From: a virus
Reading direction: 5' to 3' (one strand)
Length of the DNA: 64,000 bases
IMG/VR virus record: IMGVR_UViG_3300032282_001105
Span: 8,306-72,305 of that record
The position numbers and the translations under genes were made by a program. The stretch's first letter is position 1, and each line of letters opens with the position of its first letter. Under the pieces are notes generated by a model. That model searched no databases. It was not told the DNA's origin and saw nothing but the letters and a program-made list of their open reading frames with translations. This document shows, piece after piece, positions 1 through 64,000 of this stretch.

Positions 1-581
1 TCTTTACTTTTACGAATCATCTCTTTGATGATTTCGGCTTTCTCAGATAACAATGTAATACCCATTAATTGCTCAATGATATCTTTCTGGTCATTGCTTT
101 TTAATGCCAAGAATGGTTCACTGTAAGTATTCAATACGACAATGTGACGGAACATATCGGCTGACATATTGATAACTTTTTCAATTGCTGCCTGTGTTTC
201 TTTGTTCTCACCTTGTTGATCCTCAGAAGCTTTATCCTGAATATCATTTACATAGAATTTAAGAATGTTTGGCTTACGACCACGCTCAATCTTATAGTTT
301 GTACCATTGACATTGAACGTCAATGTAACCATCATACTTTTACCATTTGTACGATTAACTAAGTTATCTTTACGAATGTTATTAATGGGTGTACCAAACA
401 ATGCATAACTAAGACCCTGAATCAGGGTTGTCTTACCTGTACCATTACGAGCACCGTCACCTCCTAAGTCTAAGTTCTCACCTAGAATTAATGTTAAGTC
501 TTTCTTGTCAAAGTCTACTGCTTGTGTGACTGCACCGATACTTAAAAAATTGCGTAATGTAATGTCTTGTAATGTAATCAT
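1..581 (-). CDS. SbcC/Rad50-like recombination endonuclease ATPase subunit (T4 gp46-like), runs off the left edge
   Basis: Not in the ORF track. Manual translation from ATG at 581 gives MITLQDITLRNFLSIGAVTQAVDFDKKDLTLILGENLDLGGDGARNGTGKTT (NFLS motif plus Walker A). ATGA overlap with the stop of the gp47-like gene. Confidence 0.92.
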   Translation of the reverse strand, partial: MITLQDITLRNFLSIGAVTQAVDFDKKDLTLILGENLDLGGDGARNGTGKTTLIQGLSYALFGTPINNIRKDNLVNRTNGKSMMVTLTFNVNGTNYKIERGRKPNILKFYVNDIQDKASEDQQGENKETQAAIEKVINMSADMFRHIVVLNTYSEPFLALKSNDQKDIIEQLMGITLLSEKAEIIKEMIRKSK

Positions 582-1594
582 AAGTTGTTATAAATGTCCA
601 AAAGAATCTTCTTATCAAAATTATTTGATTCAATTGAGTTAATCTGGTCAATAATAATTTGGTCAACACTTTCGAACTTTAATCCGTCTGCTGTTTGACC
701 GTTCTCATTCATATCTGCCTTCATAGGTATCAATGCCATTTCTCTTAGTTTATGTTCTGGTATCCAAGTCTCACGCAAATAGTTAGCCTCTTCATATGAG
801 ATTTCAACATCAAGATGTACTCTAACATGGCTGTCAATCAATAGCAAGCCCTCAGGGTTTTCTAATATATCACTTAATTTGTGTACACGGAATACAGGCT
901 GTCTTGGCCAAGTATGAAATACAGGCTCACCGCCCCATTCTAATATCATCATACCACGTGCGTCATCACCTGCGTCAGCATAGTTATGTGGGAAAGCATT
1001 ACCAATATACCAAATGTTCTTACGTGCTTGTCGTTTATGAAAATGACCACTGAATACTTTCTCAAAGCCAGTCATATGGTCTTCGTTAATCTCACCGTGA
1101 TCGGGCATCTCAACCATAGCGTTCATATAGAATCTTGGAAGTTCAAAATGACCAAACATATATTTGCCACTCATCTTTTGTAGTTTCTTGTAATCATCTT
1201 GTACAAGCCATGGTGCAATAACTACATCTCCTTGTTGGAAGAAGTCGTTGATGATTTGTACGTTTGGTAGATGTTTAGCCCACTCAACGCTATGAATGTC
1301 CCTGCGGTCACGATAATAAAGATCGTGGTTGCCTGGGATAAAATATACAGTATCAAAGCTAGCATTTAATTTCTCCAGAGCCTGTAGCCCAAATTGTAAT
1401 GTATGAATGTTAATACTTGCACGATGATGATTATAATCGCCCAAAAAGAAACAGGTTTCACAATTCTCTTTCTTTGCTTTGGCTATAAACCAATCAACGA
1501 AATCAGAACAGTCTTGGTTATGTTGTAAGCTGTTTGACTTTAATCCAAAATGAATATCAGTGAACACAGCGGCTTTTTTGAAAAGGTTACTCAT
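578..1594 (-). CDS. SbcD/Mre11-like metallophosphoesterase recombination nuclease (T4 gp47-like)
   Basis: Motifs DIHFG, GDYNH, GNHD, GHF, SGHFH. Start moved to the ATG at 1594 (MSNLFKK) because the longer ORF overlaps the upstream gene and a promoter. Confidence 0.92.
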   Translation of the reverse strand: MSNLFKKAAVFTDIHFGLKSNSLQHNQDCSDFVDWFIAKAKKENCETCFFLGDYNHHRASINIHTLQFGLQALEKLNASFDTVYFIPGNHDLYYRDRRDIHSVEWAKHLPNVQIINDFFQQGDVVIAPWLVQDDYKKLQKMSGKYMFGHFELPRFYMNAMVEMPDHGEINEDHMTGFEKVFSGHFHKRQARKNIWYIGNAFPHNYADAGDDARGMMILEWGGEPVFHTWPRQPVFRVHKLSDILENPEGLLLIDSHVRVHLDVEISYEEANYLRETWIPEHKLREMALIPMKADMNENGQTADGLKFESVDQIIIDQINSIESNNFDKKILLDIYNNL

Positions 1595-1600
1595 TTGTTT

Positions 1601-1629
1601 ATTATATAAGAAAGCCGTCACATTAGCAA
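1601..1629 (-). promoter_or_regulatory. sigma70-type promoter TTGCTA-N17-TATAAT for the gp47-like gene
   Basis: Minus strand TTGCTA (1629-1624), 17 nt spacer, TATAAT (1606-1601). Same -35/-10 hexamers as the promoter at 2575-2603. Confidence 0.75.
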
Positions 1630-1636
1630 CGGCTTT
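1611..1636 (-). terminator. Inverted repeat, probable intrinsic terminator of the gp55-like gene
   Basis: AAAGCCGT-N10-ACGGCTTT directly after the stop at 1644, followed on the minus strand by CTTAT. Confidence 0.55.
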
Positions 1637-1643
1637 GGTTAAA

Positions 1644-2549
1644 TTATTCTTCGTACACAGTAGAACTAGTTCCAATGCCCTGTCGTGACCAACTAGGATT
1701 GAGACCATTGATTTCTAAAATATCATCACGTATGTTTTGATTTCGCTTCTCAGTATTCAATACACGGCAAAAGCTATTAGTTATAGCGGCTGTATAATAA
1801 GCGAATGGGTTAGCTGATTTTGCTTCATTGAAACGTAGACCAACATAGGTTAGTTGTAAGATAGCACTGTTACGCATTTCGTCATTATATGTATACCCAC
1901 GCCAATTATATTTCATTGCGTATTTTTCGCACATCATAATATACATACGGGCAAGTTTGTTTGTGATTTTACCATGATCTTTATTAAAGATACCTGTTTC
2001 CAAATCACCTTCCCAATGACTTTTACCCACACATTTGAATGTATTATTTGAATCTATTTTGTAATGTTGGAATGGGGGAAAGTTAACTTTAACGTGAACC
2101 ATATCGTCTACTTCTGCTTTTGTGGTATTATCTTCTAAGTCAGCAAATATTTCGTCTGGATCTGGTTCTTCAAAATCAAAGATATCCTTTGCTGTTTTCT
2201 TTTTAACTGTTTTACGTGGTTGTTTCGGGGCAACCGGAACGTGATCCCAAGTCATTACACGAAATACTAAATCTGTAATTTCTATGGAATCTGGGCTAAC
2301 TGCATCTTTACTACCTTGTTCTAAACTAAGACGTAGTGCTCGGGTTTCTTTTGCTTGCTGAATTGTTTCTTGTTTGAAAGCATATTCTAAACTGTCTTCC
2401 ATACTAGATTGAGGCATATCTACGATGAAGTCATATCTGTGATAACTTGGGTCTGTGAAGTAGCAATATGCGTTTTTGCTTTCGTGAATCTCTTTTAGAA
2501 TGTCTTTATTGTTTAGATAGTTGACAGGTTTGCGTGAGGGTAGGGACAT
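1644..2549 (-). CDS. Late-transcription sigma factor (T4 gp55-like)
   Basis: VNYLNNKDIL N-terminus and NWRGYTYNDEM...NPFAYYT...NSFCRVLNTEKR match recalled gp55 motifs. Adjacent to gp47/gp46 as in T4-like phages. Confidence 0.85.
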   Translation of the reverse strand: MSLPSRKPVNYLNNKDILKEIHESKNAYCYFTDPSYHRYDFIVDMPQSSMEDSLEYAFKQETIQQAKETRALRLSLEQGSKDAVSPDSIEITDLVFRVMTWDHVPVAPKQPRKTVKKKTAKDIFDFEEPDPDEIFADLEDNTTKAEVDDMVHVKVNFPPFQHYKIDSNNTFKCVGKSHWEGDLETGIFNKDHGKITNKLARMYIMMCEKYAMKYNWRGYTYNDEMRNSAILQLTYVGLRFNEAKSANPFAYYTAAITNSFCRVLNTEKRNQNIRDDILEINGLNPSWSRQGIGTSSTVYEE

Positions 2550-2574
2550 AGTTCTCCGTTATTATGTTGATGTA

Positions 2575-2603
2575 ATTATAGCATTATTGTTGCAGAATAG
2601 CAA
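2575..2603 (-). promoter_or_regulatory. sigma70-type promoter TTGCTA-N17-TATAAT with extended -10 TG
   Basis: Minus strand TTGCTA (2603-2598), 17 nt spacer ending in TGC, TATAAT (2580-2575). GGAG Shine-Dalgarno before the ATG at 2549. Confidence 0.8.
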
Positions 2604-2637
2604 CGATTTTGTGATGAAAAGGGTAAAAATACTAGTT

Positions 2638-2654
2638 TATTTAGTAGATAAATA
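2638..2654. promoter_or_regulatory. Back-to-back late promoter motifs (TATTTA-gtaga-TAAATA)
   Basis: TAAATA on both strands in the divergent intergenic region; resembles the T4 late promoter TATAAATA. Confidence 0.6.
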
Positions 2655-2676
2655 TAAGTAAGGATAACAACATATT

Positions 2677-4305
2677 ATGTCACAATATACGAGTACGCAA
2701 TCCACAGCAGGTGGGTTAGTTATTAATGCAGTATTAAATTCTGTAAATAATACAATAACTTACACAGCATCCGCCCCTAACGGTGCGACTGCAACCTATA
2801 CTGCACCTGCGGCAGAGGCTGGAAATTCTGTTACAATTGTTAATGCTCTACGAACACCTTTACGAAATCAAAATGTACCGGGTACCGTTTACAATGGAAT
2901 AGGCACTGCATTAGAGAGTGTACAAGTATCAACTACCCAGCAAGCAACTCAGGCACAAGTTACTGCTGTTGCTACAGGAAATCCTCCACCCGCAGAATCA
3001 GCGCCCATTCCAGTAGCAACAGCAAATAATCCAAACACAACACCTACTCCGTCTATTCCACCAGTAGAAAACGCAACAGCACCATCTACTGGACAAAATG
3101 CCGACGCAGCCTTCCAAGAAGCTAACGCATCACCACAACAACTTATCGACCCTAATAATGATCCTAATACTAATATTGGTGTAGAGGTACAAAATACAGG
3201 ATTTGAACCATTACAAGAACCTCCTATTACTAATGATGGAGATGAGTTTAGTGGGATAGATGAACAAGTACAAAGGCAAAAAGATTTAGAAGATGGGTCA
3301 CTAGAATTTGCTGGTATAGATGACCAAATAGCCGCAAATGAAAACGCATTGCAAGAACCACCACAGTTGACGGATGAAGAAATAGCACAACAGATACAAC
3401 AAGCAGGGCAGGGATCTGATACAGAAGAAAGTGTATTTGATCCTACCGGTAATGGTGGTGCACCTCAAGGTATATCAACTGCATTAAACAACACCCGTAG
3501 TACGGCAACAAAACAAGATAGTGCTAACTTTCAACAAAAGCCAGATTGGCGTGCAAGATTAAGTCTAGCACCAAACGCAAACTATTTGTACAAAGTACCA
3601 AAAGGACAAGCAGGTATATTAGCACCATTGCAAGCAACAGATGGAGTTATATTCCCGTATACACCTGGCATATCAGTAACATACAGTGCGGGTTATGACC
3701 CAAGTGAATTAATACACAGTAACTACAAAGTTTATCAATATAAAGGTAGTAGTGTAGATACAGTTTCAATAACCGGTGATTTTACTGCCCAAGATACTAA
3801 TGAAGCTAATTATATGTTAGCAGTAATACATTTCTTCCGTAGTGTCACAAAGATGTTTTATGGACAGGATCAGAACCCCAATAATGGTGTACCCCCACCG
3901 TTATGTTATTTAAGTGGGTTTGGAGCATATACTTTTGATGCTCATCCGTTAGTTGTAACTAACTTTACATATACTACACCGACTGATGTAGATTATATAC
4001 GTGCAGGTAGTCAGACTAATCAACCGGGTGTAAATGTAGCACAACAAAATAGTATAGTAAATAGCTTTGTACCAAGTGTACTACGAACTGCTATGAATGG
4101 CTTGGCTCCTAAATTACCAAACTTCTCAACACAGAACTCACTTATTAACTCTGATGCAACCTATGTACCTACAAAATTACAATTACAAATCACTTGTATA
4201 CCTATCGTTACTAGAAACGATATCAGTAACAAGTTCAGTCTCAAAGAATATGCGACTGGTGCATTATTACGAGGAAGTAAACGATCAGGTGGAGGTATTT
4301 GGTAA
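2677..4305 (+). CDS. Baseplate / tail-tube-initiator-like structural protein with low-complexity N-terminal half
   Basis: C-terminal domain GVIFPYTP...HSNY...FFRSVTKMFYG...PPP...DVDYI typical of large-myovirus baseplate tube-cap-like proteins. First gene of the baseplate operon. Confidence 0.65.
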   Translation: MSQYTSTQSTAGGLVINAVLNSVNNTITYTASAPNGATATYTAPAAEAGNSVTIVNALRTPLRNQNVPGTVYNGIGTALESVQVSTTQQATQAQVTAVATGNPPPAESAPIPVATANNPNTTPTPSIPPVENATAPSTGQNADAAFQEANASPQQLIDPNNDPNTNIGVEVQNTGFEPLQEPPITNDGDEFSGIDEQVQRQKDLEDGSLEFAGIDDQIAANENALQEPPQLTDEEIAQQIQQAGQGSDTEESVFDPTGNGGAPQGISTALNNTRSTATKQDSANFQQKPDWRARLSLAPNANYLYKVPKGQAGILAPLQATDGVIFPYTPGISVTYSAGYDPSELIHSNYKVYQYKGSSVDTVSITGDFTAQDTNEANYMLAVIHFFRSVTKMFYGQDQNPNNGVPPPLCYLSGFGAYTFDAHPLVVTNFTYTTPTDVDYIRAGSQTNQPGVNVAQQNSIVNSFVPSVLRTAMNGLAPKLPNFSTQNSLINSDATYVPTKLQLQITCIPIVTRNDISNKFSLKEYATGALLRGSKRSGGGIW

Positions 4306-4616
4306 TGTCTAATAATGCTTTATATCCAGCATCAAGTCCATATTTTGCTACCGGTGTAGTAAATGGTAGATTTTTAGATGTATTAGTAGATAGACCTATT
4401 CCTAAGTTAGGTAGTGATAGATATTGGGAAATCACAAACACATATAACTTACGTCCTGATATGCTAGCATATGACTTGTATAGTAATGCTAAGTTATGGT
4501 GGGTATTTGCAAGTAGGAATCCAAACACATTGAAAGATCCCTTCTTTGATTTTACTGCAGGTACAAGTATCTATTTACCTGAAGCTTCTACATTAAAACA
4601 AATATTAGGTTTATAA
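4305..4616 (+). CDS. LysM-like baseplate wedge protein (gp53-like)
   Basis: RPDMLAYDLYSNAKLWWVFASRN motif. TAATG coupling puts the start at 4305. Confidence 0.8.
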   Translation: MSNNALYPASSPYFATGVVNGRFLDVLVDRPIPKLGSDRYWEITNTYNLRPDMLAYDLYSNAKLWWVFASRNPNTLKDPFFDFTAGTSIYLPEASTLKQILGL

Positions 4617-7268
4617 ATGGCAATTGAAACAGATGAGCTAGGTAATATAATATCTTCTACGCCTGATAAAAATGATTTAGGCGGGACGGATGGTGACGGT
4701 GAATATAGTTATGATAAAGCTTATGCTGCCAACCTAACTACTAAAGAAAACAATGCTACTGCTACTGGTAGCAATGAGATGGAAACTCTCAATGAAAGTT
4801 ATGCTGGTCAAACTCAAACAGGTAAAGCACAGAAGCCTGCAGGCAATAGTGTAGTTGATAAAGGTGTTGGGAAATCAGCAAAGCCCGGATCACGCTTACA
4901 AAACCCATTAGGTAACTTTAGTAGTTATACATATCAATTAAGTTTGTATATGATTACACCTGATGCATATCAAGCATTTAATTTATCAGGCAGAAAAAAC
5001 ATTAACTCATTATCTGCTACAGACGCTAGCGGGCAAGCAACTAATGGTGGTGCATTTTTAGTTGCACAATCAGGTGGTATCAATAATAAAACAAGTCGCA
5101 GAGCACCCGGATTTGAGTTAGATTATTACATAGATGATTTAAAAATAAAATCAGCTATTAATGGTAAAAATACACAATCAACATCTAATGTTACTTCTTT
5201 ATCTTTTAGTATATATGAGCCATACGGCTTTTCATTTATTACTAAACTAAAACGAGCAAAAGAAGCTTTACAAAAAAATAGTAAAATAAAAAATTATGAT
5301 AAAGCAATGAATGCAAGTAAACAGTTTTTTGTTTTAGGTATTAGATTTCAAGGTTATGATAAGAATGGTAATATAGCAAATGCCAGCGAAGTATTTTCAG
5401 ATGATACACTAAACACCAGTCCAGATGCTAGTGGTGTATATGAAAGATTTTATGATATTTTATTTACTGGAATGAAATTCAAAATCAACGGTGGTGCTAC
5501 TACTTATAATATAACAGCTAATGTTATTGCAACTAATGTTGCTTTAGGTACGGCACGAGGAATGATAGATAATAATATTCCAGTTGTTGCTGGAAATGTC
5601 AAAGAAGCATTAGACGGTGATGGTGATGGTATAACTAGTATATTGAAAACAGTAAATGAAACACAAAAAGCACTATTCGATCAAAAAGCAATAGAGATAC
5701 CTAATGTTTATAAAGTTAGATTTTTAGGAGATACAGACCTTATTCAGAATGCAAGTCTTGTAAGTAAAGCTGACCCAGACAAAGCTAAACTGCCTATGAG
5801 TCGGGCAGATAACTTGGGTGAAGTAAATGAAAAAACTAGTGTTAATGCGGTTCCTGATAATACAAAAAGATTGATAACTATAAAAAAAGATACGCCTATA
5901 ACTCAAGCTATCAATAGTATTATAAAACAGAGCACATATATGGAAGATGCTCTCAAAGTAATAGTAGTGGCAAGCACCGAGCCAGATGGTGATACTAATA
6001 GTCCTGAAGTAGTTACTAAAAAAGATGTTCCACCTGTTAAGTGGTATAACTTAAGTACAGAAGTTAAATGTTTAGGATTTGATACTAAAGTAGGTGACTT
6101 TGCATACGAGATAACATATGTTATTCAACCATATGAAACTCCTGCAGCCGCATCACCTTATACAAAATCTAGTAAGTACTATGGTCCGCATAAACGATAT
6201 GAGTATTGGTTTACTGGTAAGAATAGTGAAATACTATCTTACGAACAAACAATGGATAATACTTATTTCAATGTAACGTTGAATAAAGCAGGTGATCCTG
6301 CAAGTCAAGGCGGAGGAACTGATTCTCCTGTATATGCGGGCAAGAAACAAAACCAAGAAAGTACAGGTAGATTGGATACTGGTATGGAAGCGCAAAATGC
6401 GTATATGACTAGTTTGTTTGATCCCGGAGCGTATGCCAAAGCTAAAATTAGTATATTAGGAGATCCTGATTATCTTACACAAGAAACACCAAGTAGTATT
6501 AATGATGTTTACAGACAGTTTTACAAAAGTGACGGGTTCACTATCAATCCAAATGGTGGACACGTGTTTATTGAAATAGATTTTAAAGAGGCAGTAGACT
6601 ATAAAAATAGTGACGGTTTAATGGATATCAACTCATCAATATACTTTTGGAACTATCCACCAGCAGTAGCTAATAAAATCAAAGGTGTAAGTTATATGGT
6701 ATTAGAAATAGAACACACCTTTAAGGGCGGCAAATTTGAACAAACATTGAACTGTACCATCAATACATTCCCAGGAGTATTGGGTACACCAGCAGAAGCA
6801 CTTGGTGGCAGAGCAAATGCAACAAATGCAACAGGTGCAAGAACCGGAGTTGCATTAACGGCAGAAACAGCAAATACTGCACGTTCAGCCTTTGCAGCCA
6901 ATGATCCTAGAAGAATTGACCTATCAAGTTCAGATGTACGCACTAGCACTAGCGAGGGCGGTGATGGCCCAACACCAAGTAGTGGTAGTAGTACATCTTC
7001 ATCCTCTGGTTTTATGCAAGATGATGCAACTGGTGTAGATGCGGCAATAGCGTTACAACAGTTACCGGATAATATGGAACTTTTCTATAGCAGTACACCA
7101 ATACCAACAACAACAGAAAATACAGCACAAGGTGTTGCAAATGATGATAGTGTACAAACTGCAGGACAAACACAAAATGGTGTTGCTAACTCACAAAGCC
7201 CGGACGCAGGCAGAGAAACAGAAAACACTACATTACTTACTGGTTCAAGACCAGGTGAAGGTGCATAA
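4617..7268 (+). CDS. Probable baseplate hub protein
   Basis: NPLGNFSSYTYQLSL N-terminal motif, late ISILGDP and IEHTFKGGKFEQTL motifs (hub/gpD-like). Lies between the LysM and gp5-like genes. Confidence 0.6.
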   Translation: MAIETDELGNIISSTPDKNDLGGTDGDGEYSYDKAYAANLTTKENNATATGSNEMETLNESYAGQTQTGKAQKPAGNSVVDKGVGKSAKPGSRLQNPLGNFSSYTYQLSLYMITPDAYQAFNLSGRKNINSLSATDASGQATNGGAFLVAQSGGINNKTSRRAPGFELDYYIDDLKIKSAINGKNTQSTSNVTSLSFSIYEPYGFSFITKLKRAKEALQKNSKIKNYDKAMNASKQFFVLGIRFQGYDKNGNIANASEVFSDDTLNTSPDASGVYERFYDILFTGMKFKINGGATTYNITANVIATNVALGTARGMIDNNIPVVAGNVKEALDGDGDGITSILKTVNETQKALFDQKAIEIPNVYKVRFLGDTDLIQNASLVSKADPDKAKLPMSRADNLGEVNEKTSVNAVPDNTKRLITIKKDTPITQAINSIIKQSTYMEDALKVIVVASTEPDGDTNSPEVVTKKDVPPVKWYNLSTEVKCLGFDTKVGDFAYEITYVIQPYETPAAASPYTKSSKYYGPHKRYEYWFTGKNSEILSYEQTMDNTYFNVTLNKAGDPASQGGGTDSPVYAGKKQNQESTGRLDTGMEAQNAYMTSLFDPGAYAKAKISILGDPDYLTQETPSSINDVYRQFYKSDGFTINPNGGHVFIEIDFKEAVDYKNSDGLMDINSSIYFWNYPPAVANKIKGVSYMVLEIEHTFKGGKFEQTLNCTINTFPGVLGTPAEALGGRANATNATGARTGVALTAETANTARSAFAANDPRRIDLSSSDVRTSTSEGGDGPTPSSGSSTSSSSGFMQDDATGVDAAIALQQLPDNMELFYSSTPIPTTTENTAQGVANDDSVQTAGQTQNGVANSQSPDAGRETENTTLLTGSRPGEGA

Positions 7269-10200
7269 TGGCAAATAATATCTTTAAACCAAAAGGCGCA
7301 ACAAGCTCAGGTAAATTAGGAGCCGGGGGAGCAGTCGTTAGTCCTGTACCAGTATTCGGCGTAGTAAAAGATAATATCGACCCTATTCGTTCAGGTCGAT
7401 TAAGAGTTTATATCAGTGACATGGGAGGTACAGACCCTGATGACAGTAACAGTTGGGTTACTGTAAGTTATATGACACCTTTCTATGGTCTGACTGAAGG
7501 CACTGGTGATAAGACAGGCTATGGGACATATCTACAAAACCCTGTTAGTTATGGTATGTGGTCAAGCCCACCTGACATTGGTACAACTGTTATTTGTATA
7601 TTCATAAATGGTGATACTAACTATGGATATTGGATTGGATGTGTGCCAGAACCAGAAGCATTGTATATGGTGCCTGCAAACGGGTCAACTGAAACAGCAG
7701 TTCTTAATGCTAGTGAATCAAACAGTTACGGTGGTGCAAAAAAGTTACCAGTAACTAATATCAATACAAATAATAATGAAATCAATGAGAGTGCTACATT
7801 TTTTAATGAACCCAAACCAGTCAACAGTTATCTTGCAGGTGTATTAAATCAGCAGGGATTAATTAGAGATACAATTAGGGGTACGATTGGTACAAGTGCT
7901 CAACGTGAAAGTCCTAGTCGTGTTGGTTGGGGCGTCAATACTCCGGGTAGACCTATCTATGAAGGTGGCTTTACAGATGAAACAATTGCAGATGCCGCAA
8001 CTGGTTCAGGTCAACAGAGCAGTTTAAAAATAACTTCACGCAGGGTTGGTCATAGTATTGTAATGGATGATGGTGACTTACTTGGTAGAGACCAATTAGT
8101 AAGATTGCGTAGTAGTTTAGGACATCAAATATTAATGAGTGATGATGGGCAATGTTTATTCATCATTCACGCTAACGGACAAAGTTGGGTTGAGTTAGGT
8201 AAAGAAGGTACAATTGATATGTACGCTACTAACTCAGTAAATATTAGAACACAGGGTGATTTAAACTTACACGCTGATAACAATATTAATATGCACGCCA
8301 AGAAAGATTTTAATCTTTATGGTGAAAATGTAACAATTAATAGTGATAAGAAAACTGATTTTAGAATAGGTACTGATTACAGCATACAATCATTAGGTAA
8401 GTATACACTAAAAGTTGGCGCAGGTATGAGTCTATCATCTGCAGGAGAAGCAAGTGTTGCTAGTTCTGCGGCTACATTTATTAATGGTAGTAAAGTTAAT
8501 TTGAATACCGGTAGTGCTGGACTTGTACCAGCAGATGTTAAACCATTAACAACCATAGCACATACCGATACACTATATGACCCAACAAAAGGTTGGGCGG
8601 CAGCACCAAGTGCTTTATTAAGTATTACAAGTCGAGCACCTGCACACAGTCCTTGGAATAGTGCAAATCAAGGGGTAGATGTTAAAGTAGATAACAATGC
8701 AAGTGCAAACTTCCCAAGTGCTCCTGCACCAGCAGTAGCTACTGCAAATGCGTCAGTACCCGGAACACCACCTGTACCAGTTACAGCGGCAGCGGCAGCG
8801 ACTGTACCAGTTACTGGTGCGATTAGTAAAGCAGTTCCAGCAATACCGACAGCGGCATTGGTAAGCCAAACTGCGGCAACAGCCGCATCAGGTATAGCTA
8901 AAGATGCAGTAGCTAAAGGTGCAGGAGTAGTACAGACAGCAACCGGAGCTGTAGGCTCGGTAGGCAAGCTAGCACAAAGTCCAGAACAAATGGAGGCAGC
9001 CGGTATATTAAAATCTGGATCAGCAGTATTAATTGCATCACTAATTTCTCAAGGAAAAACTATTGAAGAAGCAATGACTGACAACTTGTTTACAGGTATG
9101 CCAGGAGCAGAGAATTTACAAGCCTATATAGCTAGTACTACTTCTCAAGTTAAAGCACAGGTTGCCAACTTCCAACAAGCACAAACTAAACTTACACAAG
9201 CCGGAGTTATTACCGGTAATGAAGATGCTAGTCAAATTACAGGAGCGATTAATGCAGTAAGTGGTGTAGGGATAGACGCCACTGTTGATTTAATAAAAAC
9301 TGCATCTAATGGAAATGGATTTGGTGTATCAGGTGTTGTGAGTACGGCAGTAGGAGCTACAAATAAAGTATTAGGCGATGTAAAATCATTAGTATCATCT
9401 GGTAACTATGCCGCAAATATGGCTACTAAAATGACCGGAGGGCTTACTTCATTAACAACGTCATTAGATGGATTGAAGAAAACAATAGGCGGAGGTGTAG
9501 CAGGGCTATTAGATAGTGCAAAAGGAATTGCCGCTGGAGCATTTGCCGCAATAACAAAAGGCTTCCCGTCTTTAAAAGCTGGCGTCCCTCAAAACTTAAA
9601 ACAGATTGCTGATAAAGCAACAAATGATATCCAATCAGCTGGAACAAATGCAAGCGATGTGGCAAGTATAGTTAAATCAGCCGCATCAGCTTCAGGAATA
9701 GATGTTGCGGCTATAGCTTCAGGTAAAGCATCGTCAGCTATCAATGGTTTAGATAGTATTAACACAGCAGTGGCTACGGCTGTAGGATCTACTACAAATG
9801 TAGTAACTGCATTGGAAAATGCAGAAAGTGCAGTTAGTGCAACATTACCCGCAAGCGTTGCAAGTGGCTTGAACAATTTGCCAGGCGCACAAAATGCAGT
9901 ATCAACTGTAATTAAGGGTGGAGTTTCCGCAGTTAATTTAGTGCCCGGAGTAACCGGTATTAAGAATTCAATAAAAGATATTACAGCATCAGTCACTACT
10001 GGAAGCGGTGCAGCCAATGCATTAGTTAATCAATTAAAACAACCTGGAATATCACTATTTCAAAAAGCAAGTCTTGGATTGAGTCCAGCCGCACTTACTT
10101 TATTAGAAAACTCTATAGCACAAATAAGCTCAGAGGGCGGAACACAAATTAAACCACCAACAGTTGGAACTAGTACGGATAACACTAGACCTGCTTTAGC

Positions 10201-10510
10201 AAGTCAATTACAGAATCTATTTAATAATGCAAAGATTCAAGTTCCTAATTATGGTGGTAATCCTGCAACGACAGGAGAGACTGCAGGAACAGCCGCACTA
10301 GACAAAGCAACAGAAAGATTAGAAAAAATAAGAGAGGTCGCCGCAGAAAGTAGACAACAACGAGTTGTAGTAAGTCAAGCAAATATTGCTTATGTAAAAG
10401 CAGTAGAAGAATTACCTGCAGGAGATCCGGGTATTGAAGCAGCCGCAGAAAAAGTCAAAACAGAAAGACTAATATTGAGCGAGATAGCTGACAGGCTTTT
10501 AAAGTTATAA
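7268..10510 (+). CDS. Baseplate central spike (gp5/VgrG-like) with long Ala/Gly/Ser-rich C-terminal extension
   Basis: OB-fold motifs DNIDPIRSGRLRVYI and PPDIGTTVICIF, then GHSIVMDD/GHQILMSD and beta-helix-like repeats. Confidence 0.8.
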   Translation: MANNIFKPKGATSSGKLGAGGAVVSPVPVFGVVKDNIDPIRSGRLRVYISDMGGTDPDDSNSWVTVSYMTPFYGLTEGTGDKTGYGTYLQNPVSYGMWSSPPDIGTTVICIFINGDTNYGYWIGCVPEPEALYMVPANGSTETAVLNASESNSYGGAKKLPVTNINTNNNEINESATFFNEPKPVNSYLAGVLNQQGLIRDTIRGTIGTSAQRESPSRVGWGVNTPGRPIYEGGFTDETIADAATGSGQQSSLKITSRRVGHSIVMDDGDLLGRDQLVRLRSSLGHQILMSDDGQCLFIIHANGQSWVELGKEGTIDMYATNSVNIRTQGDLNLHADNNINMHAKKDFNLYGENVTINSDKKTDFRIGTDYSIQSLGKYTLKVGAGMSLSSAGEASVASSAATFINGSKVNLNTGSAGLVPADVKPLTTIAHTDTLYDPTKGWAAAPSALLSITSRAPAHSPWNSANQGVDVKVDNNASANFPSAPAPAVATANASVPGTPPVPVTAAAAATVPVTGAISKAVPAIPTAALVSQTAATAASGIAKDAVAKGAGVVQTATGAVGSVGKLAQSPEQMEAAGILKSGSAVLIASLISQGKTIEEAMTDNLFTGMPGAENLQAYIASTTSQVKAQVANFQQAQTKLTQAGVITGNEDASQITGAINAVSGVGIDATVDLIKTASNGNGFGVSGVVSTAVGATNKVLGDVKSLVSSGNYAANMATKMTGGLTSLTTSLDGLKKTIGGGVAGLLDSAKGIAAGAFAAITKGFPSLKAGVPQNLKQIADKATNDIQSAGTNASDVASIVKSAASASGIDVAAIASGKASSAINGLDSINTAVATAVGSTTNVVTALENAESAVSATLPASVASGLNNLPGAQNAVSTVIKGGVSAVNLVPGVTGIKNSIKDITASVTTGSGAANALVNQLKQPGISLFQKASLGLSPAALTLLENSIAQISSEGGTQIKPPTVGTSTDNTRPALASQLQNLFNNAKIQVPNYGGNPATTGETAGTAALDKATERLEKIREVAAESRQQRVVVSQANIAYVKAVEELPAGDPGIEAAAEKVKTERLILSEIADRLLKL

Positions 10511-10513
10511 ATA
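10506..10513 (+). promoter_or_regulatory. T4-type late promoter TATAAATA
   Basis: Exact T4 late consensus 16 nt upstream of the gp25-like ATG. Confidence 0.65.
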
Positions 10514-10529
10514 TAGTATAGGATAAAAT

Positions 10530-10979
10530 ATGCCAACATACGTAGGATTCTCAACAATTGGTGCTAATGAACCCAAAACAACCAATGCCAGTACTGGCAT
10601 AGACGGTGGTACAGGTGGTGTACTAAAGCCAACTATACCGGGTAAAAAGTATCGTATTGTTGATGAAGCATTAGTTGTTAGAGATTTTGTCAACTCATTA
10701 AACATACAACAAGGTCAAAAAGTTGGTAATCCGGGATATGGTTCTACTATTTGGAGTTATATTTTTGAGCCAAATGATGCTGATACTCAGTTAAAAATTG
10801 AAAATGAAATACGTAGGATCGCTAGCAATGATCCTAGATTGATTGTCAATACTGTAAAGAGTTATACTCAGGATAATGGTATATTACTTGAAGTAGAATT
10901 AGCTATTGCACCCTTCAATAATGCTGAAATATTGAGTGTTTTCTTCAATAATTTAACTAATACTGCTAGCTTACAATAA
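10530..10979 (+). CDS. Baseplate wedge / sheath initiator (gp25-like)
   Basis: GQKVGNPGYGSTIWSYIFEP...DPRL matches the gp25/GPW pattern; size and synteny agree. Confidence 0.85.
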   Translation: MPTYVGFSTIGANEPKTTNASTGIDGGTGGVLKPTIPGKKYRIVDEALVVRDFVNSLNIQQGQKVGNPGYGSTIWSYIFEPNDADTQLKIENEIRRIASNDPRLIVNTVKSYTQDNGILLEVELAIAPFNNAEILSVFFNNLTNTASLQ

Positions 10980-11027
10980 CAAAAACCGTAGTTTTCATTT
11001 AAGATAAATACTTAAAAGAGAATAACT

Positions 11028-14000
11028 ATGGCTACAAGTTCAAGACAATCAGCAATATTTGGTGTTCAGAATTGGCAACAAATCTATCAAACTTTTCGTG
11101 AAGCCGATTTCAAAAGCTACGATTATGAGACCCTGCGTAAGAGTTTCATTGACTATCTACGTACATACTATCCTGAAACATTCAATGATTACATTGAATC
11201 CAGCGAATTTATTGCTCTATTAGACGTTATTGCGTTTATGGGACAAGGTCTTGCCTTTCGCAATGACTTAAATACACGTGAAAACTTTATTGATACGGCT
11301 GAACGTAGAGATAGTGTTGTTAAACTAGCTAACTTAGTAAGCTATAATCCAAAAAGAAACATTGCAGGACAAGGCTATCTTAAAGTAACAAACATTAGTA
11401 CCACCGAAAACATTACAGATATCAATGGTATCAATTTAAGTAACCAAACTATTCTTTGGAATGATCCTGCAAATGCTAGTTGGTTAGAACAATTTAACAC
11501 TATTATTAATGCTACATTGATTAATAGTCAACGTGTTGGTCGTCCTGGAAACAGCCAAGACTTATTGGGCATAAAGACAGACGAGTACAGTATCAATATT
11601 CCTCCTGCTAGTTTGCCCATCGTACCATTCAGTAGTACTGTGGATACTATCAATATGAATTTTGAATTAGTTAGTGCGACTAGTTTGGATCAAGATTATG
11701 TTTATGAAATTCCTCCTGCACCAAGTGGCAAGATGAATATGATGTATCGTAACGACAAATTAGGTTACGGTAGTCCAAATACAGGATTCTTCTTTTATTT
11801 TAAACAGGGCACATTACAGACTTATGATTTTAATTTAGCCCAACAGATTAGTAACCAAGTAGTTGATATTGACATTCAAGGTATTAACAATACTGATACT
11901 TGGTTATATCAAATCAATGCTAGCAATGGTGGTAGAACATTGTGGAGATTAGTAGACAGCGTTTATGCAAATGCAAGTTTACAAACAGAGACTAGTTATA
12001 AAAAGGTATTCTCTGTTGTTTCACGATTCAATGACCAAGTTAGTTACACTTTCGGTGATGGAGTATTTTCCGAAGCTCCAGTTGGAACGTTTAGAGCATA
12101 TGTACGTGGCGGTAATGCATTGACATATACTATCGACCCAACTGAAATGCAGGGGATTCAAGTAACAATACAGTATATTAGTAGAGTAGGACGAACAGAA
12201 GCACTTACAATAGGATTATCATTACAAACACCAGCTTCAACAGCGCAAGCCAGAGAATCATTAGCAAACATTAAACTACGTGCTCCTGCTCGATATTATA
12301 CTCAAAATAGAATGGTTAATGGTGAAGATTATACAAATTTCCCATATACATTATACAGTTCAATTATTAAAAGTGCCGCTATTAATCGCAGTTCTATTGG
12401 CGTGTCTAAAAACTTAGACCTACTTGATCCTACAGGAAAATACTCCAGCACGAATTCATTTGCAGGTGACGGTGGCTTATATCAAAATAGTGATAATGGT
12501 AACTTACCGTTAACTATCAATAACACCGGCGACATTATTCAGTTTTTAACTGATAACCTTGCAGTGGCGTTAGCAGACAATAGAGCAAAGCAATATTACT
12601 TACAAAATTATCCACGCTATAATATTAATACAGCATCTGGTGATGGTACAGTATATTGGAATACAAGTACAGTAGATGCAAATAGTATCACTGGTTACTT
12701 TTATAATATAGATGGTTCATCTAATCTACCAATTGCTACTGGTACATATAATACTCATAATATGAAGTATGTAACTAAAAGTGCATTAATTAAAGTTACT
12801 GCACCAACTGGTGCTTACTTTGACGAGAACAATCGATTGGTATACGGTATTGCAAGCCCAAGTGATACATTATTCTATTGGACAACTGTATTGAATGTTA
12901 TTGGTGATGGTTATAATAATGGTATAGGAAATTTTAGTAATGGTTCAGGACCAGTTACATTGAATGGTTTTGTACCACAAGGTGCGATTATTTCGCAGGT
13001 TATTCCTGCTTTCCAAAACACATTGCCATCTACAGTTATTACTGAAGCTAGAATCAAAATGGAATTGAATCAAAGTTTCAGCTTGATATTTAATAACTCA
13101 TTATTAATTACTCAGGATCGTTGGAGTATTGATGTGTATAATGCCACTGGGTGGTTTATAAACTTTAATAGTGTAGGAAATAACAAATACCAAATTGCAT
13201 ATAGGTCGTTGCGTTATTACTTTGGTAGTGTTGCAGATACACGTTTCTGGTATGAAACTGGTAAGTTAGTATATGATCCATTTACAGGTAAGATACTAGC
13301 TGACTACGTTAAAGTATTGCCATCTAATACACAGCCTGACAGTAATTATCCTTTAGCAAGACCGGTACAGATGAATGTAATTGGTCAGACAGTAGAGAGT
13401 GACGGTTATGTAAATGATTTTGAAGTTGAAGTAGCAAGTATAGATGTAAACAATAAAGAAATTGTAACAGACCCTGACTTCTTCCAAACAGTTACAGGAT
13501 ATACAACTGGTGGAAATAACACAGGTATATATACTTTCTTTGAATTAATTCAAGATGCAATAAACTTATCACGTTATCAATTGATTGCAACAAGTGATGT
13601 TGTATATCAATACCCAACGTTATCAAATGTTGAAGTAGTAAAATATGAATATCCATTAGGACAGATTTTCTATGCTTATAGTGATAATATTTTTTACACT
13701 ACAGTACAAGATACTAGCGTTACCACACCGTATTACATAGTAGTTGAACAACCACAATATAGTATGCAGCCAGGCAGACAAGCATTGGCATACCAATATA
13801 GACACAATAGTAATAATACAACACGTATTGATCCTGCCACAACAAACATTATTGATTTATATTTGGTAACACAATCATATTATACTCAATATCAAAATTG
13901 GATACAAGACACAACTGGCACAGTACCTAAACCAAACGTACCTACTATCAATGAATTACAGCAGGCATATGGTAATTTAGATCAGTATAAAATGCTATCT

Positions 14001-14399
14001 GATAGTGTAATACCTAACAGTGTTCGTTTTGTTCCTTTGTTTGGAACAAAAGCACCTGCTCAGTTACAAGGTACAGTTAAGGTAATCAAATCACAATCAA
14101 CGAATGCAAGTGATAGTGAGATTCGTAGTGCTGTACTATCAGCTATGAATAGTTATTTTAATATTAACAACTGGAGCTTTGGAGACACGTTTTATTTTAG
14201 TGAATTAAGTGCATACTTACACGCACAGTTAGGTGATATAGTAAGCTCAGTCGTATTAGTACCAAACGATCCTACAATGTCATTTGGAGATTTGTATGAA
14301 ATTAAGTCAGCACCATTTGAAATTTTTGTCAATGGTGCAACAGCAAATGATGTGGTTGTGATTGCGGCTTTAACTCCAGTGCAATTACAAATAAGATAA
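11028..14399 (+). CDS. Baseplate wedge subunit (gp6/baseplate J-like)
   Basis: DFKSYDYETLRKS, ENFIDTAERRDSVVKLA, FGDGVF and QNRMVNGEDY motifs. TAAATA at 11005-11010. Confidence 0.85.
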   Translation: MATSSRQSAIFGVQNWQQIYQTFREADFKSYDYETLRKSFIDYLRTYYPETFNDYIESSEFIALLDVIAFMGQGLAFRNDLNTRENFIDTAERRDSVVKLANLVSYNPKRNIAGQGYLKVTNISTTENITDINGINLSNQTILWNDPANASWLEQFNTIINATLINSQRVGRPGNSQDLLGIKTDEYSINIPPASLPIVPFSSTVDTINMNFELVSATSLDQDYVYEIPPAPSGKMNMMYRNDKLGYGSPNTGFFFYFKQGTLQTYDFNLAQQISNQVVDIDIQGINNTDTWLYQINASNGGRTLWRLVDSVYANASLQTETSYKKVFSVVSRFNDQVSYTFGDGVFSEAPVGTFRAYVRGGNALTYTIDPTEMQGIQVTIQYISRVGRTEALTIGLSLQTPASTAQARESLANIKLRAPARYYTQNRMVNGEDYTNFPYTLYSSIIKSAAINRSSIGVSKNLDLLDPTGKYSSTNSFAGDGGLYQNSDNGNLPLTINNTGDIIQFLTDNLAVALADNRAKQYYLQNYPRYNINTASGDGTVYWNTSTVDANSITGYFYNIDGSSNLPIATGTYNTHNMKYVTKSALIKVTAPTGAYFDENNRLVYGIASPSDTLFYWTTVLNVIGDGYNNGIGNFSNGSGPVTLNGFVPQGAIISQVIPAFQNTLPSTVITEARIKMELNQSFSLIFNNSLLITQDRWSIDVYNATGWFINFNSVGNNKYQIAYRSLRYYFGSVADTRFWYETGKLVYDPFTGKILADYVKVLPSNTQPDSNYPLARPVQMNVIGQTVESDGYVNDFEVEVASIDVNNKEIVTDPDFFQTVTGYTTGGNNTGIYTFFELIQDAINLSRYQLIATSDVVYQYPTLSNVEVVKYEYPLGQIFYAYSDNIFYTTVQDTSVTTPYYIVVEQPQYSMQPGRQALAYQYRHNSNNTTRIDPATTNIIDLYLVTQSYYTQYQNWIQDTTGTVPKPNVPTINELQQAYGNLDQYKMLSDSVIPNSVRFVPLFGTKAPAQLQGTVKVIKSQSTNASDSEIRSAVLSAMNSYFNINNWSFGDTFYFSELSAYLHAQLGDIVSSVVLVPNDPTMSFGDLYEIKSAPFEIFVNGATANDVVVIAALTPVQLQIR

Positions 14400-14425
14400 G
14401 TATATATAACAACTAGAGAGTTATA

Positions 14426-17400
14426 ATGGCAGCACGAATTAGAACACTAAATTTTTTACCAGATATATTCCAAACACCTACTAATGCACAATTTTTAGGT
14501 GCAACACTGGATCAAATTGTTGACCAACCCAACACGATGCGAATCGAGGGTTACATTGGTAGTAAATTTGGTTATGGAATTAATGCCAAAGATAATTATG
14601 TAATTGAACCTACAAAAGTACGCACAGACTATCAATTAGATCCGGGTGTAGTTTTTACAAAAACAAATACAAGTACTGCTAAAGATTTCATAAGCTATCC
14701 AGGTATCATTGACGCATTAAAATTAGAAGGTGCAATTACAGATAACAATGATAGATTGTTTAATAGTCAATTCTATTCTTGGGATAGTTTTACTAACTTA
14801 GATAAGATTATTAACTTTAATCAATACTATTGGTTGCCAACAGGTGCACCGGCAGTTAACATATCAACTGACATTGTTTATACCGCAACAGATTATACTG
14901 TTCAAAGTTTGCCTAATGGATATAAAATCTCTAGTGATGTTAATCCAGGTGGAACGACTAACCCAACATTAACATTGATTCGTGGCGGCACATACACGTT
15001 TACAGTAAATCAATCTAGTGAATTTTGGATTCAAGGTAAACCTGGCATTACTGGATATGATCCACAACAACCAAACATACAAACACGTGATGTATTAGGT
15101 GTAGAAAATAACGGCACTTCTACTGGAGTAGTCGTATTCACTGTACCATATAAAGATGCACAAAATGAATATAATTTCCCGGGTAATAATTTAGTAGATG
15201 TTGTATCTACATTACCTTTCGACCAAATCAATGGTCAATTATTAAGTGATGTTGGCAATATAGATGGTGTGACAGGCCTTGAAGGGCTTACTGTTATGTT
15301 CTATAACACTGGCAGCCCTTTTTTAGTTTCAGCAGGATCGTTTGTAGTAGGAACTACTTATACGATTACAGATTTAGGTGATACCACGCAACTTCAATGG
15401 AATACTATTGCCGGAACAAGTAGTGTTACATATGCAGTAGGTGATAGTTTTATTGCAGCCGCAGTTGGTACTGGTACAGGCACAGCAAAAGCATTAACTG
15501 GATATGTTTCTAAATTTTATGATACTACATTGTATGATGAGGATGGTGGAGTAAGTTATACTCCTCCGGGTACAACAGCAGATTTTAATAATTATGAAGG
15601 TGGATACTACACAGATATCTATTCTACTTTCTATACTATAACGTATGAAGGCTCTGCTTCTGATCCAGTGTTACGTTTAGTACCATCAACTGCTATTCCA
15701 ACAAGTCAAAAAATCACAGTTACCTACGGTACACAATGGAAAGCAAGAAACTTCTATCGTACTACAGTTGGTACTATTAATCTTATTCCGTACCTAAGTG
15801 CTATACTTGATACATTATATTATCAGGATAGTGTTAGTGTAAATAAAGTAGGTATTATTAGATTAATTGAAAATAATTCTACTAATCAAATAGATATCAA
15901 TGATATATTAGGTAGGGAACAATATACCAGTCCAAATGGTGTAGTATTTACTAATGGACTAAAAGTTTCTTTTTCTGGCGATATATTCCCTACAAGTTAT
16001 AAAACAGGGGAATATTATGTAGAAGGTGTTGGTACTGCAATAGAATTAATTGATACTTCTACACTTATTGCTCCAGAACCTTTTACTGAAGGTTCGTATA
16101 TTCCATACGATACATTGCCTTATGATGACGGTAATTACGACAGCACCTTGTATGTCCCTGTATATCAGGATTATATAACTATTGCAAGAAATAGTATAGA
16201 CAAAAATGCTTGGTCAAGAAGTAATCGTTGGTTTCACATTGATGTTATCAATGCCACTGCTACATATAACAATAATCCAGATATAGCAACTGTATATGCA
16301 ACACAGTACAATAAAGCAAAACGCCCTATCATTGAGTTCTATCCTAACTTAAGATTATTTGATAACGGTATAATAGGTAAGGCACCTATTGATTTCTTTG
16401 ATGATAGAACAACAGACGCATTTACATATGTAGCTGGTCAAGAAAACTATTGGCCAGATGTTGAAGTATTTACTGCTTATACTGCCGCAATTGCCGGAGT
16501 TACTGGAGATACAACAACTACTATAACTGTTTTAGAAAATGACGTTACCGGAACATTCCAAGTAGGTCAATTTATTAGTGATACAACTAATCAATTACCA
16601 AGCAATACTCAAATCACTGATATAGCATCTGCTACAGTCGATGGAGTAACAACACTAACTCTTACAGTTGAATGGATTACACCTGCTAATGTAGGTACAG
16701 TTACAGATGCATCACTTGTTGCAGATGATGTATCAAACGACAACTATTCATTATATGATGGTGCAAGAATCGTATTCTCAGTTGATACTAATCCAGAAGT
16801 TAAAAACAAAATTTACGTTGTAAGATTATCTGACATTGCAGGTGATGGAACAAAAGTAATAACACTTACCGAAGCAGATGATGGATTGGTGTTACCATTA
16901 GAATGTACATTTGCTTTTAAAGGCTTTAACAATCAAGGTAAAGATTTTTATTTTGATGGTGTTGAATGGTTCTTAGCACAACTAAAAACTACTGTAAATC
17001 AAGCACCGTACTTTGATATATTTGATAATGATGGTATTAGTTTTGGTAACACAGATGTTTATGTAGGTACTTCATTCAAAGGTAATAAATTATTCAGTTA
17101 TGGAATTGGTAGTGGTATAAAAGATATTGTATTGGGTTTCCCACTACGTTATAGTTCTGTAAATAACGTAGGTGACATTAGTTTTGATGTCCCTTTAAAT
17201 AGCGCAACCTTTAATTATGTTAACGGTACAACTCCTAAAACACAGCAAGTTAATACAGGTTATGTATATAATTACACGTCGGGTACAAATGTAGTTAGAC
17301 AATTGGGATGGCAAACTGCTGTTGCAGAAAGTCGTCAATATCAAATATTTTCTTTTAACTATGTTGCATCTGAAGCGACAACAACCTATACTTGTGATAT

Positions 17401-20400
17401 AGCTGCCGAAACAAACACAGTATGGCCTAATATTCAAGTTTATGTTAATAACGTTCTACAGGCAAAAGATACCTACACATATACAATTAATGCAAACTCT
17501 ACCGTTGTTAATTTTACAGTTCCTGATCCCTCAATTGATACAATTGTAGAGATAACGTTATTAAGTGACCAAGTAAGTAAAACTGCATACTATCAAGTAC
17601 CTATTAATTTACAAAATAACCCATTTAATGCAGATGTTACAGTTGTAAATGTTGGTGATATTCGTGGTCAATATCAAAGTATTTTCTATAATAATCCAAA
17701 CACAACTGGAGTTGTATTTGGTGCAAACAACTATCGTGACTTGGGTAATCTTGTGCCGTGGGGCACTAAGATAATTCAAAATAGTGCGTCATTGGTATTA
17801 CCAGGCTCATTGTTAAGATTACAAAATCATAACTTAATTAATTCAATACAATATAGTAGTCAGCAATATATAAATTTTAAATCATTGTTAGTATATACTA
17901 TAGATAAAACAGAATACAATGTTCGTCAATCTCCTGCAACTATATTAGATGATGCATTGGATCAAATCACATCAAATAAAACTAATACAGAACCTTTCTT
18001 CTGGAGTGATATGTTACCAAGTAAGGCGGCATATGTTACTAATACTTATACATTTGCTAACTCATTGGATGTAAGTATCTATCCTTTAACAAGAATTTAT
18101 AATTATAGTACTGCTAATTATTATGGCGTGTTGGTATATTTGACAACAACAGTAGGTAATATTACTACTACTGTACAGCTCATTATTAACCAAGATTATA
18201 CAATAAGTACAGATAGTCCTTCTCTTACTATTACTAAAGATTTAGCACCCGGCGATATTATAACCATTAGAGAATATAATCAAACATTCGGTAGTTATGT
18301 TCCAAACACTCCTACTAAACTAGGACTATATCCTTCATTCATACCTTCAGTAGTACTTGATTCTGATTATTCACAGCCTACATACTTTATTCAAGGACAC
18401 GATGGATCTTACAATAAACTATACGGTGATTATATTGATGGTTATTTAATTGACTTTAGAGATCAGGCTTTATTAGAGTTTGAAAAACGAGTTTATAATA
18501 ATTTAAAACTATCAGATATTGTTCCTGTTACTGAGTATGATGTTATTCCGGGCTTCTTTAGAACGACCAATTATTCATATGATGAAATATTACAGATATA
18601 CAGTCAATATTTCTTAAATTGGGTTGGGCAGAATAGACTTGAATATAAGAAACAATTCTATCAACCTAATGATGAATTCAGTTATAACTATACTCAATCT
18701 GGCAATAAGATTAATGGTCAAGCTTTTGAACAAGGCTTCTGGAGAGGTATATACGAATATTTCTATGACACTAGCACACCAAATTTAACTCCTTGGGAAA
18801 TGATTGGTTTTAGTAATGAACCTACTTGGTGGACAAGTCGTTATGGTGCATCCCCGTATACAAGTGACAACTTAGTATTATGGGGTGATATGGCAGCAGG
18901 TATTAACTGGAACAACGGTGATCCAATCGTATTACCACAGTTTATCAGAGAACAGTTGTTAGAAGTTATTCCTGTTGATAGTGCCGGTAACTTGTTATCA
19001 CCGTTTGATGCGGTGATGGGTAACTACAATCAAAAAACATTCCGTAACAATTGGGTGGTTGGAGATGTAGGCCCAGTTGAGTTCAGTTATCGTAGAAGTA
19101 GTAGTTGGCCTTTCGATTTAATGAAGATTCTTGCCCTTACTAAACCTGCTCAATTCTTTAACTTAGGGTTTGATGTAGATAACTACAAATACAGTAGTGA
19201 GTTTAATCAATTTTTGGTTAACAATCGTAGTCACTTAGTGATTAGTGATGTTGCTATATATGGTAACGGAACAGCAAAAACAAGTTATGTTAACTGGATA
19301 GTTGATTATGAAAAACAAGCTGGTATTACTGCCACAGAAAATATCACTGAGCTATTCGATAACTTAGATGTACGATTAATTTATAGATTAGCTGGATTCA
19401 GTGATAAGAGTTTGCTTGGCTTCTTTGTTGAAAAAGGTACTCCTAACAGTAGAAACGCTTCACTGTTAATACCTGACGAAAGTTATAGTGTAATCTTATA
19501 TGATAATGTACCTATATCTACTATAATTTATAGTGGTGTGGTCGTACAAAGCACAAGTACCGGCTGGAAAGTATTTGGTAATTCACAAGATACTGCGTAT
19601 TTCACAACAGTAACACCAAAAATTAACGGTAATTATAACAAAGTAACAGTGGGTAACCAGTCTGTACAAATTGCCAATGACTACACAGAAACAAAAATTA
19701 ATATAGTACCGTATGGCACTGAGTTTGTTGATATACAATCATTGAGTCAGTTCATTGCAAGTTACGGACAATTCTTGTTAACACAGGGTGTATTGTTTGA
19801 CCAAATTGAATCTGGTATAGATGTTAATTGGCGTCAGATGATTACAGAATTATTATATTGGATACAATCAGGTTGGGAAAATGGTAGCTTAATTAACTTG
19901 AATCCGGCTGCAAATTTAATTACTATTAATAAAGAAAGTCACGTAGTTCAACCTTTGACATTACAAAAACAAAACTTCATATTGAATCAAAACTTCTATC
20001 CAATACAAAGTACCGACTTGTCTGTTAACCGTGATAGCACATTTTTCAGCGCAAGACCGTTAAATGAAGGTGACACTGTTGCATATGGTCAATTCAATAT
20101 TAGCAATTTTGAACATGGTATTGTTTTTGATAATGTAACATTATTCAATGATGTGTTATATAACTTAACAACAGGTTTAAGACAGAATCGTATTCTAACA
20201 AGAGGTACTAAGTCCGCAGATTGGAATGGTACTATTGATGCACAAGGCTTTATTCTTAACCAAGACAACATTGAAGAATGGAGTCCAAATCAGAAATATA
20301 CAAGAGGCAGTATTGTTAAGTATAAAAACAAGTATTGGTTTGCATTAAAAGTATTAAATGCAAAAGATATATTTGAAGAACAATATTGGAAAGAAACAGA

Positions 20401-23400
20401 TTATAATGAAATTCAGAAGGGCTTGTTACCAAATAGTTCAACACGTTCATATGAATCTACGTTGTTTTATGATACAAACAAAGCTAACTTAGACCAAGAT
20501 AGTGATTTACTAAGCTGGTCATTGATTGGCTATCGTCCACGTGATTATCTAGCTTTAGCGGATCTCACAGATATTACTCAAGTTAATGTTTATAAGAACC
20601 TTATCAAAGAAAAAGGTACAAGAGTTGCTACTGATACGTTTAGAGGATTAACGTTACCCCAAGGTGGTATCGATTATGATATCTATGAAAACTGGGCGAT
20701 TAAGACTGGTGAGTTTGGCGGTGTATTAAACAATAACTTTGTTGACTTCCGATTAAATCAAAATGTATTAACAAGTAATCCTAGCATTGTAGGATTAACT
20801 AATGGAACATTCACGACCGGAGTACAACAAGAAGTACCAACATATTCTATATTCAATTATGGAAGACCTGTCAATAGTCCTAATGTATTACCTACACTAC
20901 CTTCTGATACTCCAAACAGATTATTACCAGATGCAGGATATGCAAACTTTAACGATATTAAAATATCATCATATTACTATAATGGATTGAATACTGCGGT
21001 TACTCCTCTGTCACAGTTATATGTAAATGAGTATGTATGGTTAGCTGATTACAATAGTACTTGGCAAGTATATACTCCTACAAGTGCTGGACAAGTTATT
21101 GGCGCAGTAAATAATTTAAACGGCACAGTAACTATTCAGTTTGCAACGCAACATAATTTAACCAAATATCAACCGTTTGCTATTGTTAATTTTAATAGCA
21201 ACATTAATGGATACCGTATTGTTGCAAGTGTAGTAGACGCTTTTAGAATAACAATAGCATTAAACATATCTCCATCTATTACTGGTATTACTGGTAACGG
21301 AGTAGCATTTAAATTCTCATCACAACGTGTTGCTACACCTAGCGATATTAACAATTTACCATTACTAGATAGCGAATTTGTAAAAAATAAAGTTTGGGTT
21401 GATGAAAATAATGATGGATCTTGGGCTGTATATAGTAAGAGTTTAAATTATGTATTCAATGATGAATTACTAAAAACAGGATCATCAACATACGGCAGTG
21501 CTGTAGCACAAACTTCTGCATTGGGATATTTAATTACTGATGCTACTGCAGGTAAAGCATATCGTTATAGTTATAATGTAGTTTTTGATACTTATAGTAT
21601 TGTTCAAACACTCGACCACGATGTATCTTTTGGTACTAGTATTACATATACCGATGATATATTTGTAATCAGTGAACCAACTAGCGGGTCACCTAAAGTT
21701 TATGTTTATCAATTAGAACAAACAACATTAGTTGACCAACTTAACTTGATTCAAACAATTACAGCAGAAGACGGTTCAACAAATTGGGGTAGTGCAATAT
21801 CTGTATCCGGCGATAAGAATTGGTTATATATATCTGCTACTGATTTGAATAGAGTTTATGTTTATCGCAAATCTAACCCAAATACATATTCAGCTGGAAC
21901 ATTCACTGTAGGTAAATCGTACACCATTACCTCATTGGGTACTACTACACAAAATGAGTGGAATATTATTGCTGGAACTAATTTGAATCCAGAGCCGGTA
22001 GTGTATTCTGTTGGTAGCAGTTTTGTTTGTGCAGATCCCGGTACTGGATCCGGCACAGCAACGGATATTACATATGTTCAAGTAACTTACCTGTCAACAA
22101 CACTCTCTCCGGGTGATAATTTTGGTTACGCACTTGCTACAAATTACTATGGTAACACCGTAGTTACAAGTGCACCAGAAAAAGATACAATTGTTGCTGA
22201 TTTAGGTACTGCATACTCCTTTGAAAGAATAGTGCAAAATTTTGAGGCGTCTTATAATAGTTTACCATTTACGCCACAAACGTTTAGTTTGATATTCACT
22301 CCGAATACAACGCCTGTCACGGTTACTGCTACTAATTCAGGTACAGACCGTTTTACTTGTGCTAGTAGTGCAAGTTTAGTAGTCGGAGATCCTATTGTCT
22401 TTACGGGGACAGTATTTGGTGGAGTGTCATTGAATACTGTATATTATGTATTAGCTAAACCAACAGGTACTACATTCACTGTATCTACTGAACTCGGCGG
22501 TTCAATATTACAACTGACTACAGATAGTGGTTCTATGATTGCTGTTCAACAAACTGAACCAATATTTGTTAGCGTTAACGGAACATTGATTGATGATAGC
22601 AATTACGGAGTAACAAACTCGTCTATCAATATCTACTCATCATTAACAGCAGGTGATATCATTACTGTCAGTGGTTCTGAATTTGTCTTAACACAGGAAT
22701 TTGCATCAGTAGATTCTAACCCAGAAGTTGGTACAAACTTTGGTTATAGTTTAGATGTAGATAATTATGCGAATGAAATATTGATTGGTGCACCGTTTGA
22801 AATCAATAGTCAAAATGAAGAAGGTGCTGTTTATCGTTATACTAATAGCGGTGGCAGTTATGGTATAGTAACTGGAACTACTGAATGTAATGTTCTTACA
22901 CCTGTTACTATACTAGTCAACGGTTACTCAGTATTAATTCCTGCAGGAAATGCTTCTACTGTCGCAAGTGCTATTGCTTCAGCCAAAATTACTAATGTTA
23001 CTGCATCCGCTTCTGCTAATAATATTTTAACTATTCAAGTTATAAGTGTTGACTTAGCATATATCAATGCTAAGTTAACCGTATCAGTTTTAGATGCTAC
23101 TGTACTAGATCAATTAGGTATCCAGTTATATACACAAACACAATTAATCAATGATCCACATAGTCAAGGTAGAACTCAGTTTGGTAGCACAATCAAGTTT
23201 AATGAAAGTGGATCGTTTGTAGTAAGTGCTCCGGCATCAGCAAGATATTCTGACACTACATTTGATGCAAGTGATGATGAAAATTATAACAATGACACAT
23301 TGTTTGATAATAATACAACACAGTGGATAGATTCATTTAACAATGCCGGTGCAGTATATATGTATGATTACTTGCCAGTATATAATGAATCTGTAATTAA

Positions 23401-26400
23401 TTCAGGTGCATACGTATATGCACAAAGCGTCAATGCATTAAATGAAAATTATGGTAGTCAACCATATTATGGCACTGCATTAGATTTTAACAATAATTAT
23501 GTAGTTATTGGAACACCTAACTTTAGACCAAGTTATAACAATGGTCAAGTAATTATATACAACAATGCATCTGGTGAAACAGATTGGTCTGTGTATCGTA
23601 ATTCTGCACCAATCGTTAATACTGATGCAATACAAAACGTTCAGTTGTATAGTGTAACTACGAACAATACATTAGATAATTTAGATTATATTGATCCATT
23701 ACAGGGTAAAATACTAGGTGCAGTTAGTGAAAATTTAGATATTACATCTAATGCCGATCCTGCTAATTACAACAGTCCTGATGCAACAAACAAAGGGTCT
23801 ACTATTTGGGGAGCCGAAGAATTAGGAAAATTATGGTTTGATACCTCAACTACAAAATTTGTAAATTATCATCAGAGCGATGATGTTGTTTATAATAGTG
23901 TATGGTGGGGTCGTGTTTTCCCCGGTAGTGATGTAAGAGTTTATAGCTGGATCACAAGTGATGTACTGCCTATATTATATCAAGGCCCTGGTACACCTAG
24001 AAGCCTAGATAATTATGTTATTCAATATAGATTAAACAGTACTGGAACGATTGTACCTATATATTATTATTGGGTAAGAAATACGAATATTGTATTCAAT
24101 CAATTAGGAAAAACTTTATCAGATACTATTTGCGAATCGTACATTGCTACACCAATATCAACTGGCATATCATATATGGCGCCAATACAACCAAATGTAT
24201 TTGGTTTATATAATTGTGGTAGCAACATTAATAACACTGATACTGCATTACATATTGGTTTTGCAACAGGTACAAATGATGATGTTTCACATAGCGTTTA
24301 CAGTTTAATTCGTTCTAATTATGCTGATGATTTCTTGCCAGGATTACCTGGCATAGGTGACACACTAGTTCCTGAATCCTTATATAACAGAATGTTAGAA
24401 AGTTTTAGTGGAGTAGATCAGACCGGTGCAGTTGTACCTGATCCATACTTACCAAAACCAGTACAGTCAGGTATATTAGTTCGACCTCGTCAAAGTTTCT
24501 TCTATAATAGATTTAAAGGTCTAGAAAATTATCTTACATATGCAAATGAAGTATTTGCATTGTATCCTTTAGCTGAAACAAGTAGTTTGAAATTCTTGTT
24601 TACTGAAGGTCAAATCAATAAATCGACTGATCCGGTATATAATACTGACCCGTTAACACCTTATTATAGCACTAGTCCCTGGACAGGCCCGATTGAATTG
24701 TTTTACAATACACAAGATTACTGGGAACTAGTTAACTGGTGGGCTCCTGGCTATGATAACAATACTAGATCCGCAATGTTAGTTGAATCTTATTATGATT
24801 TAGCTCCTATCAATGCTCAGATAGGTTTGATTGTTACTGTTAATAAAAACGGTGAAGGTCTACAAGAAACTTATATATATGACGGTGCAGAATGGGTTCG
24901 TATTGGTTTACAAAGTGGCACCATACAATTTAAGAGTTCTTTATGGGATTATGCTGAAGCACGTTTGGGTTTTGGTGATAATTTCTTTGACACAACACCG
25001 TTTGATACCTTCCCTAGTGAAGAAACACGTTATATCATTCGTGCATTGAACGAAGAATTACCTAGTAACTTATTATTATATAGAAATAAATTGTTAACAT
25101 TGATGTTCCAATATATTGTAAGTGAAACAATTGAAAGTCAAAATTATCTACCTTGGTTGAACAAAACCTCATTCATTGATGTTGCACACACTATACGTGA
25201 ATTATTACCTCTAGAAGTATTCCAAAGTGATAATCAAGAATTCTTATCAGGCTATTTAAATGAAGCCAAGCCATTCCACGTTGTCATCAAAGATTTCTTA
25301 TTCAAATATACAGGAACAGATGTATATGAAGGTGAAATAACTGATTTTGATTTACCTGCTCAATACAATACACAATACCAACAATACATTACTCCTGAAC
25401 TAGTGTATGCTAATCCAAGTGGTATTAATCAATACTTGCCAAATGATCCTATCTGGCAAACTCAACCTTATATTAATTGGTTTAACAATCAAGGTTTAAG
25501 TATTACTGGTGTAAATAATTATCCTATTACAATATTAGCCTCATATATTTCAGAAAATAGTGGCTCGATAGTTGTAGACAACGTATATGGATTTCCAACA
25601 ATAGGCACTATTTTAATAGGTGATGAAGAAATTTCTTATTCAAGTGTTGATAGAGCATATAGCACGTTAAATGGATTGACACGTGGTGTAAACGATACAC
25701 CTATATCAAATCATATTCCGGGTGAGCAAATTATCATTGATTTACCTCCTGTATTATTATTAAATGGCGGAAGAGGGTATGCAAATCCCCCTAAAGTTAC
25801 CGCGTATATTGATACATCTATATACCCAGAACCAAGACGTGCGGCTATATTACAACCAGTAATGAGCTTAGATACAATTTTAAGAATTGATGTAGTAGAT
25901 CCGGGTGATGGTTACCAAGTATTACCTGAAATAGTAATTGAACCAAGTGTAGTCATTACATTTGCTAGTACAGAAGTAGGAGTATTAACAAATACAATTA
26001 CGCTACAAACTCAGTTTGTTCAAACCGGTGACCTAGTTCGATATTATACTGGCATAGATACTACACCAATTGGTGGAGTAGATGATGGTCAATATTATTA
26101 TATTGCTGTATTAGAAACATCTCCGTTTTATGTTATTGCATTATATACTTCATATGCTGATGCATTGCAGGATCGTGACAGAGTGATATTTACAGATGAA
26201 GGATCCGGAAATAATAATAACATTGCAGTAAGTGCAAGAGCAAGTTGTGTGTCAACTTCTGTCCCTATTAGAGAAAATAATATTACTCTACGATTTGATA
26301 GAACGACATATAACTCACCAATTACAGAATGGACACCAAATAATTTTTATGGTAGTTTCTATGCAGGTTTATTTAATAACAGCACTCAGGTTGCAAGTTC

Positions 26401-29400
26401 TAGTATTTTATTAGAAGCCACTCAGCCTCCTATCAATACTATTTTAGCTAGTGGTCAGGGTGCAACATTTGAAATACAAAGCGTAGTTAATGACCAAGTA
26501 GTAACATGGTCATCATTTATTCGTTCAGTAAGTGAAACAACAGCATCGGATGATTCTATCACTTTATCATATAGTAGTACAGAGCCAAATGCATCTGGAT
26601 CAACTATTGGTTTTTATGTTGGAATGCCAGTTATGTTTGCCGGAGCAGTGGGTTTAAGCAACATAGAAAATGATATAACTTATTATGTTAAGTCTATCGT
26701 TGACGAAGCTAATTTTACTATATCTGAAACAGTTGGTGGTCCAACATTTGCATTGAATGATGAAGTAATTAGCATTGCTGGTTTATCTTGTTATGCGGGT
26801 GAAGTAACAAATACTGCGATAGTAACAATAGCATATCCTGGAATATTGAATGTCACTACAACAGAACAAACAACTAACTTTATTACATCACCGTTATTAG
26901 CTAGTGGTTCAGGTGGTACTGCTGGATTCTATGTTGGTTTACCTGTATATTTTGTAGGTGATGTATTTGGTGGAGTCATTGAGAATGATCCATATTACAT
27001 TATAACAATTATTGACGATGAGACATTTACTATATCAAAAGAGAATGATCCGTTAGTTTTAGACGTTACTGCTACATCATCTACTGGAAATGTAGTAACT
27101 GTATCTTCAACTCTACAACTAGCAGTTAATGATCCTATCATCTTCACTGGTGATACGTTTGGTAGTAACATTGTTGCAGGTACTGTATATTATGTTAGAA
27201 GTATAGTATCCGGTGGTATTACTATTGCTAGTGTATTAAACGGTGGTGCAGTTCCATTAACAACTGCTTCAGGTTCTTGCACATTAACTAGTCAAGCAAC
27301 AGCATTGCAGTTAACAACTGTAAATAACGGCTCAATGACAATGAATGTTGGATTACCGGTAAGTCCAGGACAAATTAATGGACAACAGTTTACATTCTAT
27401 CAAACAGAATCATCTATTGCTACAGGTGTAACAGGTACTAATGGTAACTTAATTATACGAAATACTGTTGCTAGTACTGATAACGGCAATGCATTGTTCA
27501 TATCATACTTGGATGGTGGTACAACAAATATGTACACTAACTTACCGTTCCAATTAGATGATACGATAGGTGGATTGTCTGCTAACACAACTTACTATGT
27601 TTTATCATTAGAAAATATATCAGTTAATGTAACTAGTACAAGTTCTTCTGGTACTATAACTTGTGCTTCTACTATTGGTTTTTATGAAGATATGCCGGTA
27701 TATTTTACCGGAGCAGTGTTTGGTGGAATAGACGATTTCAATATTTATTACATCAAAACAATCAATAGTCTAAACACGTTTACAATGTCTACTACTATTG
27801 GTGGAAGCACATTTGTACCAACTACTGATAATGGTTTAATGACGTTAACCGTTGATGATCCTTATATTACTGTTAGTGCTACTCCAAGTGGTAGTGCAAT
27901 AACTCTATCCGAAGAAATAAAAGAAGTAATACTAACTCAATACCCAACAGCAGTTCCATCATTCAATATAGGAACTTCATTGGGTGGTTATACAGTAGAG
28001 ATTGTTGCAGACGGTGAGGGATATACATTTGACAATACGATTACTATTCCAGGAACAAGTTTAGGTGGAACGACCCCGACAAATGACCTCGTACTAACAG
28101 TTAATGGTATTTATGTTATTGTTGCAAATCCTGACTTTATATATTATCCTGATCCAGATTTCTTGTTACCATTAGTATCTGATGGAACTATTACAAGTGT
28201 GATTGGTTCAGGAACTCCTGTCAACATTGTAAATCAATATTACTTGAAAGTTATATCTGCAACACAATGTGAAGTTTATTCTGATCCATTAATGCAACTT
28301 CCAGTAAGTGGTATAGGATTCCCATATAACGCAGAAGATTATGCGTTATTACCTGAGCCGTTCTACTTTGACCAATCGATTGTTAAGTATAATAATCAAG
28401 TATGGCAATGTGTTATTAGTAACAATGATAGTGAATTTATCTTAGGTAAATGGGAACTACTGGTCAGCGGTGATAGGAAACTTAATGAGTTAGACCGTAT
28501 TGTTGGTTATTATCAACCTACTGTAAATATGCCTGGGGTAGACTTAACTCAATTGGTCACTGGAATTACTTATCCTAATGGAACTTACAAAGATAACGCT
28601 TTTGCTCCAGAGGATCAATATACATTAGATACTATTTTAGAAGATAAGCCGTTTGGTGAAATTGGTGAGACTATATACAATGTACAAGGTGATCCATTCC
28701 AAGCAGGTTATGGACCAGAAGAATTAGTACCAGGAGTGGTTACTGATAACCTAGCAATGATTGTTACAACTAGACCGGGAACTAATTGGGATGCAGAAAT
28801 ATATCAAAATGTAGGTTTCAATGTAGTATCAACCGAAGTAACACCTACATCAGGTCAACAGGAATTCTCATTCAGTCTTATTGTAGAGAATCCGGCAAAT
28901 ATGGCATTATTTGATATTAATAATGCTACCAATTTAAGCACTAGAATATATGAGTATTCAGTTGATTGGGTTAATAAAGTTATAACTTTAGATACTGCAT
29001 TAGCATCAAATCATAATTTGCGTATAGATTTATATGAAGTTGGTAATGGAGATCAGTTAGTAAAATCTAATTCACAAGTCATACCGTTTATTGACAATGA
29101 AACAACTGGTTTTGTTGAGATGCCATTAGGTTGTAATTATTCTGCTAACATATACAGTGGTTCTGGAATAATTAGACCAAATACAGATCCTAAACAAGTT
29201 ACTGCAACTGAAACTGATGCATTAGATAACGGTATCGTGTGTGATAGTGTGGACTATTTTGCACTTAATGCACCTATAACATTCCAAGGTGCTGTATTTG
29301 GAAATATAGTTGCTGGAACTCAGTACTACATTAAAACAATTAGTACTATTACTAATAAAATAACTGTTTCAGAAACTATTGTTACTGGTATACCAGGACC

Positions 29401-31579
29401 TACTTTTATTGTTAGCTCTGATACAGGTACAATGTTAGTAAACATTCAATCATCTAATGGACTAGTTTGGTCAGATCCTATTGTAGTACACAACGGAACT
29501 AATCTTGTATTGGGTGAACAGGGTATTGTTACTGAAACAATTAGTGGTACTAATAAGATTGTAGTTAACTCTACAGACCATTATGAAGTAGATGATACCG
29601 TTGTGTTTAGTAATGCTATTGATGACCCTGATGGAACATTTGTTGGTTGTGGTCTAGTATCACAACAAATATATTACATTACTTCTATTACAGGTAATCA
29701 GTTTACAGTATCAAACACAATGGGCGGAGCAAATGTAACATTGAATGATGCAACTGGTATTGCGTTATGTATAACTAATGATTATGCTATTTCTATTGTT
29801 GAACAGGGTATAACTGCTAAATTTGTATTTGCTAATCAATATAATCAGAATGATGATTTTGTTGTACTATCAGTGTTTGGAGAGACAGCACCGTTACAAT
29901 ACGGATATACATTACCAGTATTAGAACAGTTTACTGCAACTGCGGGTCAAACTGTTTTCAACTTATCTAACTATGTAACTGGTGACAATCCAGATAACGC
30001 AATTGTAGAAATAAATGGCCTACGTTTAAATGATACTGCTTATACAATTAGTGATCTAACTGATACATTAACATTAAATAGTGGTGCAACCTTAGGTGAT
30101 ATTGTTGCTGTAACTAGTTATAACTTAACAGATCGTCAATACTTAAATACTCAATATGGTATTACAGGTAAAACAGTATCTACTATTCAAACTATTAACA
30201 ATCAAATTACAAGTCCGTTGGTAACAACAGTTGTAACTGCTACATCATCTATTGGCAACTTCTTAACGTGTGTTGACACTAGTAGCTTTATTGATAACCA
30301 AACTATTATATTCCAAGGCGTAGGTATAGGTAATGTATTAACAAATGGTACTGTGTATTATGTAAAATCTGTGACGTTCCCGTATGACGGCACATTTACT
30401 ATTTCTCAAACCTTAGGTGGCCCGACATTTGATCCAGGTACTGGTTCAGGTAATATGCTAACTACTGTTGGCGGACAACCTGCAGTTCGTGTAACTACTG
30501 CATCTGCACACGGAATAACTGCACCAACTGGATCGGATCAATTATTTAGAATTTCAGGAACACAGGGTTCTGTGCAACTGAATAATAATACATATTATGT
30601 TCACGTAATTAGTCCAACTGAAGTTGATTTATATACTATTCAACCTTATAACTCAGCTATCAATGCAACAAACTATCCAGTGACTCAAATATCAACTTGG
30701 ACAGGTGGCGGGTATATTTTTGAGGATGAATCATTTGTTATTGTTAATGATTGGGATCAAACTAATGTTGATAGATTGTGGGTTACGGTTAACGGAAAAC
30801 GTGTACCATCAAGTTCATTGTATCTAAATGCTAATAACAACCTAACTATTTCAACTCAAATAATATCAAGTGATATTGTTATCATTACAAGTATGATGCC
30901 CACAGCTACTCCAAATCAGTTGGTGTATATTCAAACAGTTAATAAGAACGGAACACAGACTGTGTTCAGAGCAAATTCATTAACTAGAACTTGGTTAACA
31001 TATGGCTTACAAGATGTAGATACTGTGTTATATGTAGAAGATGTGTCTAAGATAACTGAGTCTATTACGCAGAGTGTGACTGCTCCTACTGTAGTAGATG
31101 ATACTATGAGCATAGGACTTGAGGGAGACAAGAATACTATTTCACAGGTTATTGTTTATAATAATAGTACAAATGCTACAATAGATCCTGCAAATTATGG
31201 AATTGTTATTGAAGATGTTGCTCCTATTTTAGTAATAGATATTGACCCATTGTCTCCATCTATTACTGTAGGGGATTCTTTAACTATAACAGTAATTGTG
31301 GGCAATTTAGTTTATATTAACGGTGAGCAGATACGCTTCACTACTGTAGATTTTATTAATAATACATTGTCTGGTTTACAACGTGGTTATAACGGAACTG
31401 GCAAACAGGTATATATTCCTAAATATACAGAAGTTTACAGTGTATTAACTTCTAATATTTTACCGAGTGTTTACATAGATCAAAGTTGGAACTCATTTAA
31501 CTATAATCCTATAGAGGGTGATCCACTACAGATTAGCACGACAGTTCCTGCTATTTTCTTAAATGCTGATGTTCCTTGA
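14426..31579 (+). CDS. Giant (5717 aa) modular virion structural protein, probable baseplate wedge (gp7-position) / adhesin
   Basis: Uninterrupted 17 kb ORF following gp6. Thr/Ser/Asn-rich, with FG-GAP-like blades and repeated beta modules. Confidence 0.75.
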   Translation: MAARIRTLNFLPDIFQTPTNAQFLGATLDQIVDQPNTMRIEGYIGSKFGYGINAKDNYVIEPTKVRTDYQLDPGVVFTKTNTSTAKDFISYPGIIDALKLEGAITDNNDRLFNSQFYSWDSFTNLDKIINFNQYYWLPTGAPAVNISTDIVYTATDYTVQSLPNGYKISSDVNPGGTTNPTLTLIRGGTYTFTVNQSSEFWIQGKPGITGYDPQQPNIQTRDVLGVENNGTSTGVVVFTVPYKDAQNEYNFPGNNLVDVVSTLPFDQINGQLLSDVGNIDGVTGLEGLTVMFYNTGSPFLVSAGSFVVGTTYTITDLGDTTQLQWNTIAGTSSVTYAVGDSFIAAAVGTGTGTAKALTGYVSKFYDTTLYDEDGGVSYTPPGTTADFNNYEGGYYTDIYSTFYTITYEGSASDPVLRLVPSTAIPTSQKITVTYGTQWKARNFYRTTVGTINLIPYLSAILDTLYYQDSVSVNKVGIIRLIENNSTNQIDINDILGREQYTSPNGVVFTNGLKVSFSGDIFPTSYKTGEYYVEGVGTAIELIDTSTLIAPEPFTEGSYIPYDTLPYDDGNYDSTLYVPVYQDYITIARNSIDKNAWSRSNRWFHIDVINATATYNNNPDIATVYATQYNKAKRPIIEFYPNLRLFDNGIIGKAPIDFFDDRTTDAFTYVAGQENYWPDVEVFTAYTAAIAGVTGDTTTTITVLENDVTGTFQVGQFISDTTNQLPSNTQITDIASATVDGVTTLTLTVEWITPANVGTVTDASLVADDVSNDNYSLYDGARIVFSVDTNPEVKNKIYVVRLSDIAGDGTKVITLTEADDGLVLPLECTFAFKGFNNQGKDFYFDGVEWFLAQLKTTVNQAPYFDIFDNDGISFGNTDVYVGTSFKGNKLFSYGIGSGIKDIVLGFPLRYSSVNNVGDISFDVPLNSATFNYVNGTTPKTQQVNTGYVYNYTSGTNVVRQLGWQTAVAESRQYQIFSFNYVASEATTTYTCDIAAETNTVWPNIQVYVNNVLQAKDTYTYTINANSTVVNFTVPDPSIDTIVEITLLSDQVSKTAYYQVPINLQNNPFNADVTVVNVGDIRGQYQSIFYNNPNTTGVVFGANNYRDLGNLVPWGTKIIQNSASLVLPGSLLRLQNHNLINSIQYSSQQYINFKSLLVYTIDKTEYNVRQSPATILDDALDQITSNKTNTEPFFWSDMLPSKAAYVTNTYTFANSLDVSIYPLTRIYNYSTANYYGVLVYLTTTVGNITTTVQLIINQDYTISTDSPSLTITKDLAPGDIITIREYNQTFGSYVPNTPTKLGLYPSFIPSVVLDSDYSQPTYFIQGHDGSYNKLYGDYIDGYLIDFRDQALLEFEKRVYNNLKLSDIVPVTEYDVIPGFFRTTNYSYDEILQIYSQYFLNWVGQNRLEYKKQFYQPNDEFSYNYTQSGNKINGQAFEQGFWRGIYEYFYDTSTPNLTPWEMIGFSNEPTWWTSRYGASPYTSDNLVLWGDMAAGINWNNGDPIVLPQFIREQLLEVIPVDSAGNLLSPFDAVMGNYNQKTFRNNWVVGDVGPVEFSYRRSSSWPFDLMKILALTKPAQFFNLGFDVDNYKYSSEFNQFLVNNRSHLVISDVAIYGNGTAKTSYVNWIVDYEKQAGITATENITELFDNLDVRLIYRLAGFSDKSLLGFFVEKGTPNSRNASLLIPDESYSVILYDNVPISTIIYSGVVVQSTSTGWKVFGNSQDTAYFTTVTPKINGNYNKVTVGNQSVQIANDYTETKINIVPYGTEFVDIQSLSQFIASYGQFLLTQGVLFDQIESGIDVNWRQMITELLYWIQSGWENGSLINLNPAANLITINKESHVVQPLTLQKQNFILNQNFYPIQSTDLSVNRDSTFFSARPLNEGDTVAYGQFNISNFEHGIVFDNVTLFNDVLYNLTTGLRQNRILTRGTKSADWNGTIDAQGFILNQDNIEEWSPNQKYTRGSIVKYKNKYWFALKVLNAKDIFEEQYWKETDYNEIQKGLLPNSSTRSYESTLFYDTNKANLDQDSDLLSWSLIGYRPRDYLALADLTDITQVNVYKNLIKEKGTRVATDTFRGLTLPQGGIDYDIYENWAIKTGEFGGVLNNNFVDFRLNQNVLTSNPSIVGLTNGTFTTGVQQEVPTYSIFNYGRPVNSPNVLPTLPSDTPNRLLPDAGYANFNDIKISSYYYNGLNTAVTPLSQLYVNEYVWLADYNSTWQVYTPTSAGQVIGAVNNLNGTVTIQFATQHNLTKYQPFAIVNFNSNINGYRIVASVVDAFRITIALNISPSITGITGNGVAFKFSSQRVATPSDINNLPLLDSEFVKNKVWVDENNDGSWAVYSKSLNYVFNDELLKTGSSTYGSAVAQTSALGYLITDATAGKAYRYSYNVVFDTYSIVQTLDHDVSFGTSITYTDDIFVISEPTSGSPKVYVYQLEQTTLVDQLNLIQTITAEDGSTNWGSAISVSGDKNWLYISATDLNRVYVYRKSNPNTYSAGTFTVGKSYTITSLGTTTQNEWNIIAGTNLNPEPVVYSVGSSFVCADPGTGSGTATDITYVQVTYLSTTLSPGDNFGYALATNYYGNTVVTSAPEKDTIVADLGTAYSFERIVQNFEASYNSLPFTPQTFSLIFTPNTTPVTVTATNSGTDRFTCASSASLVVGDPIVFTGTVFGGVSLNTVYYVLAKPTGTTFTVSTELGGSILQLTTDSGSMIAVQQTEPIFVSVNGTLIDDSNYGVTNSSINIYSSLTAGDIITVSGSEFVLTQEFASVDSNPEVGTNFGYSLDVDNYANEILIGAPFEINSQNEEGAVYRYTNSGGSYGIVTGTTECNVLTPVTILVNGYSVLIPAGNASTVASAIASAKITNVTASASANNILTIQVISVDLAYINAKLTVSVLDATVLDQLGIQLYTQTQLINDPHSQGRTQFGSTIKFNESGSFVVSAPASARYSDTTFDASDDENYNNDTLFDNNTTQWIDSFNNAGAVYMYDYLPVYNESVINSGAYVYAQSVNALNENYGSQPYYGTALDFNNNYVVIGTPNFRPSYNNGQVIIYNNASGETDWSVYRNSAPIVNTDAIQNVQLYSVTTNNTLDNLDYIDPLQGKILGAVSENLDITSNADPANYNSPDATNKGSTIWGAEELGKLWFDTSTTKFVNYHQSDDVVYNSVWWGRVFPGSDVRVYSWITSDVLPILYQGPGTPRSLDNYVIQYRLNSTGTIVPIYYYWVRNTNIVFNQLGKTLSDTICESYIATPISTGISYMAPIQPNVFGLYNCGSNINNTDTALHIGFATGTNDDVSHSVYSLIRSNYADDFLPGLPGIGDTLVPESLYNRMLESFSGVDQTGAVVPDPYLPKPVQSGILVRPRQSFFYNRFKGLENYLTYANEVFALYPLAETSSLKFLFTEGQINKSTDPVYNTDPLTPYYSTSPWTGPIELFYNTQDYWELVNWWAPGYDNNTRSAMLVESYYDLAPINAQIGLIVTVNKNGEGLQETYIYDGAEWVRIGLQSGTIQFKSSLWDYAEARLGFGDNFFDTTPFDTFPSEETRYIIRALNEELPSNLLLYRNKLLTLMFQYIVSETIESQNYLPWLNKTSFIDVAHTIRELLPLEVFQSDNQEFLSGYLNEAKPFHVVIKDFLFKYTGTDVYEGEITDFDLPAQYNTQYQQYITPELVYANPSGINQYLPNDPIWQTQPYINWFNNQGLSITGVNNYPITILASYISENSGSIVVDNVYGFPTIGTILIGDEEISYSSVDRAYSTLNGLTRGVNDTPISNHIPGEQIIIDLPPVLLLNGGRGYANPPKVTAYIDTSIYPEPRRAAILQPVMSLDTILRIDVVDPGDGYQVLPEIVIEPSVVITFASTEVGVLTNTITLQTQFVQTGDLVRYYTGIDTTPIGGVDDGQYYYIAVLETSPFYVIALYTSYADALQDRDRVIFTDEGSGNNNNIAVSARASCVSTSVPIRENNITLRFDRTTYNSPITEWTPNNFYGSFYAGLFNNSTQVASSSILLEATQPPINTILASGQGATFEIQSVVNDQVVTWSSFIRSVSETTASDDSITLSYSSTEPNASGSTIGFYVGMPVMFAGAVGLSNIENDITYYVKSIVDEANFTISETVGGPTFALNDEVISIAGLSCYAGEVTNTAIVTIAYPGILNVTTTEQTTNFITSPLLASGSGGTAGFYVGLPVYFVGDVFGGVIENDPYYIITIIDDETFTISKENDPLVLDVTATSSTGNVVTVSSTLQLAVNDPIIFTGDTFGSNIVAGTVYYVRSIVSGGITIASVLNGGAVPLTTASGSCTLTSQATALQLTTVNNGSMTMNVGLPVSPGQINGQQFTFYQTESSIATGVTGTNGNLIIRNTVASTDNGNALFISYLDGGTTNMYTNLPFQLDDTIGGLSANTTYYVLSLENISVNVTSTSSSGTITCASTIGFYEDMPVYFTGAVFGGIDDFNIYYIKTINSLNTFTMSTTIGGSTFVPTTDNGLMTLTVDDPYITVSATPSGSAITLSEEIKEVILTQYPTAVPSFNIGTSLGGYTVEIVADGEGYTFDNTITIPGTSLGGTTPTNDLVLTVNGIYVIVANPDFIYYPDPDFLLPLVSDGTITSVIGSGTPVNIVNQYYLKVISATQCEVYSDPLMQLPVSGIGFPYNAEDYALLPEPFYFDQSIVKYNNQVWQCVISNNDSEFILGKWELLVSGDRKLNELDRIVGYYQPTVNMPGVDLTQLVTGITYPNGTYKDNAFAPEDQYTLDTILEDKPFGEIGETIYNVQGDPFQAGYGPEELVPGVVTDNLAMIVTTRPGTNWDAEIYQNVGFNVVSTEVTPTSGQQEFSFSLIVENPANMALFDINNATNLSTRIYEYSVDWVNKVITLDTALASNHNLRIDLYEVGNGDQLVKSNSQVIPFIDNETTGFVEMPLGCNYSANIYSGSGIIRPNTDPKQVTATETDALDNGIVCDSVDYFALNAPITFQGAVFGNIVAGTQYYIKTISTITNKITVSETIVTGIPGPTFIVSSDTGTMLVNIQSSNGLVWSDPIVVHNGTNLVLGEQGIVTETISGTNKIVVNSTDHYEVDDTVVFSNAIDDPDGTFVGCGLVSQQIYYITSITGNQFTVSNTMGGANVTLNDATGIALCITNDYAISIVEQGITAKFVFANQYNQNDDFVVLSVFGETAPLQYGYTLPVLEQFTATAGQTVFNLSNYVTGDNPDNAIVEINGLRLNDTAYTISDLTDTLTLNSGATLGDIVAVTSYNLTDRQYLNTQYGITGKTVSTIQTINNQITSPLVTTVVTATSSIGNFLTCVDTSSFIDNQTIIFQGVGIGNVLTNGTVYYVKSVTFPYDGTFTISQTLGGPTFDPGTGSGNMLTTVGGQPAVRVTTASAHGITAPTGSDQLFRISGTQGSVQLNNNTYYVHVISPTEVDLYTIQPYNSAINATNYPVTQISTWTGGGYIFEDESFVIVNDWDQTNVDRLWVTVNGKRVPSSSLYLNANNNLTISTQIISSDIVIITSMMPTATPNQLVYIQTVNKNGTQTVFRANSLTRTWLTYGLQDVDTVLYVEDVSKITESITQSVTAPTVVDDTMSIGLEGDKNTISQVIVYNNSTNATIDPANYGIVIEDVAPILVIDIDPLSPSITVGDSLTITVIVGNLVYINGEQIRFTTVDFINNTLSGLQRGYNGTGKQVYIPKYTEVYSVLTSNILPSVYIDQSWNSFNYNPIEGDPLQISTTVPAIFLNADVP

Positions 31580-31594
31580 AAGATAAATAAGTAA

Positions 31595-31744
31595 ATGAAT
31601 AATACTACAGAAAATAAACCTGAAACTAAACCGGAAGTTGGACCAAAACCCAACGAATCCGGAGGTTTCTATTTTTCATCTTTTCTAAAAATAACGGATC
31701 CAAACACAAAAGAAGTTTTGGTTCAAACACGGGGCGATAACTAA
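31595..31744 (+). CDS. Small 49-aa protein (MNNTTENKPE...FLKITDPNTKEVLVQTRGDN)
   Basis: Below the ORF-track cutoff. Fills the gap exactly, TAAATA at 31584-31589 upstream, TAATG coupling to the next gene, and shares the FLKIxDPN motif with it. Confidence 0.75.
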   Translation: MNNTTENKPETKPEVGPKPNESGGFYFSSFLKITDPNTKEVLVQTRGDN

Positions 31745-32364
31745 TGTCAGTAATAACACTATCATATAAAGTAGAGGGTTTCTTAAAGATATACGACCCT
31801 AACAACGGCGAAATATTCGTTGATAAGAAAAATGCTATTAATTACGAAAATATGTCAGAAGCAATTGCTGACACATTAAGCAGTCGTGGATACGGTGAAA
31901 TTTATCAGATGGCGTTCGGGAACGGTGGTGCAAGCGTAGATGAAACAGGTGTTATCACATATCTACCCCCGAATACTACTGGCCAAAATGCGGCTCTGTA
32001 CAATCAGACCTATGCTAAAATCGTTGACGATACCAGTGTTTTTAACCTAGATCCAACAAGAAACAAGATGACAGTTAGTCACACTACTGGTAAGGTTTAT
32101 ACTGACATTTTAGTACAATGTTTGCTTGACTACGGTGAGCCTTCTGGCCAAGCGGCATTTGACAACAGCACACAAACTGATTCCAGCTATATTTTTGATG
32201 AATTGGGTCTATTAGCTAACTACGGCACTGATAGTAATGGAAACGTTATAACAAGATTATTAACTCACGTTATTTTCCACCCAGTCCAAAAGAGTTTAAA
32301 TAGACAGATTCAAATAGATTATACCGTTAGAATCCAAGCATTGACAAACTTAGTCACAATTTAA
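31744..32364 (+). CDS. Virion structural protein (baseplate/fibre attachment)
   Basis: FDELGL...LLTHVIFHPVQKSLNRQIQIDYTVRI resembles tail-collar/baseplate proteins; structural operon context. Confidence 0.6.
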   Translation: MSVITLSYKVEGFLKIYDPNNGEIFVDKKNAINYENMSEAIADTLSSRGYGEIYQMAFGNGGASVDETGVITYLPPNTTGQNAALYNQTYAKIVDDTSVFNLDPTRNKMTVSHTTGKVYTDILVQCLLDYGEPSGQAAFDNSTQTDSSYIFDELGLLANYGTDSNGNVITRLLTHVIFHPVQKSLNRQIQIDYTVRIQALTNLVTI

Positions 32365-32396
32365 GATAAATAAAAGAGACCCCGGAGTAATTAAAC

Positions 32397-33953
32397 ATGG
32401 CATATACAATCAAAAAGAGTAATGGTACGACACTGACAACCATTGCTGATGGTACTATTAATACGACTAGTACTTCATTGGGCCTACCAGGCAGAAACTA
32501 TGCAGGTTATGGTAACACATTAGACACAAACTTTGTACATCAATTAGAAAATTTTGCAAACACTGCACCTCCTGCAAACCCATTGACAGGTCAATTATGG
32601 TATAATACTAATTCTAATACATTGTACGTATGCCCAACAGACGGTTTAACAGATGCAAATGCTTGGGTTACATTAGCAACTACTTCAGCAAATTCAACGA
32701 CTACTTTTGGTGCAGTTCAGGTTACAGGTAACGTAACTGCTAATAATATTACTGCAAACAATACAGTTACTGGTGCAACAGGTGCTTTCACTAATATTTC
32801 AGTCACTTCTACCGCTAATATCGCATCAGGTACTGCAAACATCGGTACCGGTAACATCACTTCTTTATTCACAAATTCTATCAGCACAAGTTCACAAGCA
32901 AATAATGGAACATTAACTGGTGTATGGACTGCTAATGGTGCAGGAACAGCTAACAGTGTAGCTGGTACAAGTATGTGGGTTACAGGTGGTAACCTTATGG
33001 TATCCTCTAGTGGTGCTTACAATTTTGGTCTTAAAATTGCAAATGCTAACTGCATCATGGATTTTAGCGGTAATCCTATCACGTTCAGTGGTAGTTATAA
33101 TGATAGTAATGTTGCCGCATACTTACCAGTATTTGGGGGTAATATTCTTGCTAACACTGTTACCGCTACACGTATTTCGGGTAGAGCACAGCCTAGTGTT
33201 ACTGCTGGGTCATTTGTTGTCGGTCAAGTGTATATTATTGCTACCATTGGTACTACTGACTTTACATTAATTGGCGCGGCATCCAACACATCTGGTGTAC
33301 AGTTTACTGCTACGGGTATAGGTACAGGTACAGGTACAGCATACTCATTGTCTGCTGTTGCGGCAACTGCATTAGTTGCCGGTTATTCTTATCAAATTGC
33401 AACCGTTGGCTCTGGCACTAACTGGACAAGTATAGGTGCATCATCTGGCGCGGTTGGGGTACAATTTACAGCTACTAGCGCCGGTACAGGCTCTGGGACA
33501 GCATACCCAATCAACTCGTTCTCGGGTATATGGGCACTGAGTGCAGGATCACGTTTAACTGCAACATACGCTGACTTAGCAGAACGATTTGAAGCTGATG
33601 CCTATTACGATGCTGGTACTGTTGTTGAACTTGGTGGAAATAATGAGATTACCGCAGTTCAATATGAATTAAGTGACGAAGTATTTGGGGTAGTATCTGA
33701 CACAGCAGCCTACTTAATGAATGCTGGAGCAGGTAATGACATAACGCATCCTCCAATTGCAGTTGGTGGTCGTGTAAAAGTTAAAGTTACAGGTAAAGTT
33801 AAAAAAGGCCAGCGTTTAGTAAGCGCCGGTAATGGTATGGCTCGTGCCGCAAATGCAGGTGAAGCCACATCATTCAATGTAATCGGTCGTGCTTTAGAAA
33901 ATAAAACTACAGACGATTTAGGGGCCGTAGAAGCCTTTGTTAAAATAAATTAA
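32397..33953 (+). CDS. Tail fibre with C-terminal intramolecular chaperone (peptidase G2/IMC-like) domain
   Basis: N-terminal GRNYAGYG...LENFA...GQLWY. C-terminal YADLAERF...GTVV...GVVS...GRVKVKVTG...LVS pattern. Confidence 0.75.
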   Translation: MAYTIKKSNGTTLTTIADGTINTTSTSLGLPGRNYAGYGNTLDTNFVHQLENFANTAPPANPLTGQLWYNTNSNTLYVCPTDGLTDANAWVTLATTSANSTTTFGAVQVTGNVTANNITANNTVTGATGAFTNISVTSTANIASGTANIGTGNITSLFTNSISTSSQANNGTLTGVWTANGAGTANSVAGTSMWVTGGNLMVSSSGAYNFGLKIANANCIMDFSGNPITFSGSYNDSNVAAYLPVFGGNILANTVTATRISGRAQPSVTAGSFVVGQVYIIATIGTTDFTLIGAASNTSGVQFTATGIGTGTGTAYSLSAVAATALVAGYSYQIATVGSGTNWTSIGASSGAVGVQFTATSAGTGSGTAYPINSFSGIWALSAGSRLTATYADLAERFEADAYYDAGTVVELGGNNEITAVQYELSDEVFGVVSDTAAYLMNAGAGNDITHPPIAVGGRVKVKVTGKVKKGQRLVSAGNGMARAANAGEATSFNVIGRALENKTTDDLGAVEAFVKIN

Positions 33954-33962
33954 GGAAAAGAA

Positions 33963-34913
33963 ATGAGTTACGCACAATACGGGACAATTCAAGCATCAGA
34001 CTACAACACGCTAGTTTACTCTGCGGGTACTACAGCGAATGCGCTTAACACAGTATGGTCTACTGGCAGTGCCGCATTTGGATATGGTCAAACAGCGGAG
34101 GCAAACGTTGCAATTGGCGATACTATCACAGCTAGTAAATGGTCTAATCTTGTTACTAAAACAGCAAACGCCGCAACACATCAAGGCTCAAGTATTACTG
34201 CTGTCACAGCGCCTGCATCTGGTGGAACAATTACTTATTTGTCTGCTGTTCCTACAAACTTACAAACAATTTATACAAATAAGTTAAATGCTTCAACACA
34301 AAGTAGTACTACATCAAATGCAGTAGTATCAGGTGCTACGTGGTCAAGCCTTGCAACATTCACTCATACAGCAACATTTGCGAATGGTGATGCGGCACGT
34401 TATTTCTTTAACTCAGGCGGTCAATTAGCAATTACAGTAGCAAATGCCAATAATACCGCAGGCATTAATTTGTTATTGAATAACTTATGTACCAACGTTG
34501 GTACTGTTGTATTGAGTTCTGTTACTAGTGGTTCTGCAACTATTGCAGGTACATCATACAATGGTGTTACTAAAGTTGGTGGCGGTGGTAATGCCCCTAC
34601 TGTGTCAACAAACAGCGGTTACTATGCTTGGACAACTAGTAATGCTAACGTGTTTACACAAACAGCAAGTACTGGTCCTGCAAGTTATTTAGGTACATTT
34701 ATCCGAGTTATTGTTAAAACTAATGGCCCGGTTGGTTCAAACGGTGACGTTGGTAACGTTGTTACTATCTATACAGTTTGGGATGAAATTCCAGATGGTT
34801 TAACAGTTGGTACAGGATCTACAACTACATTAACTGTACGTCCACCAGAAGTTACTAATATCGCTAACACTTGGGGAACTATTTCTCTAGCTGGCTCAGT
34901 AACGCAAGCATAA
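33963..34913 (+). CDS. Virion structural protein (fibre-associated)
   Basis: Thr/Ser/Ala/Gly-rich with ARYFFNSGGQ motif; follows the fibre gene; AAGGA RBS. Confidence 0.6.
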   Translation: MSYAQYGTIQASDYNTLVYSAGTTANALNTVWSTGSAAFGYGQTAEANVAIGDTITASKWSNLVTKTANAATHQGSSITAVTAPASGGTITYLSAVPTNLQTIYTNKLNASTQSSTTSNAVVSGATWSSLATFTHTATFANGDAARYFFNSGGQLAITVANANNTAGINLLLNNLCTNVGTVVLSSVTSGSATIAGTSYNGVTKVGGGGNAPTVSTNSGYYAWTTSNANVFTQTASTGPASYLGTFIRVIVKTNGPVGSNGDVGNVVTIYTVWDEIPDGLTVGTGSTTTLTVRPPEVTNIANTWGTISLAGSVTQA

Positions 34914-34937
34914 TTTTTTGACATCTTGGTATCCATC

Positions 34938-34943
34938 TAAATA
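34938..34943 (+). promoter_or_regulatory. Late promoter motif TAAATA at the head of the modification island
   Basis: CTAAATA followed by AGGAG RBS and the ATG at 34961; same motif precedes the structural genes. Confidence 0.55.
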
Positions 34944-34960
34944 CTCTTAGGAGAACATAG

Positions 34961-35266
34961 ATGGATACCAAAACCTTACTTACTGAGGCGAAAGCTAGAT
35001 TCAATCTCAACAGTGCAAAAGCACAATTAAAAGACAAATATGATGGCAAGCTTATTATTGCCAGTCAAGGTGGCTTGTGGAAAGCTGACCAACAAACAAT
35101 TAATTTCTTATCTAGTTTTGATACCGAAACTGTAATTTTAATAGATACTTTTGATAGTCCTGTAACTGTTGATAGAGTTGCATTATTAGATAAATTGAAA
35201 AATTTATATTCCGATGTAATGACAGCTTGGCACGATGAATATAAAGAGATAGAGAATACACGATGA
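34961..35266 (+). CDS. Hypothetical protein
   Basis: 101-aa ORF with AGGAG RBS and ATGA coupling to the next gene. Confidence 0.75.
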   Translation: MDTKTLLTEAKARFNLNSAKAQLKDKYDGKLIIASQGGLWKADQQTINFLSSFDTETVILIDTFDSPVTVDRVALLDKLKNLYSDVMTAWHDEYKEIENTR

Positions 35267-36066
35267 GCAGAGGTGCAATATTATTTGCGTTCAACTCACC
35301 TAAATTTGACTATTATAAAATGGCGGTTGCAACAGCAAAAAGAGTTAATCACTTTTTGGATATACCAGTCACTGTTGTGACTGACAAATCTTCTGTATCT
35401 AATGACCTGTATCAATTTGATAAAACAATATTAGTTGAACCCGATAAAAGCAATAATAGGGATTGGGGAATGTGGATTAATAAAGGGCGATATCAAGCAT
35501 ATGAATTAAGCCCATATGACGAAACACTATTACTTGATACTGACTATATGGTCAATTCAAATAAAACATTAGATATCTTTAATTATTATGATGACTTCTC
35601 CTGTCACAATAAAACAAACTTTTTGATGCAACCGAGCTTACCGCAAGAAGTACTAAGCGTCTATAGCTTTGAAACATTGTGGGCAACCGTTGTTGCATTT
35701 AAAAAATCAAACCGTGCTAAACAGATATTTGATTGTTTGGAAATGATTCAAAAGAATTTCAATCATTATGCAGAGATACACGGTTTTGTGTCTGGTACAT
35801 ATAGAAATGATTATGCACTAACATTAGCATTAAGAATAGTTAACGGTCATTCTTCAATTAAAAGAGATTTCATTCCCTGGAATTTAGTTCATTTGGGACA
35901 ACGAAATGTACATATCTATCGAAATAATGATGACGAATTCAATACAGAATATACCGTTACATATGATAATCATCAGCGTGGCAAAATTCGTAAAGAATAC
36001 ATTACTATTAAAGATTTCGATTTCCACGTAATGAATAAAGATAATTTTCTGGAGTTAATAGAATGA
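35263..36066 (+). CDS. GT-A fold glycosyltransferase-like protein (GT8-like)
   Basis: SPYDETLLLDTD (DxD motif) and RNDYAL. Confidence 0.65.
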   Translation: MSRGAILFAFNSPKFDYYKMAVATAKRVNHFLDIPVTVVTDKSSVSNDLYQFDKTILVEPDKSNNRDWGMWINKGRYQAYELSPYDETLLLDTDYMVNSNKTLDIFNYYDDFSCHNKTNFLMQPSLPQEVLSVYSFETLWATVVAFKKSNRAKQIFDCLEMIQKNFNHYAEIHGFVSGTYRNDYALTLALRIVNGHSSIKRDFIPWNLVHLGQRNVHIYRNNDDEFNTEYTVTYDNHQRGKIRKEYITIKDFDFHVMNKDNFLELIE

Positions 36067-36836
36067 CAAGAGGCTTTGTAATTATGGCACAAAACACAGA
36101 AAAAACAGACTATGTTAAATGTGCTAAAGCTTTAGAACTAAGCATTAAACGTGTTATGCCAAATGCAAATGTAACTATCATAACAACAGATATGTTACCA
36201 CACGGAGATGTTGTCCCTGATAGTGATTGGAAACTAGCTAACGATTGGCAAGTATATGAAGCAAGCCCGTATGATGAAACTATTAAACTAGAAGCAGATA
36301 TGTTCATACCAAGAAATATTGAACATTGGTTTGATATTTTAAGTATACAGGACGTGGTGCTTTGTACAAAAATACGTAATTATAAAAGTGAGATATCAAC
36401 TAATCGGTCTTATAGAAAGTTCATAGATGATAACAATTTACCTGATGTATATAATGCAATTACATATTTTAAAAAATCAGAAACAGCAGAACAGTTTTTT
36501 AATACAGTAAGAAATATATTTGAAAATTGGGAAGACTATAAAACAATATTAAGATGCAAACCACAGGAAGAAGTATCTACTGATTGGGCATACGCTATAG
36601 CTAGTCATTTAATCGGTAGAGAAAAAACGACTCTTCCCAATTTTGATGAATTGTCAATGGTACATATGAAGCAGTATATTAATGGAACTAACACAGAAGA
36701 TTGGACTGATACTTTAATATATGAATGTTTATCGGATGTTATTAGAGTAAACACATATACACAGATGTATCCATTCCACTATCATTCAAAGTCATTTAGT
36801 GATAAAATACTAGAGAGGTACAAATGGAACACATAA
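36063..36836 (+). CDS. Glycosyltransferase-like paralogue
   Basis: SPYDETIKLEAD, paralogous to the upstream gene, with ExD in place of DxD. Confidence 0.6.
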   Translation: MTRGFVIMAQNTEKTDYVKCAKALELSIKRVMPNANVTIITTDMLPHGDVVPDSDWKLANDWQVYEASPYDETIKLEADMFIPRNIEHWFDILSIQDVVLCTKIRNYKSEISTNRSYRKFIDDNNLPDVYNAITYFKKSETAEQFFNTVRNIFENWEDYKTILRCKPQEEVSTDWAYAIASHLIGREKTTLPNFDELSMVHMKQYINGTNTEDWTDTLIYECLSDVIRVNTYTQMYPFHYHSKSFSDKILERYKWNT

Positions 36837-37156
36837 TTATATGGGAACCAAAACCGTTAGAAAAGCCTGAATTTAGATTATATTATGATGATAAAGGTAA
36901 GGCACTTTTTTATAGTTGTGAAAAACCTGAAGGCAATTACATTGTTATTGATGCTACAACGTATGCAATTGGTAAACCCGATGTAAGAGTCATTGATGGA
37001 AAAATCTCAACAGTTACACCCGAAGCAGTTGTTTCAAAATTAATGCCAAGCGATGAAGGTGTTACCTGTACTGAAGAAGATATAAGTATAGTGGTTGATG
37101 ATAACTATACAGAAAAAACTATTAAATGGAAATTAACTACATATGAACTCGGATGA
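36824..37156 (+). CDS. Hypothetical protein
   Basis: 110-aa ORF overlapping both neighbours in the operon. Confidence 0.7.
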   Translation: MEHIIIWEPKPLEKPEFRLYYDDKGKALFYSCEKPEGNYIVIDATTYAIGKPDVRVIDGKISTVTPEAVVSKLMPSDEGVTCTEEDISIVVDDNYTEKTIKWKLTTYELG

Positions 37157-38096
37157 TATTATTGATGTAGCAGATTTAGATTGCATTTATCTAAGCTACG
37201 ATGAACCACAAAAAGAAGAATTCTGGCTTAAGATTAAACATATGGTGCCTTGGGCTAAACGTGTTGACAATGTTAAAGGTAGTGATGCCGCACACAAAGC
37301 CGCAGGTGAAGCTAGTGATACTGAACGCTTCATTCTAATCGATGGCGATAATATGCCAGATGAATCATTCTTTAATATTCAACTTGATTTTACAGATAAA
37401 GATGAGACATTCCGTAAAGCACAGTTTCGTTGGAAAGCAATTAACTCTATCAATGGATTACGCTATGGCAATGGTGGAATGAGTTCTTGGACAAAAACAT
37501 ATGTACGTGAAATGCAAACACACGAACATCAAACTGATGGTGATGAATCACGTATTGCTGATTTTTGCTTAGATAGCAAAGATAATTTGTATTGGGCAAT
37601 GTATAACTGTTATTCAACAACGTATCCCAATCATACACCATTTCAAGCTTGGCGTGCAGGTTTCCGCGAAGGTGTGAAGATGAGTTTGAATCGCGGTCTA
37701 CGTCCATCAGTAGATGAATTTAAAGAAACAGTAGCTACACGCAATCTAAACAATCTTACTGTTTGGCACAACATTGGGGCTGATGTTGAGAATGGTATGT
37801 GGGCTATATATGGTGCAAGACTTGGAACATATATGACTATGCTTACTGAATGGGATGTACATAATGTTCAATGGTTTGATAACTATATCACATTGTGGGA
37901 AGAACACGAACATAGAGATCCTGCAATTGAAGCCGAATTATTAGGCACAGCACTAAGCGATAAATTAGGTTTGCCTATGTGTATTCATAGCCCTGAACAA
38001 AGCAAATTCTTTAAGCGTCATTACAAGGCTGATTTTAAAAATAAAGATCCTCTTGTAACTGAAATGGATGTGATTCGTAGTATTGAGGGCTGGTGA
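37143..38096 (+). CDS. GT-A fold glycosyltransferase-like protein
   Basis: IYLSYDEP, AAHKAAG...FILIDGD (DxD), NGLRYGNGG, AWRAGFRE. Confidence 0.6.
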   Translation: MNSDDIIDVADLDCIYLSYDEPQKEEFWLKIKHMVPWAKRVDNVKGSDAAHKAAGEASDTERFILIDGDNMPDESFFNIQLDFTDKDETFRKAQFRWKAINSINGLRYGNGGMSSWTKTYVREMQTHEHQTDGDESRIADFCLDSKDNLYWAMYNCYSTTYPNHTPFQAWRAGFREGVKMSLNRGLRPSVDEFKETVATRNLNNLTVWHNIGADVENGMWAIYGARLGTYMTMLTEWDVHNVQWFDNYITLWEEHEHRDPAIEAELLGTALSDKLGLPMCIHSPEQSKFFKRHYKADFKNKDPLVTEMDVIRSIEGW

Positions 38097-38704
38097 TGGA
38101 ATGGTATACTCACCACTCGGACAAATATACTGAATGGAATTTATATTTAAATTCGATAGAGAAATATTTTAATGTATGTAAAGATAACACTGTTTTAGAA
38201 ATAGCACCGTTGTTTGGTACACATACTAATTTAATTAAACATCACGGTGCTAAACAAATTACATTTGTTGAAATAAATGACAATGCAGTAAATGCGGCAT
38301 TACCCAACACGCATCCAGATTGTGAACTAATTATAGGTGATATATTTTCATACTTGTCAACTCCTAAAAAATTTGACGTAGTTGTGTGTTGCGGATTACT
38401 TTATCATCTGCACTCTCCGTTATATCTATTAGAATTGATTGCAAATAACATAGCACCTAAATTTATTATGTTAGAAACTTTTCCTTATAATCACGAAAAG
38501 ATGCACCACGCTTTAGTAAAAATTGAAGAAAATGAATCGTTACCTGATTGGAAAACGTGTGGTATTAAACTTGGTTTGGATCAAGAAATTTTTATAATTG
38601 CTATGAAAAATTTAGGGTATAAGTTAATAACAAGTGATACTAATATTACTAAGCCATCAAATCCTGATGCTGATTTGTTTTTAGGAGTGTTTGAAAAAAT
38701 ATGA
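38096..38704 (+). CDS. Class I SAM-dependent methyltransferase
   Basis: VLEIAPLFG motif I, ITFVE, GDI, FDVVVCCGLLYHL. TGATG coupling. Confidence 0.8.
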   Translation: MEWYTHHSDKYTEWNLYLNSIEKYFNVCKDNTVLEIAPLFGTHTNLIKHHGAKQITFVEINDNAVNAALPNTHPDCELIIGDIFSYLSTPKKFDVVVCCGLLYHLHSPLYLLELIANNIAPKFIMLETFPYNHEKMHHALVKIEENESLPDWKTCGIKLGLDQEIFIIAMKNLGYKLITSDTNITKPSNPDADLFLGVFEKI

Positions 38705-40266
38705 GCGGAGAATACGACCAATTTGCTAGAGATATGCGTGACCGCTTGAATGCGGTCAGTCCATCTTTGTGTCTTGCTAAATGGCAACAGGTAAGTTTGC
38801 ATTTACCTAGCGGACTAACACAAAGTTGCTATCATCCACCGACACATAAAATTCCATTAGAATTATTAGAAAGTAAACCCAGTACATTACATAATACTCC
38901 TATTAAAATACAAGAACGTAAGGAGATGCTTGCAGGTAAACGTCCTAGTGGTTGTGCTTATTGTTGGAAAGTAGAAGATGCAAAAAGTGATGACCCAAAC
39001 GGTCATTTAAGTGATAGACATTATCGTAGTAGCGAATGGTGGAATGCCCCAACATTTGAAGAAGTAACACAAAACTCATTTGACTATGACGTAACACCTA
39101 GATATGTAGAAGTTAATTTCAATCAGGCCTGCAACTTCAAGTGTATGTATTGTAGCCCCCATCTTTCTACTAGTTGGGAAGAAGAAATTAAAAAACACGG
39201 TGGTTATCAATTAACCAATATGGTTCATAATAATATAGAAGCACTTGAAAAAAGTGGATTGATGCCACTTAAAGTAGCAAACAAAGACAATCCATATGTT
39301 GACGCTTTCTGGAAATGGTTCCCTGAAATCTATCGCAAACTACGTGTGTTTAGAATGACAGGTGGTGAACCACTTATGGACAAGAACACATTCAAAGTGT
39401 TAGATTACGTGAATGAAAATCCTCACGGTCAGCTTGAGTTATCCATCACAAGCAATATGTGCCCGCCCGATCAGAAGTTATTTGATAAGTTTGTTGAAAA
39501 AGTCAAAGCTATTGAAACATTACGCACATACGAAGATAAAGAAAACTTTAATGAATTCAGCGGCAATCATTGGTATGTAGATAAAGGATTCAAACACTTT
39601 TGGTTGTTTGTATCACTTGACGGATTTGGTGAACAAGCTGAATATATGCGTACTGGTTTAGAGTTTGACCGAATGTTAAACAATGTACGTACTTTCTTAC
39701 GTGAGACAAAATATTCTACTGTGAGCTTTATCAACACATTTAACATAATGTCTATACCAAGCTTACATAAATTTTTAGCTATGGTCTTAGAATTACGTGC
39801 AGAGTTTGGTGGAAGAAGTCAAGTTGAGTTTGAGATTGCACCCGATCAAACTGATACTGAAAAAGAAAATAACATTGTTCACAAAGTTTACAAACAAAAG
39901 AAGTTTCAACGTGTATTTTTTGACATTCCAATCTTACGATATCCGCCGTGGTTCAGTATACAGAACAGTGGACAATATGGCATTGATGAAGTAGAACGTT
40001 GTTTAAAATATATGGAAGACAATGTACAAGATGATGACTATTTGGAAACATTCGAGGGTTTTAAACCATATGAGATATTGAAAATTAAGCGAGACCTTGC
40101 TATAATGAAAGAATCTCTACCCCAAGAACAATTGTTACTAAATAAGAAGAACTTCTATATGTTTATTACTGAATATGATAGACGTAGACAAACGAATTTT
40201 ATGGAAACATTCCCCGAATTAAAAGGATATTGGAGAGAATGTATCAAAGCACATACCAAACATTAA
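38701..40266 (+). CDS. Radical SAM protein 1, N-terminal twitch/SPASM-like domain
   Basis: CNFKCMYC, TGGEP; N-terminal CLAKW..SCYH..CAYCW. Confidence 0.92.
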   Translation: MSGEYDQFARDMRDRLNAVSPSLCLAKWQQVSLHLPSGLTQSCYHPPTHKIPLELLESKPSTLHNTPIKIQERKEMLAGKRPSGCAYCWKVEDAKSDDPNGHLSDRHYRSSEWWNAPTFEEVTQNSFDYDVTPRYVEVNFNQACNFKCMYCSPHLSTSWEEEIKKHGGYQLTNMVHNNIEALEKSGLMPLKVANKDNPYVDAFWKWFPEIYRKLRVFRMTGGEPLMDKNTFKVLDYVNENPHGQLELSITSNMCPPDQKLFDKFVEKVKAIETLRTYEDKENFNEFSGNHWYVDKGFKHFWLFVSLDGFGEQAEYMRTGLEFDRMLNNVRTFLRETKYSTVSFINTFNIMSIPSLHKFLAMVLELRAEFGGRSQVEFEIAPDQTDTEKENNIVHKVYKQKKFQRVFFDIPILRYPPWFSIQNSGQYGIDEVERCLKYMEDNVQDDDYLETFEGFKPYEILKIKRDLAIMKESLPQEQLLLNKKNFYMFITEYDRRRQTNFMETFPELKGYWRECIKAHTKH

Positions 40267-40267
40267 A

Positions 40268-41722
40268 ATGTCATCAAAAAAATATAACGAATCTTTTTCA
40301 GAATACAAAGCAAGATTAATTGACCCAGTAAGTGAAAGCTTTTGTGCCGCTAAATGGCTCAATGCTACTATCTGGTTGGGTAATGGTCAAACAACAAGTT
40401 GTCATCATCCACCTGGCCATCAGATTAATGCAGCCGAATTAGCAACTAATCCTACAGCAATTCACAATACACAACATAAAAAACTTATGCGTGAGATGAT
40501 GCAAATTGGCAAGAGACCAAAAGAATGTGAATACTGTTGGAAAATTGAAGATATGGAACGCGGTGCAATGAGCGACCGTGTTTATAAAACTGCGGTATTT
40601 GATGAAGCTGATATTAACAAAGCGGCACATAGTGATTGGCAAGATAACACAATGTTAAAAACATTGGAGATCAGTTTTGACCGTACGTGCAATTTTGCTT
40701 GTAGTTATTGTAATCCAAGTTTTAGTACAACGTGGGTAAAAGATATTAACAAGTTTGGTCCCTACAAAAACCTCGAGGGTGATGCAAGAGACCATTTTAA
40801 TAATGCCGCCGAGTCTGCTAAGCCTATACCAGATGAACAGAATCCATATACACAGGCTTTTTGGAAGTGGTGGGAAATGCCAAATGGTTTAGCTGATAAC
40901 CTAGAAGAAATACGTATTACAGGTGGTGAGCCATTAATGGCACCAGGCGTATGGAAATTATTCGAATGGTTCAGAGACAATCAACAACGTGTAATGAATA
41001 GACCTGATGGTAAAGTTATGCGTTTTGCTATCAATACTAACTTAGTACCTAGCGATGAGATTATGGATAGACTTATACAACTAAGTCACTATGTGCCCCA
41101 TTTAGAAATCTATACTAGCTGTGAGAGTTTTGGCCAACACGCACAATATATTCGTGACGGATTTGATTGGAACAAATGGATTCACAATTTACAAAGACTT
41201 CATAAAGAAAGTAATGTGAAAAAGACACATATGATGATGACTGTTAACAGTCTATGTCTTGCTAGTATTGTGCCTTTTATGGATCAAATGATTACATTTA
41301 AACAATTATATGATTCAATGTTCCCTATAATGACACTTAACATTTTACGATTTCCTAGTTTTCAGAGTTGTGTAGTGTTACCGGATCACATTAGAGAAAA
41401 ATATAGAAATGAATTACAAATTTGGTTGAACAATCAGATACAAATGAATCTTCATAATAGTAAAGGTGAGCCTTTATTATTACAAATGGAACGTGAACAC
41501 GTGCAAAGATTGATTGATTATTTGGATGTAGTGAAAACACCACATAGATATATGTCAGATATTGAAGTAACACGTAGAGATTTTAAACAATTCTATCATC
41601 AATATGATATTCGTAGAGGTAAGAATTTTAGAGCAACTTTCCCTCCTGAGTTTGTGCAATTTTATGATAGTATAGATGCACAATTGTCCCCACCAGAACA
41701 AATACTATCCGGTATTAATTAA
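40268..41722 (+). CDS. Radical SAM protein 2
   Basis: CNFACSYC, TGGEP; CAAKW..SCHH..CEYCW. Confidence 0.92.
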   Translation: MSSKKYNESFSEYKARLIDPVSESFCAAKWLNATIWLGNGQTTSCHHPPGHQINAAELATNPTAIHNTQHKKLMREMMQIGKRPKECEYCWKIEDMERGAMSDRVYKTAVFDEADINKAAHSDWQDNTMLKTLEISFDRTCNFACSYCNPSFSTTWVKDINKFGPYKNLEGDARDHFNNAAESAKPIPDEQNPYTQAFWKWWEMPNGLADNLEEIRITGGEPLMAPGVWKLFEWFRDNQQRVMNRPDGKVMRFAINTNLVPSDEIMDRLIQLSHYVPHLEIYTSCESFGQHAQYIRDGFDWNKWIHNLQRLHKESNVKKTHMMMTVNSLCLASIVPFMDQMITFKQLYDSMFPIMTLNILRFPSFQSCVVLPDHIREKYRNELQIWLNNQIQMNLHNSKGEPLLLQMEREHVQRLIDYLDVVKTPHRYMSDIEVTRRDFKQFYHQYDIRRGKNFRATFPPEFVQFYDSIDAQLSPPEQILSGIN

Positions 41723-41734
41723 CAAGAGAAAATT

Positions 41735-43255
41735 ATGGCAAGAGATTATAGCAAAAAAGAAACATACAAAGAGTTTAAGATTAGAGTCATCGATGATGTA
41801 TCTAAAACATATTGTGGGGCTAAATGGTATAATGCTACCATATGGTTGGGACATGGGCAAACTACAAGTTGCCATCACCCACCGGCACACAAAATTGATA
41901 TTAAAGAGATTGAAACAAATCCTTCTGCTATTCATAATACCCCTCATAAAAAATTAATGCGTAAGTTAATGCAAGAGGGGGAACGCCCTAATGAGTGTGA
42001 ATACTGCTGGAAAGTAGAAGATATGAACCGAGACGCAGTTTCGGATCGTGTATTTAAAACTCATATCTATTCTGATGAAGATATCTATGCTAGTGCCAAG
42101 ATGCCGTGGAATGCTGATGTTGAATTAAAAACTTTAGAAATCAGTTTTGACCGTACGTGTAATTTTGCTTGCTCATACTGTAACCCTGCATTCAGTACTA
42201 GTTGGGTACGTGATATTAAAAAACACGGTTCTTACAAAAATATCTTGTCTGATGGCCGTGGTCACTTTATTGATACAGCACCTTGGGCGGCTAGTGCAGG
42301 TGAATCAGATGATGACAATCCATACATTCAAGCATTCTGGAAGTGGTGGAATAGTTCATTACAAGATAACTTAGAAGAAATTCGTATTACAGGTGGTGAG
42401 CCATTAATGGCTCCTTCTGTTTGGAAGCTGTTTGAATGGTTTAAAGATAATCCAGAGAAGGCTAAAAAATTACGATTTGCAGTTAATAGTAATTTAGTTC
42501 CTAAGAAAGAAATTTTAGATAAACTAATTGAGATGAGTCATTTTGTACCACACTTAGAGATTTATACGAGTGGTGAAGCAAAAGGCCCACATAGCGAATA
42601 CATACGTGATGGTATGGAATATAAACAATGGTGGGAAAATCTACATAGATTACATACTGAGGGTAATATTCATTCTACACATATGATGATGACTATCAAT
42701 AGTTTGTGTCTTGCTAGTATTACTGAATTTATGGATGACGTATTAGAATTCAAACGTACACATAACACACGTAGTCCAACTATGAGTTTAAATATTTTAC
42801 GTTTCCCTAGTTTCCAAAGTTGTGCTATCTTACCAGATAGTATGAAACAGCATTATAAAGAAAAATTGCAAGCTTGGTATGATGAACAGTTAGCAAAAGA
42901 TGAACGTGTTAACATTGGTTGGATGGCTCCTATTCTTACAGAGGGTGAAAAGAATCAAATTGAACGTTTGATTGAATATCTTGATGTAGTTAAAACACCT
43001 CATCGTAATACAGCAGAACAACCTAAGTTATATAATGACTTCAGGGCATTCTATGAACAGTATGATGAACGTAGAGGTAAAAACTTTAGAGCTACATTCC
43101 CTCAAGATTATGTTGATTTCATTAATAGTTGTGAAATTATTGGCGGTGATAGTATTCGAGGCGAAGATCCTGCAACAACAGAAGCTGGTTATGTGAGTGA
43201 TGAAGTAGCACACGGTTGGGATGTTGATAACGACAGTTTGGGAAAAAATGTTTAA
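41735..43255 (+). CDS. Radical SAM protein 3 (close paralogue of protein 2)
   Basis: CNFACSYC, TGGEP; CGAKW..SCHH..CEYCW. Confidence 0.92.
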   Translation: MARDYSKKETYKEFKIRVIDDVSKTYCGAKWYNATIWLGHGQTTSCHHPPAHKIDIKEIETNPSAIHNTPHKKLMRKLMQEGERPNECEYCWKVEDMNRDAVSDRVFKTHIYSDEDIYASAKMPWNADVELKTLEISFDRTCNFACSYCNPAFSTSWVRDIKKHGSYKNILSDGRGHFIDTAPWAASAGESDDDNPYIQAFWKWWNSSLQDNLEEIRITGGEPLMAPSVWKLFEWFKDNPEKAKKLRFAVNSNLVPKKEILDKLIEMSHFVPHLEIYTSGEAKGPHSEYIRDGMEYKQWWENLHRLHTEGNIHSTHMMMTINSLCLASITEFMDDVLEFKRTHNTRSPTMSLNILRFPSFQSCAILPDSMKQHYKEKLQAWYDEQLAKDERVNIGWMAPILTEGEKNQIERLIEYLDVVKTPHRNTAEQPKLYNDFRAFYEQYDERRGKNFRATFPQDYVDFINSCEIIGGDSIRGEDPATTEAGYVSDEVAHGWDVDNDSLGKNV

Positions 43256-44469
43256 TGGATAGTACTACATATTGTCCTATGCCATGGATGCATTTGCACG
43301 TTTCTGTAACAGGAGGTGTGCAACCTTGCTGTATTGGGAAACAAATAGGAGATATACAAAAAAATAGTTTAGAAGATATTTGGAATAATGATGAGATGAA
43401 AGATATTCGTCTAAAGATGTTAAACAATGAAAAACCTAAACAATGTTCTGAATGCTATAATCGTGAAGATTTAGGCTCTGCGTCACTTAGAATAACCTCA
43501 ATACATAACTACGCAAATTTAGTTGACCCTATCAATGACACACAAGCTGATGGATCATTAACAGAAATGAAATTACGTTATGTTGATTTTAGATTCAATA
43601 ATCTTTGTAATTTTAAATGTAGAATTTGTAACCCAGTGTACAGTTCAAACATAGGCTCAGAAATAGTAAACTTTCACAAAATAGATTTAATAAACGTTGT
43701 CAATAAGAATGGTCCAATCCTATATGAGGAAATGAAAAAGCAATATGATAATGTTAAAAAGATATATTTTGCAGGTGGCGAACCTATTATGCAACGGGAA
43801 CATTTTCAAGTACTAAAAGATTTAATTGAAAGCGATAGAGCAAAAGACATTGAATTGATTTATAGCACTAATGGGAGTAGATTTAAAAATGGTTTGGGCA
43901 ATATGTTTGAATATTGGTCTCATTTTAAAAAAGTAGAAATAGTATTCTCATTAGATGGATATGGTTCTGCCGCAGAATATTGGCGTTCGGGCACAAATTG
44001 GGAAGAAGTAGAAGAAAATATAAAACATACAAAAAACTATCCTAATATTGTAGTAAAAGTCAATAGCGTAATAGGTTGGCCTAATATTTTTAATTGGATT
44101 AATTTTATAAAATATGCGTTAGAGACAGAGTTAATTGACGATCTTTTAAGTGCAATTGAAGTTATCCCTATTAATGATCCATATTGTTATGCACTAAGCG
44201 GTGTTCCTGAATTTAAGAAAAAAGAAATTATCAATGAATTAGAAAAATTTAAATATTACGTATGGGCATTTGCTTCACGTGTAAAATATACAAAACCCGC
44301 AGATTTATTAATGTGCATAGATGTTTTAATTAAAAGTGTAAACATTTCTGATACGCCATTTATAAAAAAACATTTCATAGTAAAAAATACAAAACTAGAT
44401 ACTTGGAGGGGTGAAGATTTCTTTACCGCATTTCCAGAACACGAAGATATGAGACCTTATATAACATGA
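43255..44469 (+). CDS. Radical SAM protein 4
   Basis: CNFKCRIC, AGGEP; CPMPW..PCC..CSEC. Confidence 0.92.
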   Translation: MDSTTYCPMPWMHLHVSVTGGVQPCCIGKQIGDIQKNSLEDIWNNDEMKDIRLKMLNNEKPKQCSECYNREDLGSASLRITSIHNYANLVDPINDTQADGSLTEMKLRYVDFRFNNLCNFKCRICNPVYSSNIGSEIVNFHKIDLINVVNKNGPILYEEMKKQYDNVKKIYFAGGEPIMQREHFQVLKDLIESDRAKDIELIYSTNGSRFKNGLGNMFEYWSHFKKVEIVFSLDGYGSAAEYWRSGTNWEEVEENIKHTKNYPNIVVKVNSVIGWPNIFNWINFIKYALETELIDDLLSAIEVIPINDPYCYALSGVPEFKKKEIINELEKFKYYVWAFASRVKYTKPADLLMCIDVLIKSVNISDTPFIKKHFIVKNTKLDTWRGEDFFTAFPEHEDMRPYIT

Positions 44470-45848
44470 ATAAAATAGTACCTATATGGGAACACGGACG
44501 AATTAGTCCAGATAGTCCTAATAAAGTTTTCTGTATGGCTCCTTGGACACATACTTACATATCACCTCAATCTGAACGTAGAATGTGTTGTGCTTCACGT
44601 GAGGAACATAGCTTTCAAAAGCAATATATTGATAGTAGCAATGATTCAAAGTATGGAGCTGTTACTGAGAGTAAAACAGCATTAGATGATTATAATCCAG
44701 TTTCATTAAAAGAACATTGGAATAGTGATTATATGAAAAATATACGCCGCAAATTAATGGCTGGTGAAGAAATACCACAATGTGATGTATGTAACAAAGA
44801 CTTGTTAAGTCAAAGTTCATATCGTCAGTGGTTTACTGGTAATTTGTTTATGGATAAGATACAAGAGGCATTCGATAAAACAGATGATACTGGACATACA
44901 ACTATGGAAGCAATCAGTTTTGATTATCGTTTCAGTAATCTATGTAATTTTAAATGTCGTATGTGCGGTGAACAATTAAGTTCTACTTGGGAAACTGAGA
45001 AAAAGATTAACAATCTTTGGAGCCCAAAGAATCAATCATTTATGATTCCAGAAATTAAATCTGCTATGCAAACATTCCAAGATGAAGTCGTAGAGCCTGA
45101 ATTCCGTGATGCGATTAGTCGTGGTATAGTAGAAGAATGCTATTGGGTAGGCGGTGAACCGTTAATGTACGATGTTCATTGGTGGGCATTAGAAGAAATG
45201 CTAAAGAACGGGTCAGCAAAAGATTGTTATATGCGTTATAATAGCAATTTAAGTCGTGTACAGTTCGGTCAAAAAAATCTATACGACTATCTACCTCACT
45301 TTAAAGATTGGTTAATGTGTGCAAGTATTGATGGCACGGGTAAGATAGGTGAATATATTCGTACAGGTTTAAAATGGGATCAATGGTTAGAAAATTTTAA
45401 ACAGGGACTTGAGTTACCGGGCGGTCATGATAAAATGATGATTGACTTGACCATCACAGGTCCGGGTATGTTCAGTCTTAAAGATTTGTTTGACTTAAGT
45501 CAGGAACTTGATGTACGTATTGAAACTAAGATTATGTTTGCCTTTCACGCAGATATAATGTTTACTGCAATGGCTTGGCCAAGACATATATTAAATAATA
45601 TAATTGATGATTTGCTAGCGTATATGGAGCCAAAAGCAACACGTAAACAAGAAACATTAATTAACACACTAAAGTCTATGAAAACTAGACAAAATCACGA
45701 AGAAGCGTTTCCAGAAACATATAAAACGGCTGCATTGAATGGTAAAAATTGGCTAAAAAGATTGGAGATCATTCGCAAAGATACATATACTATTGAAGAT
45801 ATATATTCTGAAAATAAAGAACTAATAACATGGTGGAACAACATATGA
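44466..45848 (+). CDS. Radical SAM protein 5
   Basis: CNFKCRMC, VGGEP; CMAPW..MCC..CDVC. Confidence 0.92.
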   Translation: MNKIVPIWEHGRISPDSPNKVFCMAPWTHTYISPQSERRMCCASREEHSFQKQYIDSSNDSKYGAVTESKTALDDYNPVSLKEHWNSDYMKNIRRKLMAGEEIPQCDVCNKDLLSQSSYRQWFTGNLFMDKIQEAFDKTDDTGHTTMEAISFDYRFSNLCNFKCRMCGEQLSSTWETEKKINNLWSPKNQSFMIPEIKSAMQTFQDEVVEPEFRDAISRGIVEECYWVGGEPLMYDVHWWALEEMLKNGSAKDCYMRYNSNLSRVQFGQKNLYDYLPHFKDWLMCASIDGTGKIGEYIRTGLKWDQWLENFKQGLELPGGHDKMMIDLTITGPGMFSLKDLFDLSQELDVRIETKIMFAFHADIMFTAMAWPRHILNNIIDDLLAYMEPKATRKQETLINTLKSMKTRQNHEEAFPETYKTAALNGKNWLKRLEIIRKDTYTIEDIYSENKELITWWNNI

Positions 45849-47107
45849 ACGAAACTAAAAAGGTATTTCCTATTAATACCGCAACTGCTTGTCAATACAA
45901 ATGGACTTGGAGTACAATCTATCTATCGCAGGGACAAACTAATAGTTGTCACCGAGTTGGTGGCGGGCATTTAGACGCTTGGAACTTTAAGAACTTTCAT
46001 AACTTGCCCGAAAAAATACGTGATAGAAAATTGATGTTAGAGGGTAAATGGCCTGATAATGAATGTAACTATTGTAAACGTATTGAAGACGCGGGTGGAC
46101 TAAGTGAACGTAACGGATACATTAATACGTTGGATATGGTTCCACCTGAATTGGATACTGATCCGACAGCAGTTGAAGTTACTCCTCGTATTTTAGAGAT
46201 TTACTTTAGTAACTTGTGTAATCAGTCTTGTGTCTACTGTTCACCTATGTTCAGTTCTGTAATTGAGAATGAGTTACGTAAACACGGCCCGTTAAGCAAA
46301 CGTTATTTCTTAGATGGTACTTGGGAACAAAATCCTTTATATGAACAGTGGAAGCGTGAGTTCTGGGAATGGATGCACGAAAACTCAACACACTTATATG
46401 ATTTCCAAGTACTTGGTGGTGAGCCAATGTTCCAACCAGAGTTTCAAGAGTGTTTAGACTTTTTTGAAGAAACAGAAAATCCTAACTTGAATTGGAAAAT
46501 GTTTAGTAATTTAAAACACGACCATGAACAGTTTAAAGTAAAAATCAACAAGATGGCTTCATTAATTCAACGTAAGAAAATGAAACGTATTGAAATTGTT
46601 GCTAGTATTGATTGCTGGGGAGATGAACAAGAATACGCTAGAAATGGTATGAGTTTAGCTAATTGGGAAAAGAACTTTAACTACTTGTTAGAAGTACCTG
46701 AAATTAGTATATTCATTCAATCTACTATCTCTCCTATTACTGCACCTACTGCATATCAATTAGTAGATAAAGTAATTGAGTGGAATAAGAAAAAACAAAT
46801 TCATCAAGGTTGGAATGTTGTCGCTAACCCTCCATTCTTAGATCCAAGTGTGTTTGGTCATTACTTGACAGACTATATGGACAAGTTAGCAGAATCAGCA
46901 CAGTCATTGAAACGTCCGCATTTCCCTGACATTAGTTATTTGGATGGATTCGTAACTCAAATTAAGAGTGCACCGGTTAACCTTGAAATGATGCGTGAGT
47001 TAAGAGATTACTTAGATGGTCTTGATGCACGTAGAAATCAAAATTGGCGTAGTATCTATCCTTGGATGGATGAGATTATGACTAAAGAATTGGGACCTAA
47101 AGAATGA
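45845..47107 (+). CDS. Radical SAM protein 6
   Basis: CNQSCVYC, LGGEP; CQYKW..SCHR..CNYC. Start placed at the ATGA overlap (45845). Confidence 0.92.
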   Translation: MNETKKVFPINTATACQYKWTWSTIYLSQGQTNSCHRVGGGHLDAWNFKNFHNLPEKIRDRKLMLEGKWPDNECNYCKRIEDAGGLSERNGYINTLDMVPPELDTDPTAVEVTPRILEIYFSNLCNQSCVYCSPMFSSVIENELRKHGPLSKRYFLDGTWEQNPLYEQWKREFWEWMHENSTHLYDFQVLGGEPMFQPEFQECLDFFEETENPNLNWKMFSNLKHDHEQFKVKINKMASLIQRKKMKRIEIVASIDCWGDEQEYARNGMSLANWEKNFNYLLEVPEISIFIQSTISPITAPTAYQLVDKVIEWNKKKQIHQGWNVVANPPFLDPSVFGHYLTDYMDKLAESAQSLKRPHFPDISYLDGFVTQIKSAPVNLEMMRELRDYLDGLDARRNQNWRSIYPWMDEIMTKELGPKE

Positions 47108-48294
47108 GTACATACTGCTCACTTCCTTGGATACACTTAGCAACGCACCCTCACGGGGGTGCGACTCTTTGCTGTGTAAGTGACCATAGAAATGCGGCAA
47201 GTAGTGCAAGAAATTTTGAACCATTACGTTACTTAGATGTAAATTCATCTACGATTGACAACATAATGAATAGTGATTACTTTAAGCAAACCAGATTGGA
47301 AATGCTGAATAATCAAGTTCCGCACGCCTGCCAACGTTGTTTTACTGAAGAATCAAATGGTGTACGCAGTAAGCGAGTAGAAGAAAATGAAAGACTAGGT
47401 TTTACTGAAGATATGGCACGTGCTATTACACGAAGTGATGGTACTATTCCTGTTAATTTTAAATTTGTTGAGTTACGTTTGGGTAACCTGTGTAATCTTA
47501 AATGTAGAACCTGTAACCCAATGAGTAGTACTAATTGGATTCAGCCATATCAAAAACTACAAGAAGAATTAAAGTTTGTTACTCACTATGATAGAAAGAT
47601 TAACAGTTCTTGGACAGAGAGTGATGAATTCTGGGATGACTTATTTCAACATAGCGAAGATTTACAGTTAATATATGTTAACGGTGGTGAACCTACATTG
47701 GTTGAAAAGCATTGGAAATATTTAGAAGAACTTATTAAACGTGGGTTAAACAAGCAAATTACCTTATGGTATAATATCAATATGACTAACTTGCCTGACG
47801 ATCTTATTGAATTGTGGAAACAATTTAAAAAAGTTCAGGTTACTTGTAGTATAGATGATTTGGGTGAACGCAATGATTATATTCGTGCAGGATCTGAATG
47901 GGATACTATAATTAATAACTTAGATAAGATACAGTCTTATCCTTGGATTGAAGCTAGCGTATGTCAAACAGTAAGTTGGATGAATGTTTATTATATCAAT
48001 GATTTTATAAAATATATGCGTTCACGCAACCTGCACGTACATTTAAATTATGTATACGATCCGGAGTTTTTATCACTTAAAGCATTGCCTGTACATTTGA
48101 AACAAATTGTATTAGATAGATGTACTGATTTAAACGAGTGGGAATTGAACAGCTTGCGTAGTCAATTTATTGACCAACCTGATATGACAGTATTTCGTCA
48201 AGGTGTTGAATATAACAATTGGTTAGACAATAACAATCGCACTTCATTTGCTAAAGTGTTTCCAGAATGGTATGAAATACTTAAAGGCGTTTAA
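47104..48294 (+). CDS. Radical SAM protein 7
   Basis: CNLKCRTC, NGGEP; CSLPW..LCC..CQRC. Confidence 0.92.
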   Translation: MSTYCSLPWIHLATHPHGGATLCCVSDHRNAASSARNFEPLRYLDVNSSTIDNIMNSDYFKQTRLEMLNNQVPHACQRCFTEESNGVRSKRVEENERLGFTEDMARAITRSDGTIPVNFKFVELRLGNLCNLKCRTCNPMSSTNWIQPYQKLQEELKFVTHYDRKINSSWTESDEFWDDLFQHSEDLQLIYVNGGEPTLVEKHWKYLEELIKRGLNKQITLWYNINMTNLPDDLIELWKQFKKVQVTCSIDDLGERNDYIRAGSEWDTIINNLDKIQSYPWIEASVCQTVSWMNVYYINDFIKYMRSRNLHVHLNYVYDPEFLSLKALPVHLKQIVLDRCTDLNEWELNSLRSQFIDQPDMTVFRQGVEYNNWLDNNNRTSFAKVFPEWYEILKGV

Positions 48295-49458
48295 ATGGAT
48301 TTAACTAGATTTAAAGAGTGCCCTGCAATAAAAAATTCAGTATATGTAGATAATCAAAGCAAGGTAGCACCTTGCTGTTATTTTAAATCTAAACTACCAA
48401 TTGAAGTGTTAAGTGATTGGAACAACTACCAAACTGAGCTTGCAAAAATTGATATAGAGACAGGTTGTGAGCATTGCATTAAATTAGAAAATTCCGGAGT
48501 AGAAGAATCACATCGCAATCGTTTTGTGCATAGATATAAAAGTGTTCTTAAGAAAGATGAGCTAGAAATATCTATCAGTGTAGATAATGTATGCAATCTT
48601 AAATGCACTACTTGCAATCCTATTAATAGTTCTTTATGGCTGGGTGACGCTATAAAATTAAACAGTTTAAACCCTAATTATAATTTAGATCAATTTTTAT
48701 CAGGGTTTAAAGATGGGAACTTTAAGTTAGATATTTGTAAAAAGATAATTGAGTCATACGAAAAAGATATTACGGTTATTCTATATGGTGGAGAACCCAC
48801 AATCAATAACGCCGTCATTGACTTTTTAGAGTGGTTGACAGAATTACCTAATGCACATTTAATATCAATAACGTTTATAACAAATGGCACTACTGTTCCT
48901 AAAAATATTGAAAATTATATTAATAAATTTAAAATGATTGATATAAATTTAAGTCTTGATTCAATAAACGAAAGAAGCGATTTTTTGCGTTTCCGTAGTC
49001 AATGGAAAGAACTTGAACAGAACGCAATAGTTTATGATTTATTAGCTTTAAAGTATAAAAATTTTGAATATAGGATACATCTTACTTTATCATTGTTAAA
49101 CGTTTATTATTTTTATGAATTTTGTAATTGGGTAAATAATACTTTAAACAACGTTGAAGTTATATTTACAAAGTTAATTGGACCTAGACACCTGTCTTTA
49201 GATTTATTGAATCCAAAACAAAAACAAATAGTGATAAATCATAATTTAAACTTACTTAATAAAATTGAATCTAAGGGTTTACAAAATATCAACCAGACAA
49301 TTAAAAATTATGAACAAATGGTAGAAACTTACATAGCTGATGTATATAAAGATGGATTAACACCAACTTTAGATTTTTTAACTAACTTAGATGATATCCG
49401 ATCTACTGCTTATAAAGTAACATTTCCTGAGATAGTAGAAATTTTAAATAATGAATAA
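48295..49458 (+). CDS. Radical SAM protein 8 (divergent, very AT-rich)
   Basis: CNLKCTTC, YGGEP; CPAI..PCC..CEHC. Confidence 0.9.
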   Translation: MDLTRFKECPAIKNSVYVDNQSKVAPCCYFKSKLPIEVLSDWNNYQTELAKIDIETGCEHCIKLENSGVEESHRNRFVHRYKSVLKKDELEISISVDNVCNLKCTTCNPINSSLWLGDAIKLNSLNPNYNLDQFLSGFKDGNFKLDICKKIIESYEKDITVILYGGEPTINNAVIDFLEWLTELPNAHLISITFITNGTTVPKNIENYINKFKMIDINLSLDSINERSDFLRFRSQWKELEQNAIVYDLLALKYKNFEYRIHLTLSLLNVYYFYEFCNWVNNTLNNVEVIFTKLIGPRHLSLDLLNPKQKQIVINHNLNLLNKIESKGLQNINQTIKNYEQMVETYIADVYKDGLTPTLDFLTNLDDIRSTAYKVTFPEIVEILNNE

Positions 49459-50689
49459 GAAACTGTTACAAGACCTTAGAAATCAAACAAGTCAAACATT
49501 ATGTTTGGCTAAATTCCACGAATCTACTATATGGTTATACGAAAGTAAGATTGCAAGTTGCCATCATACACCTTTTCTGTTAACAGGCAATGATACATTA
49601 ACATTTTATAATCCTGAAGGTAGACGACAGCAACAGTATTCTATGCTTAAGGGTAATAAACCAGATGAATGCAACTATTGCTGGAAACTTGAAGCACAAG
49701 ATGTTGTTAGTGATAGAGAAAAGAAATCCCTAGCATTTAACTCATCATTAACAGCAGAACAATATTTAGATAAGACATATCCATTTAAACCCAAAGCACT
49801 TGAGCTTGCATTCCAGAACACGTGTAATTTAGCTTGTAGTTACTGTAGCCCTAGTTTTAGTACTGAATGGGAGAATGATATACGCTTGAAGGGCAACTAT
49901 GAGAATATCACTACTGATAAAAAGATGCATTACCAGCGCGGTATTGATAATCGCACTCCGGTAGATATGACATTGTTTTGGGAGTGGTTCAATGATATTG
50001 CTCCTGAGTTAGAAAGTATACGTATCACAGGTGGCGAGCCACTATTACACGAAGATACATTTGCTACATTTGCTAAAATGATTGAGGTTAATCCTAATGT
50101 AGAATGTGTTGTGCATACAAATATGTGTCAGAAGCCATTGGTGGTACAACGTTTTATTGATGGTATCTCTAAGTTAAACAACGTAAGACTCAACATAAGT
50201 AATGAAAGTGCAGGAGAGGTCGCAGAGTTTATACGTGATGGTATGGTATATAGTGATTGGCTTAGAAACGTAACTGAAGTAGCTAAAACAAAAGCTACTA
50301 TGAGTATAAGCACTACAATAACACCTATATCATTACTAGCACTAGACCAATTATATTTGGATATTATTGATATACGCAAACAAACAGGTAAGAAAGTAGA
50401 TATCTCAATTAACTTTGCTACATACCCTGAGTTTCAAAGCTTGGCTGCTTTGTCAAGTGAAGAACGTGCTTTCTATTTAAACAAGTATACTAAGTTTTTT
50501 GAATCTATTGATTCATTGTTATTAGATAGTGAACGACATTCTGTTCCTAGATTTTTAACAATGTTAGATCCTAAATTAACACATACAGACAACTTAGCAT
50601 ATAGAAAAGACTCTGACAGTTTTTTTAAACAATATGTAATTAGAAGAAACAAGTCAATCAATTTTGCAGAACAGATTGGAACAAGATGA
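49451..50689 (+). CDS. Radical SAM protein 9
   Basis: CNLACSYC, TGGEP; CLAKF..SCHH..CNYCW. Confidence 0.92.
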   Translation: MNKKLLQDLRNQTSQTLCLAKFHESTIWLYESKIASCHHTPFLLTGNDTLTFYNPEGRRQQQYSMLKGNKPDECNYCWKLEAQDVVSDREKKSLAFNSSLTAEQYLDKTYPFKPKALELAFQNTCNLACSYCSPSFSTEWENDIRLKGNYENITTDKKMHYQRGIDNRTPVDMTLFWEWFNDIAPELESIRITGGEPLLHEDTFATFAKMIEVNPNVECVVHTNMCQKPLVVQRFIDGISKLNNVRLNISNESAGEVAEFIRDGMVYSDWLRNVTEVAKTKATMSISTTITPISLLALDQLYLDIIDIRKQTGKKVDISINFATYPEFQSLAALSSEERAFYLNKYTKFFESIDSLLLDSERHSVPRFLTMLDPKLTHTDNLAYRKDSDSFFKQYVIRRNKSINFAEQIGTR

Positions 50690-51861
50690 AAGACGCACCA
50701 AAGAATTTATGTAGTCTATTATGGACAGGGTTTAGCAATGAACCTGATGGTCGTGTTCAACCTTGTTGTCTATATAAAGGATACATTGAAGAAGATGGAA
50801 AGCCAATGTATGTACAAACACATTCAGTAGATGAAATATTTCATAGTAAATATATGAAAAACTTGCGTACACAGTTTAGAAATAATGAGCGTCCTGCAGG
50901 ATGTAGCACGTGTTGGACTGACGAAGATAACAACTATGACAGTAAACGTGTAATATATAACACCAAGATACATCATAATTTTGGTATTAATTGGACAATT
51001 GAGCCAGTTGAAATAACAGAGTTTCAACTTATCATTAGCAATAGTTGTAATTTAAAGTGTCGCAGTTGCACACCAAGCCATAGTAGTCAATGGCAACAAG
51101 AAATGAAAATGTTAACTGGGTCTACTGGTTACGAAATGCCACACGGACAGTCAGCAGAAGAAGCCGGTAAATTATGGTTAGATAGACATCGTTGGTACAA
51201 GAATCTAAAACGTTTAGAAGTTGTAGGTGGAGAACCATTCTATGTTAAACAATGGCATACTATGTTCAATGAGTTAATTGATTTGGGTTATAGTAAAAAC
51301 ATTGATATTACATTAACAACTAATTGTACACTATTCTTTCCTGAGTTGATAACTAGAATAGCTGAAAATTTTAAATCAGTTTCGATTGGTTTGAGTATAG
51401 ATGGCATAGGATCAACGTATGAATATATGAGACATTTGGGTAAATGGCCAATCGTGTATGATAATATGAAAAAATATCACGAATTGACTGATAGAATTAA
51501 TATTCAGTTAAACCTGACTATTAGTTGGCTGAATGTATTAGAAGTACCGGAGTTACACGAATTGATTAGTAATGAATTCCCTAAATTTAAAATATGGAAC
51601 AATCTTGTACATTATCCTCAGCATCTTTGTGTATGGGCAATACCTGAAGAATTAAAGAAAGCAGTATCGGATAAGTGGGATAAATATCAATGGAAAAACG
51701 AGTATAAAGATACTATGCAAGGTGTATTAAATTATATGAATAGCAAATCAACTACAAATGAAGAATTCAAAAAGAATTTAAAAATAATTTATAAGACCGA
51801 TGAATTTAGAAAAGAAAACATCACACAATCTATACCAGCACTACAGGAATTTTTAAAGTGA
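50686..51861 (+). CDS. Radical SAM protein 10
   Basis: CNLKCRSC, VGGEP; CSLLW..PCC..CSTCW. Confidence 0.92.
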   Translation: MKDAPKNLCSLLWTGFSNEPDGRVQPCCLYKGYIEEDGKPMYVQTHSVDEIFHSKYMKNLRTQFRNNERPAGCSTCWTDEDNNYDSKRVIYNTKIHHNFGINWTIEPVEITEFQLIISNSCNLKCRSCTPSHSSQWQQEMKMLTGSTGYEMPHGQSAEEAGKLWLDRHRWYKNLKRLEVVGGEPFYVKQWHTMFNELIDLGYSKNIDITLTTNCTLFFPELITRIAENFKSVSIGLSIDGIGSTYEYMRHLGKWPIVYDNMKKYHELTDRINIQLNLTISWLNVLEVPELHELISNEFPKFKIWNNLVHYPQHLCVWAIPEELKKAVSDKWDKYQWKNEYKDTMQGVLNYMNSKSTTNEEFKKNLKIIYKTDEFRKENITQSIPALQEFLK

Positions 51862-52580
51862 AGAATATTTTAGTTTTAGGAGATAGTTTTTCATATGGTC
51901 AGGGTTGTTCAGACAGACCCACAACACGTGACGCAATAAGGGAAATAACACCTAGTGAATATTGCTGGCCATCTTTATTACGTAATGAATTGGATCCAAA
52001 AGAATACAGAGTAATTAATTTGAGTAAAACCGGAAACTCATTACCGGGTATATTTTTAGATTTAATTCACTATGATGCCCATCATTCAAGTACAGACCCT
52101 GTAAACTTAATTATATTTTCAGTCACTTCATTTGATAGACTATTAGTGGCAGACTCTGTAAAGCCGGATCTTACTACTAATTGGGTATTGAGTCAGGAAT
52201 TTGAACTGAATGTTATATCAAAAGAATATGAAAACGCTAAACTTAGTTTTTTAAAATATTTATGGAATGATTCGTTATTATCTTTAAATGCAATAGTATA
52301 CATTCACGCATTTTTTAGTTATGCAAAACTAAAAAATATTAAATGTTTATGGAGTACACCTGATAAACCAAATTTATATGGACAGGATAATTGGGTAGAC
52401 TTTGTAAATGATTACTTTTTCGAACACCTATATAATTATGATTTTTCAGGAGAATACAATGATGCGTTTAATAAAACGTGTATTGTAGAAGATGGTCACC
52501 CTAATAATTTAGGACATCAATTGTACTATGAAAAAATAGTAAGACCTAAGATAATAAATTATATAAAGGAAAATCTATGA
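51858..52580 (+). CDS. SGNH/GDSL hydrolase-like protein
   Basis: ILVLGDSFSYG (block I), NLSKTGNS, DGHPN (block V). GTG start overlapping the upstream stop. Confidence 0.75.
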   Translation: MKNILVLGDSFSYGQGCSDRPTTRDAIREITPSEYCWPSLLRNELDPKEYRVINLSKTGNSLPGIFLDLIHYDAHHSSTDPVNLIIFSVTSFDRLLVADSVKPDLTTNWVLSQEFELNVISKEYENAKLSFLKYLWNDSLLSLNAIVYIHAFFSYAKLKNIKCLWSTPDKPNLYGQDNWVDFVNDYFFEHLYNYDFSGEYNDAFNKTCIVEDGHPNNLGHQLYYEKIVRPKIINYIKENL

Positions 52581-52584
52581 TTAA

Positions 52585-53514
52585 TTGGATAAAAAATTTA
52601 TACTACAAAATAAAAATGGAAATTCGTTATCGCAAACGATTAAAAGAAATGAAAAAACGAGATCCATTCATATACAAATGAACGAAAATTTTGCTAAATT
52701 AAATCTATTAAAATCATCTTCTATAGAAGATGTTAAACATTATTCTACAACCAATACTTCTACTGTAGGATTACCGGTAGGAGAAATAACGCAATTTTTA
52801 TATTACAGCCCCGGTGATATACAATATGCACATACTTGGGAATATGAACAATTTGATTATATGATAAATCATTTAGGTTTTAGAAATACTGAAATACCCA
52901 AAGAAACAGATATTGCAGTATTTGGTTGTAGCTTCACGTTTGGTTTAGGTTTACCTATAGAGATGATATGGCATACTATACTAGCAGACAGATTGAATAC
53001 AAAGGTTGCTAATTATGGTGTTCCTGGAGCATCGATTAAGACAATAACTGATTTAGCAATGATAATAAGTAATCATACTAAAATTAATAAAGCTATTTTT
53101 CTTTTACCTACATATAGTAGAATGCAAGTAGCAAAAACTAGCCCGTTTGAAGATGAGGTGAATTATCTTTCAATAATACCTAATCATAAATCAGAGTTAT
53201 GTAAGAAATATGAAATAGAAGCAGAGTTATTAGTAAAATCTACTCCGGATGAAGAGATGTTTAAAGTGTTGAGAGATAGTGTATATTTGGTAGACCATAT
53301 TTTTAAAGAGAGAAACATTAAAACGTATTTCTCATCCTGGGATCCTGATACATATGAATTTTTAACATATATGGATTTGCAGGGTGTTTTGTTACCTGAT
53401 TGGACTAGTAAGGGAATGCAACAAGCAACTACTGATTTGGCCAGAGACAAATTACATCCGGGTCCAGTCCACCAACAACAGTTTGTAGACAAAATCATAG
53501 ATTATATCAAATGA
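52585..53514 (+). CDS. SGNH-like protein
   Basis: VFGCSFTFG, NYGVPGAS, DKLHPG. Start codon uncertain (TTG). Confidence 0.65.
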   Translation: MDKKFILQNKNGNSLSQTIKRNEKTRSIHIQMNENFAKLNLLKSSSIEDVKHYSTTNTSTVGLPVGEITQFLYYSPGDIQYAHTWEYEQFDYMINHLGFRNTEIPKETDIAVFGCSFTFGLGLPIEMIWHTILADRLNTKVANYGVPGASIKTITDLAMIISNHTKINKAIFLLPTYSRMQVAKTSPFEDEVNYLSIIPNHKSELCKKYEIEAELLVKSTPDEEMFKVLRDSVYLVDHIFKERNIKTYFSSWDPDTYEFLTYMDLQGVLLPDWTSKGMQQATTDLARDKLHPGPVHQQQFVDKIIDYIK

Positions 53515-55007
53515 ACTATATAGGAATATCTAGTGGGTTTCACGATGCCGCAATCAGCGTAATAGATGATGCTGGTAACATACTATTTGCCGGACATAGT
53601 GAACGTTACTCAAAACATAAACACGATAAACATTTGTGCTATGATATTGTTGAGGACGCATTAAAAAATTGTAATAGTAGAGATGTTGAAATTCACTACT
53701 ATGAACGTCCTTGGATGAAGTTCTTGCGCCAAGTTCGTTCGGGTGAAAAGCCTGCATTATCTAATTTATCTGTTAAAGAGGTTATAGGTACAGGATTACT
53801 CCATAAATTACAAGATGGTCGTGGTGGAAAAGTATATACTCACAATCATCATCTAAGTCACGCTGCCGCAGGATTTCAAACTAGTCCTTATAAAGATGCC
53901 ACTGTAGTCGTTATTGATGCTATTGGTGAGTTTGATACTATTAGTATTTGGAATGCATATTACGATAAGAACGGTGTAGCAAAGTATAAGAAGTTATGGG
54001 GACAACGTTATCCGGATAGTATTGGCTTATTTTATTCAGCAATGACACAACGTGCAGGATTAAAACCATTAGATGAAGAATATATCTTAATGGGAATGGC
54101 TGCCTATGGTAACACAACTGCACTAGCAGAAATGTCTAACACACTAGTTAAATCCATTAAAGATATTACTTTCAAAGATAATTTACAAATAGGTGTATCT
54201 GAAAATTTCTTAGAAGGTACTAATGAAATGAACATTGCTACTAGTGCTCAATTGATTGCAGAACAGTTAATTACTTCAGTAATTAGTAAAGCACGTATGT
54301 TAGGTGGTAGTAAGAATTTAGTATATGGTGGTGGTGTAGCATTAAACTGTTTAGCAAATAGACTATTAGGAAACTTTTATGACAACATTTGGATTATGCC
54401 TAATCCTGGCGATGCTGGCTCCAGTCTTGGTGCGGCTTGTCTTGGTTATGGTAAGGCTGTTAATTGGACTAGTGCTTTTCTTGGCAATGATATTCGTGGG
54501 GATTACCCTACCAATCGTATACTTGATAGTTTACTTTCCGTTAAAATCGTTGGAGTCGCTAGTGGACGAGCCGAGTTTGGCCCTAGGGCACTCGGGAACA
54601 GAAGCTTATTGGCCGACCCAAGGGGTAAAGAAATAAAGGATAAAGTAAATGAAATTAAACGTAGACAAAAATTCAGACCATTTGCGCCAGTCATTCTGGA
54701 GGAGTATGCTGATACTTACTTTGATATGCCTCATGGTTTCGATAACAGTAGGTATATGCAAGTCATCGCTCGTTGTAGGGTACCTGACTTATTTCCTGCT
54801 ATCATTCATCACGATGGTACTAGTAGGGTACAGACTGTGCCAAAGGATGGCTCCGGGATAAGAGAACTATTAGAGAAGTGGTACGTACTAACAGGTTGCC
54901 CAATGTTACTCAACACAAGTTTAAATATTCGTGGAGAGCCAATGGTAAATGACCGAGATGATGCGGATCGCTTTGAAAAGTTATATAATATAAAGGTGAT
55001 ATCATAA
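53511..55007 (+). CDS. Carbamoyltransferase (NodU/CmcH/TobZ family)
   Basis: HDAA, ERYS.KHD, HHLSHA, GGVALNC, EFGPRALGNRSLLADP, FRPFAP, DGTSRVQTV, LLNTSLN. Confidence 0.95.
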   Translation: MNYIGISSGFHDAAISVIDDAGNILFAGHSERYSKHKHDKHLCYDIVEDALKNCNSRDVEIHYYERPWMKFLRQVRSGEKPALSNLSVKEVIGTGLLHKLQDGRGGKVYTHNHHLSHAAAGFQTSPYKDATVVVIDAIGEFDTISIWNAYYDKNGVAKYKKLWGQRYPDSIGLFYSAMTQRAGLKPLDEEYILMGMAAYGNTTALAEMSNTLVKSIKDITFKDNLQIGVSENFLEGTNEMNIATSAQLIAEQLITSVISKARMLGGSKNLVYGGGVALNCLANRLLGNFYDNIWIMPNPGDAGSSLGAACLGYGKAVNWTSAFLGNDIRGDYPTNRILDSLLSVKIVGVASGRAEFGPRALGNRSLLADPRGKEIKDKVNEIKRRQKFRPFAPVILEEYADTYFDMPHGFDNSRYMQVIARCRVPDLFPAIIHHDGTSRVQTVPKDGSGIRELLEKWYVLTGCPMLLNTSLNIRGEPMVNDRDDADRFEKLYNIKVIS

Positions 55008-55633
55008 TGCAAATTTATCCCATAGATGATAAGAAAAGAATTTTTCAAATTATTGACTTGCTGGACCAAGAAACAGTTGATTGGATGAATACAGTTGATT
55101 GGCTGTCAATAAAAAATTACGAATTTGATTCAGGAGACCCAAAATATATTTTTCCTAGAAAAATACTAGATAGCGCAAATAGTGATGTTATCAAATTAAC
55201 TACGTCAATGCAAAACAAATTGTCAACTATTAATAATTTAATAGAAACTTCATTAAACGATATCAATATAAATTTATGGTTAGATGGTCCGGGATTTAAA
55301 ATGGCGGTTCATACTGATGAAGGAATAGAAAGAGTTGGTGTTATTGCCTCCCTACAATTGTATCTATTTGCTCCTAATGAAGATTATGGTACAGAATTTT
55401 TTACTCCTAAAGAATTTTTTAATCCTAATGAAGATTATGATACGGTATTATTTGATAAATATAAAAGAATTCCGTTCAATTCATACTACAAGTTTAAGTC
55501 AATACCTAATACAGGTTATCTAATGCTTAATCATTTAAATGAAGATGGGTCATTGCCTATGCTATGGCACGGTATGTTAAATCCTGTACCCGAAGGATGT
55601 TATAGATTAAGCGCCTATTGGTATTTTAAATAA
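55007..55633 (+). CDS. 2-oxoglutarate/Fe(II)-dependent oxygenase
   Basis: HTD (HxD), distal WHG and RLS (RxS) motifs. Confidence 0.75.
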   Translation: MQIYPIDDKKRIFQIIDLLDQETVDWMNTVDWLSIKNYEFDSGDPKYIFPRKILDSANSDVIKLTTSMQNKLSTINNLIETSLNDININLWLDGPGFKMAVHTDEGIERVGVIASLQLYLFAPNEDYGTEFFTPKEFFNPNEDYDTVLFDKYKRIPFNSYYKFKSIPNTGYLMLNHLNEDGSLPMLWHGMLNPVPEGCYRLSAYWYFK

Positions 55634-55665
55634 TTACATACTTATAAAAAACGCTAAGTAATTGT

Positions 55666-58600
55666 ATGCTAAGAGATGTATTTTATTTCGGAGAAAAACC
55701 CAACGTTCACCCTAGAGAAAGATATGCAATAGATTTAGCCGACGCTAAACGACAATGCACTACTGAACATTTTTGGGTAATTAACGACCATTGCAATTAT
55801 AAAGATTTTGATTGGGACTGGGATTTTGATTTCCTACCTGATGAAGATGTATGGGCAGAAGACCATAACAATGTATGGCCTAGTCCTTATCAGAAAGATA
55901 GTGGCACTTGGCTTTGTTCAACTAATATAGATGCATTAACTATATATAGGGGAGATGTTGATCCTATTCCACTAAAAGATGAGATTGTATCAAATTGGAA
56001 AATCATCGAATATATTGAAAAAGATAAATTTGATTTCAAATGGCATCCAGACCCAACTGACCCACCTTACATATATGTATTCGGTAATGAATGGTATCCT
56101 GCTACTGTTATGCCAACAGTAGAATATCACGTTCCGGGCGCAACAGAACGTAAATACACAACAGACCAGATAGCGCAGTTATTGCCTATGCCAATGCTGT
56201 TTAATATTATACACGAACCTGAGCATTTTGATTATAGTTGGAGACCTGATCCTACTAGTCCCCCATACATATATGTGTTTGGTAATAATCAATATCCTGC
56301 GAGTGTGATGCCGACTGTTGAATTTCACGTTGAAGGTGCAACAGAGCGTAAGTACATTGAAAATATAGTTCCTAAATTAGCGGCAAAACCAGATTCATTC
56401 GAGTTCTTAGAAGATATTGATCCGTCATCCTTTGATATGTCTTGGGTACCAGATCCAACTAGTCCACCTTATATCTATGTATGGGGTAATCAATGGAATA
56501 AGCCTGAGTTTAAAATTAGTGTGCAACATAAAGTTGAAGGTGCAACTGAATATAAGTATATGGAACCACGTGTGAAGCGTAAATCCTGTATGGACAATTG
56601 GGATATACCTCCTAATATGTTTCAAAATACATTTGACTTTAGTTGGGAACCTGATCTATCTAAATATGACCCTCCATTCATTTATCAATTTGGATCACAG
56701 TGGCAGAAGACAGGCGGCCCTCGATATGTAGTGCCCGGTGCAACAGAAATAAAATATATTGATACATTAAAAGCAAATGTTGTTTGTACAGAATTTCAAA
56801 ATTGGCAAGTGCCCCGCAATATTGACCAAACTAAGTTTGACTTTAGCTGGCATCCAGATAGTACTGAAGAACCTTATATCTATCAGTTCCCGGATCAATG
56901 GACTAGAACAGGCGGCCCTCGATATGTAGTGCCCGATGCAACAGAAATAAAATATATTAATGTACAAATAGCAACAGCAAAACAAGATAAAACTCATTGG
57001 ACAATACCAGAGGGTATTGATACAACTGACTTTGACTTTAGTTGGCACCCCGATATTGAACACGAACCTTTAATATATCAATTTGGTACTCAGTGGCAGA
57101 AGACAGGTGGCCCTAAGTTCTATGCTGTGGGTTGTACAGAATCTAGTGATATTAAATACGTTGATGTTACTAAAGCAAAAGCAATTGCCAATATGAATAA
57201 TTGGGTAATACCTGAAGATTTAGATATTGATACGTTTGATTTTAGTTGGCATCCTGATAGCACTGAAGAACCTTATATCTATCAATTTGCCGATCAATGG
57301 ACACGTACCGGCGGACCTAAATACGTAGTTGATAGTGCTATAGAAATAAAATATATTGACACAGTAAAAGGTATAACTAAAGCAAATAAAAAACACTGGA
57401 CGATACCTAAAGGTATCGATACTACTGACTTTGACTTCAGTTGGCATCCTGATATTGATCATGAACCTTTAATATATCAATTTGGTACACAATGGCAACG
57501 CACCGGCGGCCCGACTTATAATACATTAGGTACTGATGAAAATAGTGATATTGCATACGTAGATATTATTAAAGCTAAAGCATTACCCAATACAACCAAT
57601 TGGCAAACATTAATCCCTGTAACAGGGTTTGATTATAGTTGGCATCCTGACAGTACAGAAGAACCCTTCATTTATGTATTTGGCAATCAATGGAATAGGG
57701 GTGAACTTGAAGCTACTTTGATTTATACAGTGCCCGGAGCGACACAAACAAAATATATTAATGATATTGTTCGTGTTGCACCATATACATCTGGGTGGTC
57801 TACCCTAGTTGACATTGAAGATTTTGACTATAGTTGGAGACCTGACCCAACTAGTCCGCCTTACGTATATGTATTTGGTAATAAACAATATAGCGGTGTA
57901 ATTATGCCTACTGTAAAGTTGACTATACCCGATGCAACTGATAACAAGTATGTAGATGATGTTGTAGCTACTATAGCGCAGAAGCCAGCTCTTTTCACAG
58001 ATACATCATTAATTAAAGATTTTGACTATAGTTGGAGACCTGATCCAACTAGCCCACCTTACATATATCAATTTGGTACACAGTGGGCAAAAACAAATGG
58101 TCCTAAGTTTGTAGTAGAAGGCGCAGAAGAAACTAAGTTTGTTAGTGAACCACTTGCTACTATCTTACCAGATATGACGCATTGGGAAATACCTGAAAAT
58201 GCAGATGTAACTAAGTTTGACTTTAGTTGGCATCCTGATATGACTAGTCCACCATACATATATCAATTTGGTACACTACTTGATGATAAAGATGGCCCTA
58301 GATATATCACACCTGGACACAATGATGTTGTTGTTAACTTAGAACGTAAAGAGATTATACTTGAAGAACTAGTATTTCCTAAGTACCAGTTAAAAACTAC
58401 GTTAGAAGATTTGATTGAAGAACATACAGGTGAAATCTTTTGGGCATTGAATCCAGATTTAGATTACTCTGATTTTGATTTTATGTGGGTACCCGACAAA
58501 CAAAACGTATATCACGTTAATGCGTTCGGTAGTAAAGATAATATAAACTCACAAACTTATTTTGTTAACGGTAAGATGTGGCAAAAAGGTTATAGAGATA

Positions 58601-60369
58601 TCAATTACGTTGAAGATAAAATCGTTGAAGTTCGTACCAAACTTGATATGTTTTTCATAGATAAAGGTAATAGTGAATCACAAGATAGATTCCAAGAACT
58701 GCGTTTGAGATTTCCTAACATTACTAAAACAAGATACCTAAACAGTTGGGTAGATACTATTAATCGTTGTATTACTAAATCAAGTACTAATCTGTGCTGG
58801 ATACTAAACAGTGAATTAGATTATAGTGAATTTGAATTTGACTTCTACCCCAGCCCTTGGCAAATGAGAATGGTACACGTTTTTGGCACTCAATGGAGTC
58901 ACTGGGGAACTACATTTATGGTTAATAAAAATAGTTTCAGCGAGGATACAAAATATGTTAAAATCATTGAACACCTTAGCAATCTAAACTTTGTTAAACG
59001 TAATACTGCCAAAGCTACAAATTGTTTATATGATATCGCTCTTATAGATCACGGCAATACTGAAATTGAAAATGTAAGTGAAATTATTAAAAACAAAACA
59101 GGACGTAATACTACTACTGTTAAGTACAATAGAAGCTATTTACAGACTTTTAAGACGTTGTTAAAAGACATTCAGCCTAAGAAAGAACATTATCTTTGGG
59201 TTTGTTCTAGTATATGTGATTATGAATATTTTGACTTTAGTTACATTTGTGATCCATATGCTAGAGACCAGCTTCACGTTTTTCCTAGCGATAAACAGAA
59301 GTTTGGAGACACGTTTTTAATTGATGTTAACAAATTTAAATTATTAATTGATGATATGATTATGTTAGAAGATTATGAGAAAGTTAACTATAATCAACAT
59401 CAAAGAGTTAAGCGATTACCTGCACCAACTATTATTACGAAAGAAGATACCCATGTCACTAATATTCATACTGATTATAATTGGCCTTATGCTACGTTTA
59501 TCACGGAAAACGACAAAGACATTCAAGTAACTGATGTTGAACCTATGAGTTTATGGACTCCTGATAGTAAGAATATCATTATTACTAGTACGGGAGCAAC
59601 TCGCATCATTGTGCCAAAAGAGGCAAAGTATTATGTTGAACACGAATTATATGATTATCCATACATCAGTCGCTCTAACAAACTTGTACAATCTCAGCCG
59701 CTGGATATAGTCTTCCTAAGCAACGGTGAAACTGGAGCTGACGAGAACTACAAACACTTACTGAAAGTGACTAAGGGATTGAAAAACAGAGTTGTTAGAG
59801 TAGACGGTGTTGACGGTCGTGTTCAAGCATATCACGCAGCCGCTGAAGCAAGTAATACTCCTTGGATGTTTACTGTGTTTGCTAAATTAAGAGTCAATAA
59901 TAAATTTGATTGGAGTTGGCAACCTGATAGATTGCAAATACCTAAACATTATATTTTTAATGCTACTAACCCTGTAAATGGTTTAGTGTATGGTCACCAA
60001 GCTATGATTGCTTATAATAAGACTATAACACTTGCTAATAAAGGTAGAGGTCTTGACTTCACATTGGATGATGAACACGAAGTAGTTGATATGAACAGTG
60101 GTGTAGCAATGTATAACACCGATGAGTGGAGTACATGGCGCACAGCATTTAGAGAAGCATTGAAGTTACGTGCAAGCGATAGCCAAGATAGTAGAGACAG
60201 ATTAGATAATTGGTTAAACGTAGGCGAAGGTGCATTTGCCAACTATAGTACTGATGGTGCTAATCACGCAATCGAATACTATAATGAAGTTAACGGCGAC
60301 CTAGATAAATTACGTTTAAGTTACGATTGGCCTTGGTTAAAAGAATATTACAAGAAAAAATACAAATAA
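55666..60369 (+). CDS. 1567-aa protein with tandem ~65-aa FDxSWxPD repeats and C-terminal GT-A-like domain(s)
   Basis: Repeats are visible in the translation. The C-terminus aligns by eye with the 37143-38096 product. Confidence 0.75.
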   Translation: MLRDVFYFGEKPNVHPRERYAIDLADAKRQCTTEHFWVINDHCNYKDFDWDWDFDFLPDEDVWAEDHNNVWPSPYQKDSGTWLCSTNIDALTIYRGDVDPIPLKDEIVSNWKIIEYIEKDKFDFKWHPDPTDPPYIYVFGNEWYPATVMPTVEYHVPGATERKYTTDQIAQLLPMPMLFNIIHEPEHFDYSWRPDPTSPPYIYVFGNNQYPASVMPTVEFHVEGATERKYIENIVPKLAAKPDSFEFLEDIDPSSFDMSWVPDPTSPPYIYVWGNQWNKPEFKISVQHKVEGATEYKYMEPRVKRKSCMDNWDIPPNMFQNTFDFSWEPDLSKYDPPFIYQFGSQWQKTGGPRYVVPGATEIKYIDTLKANVVCTEFQNWQVPRNIDQTKFDFSWHPDSTEEPYIYQFPDQWTRTGGPRYVVPDATEIKYINVQIATAKQDKTHWTIPEGIDTTDFDFSWHPDIEHEPLIYQFGTQWQKTGGPKFYAVGCTESSDIKYVDVTKAKAIANMNNWVIPEDLDIDTFDFSWHPDSTEEPYIYQFADQWTRTGGPKYVVDSAIEIKYIDTVKGITKANKKHWTIPKGIDTTDFDFSWHPDIDHEPLIYQFGTQWQRTGGPTYNTLGTDENSDIAYVDIIKAKALPNTTNWQTLIPVTGFDYSWHPDSTEEPFIYVFGNQWNRGELEATLIYTVPGATQTKYINDIVRVAPYTSGWSTLVDIEDFDYSWRPDPTSPPYVYVFGNKQYSGVIMPTVKLTIPDATDNKYVDDVVATIAQKPALFTDTSLIKDFDYSWRPDPTSPPYIYQFGTQWAKTNGPKFVVEGAEETKFVSEPLATILPDMTHWEIPENADVTKFDFSWHPDMTSPPYIYQFGTLLDDKDGPRYITPGHNDVVVNLERKEIILEELVFPKYQLKTTLEDLIEEHTGEIFWALNPDLDYSDFDFMWVPDKQNVYHVNAFGSKDNINSQTYFVNGKMWQKGYRDINYVEDKIVEVRTKLDMFFIDKGNSESQDRFQELRLRFPNITKTRYLNSWVDTINRCITKSSTNLCWILNSELDYSEFEFDFYPSPWQMRMVHVFGTQWSHWGTTFMVNKNSFSEDTKYVKIIEHLSNLNFVKRNTAKATNCLYDIALIDHGNTEIENVSEIIKNKTGRNTTTVKYNRSYLQTFKTLLKDIQPKKEHYLWVCSSICDYEYFDFSYICDPYARDQLHVFPSDKQKFGDTFLIDVNKFKLLIDDMIMLEDYEKVNYNQHQRVKRLPAPTIITKEDTHVTNIHTDYNWPYATFITENDKDIQVTDVEPMSLWTPDSKNIIITSTGATRIIVPKEAKYYVEHELYDYPYISRSNKLVQSQPLDIVFLSNGETGADENYKHLLKVTKGLKNRVVRVDGVDGRVQAYHAAAEASNTPWMFTVFAKLRVNNKFDWSWQPDRLQIPKHYIFNATNPVNGLVYGHQAMIAYNKTITLANKGRGLDFTLDDEHEVVDMNSGVAMYNTDEWSTWRTAFREALKLRASDSQDSRDRLDNWLNVGEGAFANYSTDGANHAIEYYNEVNGDLDKLRLSYDWPWLKEYYKKKYK
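56030..58310 (+). repeat. Twelve well-conserved intragenic tandem repeats (~200 bp unit)
   Basis: FD[FY]SW[HR]PD...P[YFL]IY[QV]FG...[GD]ATE.KY recurs 12 times. 56710-56760 and 56908-56958 match at 50 of 51 nt. Confidence 0.85.
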
Positions 60370-61269
60370 ATGAAAAATATTTTAGTAATAGGCGGCAGTG
60401 GCTATATAGGAAATAGATTAGTTAATCACTTAAGTGAAAAATTTAATTGTCACACAGTAGACCTTAATTGGTTTGGTGGTCCTACTAGTACTTTCACACA
60501 AGATTATTCTACACTAACACCAGACCTGTTAGGTATCTATAGTCACGTAATATTGTTAGCTGGTCACAGTAGTATGGCTATGTGTGAATACAATTGGCAA
60601 GGTGCTTGGCAAAACAATATTGTGAATTTAGCAAGTTTAATAGGTAAACTAAACAAAAACCAAGTATTGATTTATGCTAGTAGCGGATCAGTATACGGCA
60701 ACGGTGGGTTGAATCGTACAGAAAATATGAGTCTTGCTTCTGCATTAGTTGAATATGATTTAACTAAACAGATAGGTGAACAAATAGCAACAGGTGCTGT
60801 ATGTAAAACAGTAGGATTAAGATTTGGTACGCTAAGTGGGTTCGCTAATTATGCAAGAAATGATTTAATGTTAAATGCAATGGTAATTAGTGCCAAGACT
60901 AAAAACAAGATTGAATGCTTTAATGGGCATAATCATAGAAGCATATTGGGAATCAATGATTGTGTTCGTGCTATAGAATCAATAATTAGTCAAAGTGAAT
61001 TATTGGAACAACACGATATTTTTAATCTTGCTAGTTTTAACGGAACTGTTGAAAATTTTGTTGACATATCTAGTAAATTGCTTGATGTTCCTGTTATTAA
61101 ACACGAAAAAATAACTAACACCTTTAGTTTTGAGCTAAATTGTAATAAGTTCATTCATAAATTTAACTTTTCTTTTACCGATACCCCAAACTCAATTATT
61201 AACAGTTTGGTTGAAAAATATGAATCTATTGAATGGAGTCCCAGAATTAAGAAAGTTTTATATGTATGA
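60370..61269 (+). CDS. NAD-dependent epimerase/dehydratase/reductase (extended SDR)
   Basis: GGSGYIG, YASSGSVYG, YDLTK (YxxxK), LRFGT. Confidence 0.9.
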   Translation: MKNILVIGGSGYIGNRLVNHLSEKFNCHTVDLNWFGGPTSTFTQDYSTLTPDLLGIYSHVILLAGHSSMAMCEYNWQGAWQNNIVNLASLIGKLNKNQVLIYASSGSVYGNGGLNRTENMSLASALVEYDLTKQIGEQIATGAVCKTVGLRFGTLSGFANYARNDLMLNAMVISAKTKNKIECFNGHNHRSILGINDCVRAIESIISQSELLEQHDIFNLASFNGTVENFVDISSKLLDVPVIKHEKITNTFSFELNCNKFIHKFNFSFTDTPNSIINSLVEKYESIEWSPRIKKVLYV

Positions 61270-62443
61270 GTCTTTAACACGCTGTCTTTGTTGTGATAAT
61301 TCACAACTTTTTACCATATTAGATTTAAATACGCAACCACCCGCTAATAGTTTTCATAACCCAAATGAAAATATACCTGAGTATGAATTAAAATTAATGG
61401 GTTGTGATAACTGCTGGCACACACAGTTAAGTGTAGCAGTTGACCCAGATGAATTATTTAAAAATTATTTATATGTTAGTGGGACCAGTAGCACGTTAAA
61501 ACAATACTTTGACAGATTTGCAGTACGTTATACAGATGTACCTGGTAAGGTTTTAGATATTGCGTGTAATGATGGAACACAGTTAGATAGTTTTGCTGAA
61601 TTAGGGTGGGACACATATGGCGTAGACCCTGCAGAAAATCTATTTAGTAGTAGTACTAGCAAAGAACATCAGGTTAAATGTGATTTTTGGAACATTAATT
61701 CTGCCATCGATATGCCTGTATTTGATTTAATTACGGCACAAAATGTATTTGCTCATACTGCAAAAATATCAGAATTTTTAGAAGCTTGTAAATTAGTAAT
61801 GAATAATAATTCAAAATTAGTTATACAAACTAGTCAGGCATTGATGTTTGATAGGAATGAATTTGATACAATATACCACGAACATATTAGTTTTTTCAGT
61901 ACACTAAGTATGAAAACTATTGCAGAAAGACAAGGGTTGTATTTAAACAATGTGTATACAACTGATATACACGGTACTAGTTATGTATTTGAATTGTCTA
62001 AAGTTTCCAATGAACAACCTTCTGTTGAAAAACAATTAGAACTAGAACAGCATAGATATAAAAGAAGTTTTTATGATAGCTATCAAAAAAATGCAATGAC
62101 TTGTTTAAAGTCTTTGAAAGACTATATTAGTGTGCAACGTTCTTCTGGTAAAAAAGTGATAGGGTACGGAGCTGCCGCAAAAGGAATGACTGTTATTAAT
62201 GCAGGAAATCTATCATTTGATTATATTGTAGATGACAACCCATTAAAACAAGGTTTGTTATGTCCGGGTAGTAATATACCAGTCTATGGCCCTCAACAAT
62301 TAGATACAGAGAATTCTGATATAATTATTATACCATTAGCTTGGAATTTTTTTGATGAAATTAAATCTAAAGTAAAACAATTAAGACCAAATAAAGCTGA
62401 TACTTATGTAAGATATTTTCCTGAATTAAGATTCGACTTTTAA
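61262..62443 (+). CDS. NDP-sugar C-methyltransferase (TcaB9/TylCIII/NovU family)
   Basis: Zn-binding CLCC...CDNC, YLYVSGTS, VLDIACNDG, FDTIYHEH, GYGAAAKG, PLAWNF. Start likely the Met at 61262. Confidence 0.88.
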   Translation: MYESLTRCLCCDNSQLFTILDLNTQPPANSFHNPNENIPEYELKLMGCDNCWHTQLSVAVDPDELFKNYLYVSGTSSTLKQYFDRFAVRYTDVPGKVLDIACNDGTQLDSFAELGWDTYGVDPAENLFSSSTSKEHQVKCDFWNINSAIDMPVFDLITAQNVFAHTAKISEFLEACKLVMNNNSKLVIQTSQALMFDRNEFDTIYHEHISFFSTLSMKTIAERQGLYLNNVYTTDIHGTSYVFELSKVSNEQPSVEKQLELEQHRYKRSFYDSYQKNAMTCLKSLKDYISVQRSSGKKVIGYGAAAKGMTVINAGNLSFDYIVDDNPLKQGLLCPGSNIPVYGPQQLDTENSDIIIIPLAWNFFDEIKSKVKQLRPNKADTYVRYFPELRFDF

Positions 62444-63346
62444 TAGTTCTGGATATTGTGTGAAGAATCTATCAATTTCATACTGAGTAGCGTAAGGTGG
62501 ATATCCAAACTGAGTCCATCTACTAGGATCATATGGTAATCGTTTAATAGTTCCATCAGGGTTAGCTACTTGGTCATAGTACGGTTTATTGAAATCGTAC
62601 CAAGAAGAATGACTATTCATTTTTTTATTTAATGTTGCATCTATGTTTGCACTAGCGTGATGAATTTTTAAATGAAATTTACCATCACTTTTAATATTAA
62701 ACGTTTCTATATTTACACCTATTATTTTATTATACGAATAGAATTGTGATTGTTGTGATTGAATATTTAAAAGATATGGAATATTAATGTGGCTAAATTT
62801 ATTGGTATATTTTAAATATATCATAAATTCAAAATCATCAAAGTGAGTAACAACATAGTTGTCATCAAAGTAACAATCTTTTTCATACATTGCTTGAGGA
62901 TTGAATCCTACTAAATTACCTAAATTATGTAAATCGTGTTTGAACACATCCATTGGTTCAGGTCTATTCCAAAAGTTCCATAGTTGTTGTGGCCAACATC
63001 CGAATGTTGTTGATCCATAATGTTTTGCAAAATCACTAGTTATAATTAACGGTGTAGCATTATCCATTTCAACATCAGCTTGCATTAAAACAGCATGGTC
63101 TAGGCCCATCTTTTGTGCTACTTTAAATATCCAATTATATCCACCAGCAGATCCTATATTATATTCACTGGCATAGTAAATCATATCATTAACCTTACAC
63201 CAATATTTCATTAGAGGTTGGTTACCATTGTCTAACACAACAAATTTAATATTATTGGTTTTGAAATGCTCCTGTACAAATTTTACAGGATAAAATTGCC
63301 ACCATAATAGTTGTTCGTTATAGGTTAATAAAAATACATAAATCAT
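62426..63346 (-). CDS. GT2-like glycosyltransferase
   Basis: VFLLTYN, VVLDNG, NIGSAGGYN, MQADVE, FDDNY...FDDFEF. TAAATA on the minus strand at 63359-63354. Confidence 0.7.
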   Translation of the reverse strand: MIYVFLLTYNEQLLWWQFYPVKFVQEHFKTNNIKFVVLDNGNQPLMKYWCKVNDMIYYASEYNIGSAGGYNWIFKVAQKMGLDHAVLMQADVEMDNATPLIITSDFAKHYGSTTFGCWPQQLWNFWNRPEPMDVFKHDLHNLGNLVGFNPQAMYEKDCYFDDNYVVTHFDDFEFMIYLKYTNKFSHINIPYLLNIQSQQSQFYSYNKIIGVNIETFNIKSDGKFHLKIHHASANIDATLNKKMNSHSSWYDFNKPYYDQVANPDGTIKRLPYDPSRWTQFGYPPYATQYEIDRFFTQYPELLKVES

Positions 63347-63372
63347 ATTAACTTATTTAGACCCAAAAGTAG

Positions 63373-63401
63373 TTGACCTTAACTAAATACTATGCTATAG
63401 T
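63373..63401 (+). promoter_or_regulatory. sigma70 promoter of ssrA: TTGACC-N17-TATAGT with extended TG, and a nested TAAATA
   Basis: TTGACC 63373-78, TG 63393-94, TATAGT 63396-401; TAAATA at 63384-89 within the spacer. Confidence 0.75.
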
Positions 63402-63405
63402 ATAA

Positions 63406-63472
63406 GTTATTGCTGTATGAAGCAAAGAGAAAAGTGTTCTGGACGGGGGTGCGAATCCCCCCAGGTCCACCA
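63406..63472 (+). ncRNA. ssrA: tmRNA acceptor piece (3' half of a circularly permuted two-piece tmRNA)
   Basis: T-arm GGGGG-TGCGAAT-CCCCC followed by CAGGTCC-A-CCA ending at 63472. The 5' end is estimated from the promoter. Confidence 0.9.
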
Positions 63473-63495
63473 TAAGGAGATTGAATAAATACTAG

Positions 63496-63801
63496 ATGCG
63501 AATACAAGAACTAACCGAATCATTTAACCGTTGTTATGACAAAGCCTGCAAGGCTTATGATTTGGCCAAGTCTAAAGGTTTACATCCTAAACTAATACAA
63601 GTTGCTGGTTACAAAGGTGATGGGTCAAACGCAGACGAAAAGTGGCAAAAATTACCACAAAGAGTTTGGCAACACTATGTAACTGTAATCGGTGATACAG
63701 TATTTGATCCAACTGCCAAACAGTTTGGCCCAGATAAAGAAGTAAAGTATAGTTTAGATAAGTTAGATTCTGAATGGGATTACCAGTATTTTATTAGATA
63801 A
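63496..63801 (+). CDS. Small papain/transglutaminase-fold-like protein nested in the tmRNA intervening segment
   Basis: 101 aa; NRCYD (Cys), WQHYVTV (His), VFDPTAKQF (Asp). TAAATA at 63486-91. Confidence 0.65.
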   Translation: MRIQELTESFNRCYDKACKAYDLAKSKGLHPKLIQVAGYKGDGSNADEKWQKLPQRVWQHYVTVIGDTVFDPTAKQFGPDKEVKYSLDKLDSEWDYQYFIR

Positions 63802-63814
63802 GTCTTTTTATGAT

Positions 63815-64000
63815 GGGCCTGATATAGATTCGACAGGGCAACAAGTAAATTAGTGGACAGCTCGGCAAAGCAGAAGCCGTAGGATTGAGGTAACTCGGTC
63901 GTAGAAGCAAAAAAGAGAAATGCAAATGACTCACAATATTTGGTAGCAGTTAACGCTTGACGCCAAACGAGGTAGTTATACCTTGTAACCAAAAATAGCA
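63815..64000 (+). ncRNA. ssrA: tmRNA coding piece (5' half) with tag reading frame ANDSQYLVAVNA*; may extend past the window
   Basis: GGGCCTG at 63815 pairs with CAGGTCC including the G3.U70 alanine determinant. GATTCGAC D-loop-like motif. CAGGGCA pairs with TGTTCTG (helix 2a). Resume codon GCA at 63922, stop TGA at 63958-60. Confidence 0.9.

Follow-up and report, generated by a model that had tools for sequence, protein, structure and literature searches.

Restriction-type words spared beside GG/CC in a freshwater giant phage point to a phage-borne DNA mark, with a DpdA-like transglycosylase as candidate

The genomes of lytic phages classically avoid palindromes of 4–6 bp, which are strongly depleted through the choice of synonymous codons, in sets that depend on the lineage. 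Phages and other viruses can also modify their DNA. The Mom system of phage Mu places a context-specific modification on a fraction of one base and blocks many restriction enzymes, while M.CviPII of chlorella viruses is a short-motif cytosine methyltransferase acting at CCD. As described in the accessible parts of the published reports, phage DpdA enzymes replace guanine after replication, and only partially, at motifs of two or three nucleotides (GA and GGC in CAjan), which protects the restriction sites that overlap the motif but not the others (PMC7544227). In CAjan, in iggy (motif GA) and in the Schizotequatrovirus DpdA2 systems, the gene for the enzyme, which has the tRNA-guanine transglycosylase (TGT) fold, adjoins those for FolE, QueD and QueE, to judge from the portions of the reports available (PMC7544227, PMC10484667, PMC10516641, PMC12028318). 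The genus of KVP40 carries a core deazaguanine cluster, and dPreQ1 amounts to 15 % of dG in phage 6E351A, according to the available part of that report (PMC12028318).

The phage described here is a freshwater giant phage in which restriction words are purged except beside GG/CC. This resembles classical avoidance but differs from it in that the flanking base decides, one class of sites standing at or above expectation. It also resembles the DpdA systems in that overlapping sites would be protected and others not, although here the footprint is known from sequence alone, and the motif to which it points, GG/CC, was not found reported for DpdA in those parts of the literature that were searched. 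The Mom system is further away, since it modifies adenine in another context.

The window, i.e. the whole stretch of DNA analysed (64,000 nucleotides; Table 1), belongs to a contig of 72,305 bp. A site is called flanked when the neighbouring base doubles its end base to give GG or CC. A preliminary description, made by eye, had proposed that CATG and GCWGC share one exemption in this context, and had suggested a comparison with codon-preserving shuffles, an extension to other palindromes and a search for modification genes. Every coordinate it gave is present in the exact count, and the three exceptions it named are the only unflanked CATG sites of the window. The other 16 of the 19 CATG sites read CCATG or CATGG, and all 26 GCWGC sites read GGCWGC or GCWGCC. 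The exception at 44465 is constrained because it comprises a start codon that overlaps the upstream stop. The codon dodging reported earlier is real: His codons before G are CAC in 74 cases and CAT in 10, against 136 and 213 overall, ACA accounts for 4 of 37 Thr codons before TG, and 53 of 77 Ala-Ala pairs begin with GCC or GCG.

Table 1. Features of the window bearing on the GG/CC rule.
Feature	Position	Strand	Evidence
Footprint: CATG, GCWGC, GATC, CGCG, GCGC, CGWCG, CAGCTG and CTGCAG kept almost only with doubled end base (GG/CC)	1..64000	.	counts and shuffles
Spared site, C after GCTGC (GCWGCC)	187..192	+	exact count
CCATGG, CATG flanked on both sides	1208..1213	+	exact count
Spared site, G before GCAGC (GGCWGC)	8599..8604	+	exact count
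Class I SAM methyltransferase-like gene, 203 aa; rival candidate, putative	38093..38704	+	Methyltransf_25 E 1.6e-6; phrog_3820 "DNA methyltransferase" E 8e-4
Array of ten radical SAM/SPASM genes; putative link to footprint	38701..51861	+	profile scans
Unflanked CATG; ATG is start codon of ORF at 44466, overlapping upstream stop (ATGA)	44465..44468	+	exact count, ORF list
Unflanked CATG, exception	45426..45429	+	exact count
NodU/Nol-like carbamoyltransferase; rival candidate	53511..55007	+	HTVC008M homologue, tblastn E 3e-40
Unflanked CATG, exception	57460..57463	+	exact count

Against 500 shuffles of the whole contig that preserve amino acids and codon usage, unflanked CATG occurs 4 times (shuffle mean 86.3, lowest shuffle 67) and unflanked GCWGC not at all (mean about 75.3–76, lowest 60). 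Flanked GCWGC is found 34 times with one flank (24.0 expected) and 4 times with both (1.7 expected), 38/25 in total (observed/expected, as below). The corresponding figures for CATG are 17 against 63.1 and 3 against 12.3; with a total of 20 against 75, flanked CATG is itself depleted about 3.7-fold. Survival thus depends on the flank for both words, the proposed exemption being complete for GCWGC and partial for CATG. It covers at least six further restriction-type words of the contig, for which the unflanked and flanked classes stand at 27/109 and 116/101 (GATC), 0/22 and 8/11 (CGCG), 9/28 and 21/25 (GCGC), 0/17 and 3/7 (CGWCG), 0/12.8 and 2/7 (CAGCTG), and 0/15.2 and 13/9.1 (CTGCAG). Since palindromic restriction-type words are depleted relative to shuffles with unchanged amino acids and codon usage, the pattern is one of site avoidance. 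AA/TT gives no rescue to the purged A/T-ended words AGATCT, TGATCA, ACATGT, TTCGAA and TCTAGA, and CCWGG and GGWCC, which contain GG/CC, nonetheless remain at about 0.55 of expectation in the contig.

The reach of the rule was determined from observed/expected ratios pooled over 46 sources, by distance of GG/CC from the site. Where GG/CC overlaps the end base, ratios are 0.44–1.68; where it abuts the site they are 0.36–0.72, with the exceptions of GATC (1.08) and GCWGC (0/34). Once GG/CC is at least one base distant, or missing altogether, CGCG, CTGCAG, CAGCTG and GCWGC are rescued little or not at all (0–0.14), and without GG/CC nearby CGCG, CTGCAG and GCWGC stand at 0/152, 0/148 and 1/332. 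CGWCG reaches 3/5.3 (0.56) with CC one base away and 0.12–0.18 at two bases, and GATC, which is only partly purged, 0.49–0.51 at one base against a baseline of 0.18. CCGATC is wholly spared (25/23), whereas CCGCWGC is not (0/35). The reach of the rule is one base beyond the site.

Among 80 related loci, the 45 of at least 8 kb were tested, and the flank rule is kept in these contigs while the purged words vary by lineage, as in restriction-site avoidance, where differing hosts or strains would produce such variation. In the most distant group, CGCG stands at 8/105 unflanked and 68/66.5 flanked, and CTGCAG at 1/119 and 60/86. For words that are not purged both classes are close to one (GCWGC 681/716 and 186/172; CATG 170/170 and 202/181), and this absence of flank bias serves as an internal control. 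Sites starting with G and with C are both rescued in this clade, so that a single modified position would not suffice unless a mark nearby also blocks cutting.

Cultured phages fall on both sides of the rule. In the Pelagibacter myophage HTVC008M, GATC stands at 0/205 unflanked and 83/130 flanked. Aeh1 rescues both G-start and C-start sites. KVP40 rescues sites only where the end G follows another G (C-start sites 3/92); its 18 GTCGAC sites all read GGTCGAC or GTCGACC, and 13.7 % of its G residues occupy the 3' position of a GG. ICP1, RaK2 and S-PM2 purge G/C-ended words without flank rescue (flanked sites 1/79 in RaK2, 13/65 and 0/65 in S-PM2). The podophages HTVC011P and HTVC019P share the host strain of HTVC008M but purge GATC and GANTC without rescue (flanked GATC 0/36 and 0/32). 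That the rule is missing from other phages of one host strain argues for a shield borne by the phage and against degenerate enzyme specificities.

We propose that many type II restriction systems press heavily on the phage, which has purged their target words by synonymous recoding, and that the phage places a covalent mark on the GG/CC steps of its DNA. A site whose terminal G:C pair lies in a marked step, or sometimes abuts one, would be uncuttable and for that reason invisible to selection, and would persist. In the form that we favour, a DpdA-like guanine transglycosylase would, once the DNA has been replicated, exchange the G of 5'-GG-3' for a 7-deazaguanine derivative, and phage FolE, QueD and QueE would provide the supply. 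A phage-borne covalent mark at GG/CC is probable, and the preliminary reading of a phage-made modification that shields overlapping sites is partly supported. That the mark is a deazaguanine placed by the DpdA-like enzyme we judge to be evenly balanced; G is the more likely of the two bases to be modified.

The candidate enzyme is a 513-aa ORF of the relatives (G003, G005, G010 and 80 loci) with an invariant GDSGGFQ motif. The Pfam TGT profile does not detect the family, but its AlphaFold2 model (pLDDT 90.2) gives, among the best 50 Foldseek matches in the PDB, only tRNA-guanine transglycosylases, with probability 1.00 and moderate TM-scores (0.31–0.56), and we are confident that the modelled protein has a TGT (DpdA-like) fold. 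KVP40.0122, the ORF adjoining KVP40 folE, is a distant relative, which the family HMM matches at E 3.7e-5; the HMM matches nothing among the ORFs of six phages without the rule. FolE (E 5e-63) and QueD (E 6e-16) are present in three of the five large relatives, and a QueE-like gene is likewise found in relatives (phrog_2076, E 2e-53); for QueC there is a weak N-terminal match (E 6e-6 to 9e-3; E 1.4e-7 in a separate search). At the 30 loci with enough flanking sequence the DpdA-like gene is followed by FolE in 30, QueD in 29 and QueE in 25, the arrangement of the described systems. A dpd-type gene set, one of the kinds that the preliminary description had thought of, thus exists in close relatives; standard methyltransferase and TET genes, the others, did not turn up (PF12851, Tet_JBP, matches nothing here, nor in any control genome). 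Methyltransferase-like, nucleotidyltransferase, kinase and glycosyltransferase genes lie beside the cluster, a hint that the deazaguanine might be derivatised further.

The cluster is not on the 72-kb contig of the window, on G001 or G002, or on four other fragments, and we infer that the window's own phage carries it. A record of 524 kb with DpdA-like, FolE and QueE genes provides a link: its 806-aa protein and that of the 92 %-group contig are identical, and its baseplate gene is 85 % identical in nucleotides to that of the window. It carries the cluster twice, the copies being inverted, and could result from a mis-join.

It is unlikely that the shield is a novel DNA mark other than deazaguanine, or a non-covalent protection, which numerous aquatic myophages, HTVC008M and Aeh1 among them, would share and which in the clade of the window is perhaps built by the window's 28-kb island with the ten radical SAM enzymes, the carbamoyltransferase and sugar-tailoring genes. 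The radical SAM/SPASM array has weak homologues in KVP40, beside a QueC-like gene.

Rather improbable is a reading in which the 5' C of CC bears the mark (methyl, hydroxymethyl-derived, carbamoylated or glycosylated); the responsible enzyme, one not recognised as such, might then come from the island, which also includes the SAM-methyltransferase gene. Sequence cannot assign the modified base of the pair to G or C, and a dinucleotide-scale mark of the M.CviPII type on the first C would leave the same footprint. However, PF00145, PF01555, PF02086, PF05869 and PF02384 detect no C5 or N4/N6 methyltransferase domain in the records of five relatives (33–69 % complete), and PHROG and Pfam scans of the contig ORFs find methyltransferases of the small-molecule type only. 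Nor is GG/CC depleted (rho 1.01–1.04), a loss that deamination of 5mC would entail. The ThyA homologue has the motif PFNIASY, which we take to be canonical, and nothing therefore points to a dCMP hydroxymethylase. The carbamoyltransferase of the window is shared with HTVC008M and the radical SAM homologues with KVP40, neither being found in the negative phages; a phage enzyme of the same NodU/Nol-like family carbamoylates 5hmC in DNA, but without preference for sequence context as far as the accessible text states (PMC8670742), and the island resembles one for sugar or virion tailoring.

Equally doubtful is one as yet unknown mechanism, not based on deazaguanine, that would be common to the clade, HTVC008M, KVP40 and Aeh1 and would make the DpdA-like cluster a coincidence. 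HTVC008M and Aeh1 do follow the rule with no match to FolE, QueE or the DpdA family. Yet no ORF is common to the three cultured positives and missing from the six negatives (tblastn, 2,120 ORFs), the details of the rule vary, KVP40 rescuing G-start sites only and the clade and Aeh1 both kinds, which fits different enzymes, and phages with a singleton DpdA that use host preQ0 are known, according to the part of the report available (PMC6884629).

An origin on the side of the host, whose enzymes would intrinsically fail at GG/CC-flanked sites or which would mark GG/CC on whatever DNA replicates in the cell, is highly improbable. Longer degenerate sites had been proposed as the alternative in the preliminary description. 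Against such an origin stand the exemption shared by at least eight unrelated words and the same-host podophages, and equally RaK2, ICP1 and S-PM2; moreover, a single flank suffices, which is incompatible with an asymmetric longer site. Codon-pair or mutational bias unrelated to restriction, to which some enrichment of GCCGC and GCWGCCG from Ala-Ala recoding might be thought to point, has a negligible chance of being the cause, given that the null preserves amino acids and codon usage, that the purged words are established restriction-site palindromes and differ between lineages, that unpurged words show no flank bias, and that strands and flanks behave alike.

In the deazaguanine reading, the 7-deazaguanine would be placed by a newly recognised family of enzymes, the DpdA-like one. 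For the DpdA2 of KVP40-type vibriophages, GG would be a candidate motif, none having been found stated in the parts of the literature searched. Should deazaguanine not account for HTVC008M and Aeh1, a second GG/CC mark would be there to be discovered. More generally, a footprint in sequence alone predicts, down to the dinucleotide, which restriction sites are resisted, and it suggests GG as the likely target motif of a hitherto unstudied DpdA-like family. In metagenomes this family represents more than 6,000 protein clusters, and the freshwater giant phages to which it belongs form a very abundant group.

The survival of CATG and GCWGC almost only in overlap with CC or GG, noticed by eye in the preliminary description and tentatively attributed there to a phage-made modification, was confirmed by exact counting. 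The window holds 19 CATG sites, 16 of which read CCATG or CATGG, the other three lying where the scan had placed its exceptions (near 44465, 45426 and 57460), and all 26 GCWGC sites are GGCWGC or GCWGCC. The dodging of both motifs by synonymous codons was likewise borne out. Maximum-order Markov k-mer statistics were tried first, and codon shuffles were adopted as the null instead: synonymous codons were permuted among positions of the same amino acid in the 46 called genes of the whole contig (23,666 codons, 500 shuffles). CATG occurs 24 times in these genes against 162 expected, as 4 unflanked copies against 86.3, 17 with one flank (an end base doubled to GG or CC) against 63.1, and 3 with both against 12.3. 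GCWGC totals 38 against 101, with 0 unflanked against 75.3 and 38 flanked against 25.7. The unflanked class of both words is strongly depleted, the flanked class of GCWGC is not, and no shuffle came near the unflanked counts, the lowest being 67 for CATG and 60 for GCWGC.

When every 4-, 5- and 6-bp palindrome was scored, further words were found to share this flank rule, and doubling of the end base rescues all strongly purged words beginning with G or C. Given as observed/expected, the unflanked and flanked classes are, respectively, 27/109 and 116/101 for GATC, 0/22 and 8/11 for CGCG, 9/28 and 21/25 for GCGC, 0/17 and 3/7 for CGWCG, 0/12.8 and 2/7 for CAGCTG, and 0/15.2 and 13/9.1 for CTGCAG. 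Purged words beginning with A or T gain no equivalent rescue from AA or TT (AGATCT 0/12.4, TGATCA 1/21.8, ACATGT 0/15.6, TTCGAA 4/15.2, TCTAGA 3/16.3), nor do other flanking bases rescue; GCATG and CGCWGC, for example, are absent from the contig. A specificity for a third base beyond CC was considered and none was convincing, the excess of GCWGCCG and GATCCG being due to recoding of Ala-Ala to GCC-GCN. In the pooled relatives, palindromically flanked NGATCN (TGATCA, AGATCT, CGATCG) is far scarcer than asymmetric unflanked GATC (1/38 against 26/71 in the contig), as though a GATC enzyme were joined by distinct enzymes with 6-bp targets.

The same rule extends to relatives. From 119 related IMG/VR stretches, 80 loci were kept and the 45 of at least 8 kb were analysed; in these, the flank rule is present wherever a word is purged, despite differing word sets. 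The CATG purge is restricted to part of the closest group, that of GCWGC extends over the 92 % and 82 % groups and some of the 77 % group, and CGCG, CGWCG, CAGCTG and CTGCAG are purged in almost all relatives. In the 70–74 % group, unflanked and flanked copies stand at 8/105 vs 68/66.5 for CGCG, 9/71.5 vs 44/42 for CGWCG and 1/119 vs 60/86 for CTGCAG. Both classes of the non-purged words are near expectation (GCWGC 681/716 and 186/172, CATG 170/170 and 202/181) and, being free of flank bias, serve as a clean internal check that the rule is no artefact of codon use.

The reach of the shield was measured by pooling the contig with the 45 loci and classing sites by the nearest GG or CC in their flanks. 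A single flank suffices for rescue. Sites whose end base is overlapped stand at 0.44–1.68 of expectation, and those with no GG or CC nearby are virtually gone (CGCG 0/152, CTGCAG 0/148, CAGCTG 1/108, GCWGC 1/332). An abutting GG or CC gives a partial, word-dependent rescue (CGCG 0.51, CTGCAG 0.36, CAGCTG 0.72, CGWCG 0.50, GATC 1.08, GCWGC 0/34) and hardly helps hexamers ending in A or T (AGATCT 1/20.7, AGCGCT 2/15.8). At a distance of one base or more, rescue of CGCG, CTGCAG, CAGCTG and GCWGC is nil or slight (0–0.14). The effect fades more slowly for CGWCG (3/5.3, or 0.56, at one base from CC, and 0.12–0.18 at two bases) and for GATC (0.49–0.51 at one base), of which the baseline purge is only 0.18. 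A base modification lying inside or directly beside the recognised base pairs would give such a one-flank, short-reach pattern.

Three cultured phages also follow the rule. For purged words starting with G, flanked and unflanked copies stand at 140/214 and 0/467 in HTVC008M, 48/108 and 0/219 in KVP40, and 27/60 and 0/109 in Aeh1; all 83 GATC sites of HTVC008M are flanked, and each of the 18 GTCGAC sites of KVP40 reads GGTCGAC or GTCGACC. Words starting with C are weakly rescued in HTVC008M (22/99) and Aeh1 (28/108) and not in KVP40 (3/92); in the window's clade, both orientations are rescued. No flank rule was found in RaK2 (flanked 1/79), ICP1 or the T4-like cyanophage S-PM2 (flanked 13/65 and 0/65), nor in three podophages growing on the Pelagibacter strain of HTVC008M (flanked GATC 0/36 in HTVC011P and 0/32 in HTVC019P). 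Since these podophages share the strain and lack the rule, it follows for the Pelagibacter system that the exemption stems neither from the restriction enzymes nor from a mark made by the host. A tblastn comparison revealed no ORF common to the three positive phages and missing from all six negative ones. HTVC008M (NC_020484) carries at 125–133 kb a cluster encoding a glycosyltransferase, a methyltransferase, a carbamoyltransferase, an "NAD synthetase" (PP-loop), a UDP-glucose dehydrogenase and a 2OG-Fe(II) oxygenase, and this cluster may supply the GG/CC shield of that phage.

The window covers bases 8306–72305 of a single 72,305-bp virus contig without terminal repeat. Its gene set, which includes T4-type baseplate proteins, SbcCD and a late sigma factor resembling gp55, belongs to a large myophage. 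One ORF in the window spans 5,717 codons, and the baseplate wedge protein shares 33 % identity with counterparts in RaK2-like and other jumbo phages. Contigs of relatives reach 171–264 kb at an estimated completeness of 45–69 %. Blastn of one window stretch against a phage collection gave no match; the window stretch was found in public freshwater and lake metagenome runs from eight studies. Over the whole contig, two further words fall short of the codon-shuffle expectation, TAAATA with 83 copies against 154 and AAGGA with 56 against 120, which probably reflects avoidance of late-promoter-like and Shine-Dalgarno-like words within genes.

Positions of genes discussed in the text (L173, L174 and L213, loci; G003, record of a relative)
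Feature	Coordinates	Setting
Ten consecutive radical SAM/SPASM genes	window 38701-51861	part of large biosynthetic island
Nol-like carbamoyltransferase	window 53511-55007	same island
Nucleotide-sugar epimerase and sugar C-methyltransferase	window 60370-62443	same island
395-aa glycosyltransferase	L173:18095-19282 (G003 218095-219282)	just upstream of FolE
275-aa Rossmann methyltransferase-like ORF	L174:3692-4519 (G003 223692-224519)	between QueD and QueE
KVP40.0122, unannotated 459-aa ORF	KVP40 (NC_005083) 71308-72687; L213:5309-6688	between folE and QueF-like gene

As to the maker of a modification, the preliminary description had proposed a search for methyltransferase, TET or dpd genes elsewhere in the genome, and of these only the last had a candidate counterpart, in relatives. 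In five relatives' records, family profiles for C5, N4/N6, D12, Dam-type and N6 methyltransferases, Pfam TGT and Tet_JBP gave no match, and the thymidylate-synthase homologue looks canonical. The Tet_JBP model matched no control genome, and the TGT negative means little because the same model misses KVP40, which bears DpdA2 according to the literature. The tblastn comparison showed FolE and QueE to be shared with KVP40. Three relatives (G003, G004, G005) encode FolE (E 5e-63), QueD (E 6e-16; phrog_2389, 3e-43) and QueE (phrog_2076, 2e-53), along with an ORF that matches QueC weakly. A few kb upstream, adjoining a B-family DNA polymerase, lies a 513-aa ORF without Pfam or PHROG match, for which an Atlas search gave TGT-like viral proteins as a lead. 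Close homologues within an E limit of 1e-3 number 6,670, cluster representatives number 844, and an invariant GDSGGFQ motif, which we take to be a TGT hallmark, runs through the family. Its AlphaFold model (mean pLDDT 90.2) resembles tRNA-guanine transglycosylases in all of the best 50 Foldseek matches in the PDB (probability 1.00, E about 2e-6, TM 0.31–0.56); phmmer and family-profile searches of PDB sequences found no TGT, the fold search alone doing so. A regular expression for a CxCxxC...H zinc site matched nothing, KVP40 included.

Among the phages searched, the sole ORF outside the clade matched by the family profile is KVP40.0122 (E 3.7e-5), probably the DpdA2 of KVP40; HTVC008M, Aeh1, S-PM2, RaK2, ICP1 and the podophages gave no match, nor did five further fragmentary records, and a scan for loci encoding P0338, a distant member of the family, came up empty. 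Where at least 9.5 kb follow the 513-aa gene (n = 30), FolE comes after it in 30/30 loci, QueD in 29/30 and QueE in 25/30, and the GCWGC purge and the flank rule occur together in many loci bearing the gene (the analysis covered 48 of the 80 loci). Two other candidate ORFs near FolE were rejected, one being a glycosyltransferase, extremely conserved among thousands of metagenome proteins (84–100 % identical among the best 120 listed), the other methyltransferase-like. The latter could tailor a deazaguanine base; it is present in G003, and tblastn finds none in G004 or G005. The window's contig and G001, a record of the 92 % group, both end short of the DpdA-like region, G001 being collinear with G003 to about 204 kb and stopping some 10 kb before the position of the gene. 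A 524,565-bp record (G010), scored 100 % complete, encodes an 806-aa protein identical to that of G001 and a baseplate wedge gene 85 % identical in nucleotides to the window's, together with two non-identical DpdA-like/FolE/QueE blocks near its ends (23–32 kb and 497–508 kb) in inverted order. By joining these genes it would place the cluster in the nearest sampled lineage of the window, although the record may itself be a fold-back or mis-join of two related genomes.

In the mechanism we propose, FolE, QueD and QueE would build a 7-deazaguanine derivative from GTP, for which the DpdA-like enzyme would exchange a G in 5'-GG-3' after replication; the methyltransferase-like gene, a nucleotidyltransferase, a kinase and the glycosyltransferase adjoin the cluster and suggest that the base may be derivatised further. 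The C7 substituent, lying in the major groove, would stop a restriction enzyme from cutting where it recognises that base pair or, with some enzymes, the pair next to it. Several observations speak against this reading: HTVC008M and Aeh1 follow the rule without FolE, QueE or DpdA-family genes, both orientations are rescued in the window's clade, CCGATC is spared and CCGCWGC is not, QueC is doubtful, and CCWGG and GGWCC, which themselves contain GG/CC, still stand at about 0.55 of expectation. A cytosine-based or wholly new mark is thus possible, since the window's island shares its carbamoyltransferase with HTVC008M (E 3e-40) and its radical SAM enzymes, weakly, with KVP40, where the homologues adjoin a QueC-like gene. 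A phage enzyme of this carbamoyltransferase family is reported to modify 5hmC in DNA, but is described there as having no context preference (PMC8670742). Other explanations were considered and rejected: against very-short-patch repair creating CC, the flanked gain (e.g. 25 to 38) is far below the unflanked loss (76 to 0), type IV (methylation-dependent) restriction in RmC/CmC contexts would predict an opposite or different flank rule, and a phosphorothioate at the CpC step was rejected by reasoning alone, most enzymes concerned cutting inside the site and not at its edge.

The deazaguanine reading would make this system similar to known DpdA systems, with motif-specific, partial replacement of G, here proposed from the footprint, shielding the restriction sites that overlap it. 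In CAjan, preQ0 at GA and GGC is described as blocking EcoRV and HaeIII but leaving enzymes unhindered if their sites lack both motifs (PMC7544227). Membership is partly established, through the predicted fold and the pathway genes of the relatives, the GG motif being putative; in the literature searched, we found neither flank-conditional site avoidance used to read out a modification motif, nor a GG/CC motif, nor the 513-aa family. In the genus of KVP40, a FolE/QueD/QueE/QueC/DpdA cluster is given as core, and in its congener 6E351A dPreQ1 as 15 % of dG (PMC12028318). The only spared sites of KVP40 have a G before the end G, which suggests that the 3' G of GG is the target, and such bases account for 13.7 % of the G in KVP40, close to the value measured in the congener. 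For the window, the predicted replacement would amount to 18 % of G with a single exchange per GG and to 33 % with both bases exchanged, and the footprint is directly testable in the cultured phages.

Follow-up and report, generated by a model that had tools for sequence, protein, structure and literature searches.

A giant freshwater phage carries, directly behind genes inferred to encode tail fibres, a tightly packed block of glycosyltransferase-like (GT-like) and sugar-tailoring genes with ten diverged radical SAM (rSAM) paralogues, which most likely builds a heavily edited sugar decoration, with the virion fibres as the best guess for its target. The block lies at positions 34961 to 63346 of the window, the whole 64,000-nucleotide stretch analysed (IMGVR_UViG_3300032282_001105:8306-72305). 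Sugar chemistry is well supported, whereas the product is inferred from gene content and the acceptor from synteny, the absence of membrane segments and analogy.

Gene content and layout

We first checked an earlier note, made from the sequence alone, which had described 24 mostly translationally coupled genes, lying immediately after the tail-fibre genes, for five GT-like proteins, two methyltransferases, ten radical SAM enzymes, two SGNH-like proteins, a carbamoyltransferase, a 2OG oxygenase and an SDR. What the note observed is confirmed: 23 protein ORFs lie on the plus strand from 34961 to 62443 and one on the minus strand (62426-63346), to which we add a conserved 34-residue peptide gene (52577-52681) that the note had missed. 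Of the 23 junctions among the 24 co-directional genes, 18 overlap, 4 are 0-12 nt and 1 is 32 nt. The position after the tail-fibre genes is correct by location and by the Ser+Thr content of the two preceding proteins, although their fibre identity is itself inferred. The genes, with locus counts out of 80 related loci, are:

31744..32364 (+), 206-aa protein between the giant ORF and the fibre-like genes; homologues in 6 of 80 loci, always in this position
32397..33953 (+), fibre-like protein (518 aa, 23.4% Ser+Thr); weak Peptidase_G2 intramolecular-chaperone match below cut-off; AGATAAATA motif 25 nt upstream
33963..34913 (+), fibre-like protein (316 aa, 28.2% Ser+Thr); candidate acceptor (inferred)
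34961..35266 (+), conserved 101-aa protein of unknown role (a101), first gene of the block; 24 of 80 loci
35263..36066 (+), GT8-like GT-A protein (GTb), paralogue of the next; invariant D-x-D
36063..36836 (+), GT8-like GT-A protein (GTc)
36824..37156 (+), conserved 110-aa protein of unknown role (d110); 15 of 80 loci
37143..38096 (+), member of an unnamed, predicted GT-A-fold family (GTe317, or GTe); signature gene of the module, 50 of 80 loci
38093..38704 (+), class I SAM methyltransferase; rare accessory, 1 of 80 loci
38701..40266 (+), N-twitch radical SAM R1; most conserved orthogroup (56 tips in 49 loci)
40268..41722 (+), N-twitch radical SAM R2, sister of R3
41735..43255 (+), N-twitch radical SAM R3
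43255..44469 (+), N-twitch radical SAM R4
44466..45848 (+), N-twitch radical SAM R5; orthogroup in 31 loci
45830..47107 (+), N-twitch radical SAM R6; no Pfam hit, NF033640 229.9 bits
47104..48294 (+), N-twitch radical SAM R7
48295..49458 (+), N-twitch radical SAM R8; rare lineage (4 loci), in a patch that diverges between near-identical strains
49451..50689 (+), N-twitch radical SAM R9; rare lineage (3 loci)
50686..51861 (+), N-twitch radical SAM R10; orthogroup in 33 loci
51858..52580 (+), SGNH/GDSL-type hydrolase or acyltransferase 1
52577..52681 (+), conserved basic 34-aa peptide ending in DPFIYK; 21 of 80 loci
52678..53514 (+), SGNH-type protein 2 (G-C-S first block); the listed ORF starts at TTG 52585, but ATG 52678, overlapping the peptide's stop, is the likelier start
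53511..55007 (+), NodU/CmcH-type carbamoyltransferase (CarbT)
55007..55633 (+), 2OG-Fe(II) oxygenase-like protein (prolyl-hydroxylase-type fold, predicted); accessory cassette
55666..60369 (+), 1567-aa protein with 13 tandem ~66-aa repeats (FDFSWHPD...PYIY.FG), then a C-terminal GTe317-like domain; 33 of 80 loci
60370..61269 (+), SDR, NAD-dependent epimerase/dehydratase family
61211..62443 (+), NDP-hexose C-methyltransferase type; the TTG start overlapping the SDR by 59 nt is doubtful
62426..63346 (-), GT2-like protein, convergent with the operon

The radical SAM array

All ten ORFs between 38701 and 51861 scored 190.8-356.6 bits over the full-length model of NCBIfam NF033640 (N_Twi_rSAM, twitch domain-containing radical SAM protein), above the curated cut-off of 170. 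The CxxxCxxC motif (C118, C122, C125) and GGE motif (G174-G175-E176) are invariant, as are four N-terminal cysteines (C7, C26, C64, C67) in all 10 and in 48 sequences, and Pfam SPASM matches lie at residues 5-110, ahead of Radical_SAM, in 4 of the 10. The paralogues are only 17-27% identical to R4 and fall in at least 8 deep lineages shared with other phages, and are therefore old, individually maintained functions. Ten members in one operon is at the top of the range seen (1-10 per locus in 80 loci). The family is only catalogued, and a literature search by accession, name and related terms found no studied member.

In Foldseek comparisons, the AF2 model of R4 (pLDDT 90.8) had BlsE, which acts on a sugar nucleoside, as its nearest solved fold (E 4e-6), followed by CteB, anSME, SuiB, MoaA and viperin. 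No solved structure was closer than TM 0.39. BlsE, BtrN and anSME share the core fold and an auxiliary cluster, but their auxiliary domain is C-terminal and here it is N-terminal, and identity is 14-17% at TM 0.35-0.39, so that no reaction can be transferred.

Fold neighbours with SPASM/twitch domains include peptide maturases (CteB, SuiB, SkfB, anSME), and such enzymes are best known for peptide substrates. We therefore considered whether the rSAMs act on a peptide or protein instead of sugars, either modifying the fibre proteins directly (cross-links, epimerisation) or turning the 34-aa peptide into a small glycosylated product in the manner of mycofactocin, whose pathway combines a peptide, a SPASM radical SAM enzyme, a GT2 and a methyltransferase. 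The near-invariant peptide and the resemblance of the 2OG oxygenase-like protein to protein prolyl hydroxylases would fit this. However, the peptide travels with the carbamoyltransferase (found in 19 of the 22 loci that hold the carbamoyltransferase) and not with the rSAM array, and is absent from the minimal core, as in Ralstonia phage RsoM2USA; no PqqD-like recognition domain was detected in the small ORFs or the rSAMs; and the rSAM family co-occurs with GTs in bacteria too. We regard this reading as unlikely.

Glycosyltransferase-like and tailoring proteins

The five GT-like assignments rest on remote evidence. The profile of the 36063 family hit the N-terminal half of glycogenin-1 over 100 residues at E 1.8e-4, whereas the 35263 family, with D92-x-D94 invariant, had no PDB hit but is its paralogue (hhalign 99.8%); neither gave a Pfam match. 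For the 37143 protein, an AF2 model (pLDDT 88.2) matched HAS, BcsA, RmlT, TarP, SunS and A64R in Foldseek with probability up to 0.99 and E 2e-4, although TM was only about 0.3 to solved GT2 enzymes; viral GTs matched in BFVD, and D67-G-D69 is invariant. Its family did not reach the gathering threshold of Pfam GT2 (PF00535; best E 0.021-0.061 in 1-3 of 28 members) and is therefore GT-A-like but not a recognised GT2 member. The C-terminus of the 1567-aa repeat protein is homologous to 37143, and 4 of 74 homologues of the minus-strand protein carry PF00535.

The carbamoyltransferase matches Carbam_trans_N and Carbam_trans_C (113.2 and 161.5 bits), the SDR matches PF01370, and the 61211 protein carries Methyltransf_13 (Zn-binding, 50.4 bits), Methyltransf_23 (57.5 bits) and Methyltransf_14 (98.6 bits), as in TylC3-type NDP-hexose C-methyltransferases; all three are sugar-tailoring families. 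A profile of both SGNH proteins plus 5 homologues hit GDSL/SGNH structures (best E 1.8e-7), with Ser (S85), Gly, Asn (N112) and His (H260) invariant in the 7 sequences, although the single sequences had no Pfam hit. In the 2OG oxygenase-like protein, HxD...H...RxS (H102, D104, H188, R200) is invariant in 18 sequences and the Atlas model has TM 0.64-0.72 to 2OG-FeII_Oxy_3 (PF13640) clusters, without any Pfam or PDB sequence match.

No island protein has a TM-like segment, one marginal window being the SGNH catalytic block, and no flippase, polymerase, ligase, GtrA/B-like protein or initiating phosphoglycosyltransferase was seen among the Pfam matches. This speaks against remodelling of the host's surface polysaccharide (O-antigen or capsule) during infection, for example to block superinfection, as does the co-directional, tight linkage with late structural genes, which is late for a protective change of the envelope. 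On the other hand, GT8 is common in LPS synthesis, carbamoyl, methyl and acyl tailoring is typical of surface glycans, and host O-chain modification was the reading favoured for similar fibre-adjacent cassettes of pelagimyophages (PMC7029224). We consider this alternative improbable, though the likeliest of those weighed against virion decoration.

Conservation of the module

We next checked whether the block is linked in relatives, since its scattering had been set beforehand as grounds for rejection. Fibre genes, the two GT8-like genes, GTe317 and the rSAM array recur in the same order in dozens of uncultured phage contigs, the order being fibre-like genes, a101, GTb, GTc, (d110), GTe, R1, further rSAMs, CarbT and the big repeat protein. 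GTb is followed by GTc in 37 of 37 loci, GTe is directly followed by an rSAM in 29 of 47, and fibre-like genes lie within 2.5 kb upstream of the first GT gene in 17 of 17 loci with at least 3.5 kb of upstream sequence; linkage is hence conserved. The core also occurs, unannotated, in cultured RsoM2USA (ORF354-348), downstream of the virion proteins ORF361 and ORF356 identified by mass spectrometry (PMC8504454), in a study that analysed only abundant bands and reports no modification.

Independent sugar context comes from bacteria: in a 253-kb Bacteroidales MAG contig three tandem NF033640 genes abut two GT2 and two GT4-type genes, an arrangement as in polysaccharide loci and in that respect also compatible with a host-surface role, and 6 of 6 tested bacterial proteins of 715-809 aa fuse a GT1 domain to a GTe317 domain.

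Linkage to fibre genes also weighs against hypermodification of phage DNA with an elaborate glycan on a modified base. Phage GTs that build glycans on DNA are known (Pyle et al. 2024, cited in PMC12619734), all enzymes here appear soluble, and radical SAM and carbamoyl chemistry occur in base hypermodification. However, no hydroxymethylase, kinase or nucleotide-metabolism gene lies in the 72-kb contig next to the block, and the core enzymes are unlike T4-type DNA glucosyltransferases by family search. Because only 17% of the genome is covered, such a pathway elsewhere cannot be excluded, but we hold this reading to be doubtful. Least likely is a free small molecule, such as an aminoglycoside-like or nucleoside-like metabolite made from a host nucleotide sugar and used against competitors or host defences. 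BlsE, MoaA and viperin, all acting on nucleotides or sugar nucleosides, are among the nearest folds and weak family matches, and carbamoyltransferase, C-methyltransferase and SDR are classic antibiotic sugar-tailoring enzymes, but five transferase-like proteins, including the repeat protein, and strict linkage to fibre genes are hard to explain in this way, and no exporter is present in the island.

Interpretation

We interpret the block as a cytoplasmic glycan-building and glycan-editing operon belonging to the tail-fibre module of a freshwater jumbo myovirus distantly related to RaK2 and RsoM2USA, a reading held with only even confidence. Gene content, tight coupling, conserved order across many phages, solubility of all products (from the lack of TM-like segments) and intact catalytic motifs were established by the analysis; the enzymatic activities, the glycan and its acceptor are inferred, without any glycan, modified protein or transcript having been observed. 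In this view, soluble GT-A transferases (two GT8-like, the GTe317 family, the 1567-aa repeat protein and a GT2-like) would transfer sugars from nucleotide sugars, most probably to the Ser/Thr-rich fibre proteins encoded immediately upstream, although the island makes almost no nucleotide sugars itself. Each N-twitch enzyme would use a 5'-deoxyadenosyl radical to abstract a hydrogen from a particular sugar carbon, the auxiliary N-terminal cluster handling the electron, to give epimerised, oxidised, deoxygenated or otherwise rearranged sugars. Accessory cassettes would then add a carbamoyl group, O- or N-methyl groups and a C-methyl-branched deoxysugar, handle acyl esters (SGNH) and hydroxylate, and cassette gain, loss and exchange would make the decoration strain-specific. 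Fitting this less well, the late-type promoter at the island start is a weaker variant, TCTAAATAC.

The earlier note's interpretation is hence supported in part: a sugar-building and sugar-tailoring system is backed by independent lines, whereas attachment of the glycan to the Ser/Thr-rich tail proteins is plausible by inference only. Its statement that no characterised phage pathway has this composition agrees with our literature searches, although radical SAM cassettes with GT8 genes beside fibres have been mentioned in print for pelagimyophages.

Comparison with known systems

The chlorovirus PBCV-1 capsid glycan machinery includes A64R, a virus-encoded soluble GT-A enzyme for a virion glycan that ranks 28 among the fold matches of GTe317, but the match is weak (TM 0.26 by query), the virus is eukaryotic and the machinery is not known to include radical SAM enzymes. 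In mycobacteriophages, phage-encoded glycosyltransferases next to structural genes are reported to decorate virion proteins (Freeman et al. 2023, as cited in PMC12619734), the targets there being capsid and tail tube, not fibres, reportedly without radical SAM, carbamoyl or C-methyl tailoring.

The host recognition cluster of pelagimyophages and cyanomyophages (Zaragoza-Solas et al. 2020, PMC7029224) is a fibre-adjacent variable region with GT8-type glycosyltransferases and radical SAM gene cassettes that differ between close relatives, and an environmental T4-like genome has 12 radical SAM genes (PMC5332604). Those are T4-like marine phages, whereas this is a RaK2/RsoM2USA-like freshwater jumbo phage, and the papers mention the cassettes in passing, name no family and propose host O-chain modification without test.

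In RsoM2USA (MG752970), whose genes here are all annotated hypothetical and not discussed in the paper (0 occurrences of 'radical'), the module is a minimal version, with one rSAM and no carbamoyltransferase, peptide, SGNH or repeat protein. Its order is the same: baseplate wedge, giant virion protein, fibre-like gene, a101, two GT8-like genes, small ORF, GTe317 (ORF350, 40% identity), R1 (ORF349) and a second GTe317-like gene.

Genomic setting and composition of the gene block

The window is bases 8306-72305 of a 72,305-base linear IMG/VR virus record. CheckV rates this record as 17% complete, and hence the whole genome is probably several hundred kb. Upstream of the block lie baseplate genes encoding a gp53-like protein, a gp5/V-type spike, gp25 and a 1123-aa wedge protein, the last being 33-34% identical to those of RaK2-like jumbo phages (96 records matched). 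These are followed by a 5717-aa ORF, a 206-aa ORF and two Ser/Thr-rich fibre-like ORFs with 23.4% and 28.2% Ser+Thr. Near-identical DNA occurs in freshwater and lake metagenomes of several studies, with no RNA data set listed for the stretch, and a megablast of 20 kb against cultured phages gave no match. The features considered here are:

14426-31579 (+), a single 5717-aa ORF after the baseplate wedge gene, with 19% Ser+Thr and weak FG-GAP and CBM_5_12 matches
34961-62443, 24 co-directional genes, counting the 34-aa ORF below
38701-51861, ten consecutive radical SAM ORFs (R1 to R10, in order)
52577-52681, a 34-aa basic peptide ORF
62426-63346 (-), one convergent GT2-like gene
63411-63960 (+), a permuted (two-piece) tmRNA gene
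63496-63801, a 101-aa ORF inside the intervening segment of the tmRNA gene

We confirmed the earlier note's observation of a tightly packed island of glycosyltransferase-like, radical SAM and sugar-tailoring genes behind the fibre genes. Of the 23 junctions between the co-directional genes, 18 overlap, four are 0-12 nt and one is 32 nt. All ten radical SAM ORFs exceed the curated cut-off of NCBIfam NF033640 (190.8-356.6 bits against 170), have their SPASM/twitch-like Cys domain N-terminal of the radical SAM core, and keep four N-terminal Cys, CxxxCxxC and GGE. The class I methyltransferase, the carbamoyltransferase, the SDR and the sugar C-methyltransferase type are firmly assigned by Pfam. 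Assignment of the two SGNH proteins required a small family profile, which hit GDSL/SGNH structures at E 1.8e-7 with S, G, N and H invariant, whereas a search of solved structures with SGNH 1 alone gave nothing useful. The 208-aa oxygenase-like protein has an invariant HxD...H...RxS pattern and an Atlas model at TM 0.64-0.72 from 2OG-FeII_Oxy_3 clusters, but no sequence-profile hit.

The earlier note missed the 34-aa peptide ORF, which overlaps the stop of SGNH 1 and ends at the likely true start of SGNH 2. Near-invariant relatives, with E15, K20, K27 and DPFIY invariant, occur in 21 of the 80 related viral loci analysed below, and the peptide is present in 19 of the 22 loci that hold the carbamoyltransferase, abutting that gene or one gene before it. 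Complex prediction of the carbamoyltransferase with the peptide gave no verdict (0.00, 0.72 and 0.00 in the runs).

Beyond the block, ARAGORN found no tRNA or tmRNA, but Rfam RF04321 identified the permuted tmRNA gene (84.9 bits against a gathering score of 47, E 8.9e-17). Lake metagenome contigs join 63475 to about 63807, and relatives hence lack the insert with the 101-aa ORF; this bin has by far the highest depth of the stretch. On the same contig upstream of the window (L098, 5112-6817, minus strand) is a separate pair of a conventional radical SAM with C-terminal SPASM and a short-chain dehydrogenase, next to Rad50/Mre11-like genes and a PDDEXK nuclease, unrelated in position to the island.

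Transferase-like proteins

The two GT8-like proteins starting at 35263 (GTb) and 36063 (GTc) are paralogs (hhalign 99.8%). The profile of the second family hits the N-terminal half of glycogenin (GT8) at E 1.8e-4, a remote match, whereas the first family gave nothing useful in searches of solved structures. The 317-aa protein starting at 37143 (GTe317) has no Pfam or PDB sequence match. Its AF2 model (pLDDT 88.2) matches GT-A enzymes, namely hyaluronan and cellulose synthases, RmlT, TarP, SunS and PBCV-1 A64R, with probability reaching 0.99 but TM of only about 0.3, as well as viral GTs in BFVD, and D-G-D is invariant. The family has 1533 representative clusters at E<=1e-3 among 1.84 billion. 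In 6 of 6 tested members of 715-809 aa, an N-terminal GT1 (EryCIII-like / GT28 C-terminal / UDPGT) domain is fused to a C-terminal GTe317-like domain, and the top 150 family members also include 12 tandem double and one triple GTe317 proteins. An apparent GTe317-radical SAM fusion was rejected, being a 223-aa truncated product. The 1567-aa protein has 13 tandem ~66-aa repeats, for which a Protein Atlas search gave no usable hit, and a C-terminal copy of the GTe317 domain. The minus-strand GT2-like gene has 74 homologues, of which four carry PF00535, but searches of solved structures gave nothing useful for it.

Conservation of the module in viral contigs

We next scanned viral contigs with the radical SAM alignment, which returned at least 600 stretches, at least 598 of them confirmed, and kept 80 loci, whose ORFs were compared with all window proteins. 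A recurrent order emerged: giant ORF, 206-aa ORF, fibre-like genes, a101 (the conserved 101-aa protein that opens the block), GTb, GTc, in some cases d110 (a conserved 110-aa protein), GTe317, R1, R3, R4, R7, R5, carbamoyltransferase and the big repeat protein. Counts are lower bounds, because each locus holds at most 10 kb on either side of one radical SAM gene and the number of stretches returned is itself a minimum.

Loci, among the 80 compared, with a homologue of each window gene
GTe317, 50
GTc, 38
GTb, 37
Big repeat protein, 33
Fibre-like genes, 23-25
a101, 24
Carbamoyltransferase, 22
d110, 15
SGNH proteins, 4 and 1
C-methyltransferase, 3
SDR, 1
Oxygenase-like protein, 1
Small methyltransferase, 1
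Minus-strand GT, 0

GTb is followed by GTc in 37 of 37 loci, a fibre-like gene lies within 2.5 kb upstream in 17 of 17 informative loci, and GTe317 is directly followed by a radical SAM gene in 29 of 47. Radical SAM genes per locus range from 1 to 10 with a mode of 5-6, the ten of the window being at the top. A FastTree of 336 radical SAM proteins places the ten paralogs in at least eight deep lineages shared with other phages: the R1 clade has 56 tips in 49 loci with support 92, R5 occurs in 31 loci, R10 in 33, R7 in 18, R6 in 7, R8 in 4 and R9 in 3, and R2 is sister to R3. Local amplification of one radical SAM gene was rejected, since identities are 17-27% and each paralog has orthologues elsewhere. 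The paralogs are therefore old and individually kept, not a recent amplification.

The evidence on variation between strains is weak and from contigs only. In a run whose contigs are otherwise 98-100% identical, the piece 47907-51188 (end of R7, R8, R9 and start of R10) has 415 differences in 3279 bases, and a second study shows the same patch. Across contigs of the two studies it is 9-15% divergent, with flanks at most about 2% divergent, which suggests recombination inside the radical SAM array. At 85% likeness, abundant relatives join 54979 to 55666, skipping the oxygenase-like gene, and 60367 to 63396, skipping the SDR, the C-methyltransferase and the minus-strand GT; as the flanking matches are short (26-35 letters), these are only hints of cassette gain and loss.

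The exact motif AGATAAATA, resembling the T4 late promoter TATAAATA, occurs four times on the plus strand (window 2646, 11002, 31581 and 32364), each in an intergenic region ahead of a structural gene, the last before the first fibre-like gene. The island start has only a TCTAAATAC variant, no terminator-like site lies between the fibre genes and the block, and sigma-70 promoters were not enriched (38 found against 34.3 expected). Co-transcription with the fibres is possible, but not shown.

The radical SAM family in cellular genomes

A search of cellular genomes with a single protein of the family gave only four loci, on four genome contigs, while 14 control genomes have no gene above the NF033640 cut-off. 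An uncultured Bacteroidales MAG holds 11 genes above the cut-off in several tandem arrays (contigs C1, C6, C35 and C85). In the one of three retrieved Bacteroidales regions that was annotated (218000-237999 of C1, a 253-kb contig), three of these genes directly abut two GT2 and two GT4-type genes on the same strand. From this gene context, the family is inferred to work also in cellular glycan-type loci.

Interpretation

No island protein has a membrane-like segment, and no flippase, polymerase or initiating transferase is present. We therefore read the block as cytoplasmic glycan assembly on a soluble acceptor, most probably the fibre proteins next door, in which the radical SAM enzymes would act as sugar C-H editors and the accessory genes would provide carbamoyl, methyl, branched-sugar, acyl and hydroxyl tailoring. 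Host-surface remodelling, favoured in PMC7029224, and glycosylation of DNA are rival explanations. The R4 model (pLDDT 90.8) is nearest to BlsE, then CteB, anSME, SuiB, MoaA and viperin, at TM 0.35-0.39, and no reaction can be transferred from these; modification of a peptide or protein, or synthesis of a free metabolite, are further rivals. While gene content and layout are established by our analysis, both target and chemistry are inferences. The note's interpretation, that the phage makes an elaborately modified glycan for its Ser/Thr-rich tail proteins, is supported in part: the sugar-pathway reading is well supported, and the virion target is plausible.

A bolder reading, which our data do not exclude but which we consider unlikely, is that the N-twitch radical SAM enzymes are a new class of glycan editors, each paralog performing a different C-H functionalisation on a sugar of a virion-attached glycan or its nucleotide precursor. 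Phages would shuffle these paralogs as cassettes to write on their fibres a strain-specific 'glycan code' that tunes adsorption or evades host and predator recognition, the same toolkit would operate in bacterial polysaccharide loci, and the 34-aa peptide would be an obligatory small subunit or carrier for the carbamoylation branch.

If the reading holds, a widespread group of environmental giant phages spends up to 28 kb on decorating its particle with sugars edited by radical chemistry, and no characterised glycosylation pathway, viral or cellular, uses chemistry on this scale. It would give a first function to a catalogued but unstudied radical SAM family (at least 598 viral stretches) and to an unnamed glycosyltransferase-fold family, and would add a new layer to how phages vary their host-recognition organelles. 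The enzymes could become tools for sugar editing.

Comparison with other phages

Literature searches on the radical SAM family, and on radical SAM enzymes in connection with phages, fibres, glycans or virion glycosylation, found no studied member and no description of this module, although the supplements of the RsoM2USA and pelagimyophage papers, which these searches did not cover, may list these genes. The exceptions are passing mentions of radical SAM cassettes in pelagimyophage host-recognition clusters (PMC7029224) and of a T4-like genome with 12 radical SAM genes (PMC5332604). Membership in the 'moraphage' lineage was considered but is not shown, as the paper on these phages reports four core GT orthogroups but no radical SAM (PMC12619734). 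The cultured 255-kb Vibrio phage K566 (OZ196521) has, at 161.5-179 kb, five distant relatives of these radical SAM genes (21-24% identity) clustered among hypothetical genes, near a PagP-like gene and a nicotinamide phosphoribosyltransferase, but no GTe317 homologue was found in that record.

Ralstonia phage RsoM2USA (344 kb), a cultured relative, has the core in the same place: wedge protein, giant ORF361 (the counterpart of the 5717-aa ORF), fibre-like ORF355, and then ORF354-348, which are a101, two GT8-like genes, a small ORF, GTe317 at 40% identity, R1 and a second GTe317-like gene. All are annotated hypothetical, and the paper on this phage identified ORF361 and ORF356 in virions by mass spectrometry and does not mention radical SAM. 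The window is a large, accessory-rich example of the module.

Follow-up and report, generated by a model that had tools for sequence, protein, structure and literature searches.

A ten-gene array of radical SAM enzymes with an N-terminal twitch module in a jumbo phage, adjoining fibre-like and glycosyltransferase-like genes

Closest described systems

BtrN and BlsE are twitch-type radical SAM enzymes with sugar-like substrates; they combine one SAM cluster with one auxiliary cluster bound by a module behind the core domain. Cytoplasmic glycosylation of virions by virus-encoded enzymes occurs in chlorovirus PBCV-1 (A64R), in mimivirus (fibril enzymes) and in mycobacteriophages, and we know of no radical SAM enzymes in any of these systems. 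The host recognition cluster of pelagimyophages has been described as an extensive, variable island among the structural genes, where genes for tail fibres and for GT8 transferases occur together with radical SAM cassettes that differ between close genomes, and remodelling of the host surface glycan was proposed for its glycosyltransferases (Zaragoza-Solas 2020, PMC7029224). An environmental T4-like genome carries 12 radical SAM genes together with Fe-S carrier genes (PMC5332604). In the sections of these two papers covered here, the radical SAM genes are mentioned in passing, without family, architecture or function.

We analysed a stretch of 64,000 nucleotides (the window; positions 8,306 to 72,305 of IMG/VR record IMGVR_UViG_3300032282_001105). 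Unlike the pelagimyophages and the T4-like genome, its source phage stands closer to the Rak2-like jumbo phages and is labelled as freshwater by its sequencing runs.

Ten genes of the N_Twi_rSAM family

The window contains ten back-to-back open reading frames for radical SAM proteins at 38701-51861, all on the + strand, coding for 387-521 aa each and separated by gaps of -19 to +12 nt:

38701..40266, + strand: gene 1, N_Twi radical SAM, 521 aa, clade A, "type 1", NF033640 286.8 bits
40268..41722, + strand: gene 2, N_Twi radical SAM, 484 aa, clade A, type 2/3, NF033640 295.8 bits
41735..43255, + strand: gene 3, N_Twi radical SAM, 506 aa, clade A, type 2/3, NF033640 306.0 bits
43255..44469, + strand: gene 4, N_Twi radical SAM, 404 aa, clade B, NF033640 356.0 bits
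44466..45848, + strand: gene 5, N_Twi radical SAM, 460 aa, own clade, NF033640 316.1 bits
45830..47107, + strand: gene 6, N_Twi radical SAM, 425 aa, clade A, rare type, NF033640 229.9 bits
47104..48294, + strand: gene 7, N_Twi radical SAM, 396 aa, clade B, NF033640 356.6 bits
48295..49458, + strand: gene 8, N_Twi radical SAM, 387 aa, clade B, rare type, NF033640 190.8 bits (lowest of the ten)
49451..50689, + strand: gene 9, N_Twi radical SAM, 412 aa, clade A, rare type, NF033640 232.6 bits
50686..51861, + strand: gene 10, N_Twi radical SAM, 391 aa, clade B, NF033640 306.1 bits

Independently, a run belonging to another study (X2) provided contigs that span the junctions MT/gene 1, gene 1/gene 2, gene 3/gene 4, gene 5/gene 6 and gene 6/gene 7 with 0-26 differences. 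All ten products matched NCBIfam model NF033640 (N_Twi_rSAM) over almost all of its 398 positions, with scores of 190.8-356.6 bits (E 4e-56 to 1.8e-106) against a curated cut-off of 170 bits. This confirms the ten consecutive radical SAM genes noticed in a preliminary description of the sequence. Because all ten pass the cut-off, the twitch-first ("inverted") architecture is genuine but already catalogued under this entry. The preliminary description had named, as a finding that would refute it, that all ten fall into one characterised family with a housekeeping role; this holds by half, as they do belong to one family, but this family has no known role. Among publications on N-terminal twitch or twitch domain-containing radical SAM enzymes, none dealt with the NF033640 family, as judged by title and abstract.

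The array products are full members of the family, sharing its N-terminal four-Cys module, CxxxCxxC and GGEP. In an alignment of the ten, both latter motifs (C144/C148/C151 and G221-G222-E223-P224, gene-1 numbering) were invariant and thus intact throughout, as had been claimed, and so were four N-terminal Cys (C24, C43, C85 and C88), bearing out that the auxiliary cysteines precede the core. The C-terminal (L/Y)DxxR-like motif attributed to all ten is imperfect in three of them: gene 7 lacks the R, and the D is replaced by V in gene 9 and by E in gene 5. Pfam SPASM (PF13186) scored above its cut-off in four of the ten genes (4, 5, 7 and 10), always N-terminally (in gene 4 over residues 7-68 with 52.5 bits). 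PF04055 exceeded its own cut-off in seven, with genes 1 and 5 below it and no match in the Pfam search for gene 6. The products are predicted to be soluble enzymes belonging to the N_Twi_rSAM family, in which CxxxCxxC represents the predicted site for the SAM-cleaving [4Fe-4S] cluster. The N-terminal four-Cys twitch module of each enzyme should hold one auxiliary [4Fe-4S] cluster; four auxiliary Cys leave room for one cluster, hence the module is twitch-like rather than SPASM.

Two subtypes had been proposed, and their motifs were recovered: genes 1, 2, 3, 6 and 9 carry the subtype A motif C.xK[WF]...SC[HY][HR]...CxYC, and genes 4, 5, 7, 8 and 10 the subtype B motif (CC, CxxC). The tree supports a clade A of the same composition and a clade B of genes 4, 7, 8 and 10, but gene 5 forms a separate long-branch clade (24 tips, support 1.0) which is not clearly within B. 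The array paralogues are 20-34% identical, except for genes 2 and 3 with 59%. Sequence comparison thus identifies the array as a collection of paralogues of old origin. Every one of them has an orthologue clade to itself in other phages, and genes 2 and 3 are the only younger duplicate, which answers the earlier question of duplication versus collection. A recent in-situ burst was rejected apart from genes 2 and 3, given the orthologue clades in other phages and the low identity. The array genes are under purifying selection where this is measurable, with dN/dS values of 0.08-0.22 in five gene pairs versus locus L006; in eight pairs versus locus L001, dS was saturated and dN was 0.10-0.37.

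The AF2 model of gene 4 (pLDDT 94.2) places its core nearest to BlsE (Z 13.0, rmsd 4.0, 219 residues aligned), followed by CteB and anSME (both 12.7), SkfB, SuiB and viperin (11.9 each) and EpeE (11.8). The sugar-acting BlsE and the peptide-acting neighbours (Z 11.8-12.7) are therefore tied within Z 1. The twitch domain of BtrN aligns with the N-terminal module of the array (E 0.004), whereas its core reaches only Z 5.7. In both BtrN and BlsE the auxiliary module follows the core instead of preceding it, and identity to the array enzymes is 16-18%; a sugar-related setting is common to them and the array.

The tied folds also agree with a direct modification of proteins, in which the enzymes would introduce epimerisations, cross-links or oxidations into the upstream fibre-like or other structural proteins, with the glycosyltransferases working in parallel. 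By analogy, this would resemble the peptide work of twitch/SPASM maturases, whose PF13186 domain recognises the N-terminal module in the four genes named above, and the array comes directly after Ser/Thr-rich fibre-like proteins. The array differs from these maturases in its permuted domain order and in its four to five auxiliary Cys, which suffice for one cluster but not two. Moreover, no RRE/PqqD-type peptide-recognition domain was found in the ten genes (Pfam and NCBIfam, E up to 0.01), and no short precursor gene was seen with the array. Together with the fusions and neighbours described below, this leads us to regard protein modification as rather unlikely.

The surrounding block

The array is part of a block at 31744-62443, which follows the genes for the baseplate of the phage, a jumbo myovirus, and in which every intergenic gap lies within -59 to +47 nt. 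It forms one predicted operon with fibre-like genes, four soluble glycosyltransferase-like genes and tailoring genes, the latter comprising methyl-, carbamoyl- and acyl-handling functions as well as an NDP-sugar epimerase and a C-methyltransferase:

32397..33953, + strand: fibre-like virion protein, 518 aa, 23% Ser+Thr; PHROG virion structural protein phrog_14394, E 1.8e-9
33963..34913, + strand: Ser/Thr-rich (28%) conserved protein, candidate acceptor, 316 aa, cluster 3
34961..35266, + strand: conserved 101-aa protein, no role assigned, cluster 4
35263..36066, + strand: GT8-like (glycogenin-like) glycosyltransferase, paralogue 1; profile match to glycogenin-1, E 3.4e-7
36063..36836, + strand: GT8-like glycosyltransferase, paralogue 2; shares cluster and profile with paralogue 1
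37143..38096, + strand: 317-aa protein, N-terminal GT-A fold (DGD motif) and helical C-terminal half; AF2 pLDDT 86.6
38093..38704, + strand: SAM-dependent methyltransferase, 203 aa, Pfam Methyltransf_25/23/11
51858..52580, + strand: SGNH/GDSL-like protein, weak match; N-terminal GDSFSYG block, Lipase_GDSL E 0.012, below cut-off
52585..53514, + strand: SGNH/GDSL-like protein, weak match; Lipase_GDSL E 0.018, below cut-off
53511..55007, + strand: NodU/CmcH-type carbamoyltransferase; Carbam_trans_C 161.5 bits, Carbam_trans_N 113.2 bits
55666..60369, + strand: 1567-aa protein with a C-terminal GT-A-like domain copy (GT-A-like profile, residues 1341-1505, E 4e-20)
60370..61269, + strand: NAD-dependent sugar epimerase/dehydratase; Epimerase 59.1 bits, GDP_Man_Dehyd 30.1 bits
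61211..62443, + strand: NDP-hexose-type C-methyltransferase; Methyltransf_14 98.6 bits, Methyltransf_13 50.4 bits

The last two domains we take to be the mark of NDP-ketohexose C-methyltransferases. The fibre-like protein additionally gave a weak Peptidase_G2 intramolecular-chaperone match (21.9 bits, cut-off 25), the candidate acceptor had no match in Pfam, PHROG or PDB, and the rest of the 1567-aa protein matched no Pfam family. Both GT8-like and GT-A-like assignments are weak predictions from profiles and models: the glycogenin-1 match spans profile positions 15-107 only (93 positions), and the GT-A call of the 317-aa protein has a Foldseek E value of about 1e-3. The best structural matches of the latter were B4GALNT1 (Z 9.6) and a Leptospira glycosyltransferase (Z 9.0) over residues ~3-166, and it also matched PBCV-1 A64R (Z 7.0) and mimivirus R699 (7.4) and R655 (6.9). 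Like the viral glycosylation systems introduced above, the locus would have soluble virus-encoded GT-A transferases beside structural genes.

Such transferases might instead alter glycans on the surface of the infected host (LPS O-chain or capsule), e.g., to exclude competing phages. This agrees with the sections of PMC7029224 considered here, in which host recognition clusters rich in GT8 and containing radical SAM cassettes are described and their transferases read as O-chain modifiers, and with bacterial family members adjoining GT2 and GT4 genes and a Wzx-type Polysacc_synt gene. However, the 26 proteins of the block contain no convincing membrane segment and no flippase, polymerase or lipid-carrier transferase, and here, as in the cultured Ralstonia phage RsoM2USA, the module is embedded among virion structural genes. 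We consider host-glycan remodelling distinctly improbable.

The module in relatives and its proposed role

The core of the module was found again in 65 out of 79 phage loci and also in RsoM2USA, where the order is cluster 3, cluster 4, two GT8-like genes, a GT-A-like gene, a single radical SAM gene of type 1 and another GT-A-like gene. According to the part of the RsoM2USA report considered here, this module adjoins virion proteins verified by mass spectrometry (PMC8504454). The most conserved neighbour is the GT-A-like 317-aa protein (cluster 1; 65/79 loci), followed by the GT8-like cluster 2 (54/79), cluster 3 (48/79, plus RsoM2USA), cluster 4 (47/79, plus RsoM2USA), the fibre-like protein (39/79) and the carbamoyltransferase (22/79). 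The orthologue clade of gene 1 occurs in all 78 loci, as expected from the way the search was built, and the type 2/3 clade in 38, adjoining type 1 in 37 of them. Gene 10 has counterparts in 28 loci, gene 7 in 12, gene 9 in four, gene 6 in three and gene 8 in two. To a conserved core, in which type 1 and the GT-A-like protein are followed by type 2/3, this phage thus adds types that are common (4, 5, 7 and 10) and types that are rare (6, 8 and 9).

Among the best 150 representatives, three radical SAM proteins are fused to glycosyltransferase or GT-A-like domains, namely P0206 (glycosyltransferase-radical SAM), P0152 (radical SAM-GT2) and P0178 (GT-A-like-radical SAM, E 2e-35, with the domain found in the 317-aa protein). 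These fusions, like the GT-A fold of the most conserved neighbour, argue against protein modification; other fusions in the same set, to TPR repeats and to a partial Peptidase_S8 domain, point towards it. In bacteria, a radical SAM trio adjoins two GT2 and two GT4 genes, and other arrays occur with an MT-GT2 fusion, a polysaccharide deacetylase, a carbamoyltransferase and GDSL proteins. Bacterial locus L088 contains five PhyH oxygenases, a halogenase-like protein, B12 radical SAMs and a fibre-like secreted protein (842 aa, Peptidase_S74/T9SS), a context that fits protein modification, as do two Asp/Asn beta-hydroxylases in a second cluster of the complete relative G404.

Elsewhere in G404, single copies adjoin nucleotide-metabolism and replication genes (a PolyA_pol/HD/NT5C fusion with DNA polymerase B; a dNMP kinase; a nucleoside phosphorylase with a HIT protein). 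Some or all of the enzymes might accordingly have nucleotides or phage DNA as substrates, in the manner of viperin or for base hypermodification, and viperin is among the nearest folds. The matches to the viperin family (17-43 bits) are weak and fall far short of its cut-off (180), the ten genes of the array have transferases and fibre genes as neighbours instead of nucleotide metabolism, and the mosaic nature of jumbo genomes makes gene order weak evidence. We therefore rate this explanation as very improbable.

The heavy Fe-S demand postulated earlier is partly reflected in an A-type Fe-S carrier in 5/5 complete related jumbo genomes and IscU in 2/4; however, the 72-kb fragment of the source phage carries no Fe-S carrier genes, and they also occur in a related jumbo genome with one radical SAM copy.

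We favour, at roughly even odds (about 0.5), the view that the array tailors a glycan made by the phage, probably attached to virion proteins, by radical chemistry. This is suggested by the sugar genes in the window (the GT8-like pair, GT-A copies, carbamoyltransferase, epimerase and C-methyltransferase), the conserved glycosyltransferase neighbours in phage loci, the RsoM2USA gene order, the three glycosyltransferase fusions and the bacterial glycosyltransferase loci. Against it stand the tie between BlsE and peptide enzymes, the weak transferase calls, the absence of a recognised sugar nucleotidyltransferase from the block in the Pfam search, and the contexts of G404 (nucleotide genes, beta-hydroxylases) and L088 (PhyH, halogenase-like protein). 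The sugar tailoring array of the preliminary description is partly supported, its neighbours being sugar-handling genes.

The transferases would build the glycan in the cytoplasm of the infected cell, with Ser/Thr-rich fibre proteins of the virion as the most probable acceptors, although the virion as its destination is suggested by gene position only. Each radical SAM paralogue would then use a 5'-deoxyadenosyl radical to abstract one particular sugar C-H, and the electron would be accepted or given back by the auxiliary cluster, whose ligands would all be Cys. The resulting keto-sugar, epimer, deoxy-sugar or rearranged sugar may be decorated by the other tailoring enzymes. If glycan tailoring is indeed the role of the array, phage sugar decoration would be edited by a chemistry without a prior assay.

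Family membership and domain layout of the array

Ten consecutive radical SAM genes are encoded on the plus strand at positions 38701–51861, as the preliminary description of this DNA had stated, and are packed like an operon with intergenic gaps of −19 to +12 nt. Their products all belong to the NCBIfam family NF033640 (N_Twi_rSAM, twitch domain-containing radical SAM protein; 398 model positions, curated cut-off of 170 bits): the HMM scores of genes 1 to 10 were 286.8, 295.8, 306.0, 356.0, 316.1, 229.9, 356.6, 190.8, 232.6 and 306.1 bits, and every protein matched the model end to end, starting at model positions 1–5 and ending at 387–397. This membership was confirmed on the record itself as well. 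The model PF04055 exceeded its cut-off (29.5 bits) in seven of the ten, with genes 1 and 5 scoring below it and gene 6 giving no match. Five junctions of the array are bridged by contigs from run X2, an independent sequencing run of a different study; X2 yielded no contig over about 48020–51024 (genes 8–10), a gap readable neither as absence nor as cassette swap, and short-sided joints in its contigs were disregarded because they probably derive from paralogues or other organisms. Outside the window, the same record contains an eleventh radical SAM-like ORF (G000:C1:5646-6053, minus strand), which matches only the core of NF033640 with 32 bits and therefore represents a different radical SAM family.

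In the alignment of the ten proteins, seven cysteines are invariant, namely four N-terminal ones and the cluster-binding CxxxCxxC triad (C144, C148 and C151 in gene-1 numbering), as is the GGEP motif (G221-G222-E223-P224), so both motifs are intact throughout, as previously noted. The auxiliary cysteines indeed precede the core: in gene 4, the twitch module occupies residues 7–68 and the core follows at about 106–370, whereas canonical twitch modules are C-terminal. The inverted architecture claimed earlier is therefore a real layout, but not a novelty, because the array proteins belong to a family in which NCBI already curates this permutation. A twitch domain, as Grell and colleagues reportedly defined it in 2015, has three to four cysteines around a β-hairpin and binds one auxiliary cluster. 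The four invariant cysteines agree with this, cluster binding itself being predicted from the sequence, and the gene 4 model places strands 13–16 and 21–23 between C7 and C25 and C64/C67 at a helix start. The Pfam SPASM model was over its cut-off at the N-terminus of genes 4, 5, 7 and 10, but SPASM domains (PF13186 / TIGR04085) contain seven or eight cysteines for two clusters, whereas the array proteins share four, to which clade B (see below) adds an adjacent fifth. Because no more conserved cysteines occur in this alignment or in two orthologue alignments (A5, A6), one auxiliary cluster is expected, and the module is twitch-like rather than SPASM. The twitch of BtrN aligned weakly to profile positions 17–86 (E 0.004).

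The structural model of gene 4 (pLDDT 94.2) has no close solved relative. Its core matched BlsE with a Z score of 13.0, CteB and anSME with 12.7, viperin, SkfB and SuiB with 11.9 and EpeE with 11.8, and these near-equal values across enzyme classes mean that the fold alone has no power to separate sugar, peptide and nucleotide substrates. Nucleotide or DNA chemistry could be considered from the viperin match and from G404, a related complete phage genome of 342.6 kb whose single family copies adjoin nucleotide-metabolism and replication genes. The prokaryotic viperin model NF038283 (cut-off 180 bits) was listed for seven of the ten genes, with 43.4 bits at best (gene 4) and 17–42 bits for the others, and we regard such a role as very improbable. 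Direct modification of proteins by the array enzymes, as the matches to peptide-acting enzymes might suggest, appears rather unlikely to us: no RRE or PqqD family was reported by Pfam or NCBIfam in any of the ten at E values up to 0.01, and no obvious precursor-peptide ORF was seen near the array among small ORFs inspected unsystematically.

The surrounding gene block and its phage source

The array lies within one co-directional block of 26 proteins (31744–62443) with gaps of −59 to +47 nt. All of these proteins appear soluble, as no convincing membrane segment was found in any of the 26.

Genes of the block in order
206-aa protein, first in the block
32397–33953 (+), 518-aa fibre-like protein; PHROG virion structural protein; weak intramolecular-chaperone match
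33963–34913, 316-aa protein with 28% Ser+Thr
34961–35266, 101-aa protein
35263–36836, two GT8-like paralogues of ~260 aa; their profile matches glycogenin, E 3.4e-7
110-aa protein, between the GT8-like pair and the 317-aa protein
37143–38096, 317-aa protein; predicted GT-A-like fold in residues ~3–166; confident model, pLDDT 86.6
Methyltransferase, directly ahead of the array
38701–51861 (+), ten radical SAM genes
Two SGNH-like proteins after the array; weak matches
Carbamoyltransferase, after the SGNH-like pair
208-aa protein, after the carbamoyltransferase
55666–60369 (+), 1567-aa protein; C-terminus repeats the GT-A-like domain, E 4e-20
NAD-dependent sugar epimerase/dehydratase, after the 1567-aa protein
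C-methyltransferase with Methyltransf_13/14 domains, last in the block

The 317-aa protein gave VIA matches with Z 9.6 to B4GALNT1 and Z 9.6–7.0 to many GT-A transferases, and further ones to SunS, STIV A197, PBCV-1 A64R and mimivirus R699; nucleotidyltransferases were also among them, the Foldseek E value was about 1e-3, and its DGD motif (D67, D69) is invariant in alignment A2 of this protein. The predicted complex of this protein with gene 1 orthologues scored 0.02 against a mark of 0.32, which counts neither way on binding. The glycogenin-1 match of the GT8-like pair spans positions 15–107 only, and neither Pfam nor NCBIfam reported a family for the pair. Searches of Pfam, NCBIfam and PHROGs likewise gave no family for 33963–34913, 34961–35266, 36824–37156, 55007–55633 or most of the 1567-aa ORF and of a 5717-aa ORF upstream of the block, and Protein Data Bank searches with the profiles A2, A4 and A7 returned nothing usable. 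Nor did the block contain a recognisable sugar nucleotidyltransferase, which tells against sugar chemistry.

Some of these ORFs have further features of their own. The 518-aa protein carries two copies of GVQFTAT-x-GTG-x-GTAY about 60 residues apart in a body rich in Ser, Thr, Gly, Ala and Asn. Only the last ~165 residues (1341–1505) of the 1567-aa ORF, which has no Pfam family, are recognisable, and few loci contain counterparts of its first 1300 residues. The 5717-aa ORF (14426–31579, plus strand) follows directly after a gp6-like wedge gene, shows no Pfam family apart from a weak FG-GAP repeat (25 bits), and takes the position of the >288-kDa structural ORF361 of Ralstonia phage RsoM2USA and of pelagimyophage VrlC-type giants.

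The window covers bases 8306–72305 of a linear 72.3-kb record rated 17% complete by CheckV. It encodes T4-type modules (SbcCD-like nuclease, late sigma factor, gp5-like hub, gp25 and gp6-like baseplate wedge), the wedge protein being 33–34% identical to those of Rak2-like jumbo phages (345–358 kb), and near-identical DNA was found in 20 runs of 8 studies labelled as freshwater, lake water or plankton metagenomes. From the wedge identity and the run labels, we read the source as a jumbo myovirus from freshwater, of which this record is a fragment; a marine origin, assumed from the literature, was discarded because the labels are freshwater or lake.

Regarding iron-sulfur supply, an A-type carrier is encoded in all five complete relatives and IscU in two of four, which matches Nishimura et al. 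2017 (PMC5332604); no carrier gene was found on the 72.3-kb fragment. The carriers do not track radical SAM copy number, because the related one-copy genome G406 has two A-type carriers, which argues against a dose relation. Copies of the T4 late-promoter word TATAAATA are far fewer in the window than expected (2 vs 15.1, sd 3.8); one copy lies at 10506–10513, just upstream of the gp25 gene, and neither is in the array. Between 31000 and 50900, sigma-70-like sites (80 vs 88.4 expected) and terminator-like sites (15 vs 8.1 expected) showed no clear enrichment, and no transcription signals can be claimed for the array.

Paralogue history and distribution of the family

Pairwise identities among the array genes are 20–34%, except for genes 2 and 3 with 59%. 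Our tree comprises 266 full-length members, drawn from 77 IMG/VR loci plus the window and restricted to ORFs of at least 340 aa and at least 150 bits against the profile of the ten. The two subtypes proposed from motifs largely recur as clade A (genes 1, 2, 3, 6 and 9; support 0.90) and clade B (genes 4, 7, 8 and 10; support 0.96), but gene 5, previously counted with the second, forms its own long-branch clade (24 tips, support 1.0). Most array paralogues have an own orthologue clade, or type, in many loci. Type 1 occurs in all 78 loci (by construction of the search), and type 2/3 follows with 38. Types 4 and 10 were each counted in 28 loci, type 5 in 24 loci and type 7 in 12; the rare types 9, 6 and 8 were present in 4, 3 and 2. 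In 37 loci the order is "1 then 2/3", and the types that come after it (4, 5, 10 and 7) vary in their combination. All nine types are present in the window, the fullest set among the loci compared; the nearest relative (L001) shows the order 1-2/3-5-6-7-4-9-10.

The dN/dS ratios against the orthologues of locus L006 were 0.08–0.22 in the five measurable gene pairs, giving no sign of relaxed selection there; against L001, dS was saturated and dN was 0.10–0.37 in eight pairs. For genes 4 and 8, none of the three loci compared for dN/dS contained an orthologue with 45% identity or more. The low identities, own orthologue clades and dN/dS ratios thus point, as judged from sequence comparison, to an old, maintained collection in which only the pair 2/3 is a younger duplication, which answers the earlier question of in-situ duplication versus collection.

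A pattern scan of IMG/VR gave at least 667 matches; of the 78 loci kept, 65 contained two or more copies within ±10 kb, and nine were counted in one locus. Five complete or nearly complete relatives of 337–457 kb, two with terminal repeats, have 11, 10, 1, 7 and 15 matches over the cut-off spread over several loci, two rows among the 15 being halves of one frame; a genome has between 1 and about 15 cassettes. Among 1.84 billion representatives searched with the profile, 7,656 matched at E 1e-30 or better (50%-identity clusters), and the nearest Atlas clusters are 93–100% viral. At least 19 BFVD entries from uncultured phages match the structure over its full length, and the database also contains the "MoaA/nifB/pqqE family protein" of Vibrio phage KVP40 as a distant structural relative (TM 0.59/0.71); two members over the cut-off are present in Vibrio phage K566. 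The family is rare among bacteria: in the genomes sampled from two phyla, members over the cut-off occurred in 4 of 401 and 3 of 401, each count including the seed genome, and in none of 14 control genomes; where present, they likewise stand in tandem arrays. The array had no megablast match among 50,697 phage records, and searching genome contigs with the representative P0076 gave two short MAG contigs only.

Two observations concern related proteins. About 35 of the best 150 representatives (P0121–P0148) combine two or three complete N_Twi modules in one protein, in P0132 and P0136 linked by TPR repeats; these are known as gene calls, and read-through is possible. Two other radical SAM families occur in the same cassettes (clusters 7 and 15, in 25 and 9 loci; e.g. 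L008:12907-14184 and L020:15729-16727), with the usual layout of CxxxCxxC near the N-terminus and Cys-rich C-terminal parts, so that these phages mix permuted and canonical twitch/SPASM-type enzymes.

Conserved neighbours, proposed chemistry and significance

The association with transferase-like genes is conserved across the loci, as counted over 79 loci including the window.

Neighbours of the family members (loci out of 79)
GT-A-like protein, 65/79
GT8-like proteins, 54/79
Ser/Thr-rich protein, 48/79
Small protein, 47/79
Fibre-like protein, 39/79
Carbamoyltransferase, 22/79

A further ~395-aa family (cluster 6) occurs in 28 of the loci L001–L078 with a conserved E...F-x-TEK...P motif, presumably resembling GT10-type fucosyltransferases; nothing was found with its profile (A7) in the PDB.

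The association extends to fusions, which, together with the bacterial loci described below, tie the family to sugar chemistry independently of the phage neighbourhoods. Among the best 149 representatives, 51 are at least 560 aa long, mostly tandem radical SAM-radical SAM proteins, and eleven of these 51 are single-module fusions; the six not listed here carry extensions without a recognised family.

Single-module fusions, N- to C-terminal
P0206, glycosyltransferase, then radical SAM
P0152, radical SAM, then GT2
P0178, GT-A-like domain of the 317-aa neighbour (E 2e-35; 57–60% identity to cluster-1 proteins), then radical SAM
P0231, GNAT, then radical SAM
P0180, partial Peptidase_S8 match, then radical SAM

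A minimal module in the gene order of the window is present in the cultured Ralstonia phage RsoM2USA (343.8 kb): Ser/Thr-rich, small, two GT8-like, GT-A-like, one type-1 radical SAM (E 5.5e-102 against the profile of the ten), GT-A-like and methyltransferase-like proteins, all annotated as hypothetical. According to the description of this phage (PMC8504454), the module is located in the structural region, and adjacent genes encode virion proteins that were confirmed by a mass-spectrometric analysis of the ten most abundant bands only. The 518-aa and 206-aa window proteins, considered as homologues of RsoM2USA ORF359 and ORF356, proved not homologous. Remodelling of host surface glycans, as proposed for pelagimyophage host recognition clusters, would likewise employ transferase-like genes; given this structural setting, we consider it quite improbable.

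Bacterial members also stand among transferase genes: one trio abuts two GT2 and two GT4 genes, a second array accompanies a methyltransferase-GT2 fusion, and a third a B12 radical SAM, a methyltransferase, a polysaccharide deacetylase, a carbamoyltransferase and a GDSL protein. In locus L088 (G082:C2:1208500-1228499), two N_Twi members are accompanied by five PhyH oxygenases, two B12 radical SAMs, a WelO5-like halogenase-type protein, a methyltransferase, an 842-aa Peptidase_S74/T9SS-tail protein and a GDSL protein. This gene set has the look of a tailoring cluster for a secreted fibre-like protein or a natural product, and such tailoring fits it as well as glycan tailoring does. In G404, a second cluster away from the fibre module (L093, G404:C1:91000-110999) contains seven radical SAM ORFs, three of them N_Twi members, together with two Asp/Asn β-hydroxylases, an aminotransferase-like protein and a 624-aa protein with a GT-A-like domain. 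This cluster and the single copies of G404 weaken the case for a sugar substrate.

We give a sugar as the substrate of the array enzymes roughly even odds (about 0.5). Each enzyme would cleave SAM and abstract a specific C–H hydrogen from an NDP-sugar or a sugar unit of a glycan, and the four-Cys auxiliary cluster would serve electron transfer, as the auxiliary cluster of BtrN does. The glycan would be made in the cytoplasm and end on Ser/Thr-rich fibre proteins, the virion as its destination being less certain than the sugar substrate. A doubtful extension is cassette-swappable radical editing of the receptor-binding surface, in which the paralogues would perform different, hitherto undescribed radical reactions on the fibre glycan or the glycan-protein linkage, and cassette gain or loss would retune host range or evade host recognition. 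If this were true, many new radical SAM chemistries on glycoconjugates, mostly virus-encoded, would be expected.

Phage radical SAM cassettes near tail fibres receive only a passing mention in the available parts of two papers (PMC7029224, PMC5332604). Our literature search found no paper on function or architecture of the NF033640 family, none joining radical SAM with "N-terminal twitch" or with jumbo phage and glycosyltransferase; no member of this large family (7,656 clusters) has a solved structure or a known reaction, and work on Bacteroidales RiPPs and C. jejuni HS:19 does not concern this family. The system is akin to twitch radical SAM sugar enzymes and to virus-encoded glycosylation and has no characterised precedent; the new elements here are the minimal module of RsoM2USA, the analysis of type order and the fusion proteins.

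For what appears to be a surface-decoration module, jumbo phages encode as many as ten or more Fe-S enzymes together with Fe-S carriers of their own. Tractable phages are RsoM2USA with its one-enzyme module, Vibrio phage K566 and, as a distant structural relative, KVP40. Working this family out may reveal new radical chemistry on sugars or proteins, allow a test of fibre decoration with edited glycans in tailed phages and provide a marker for host-range variation.
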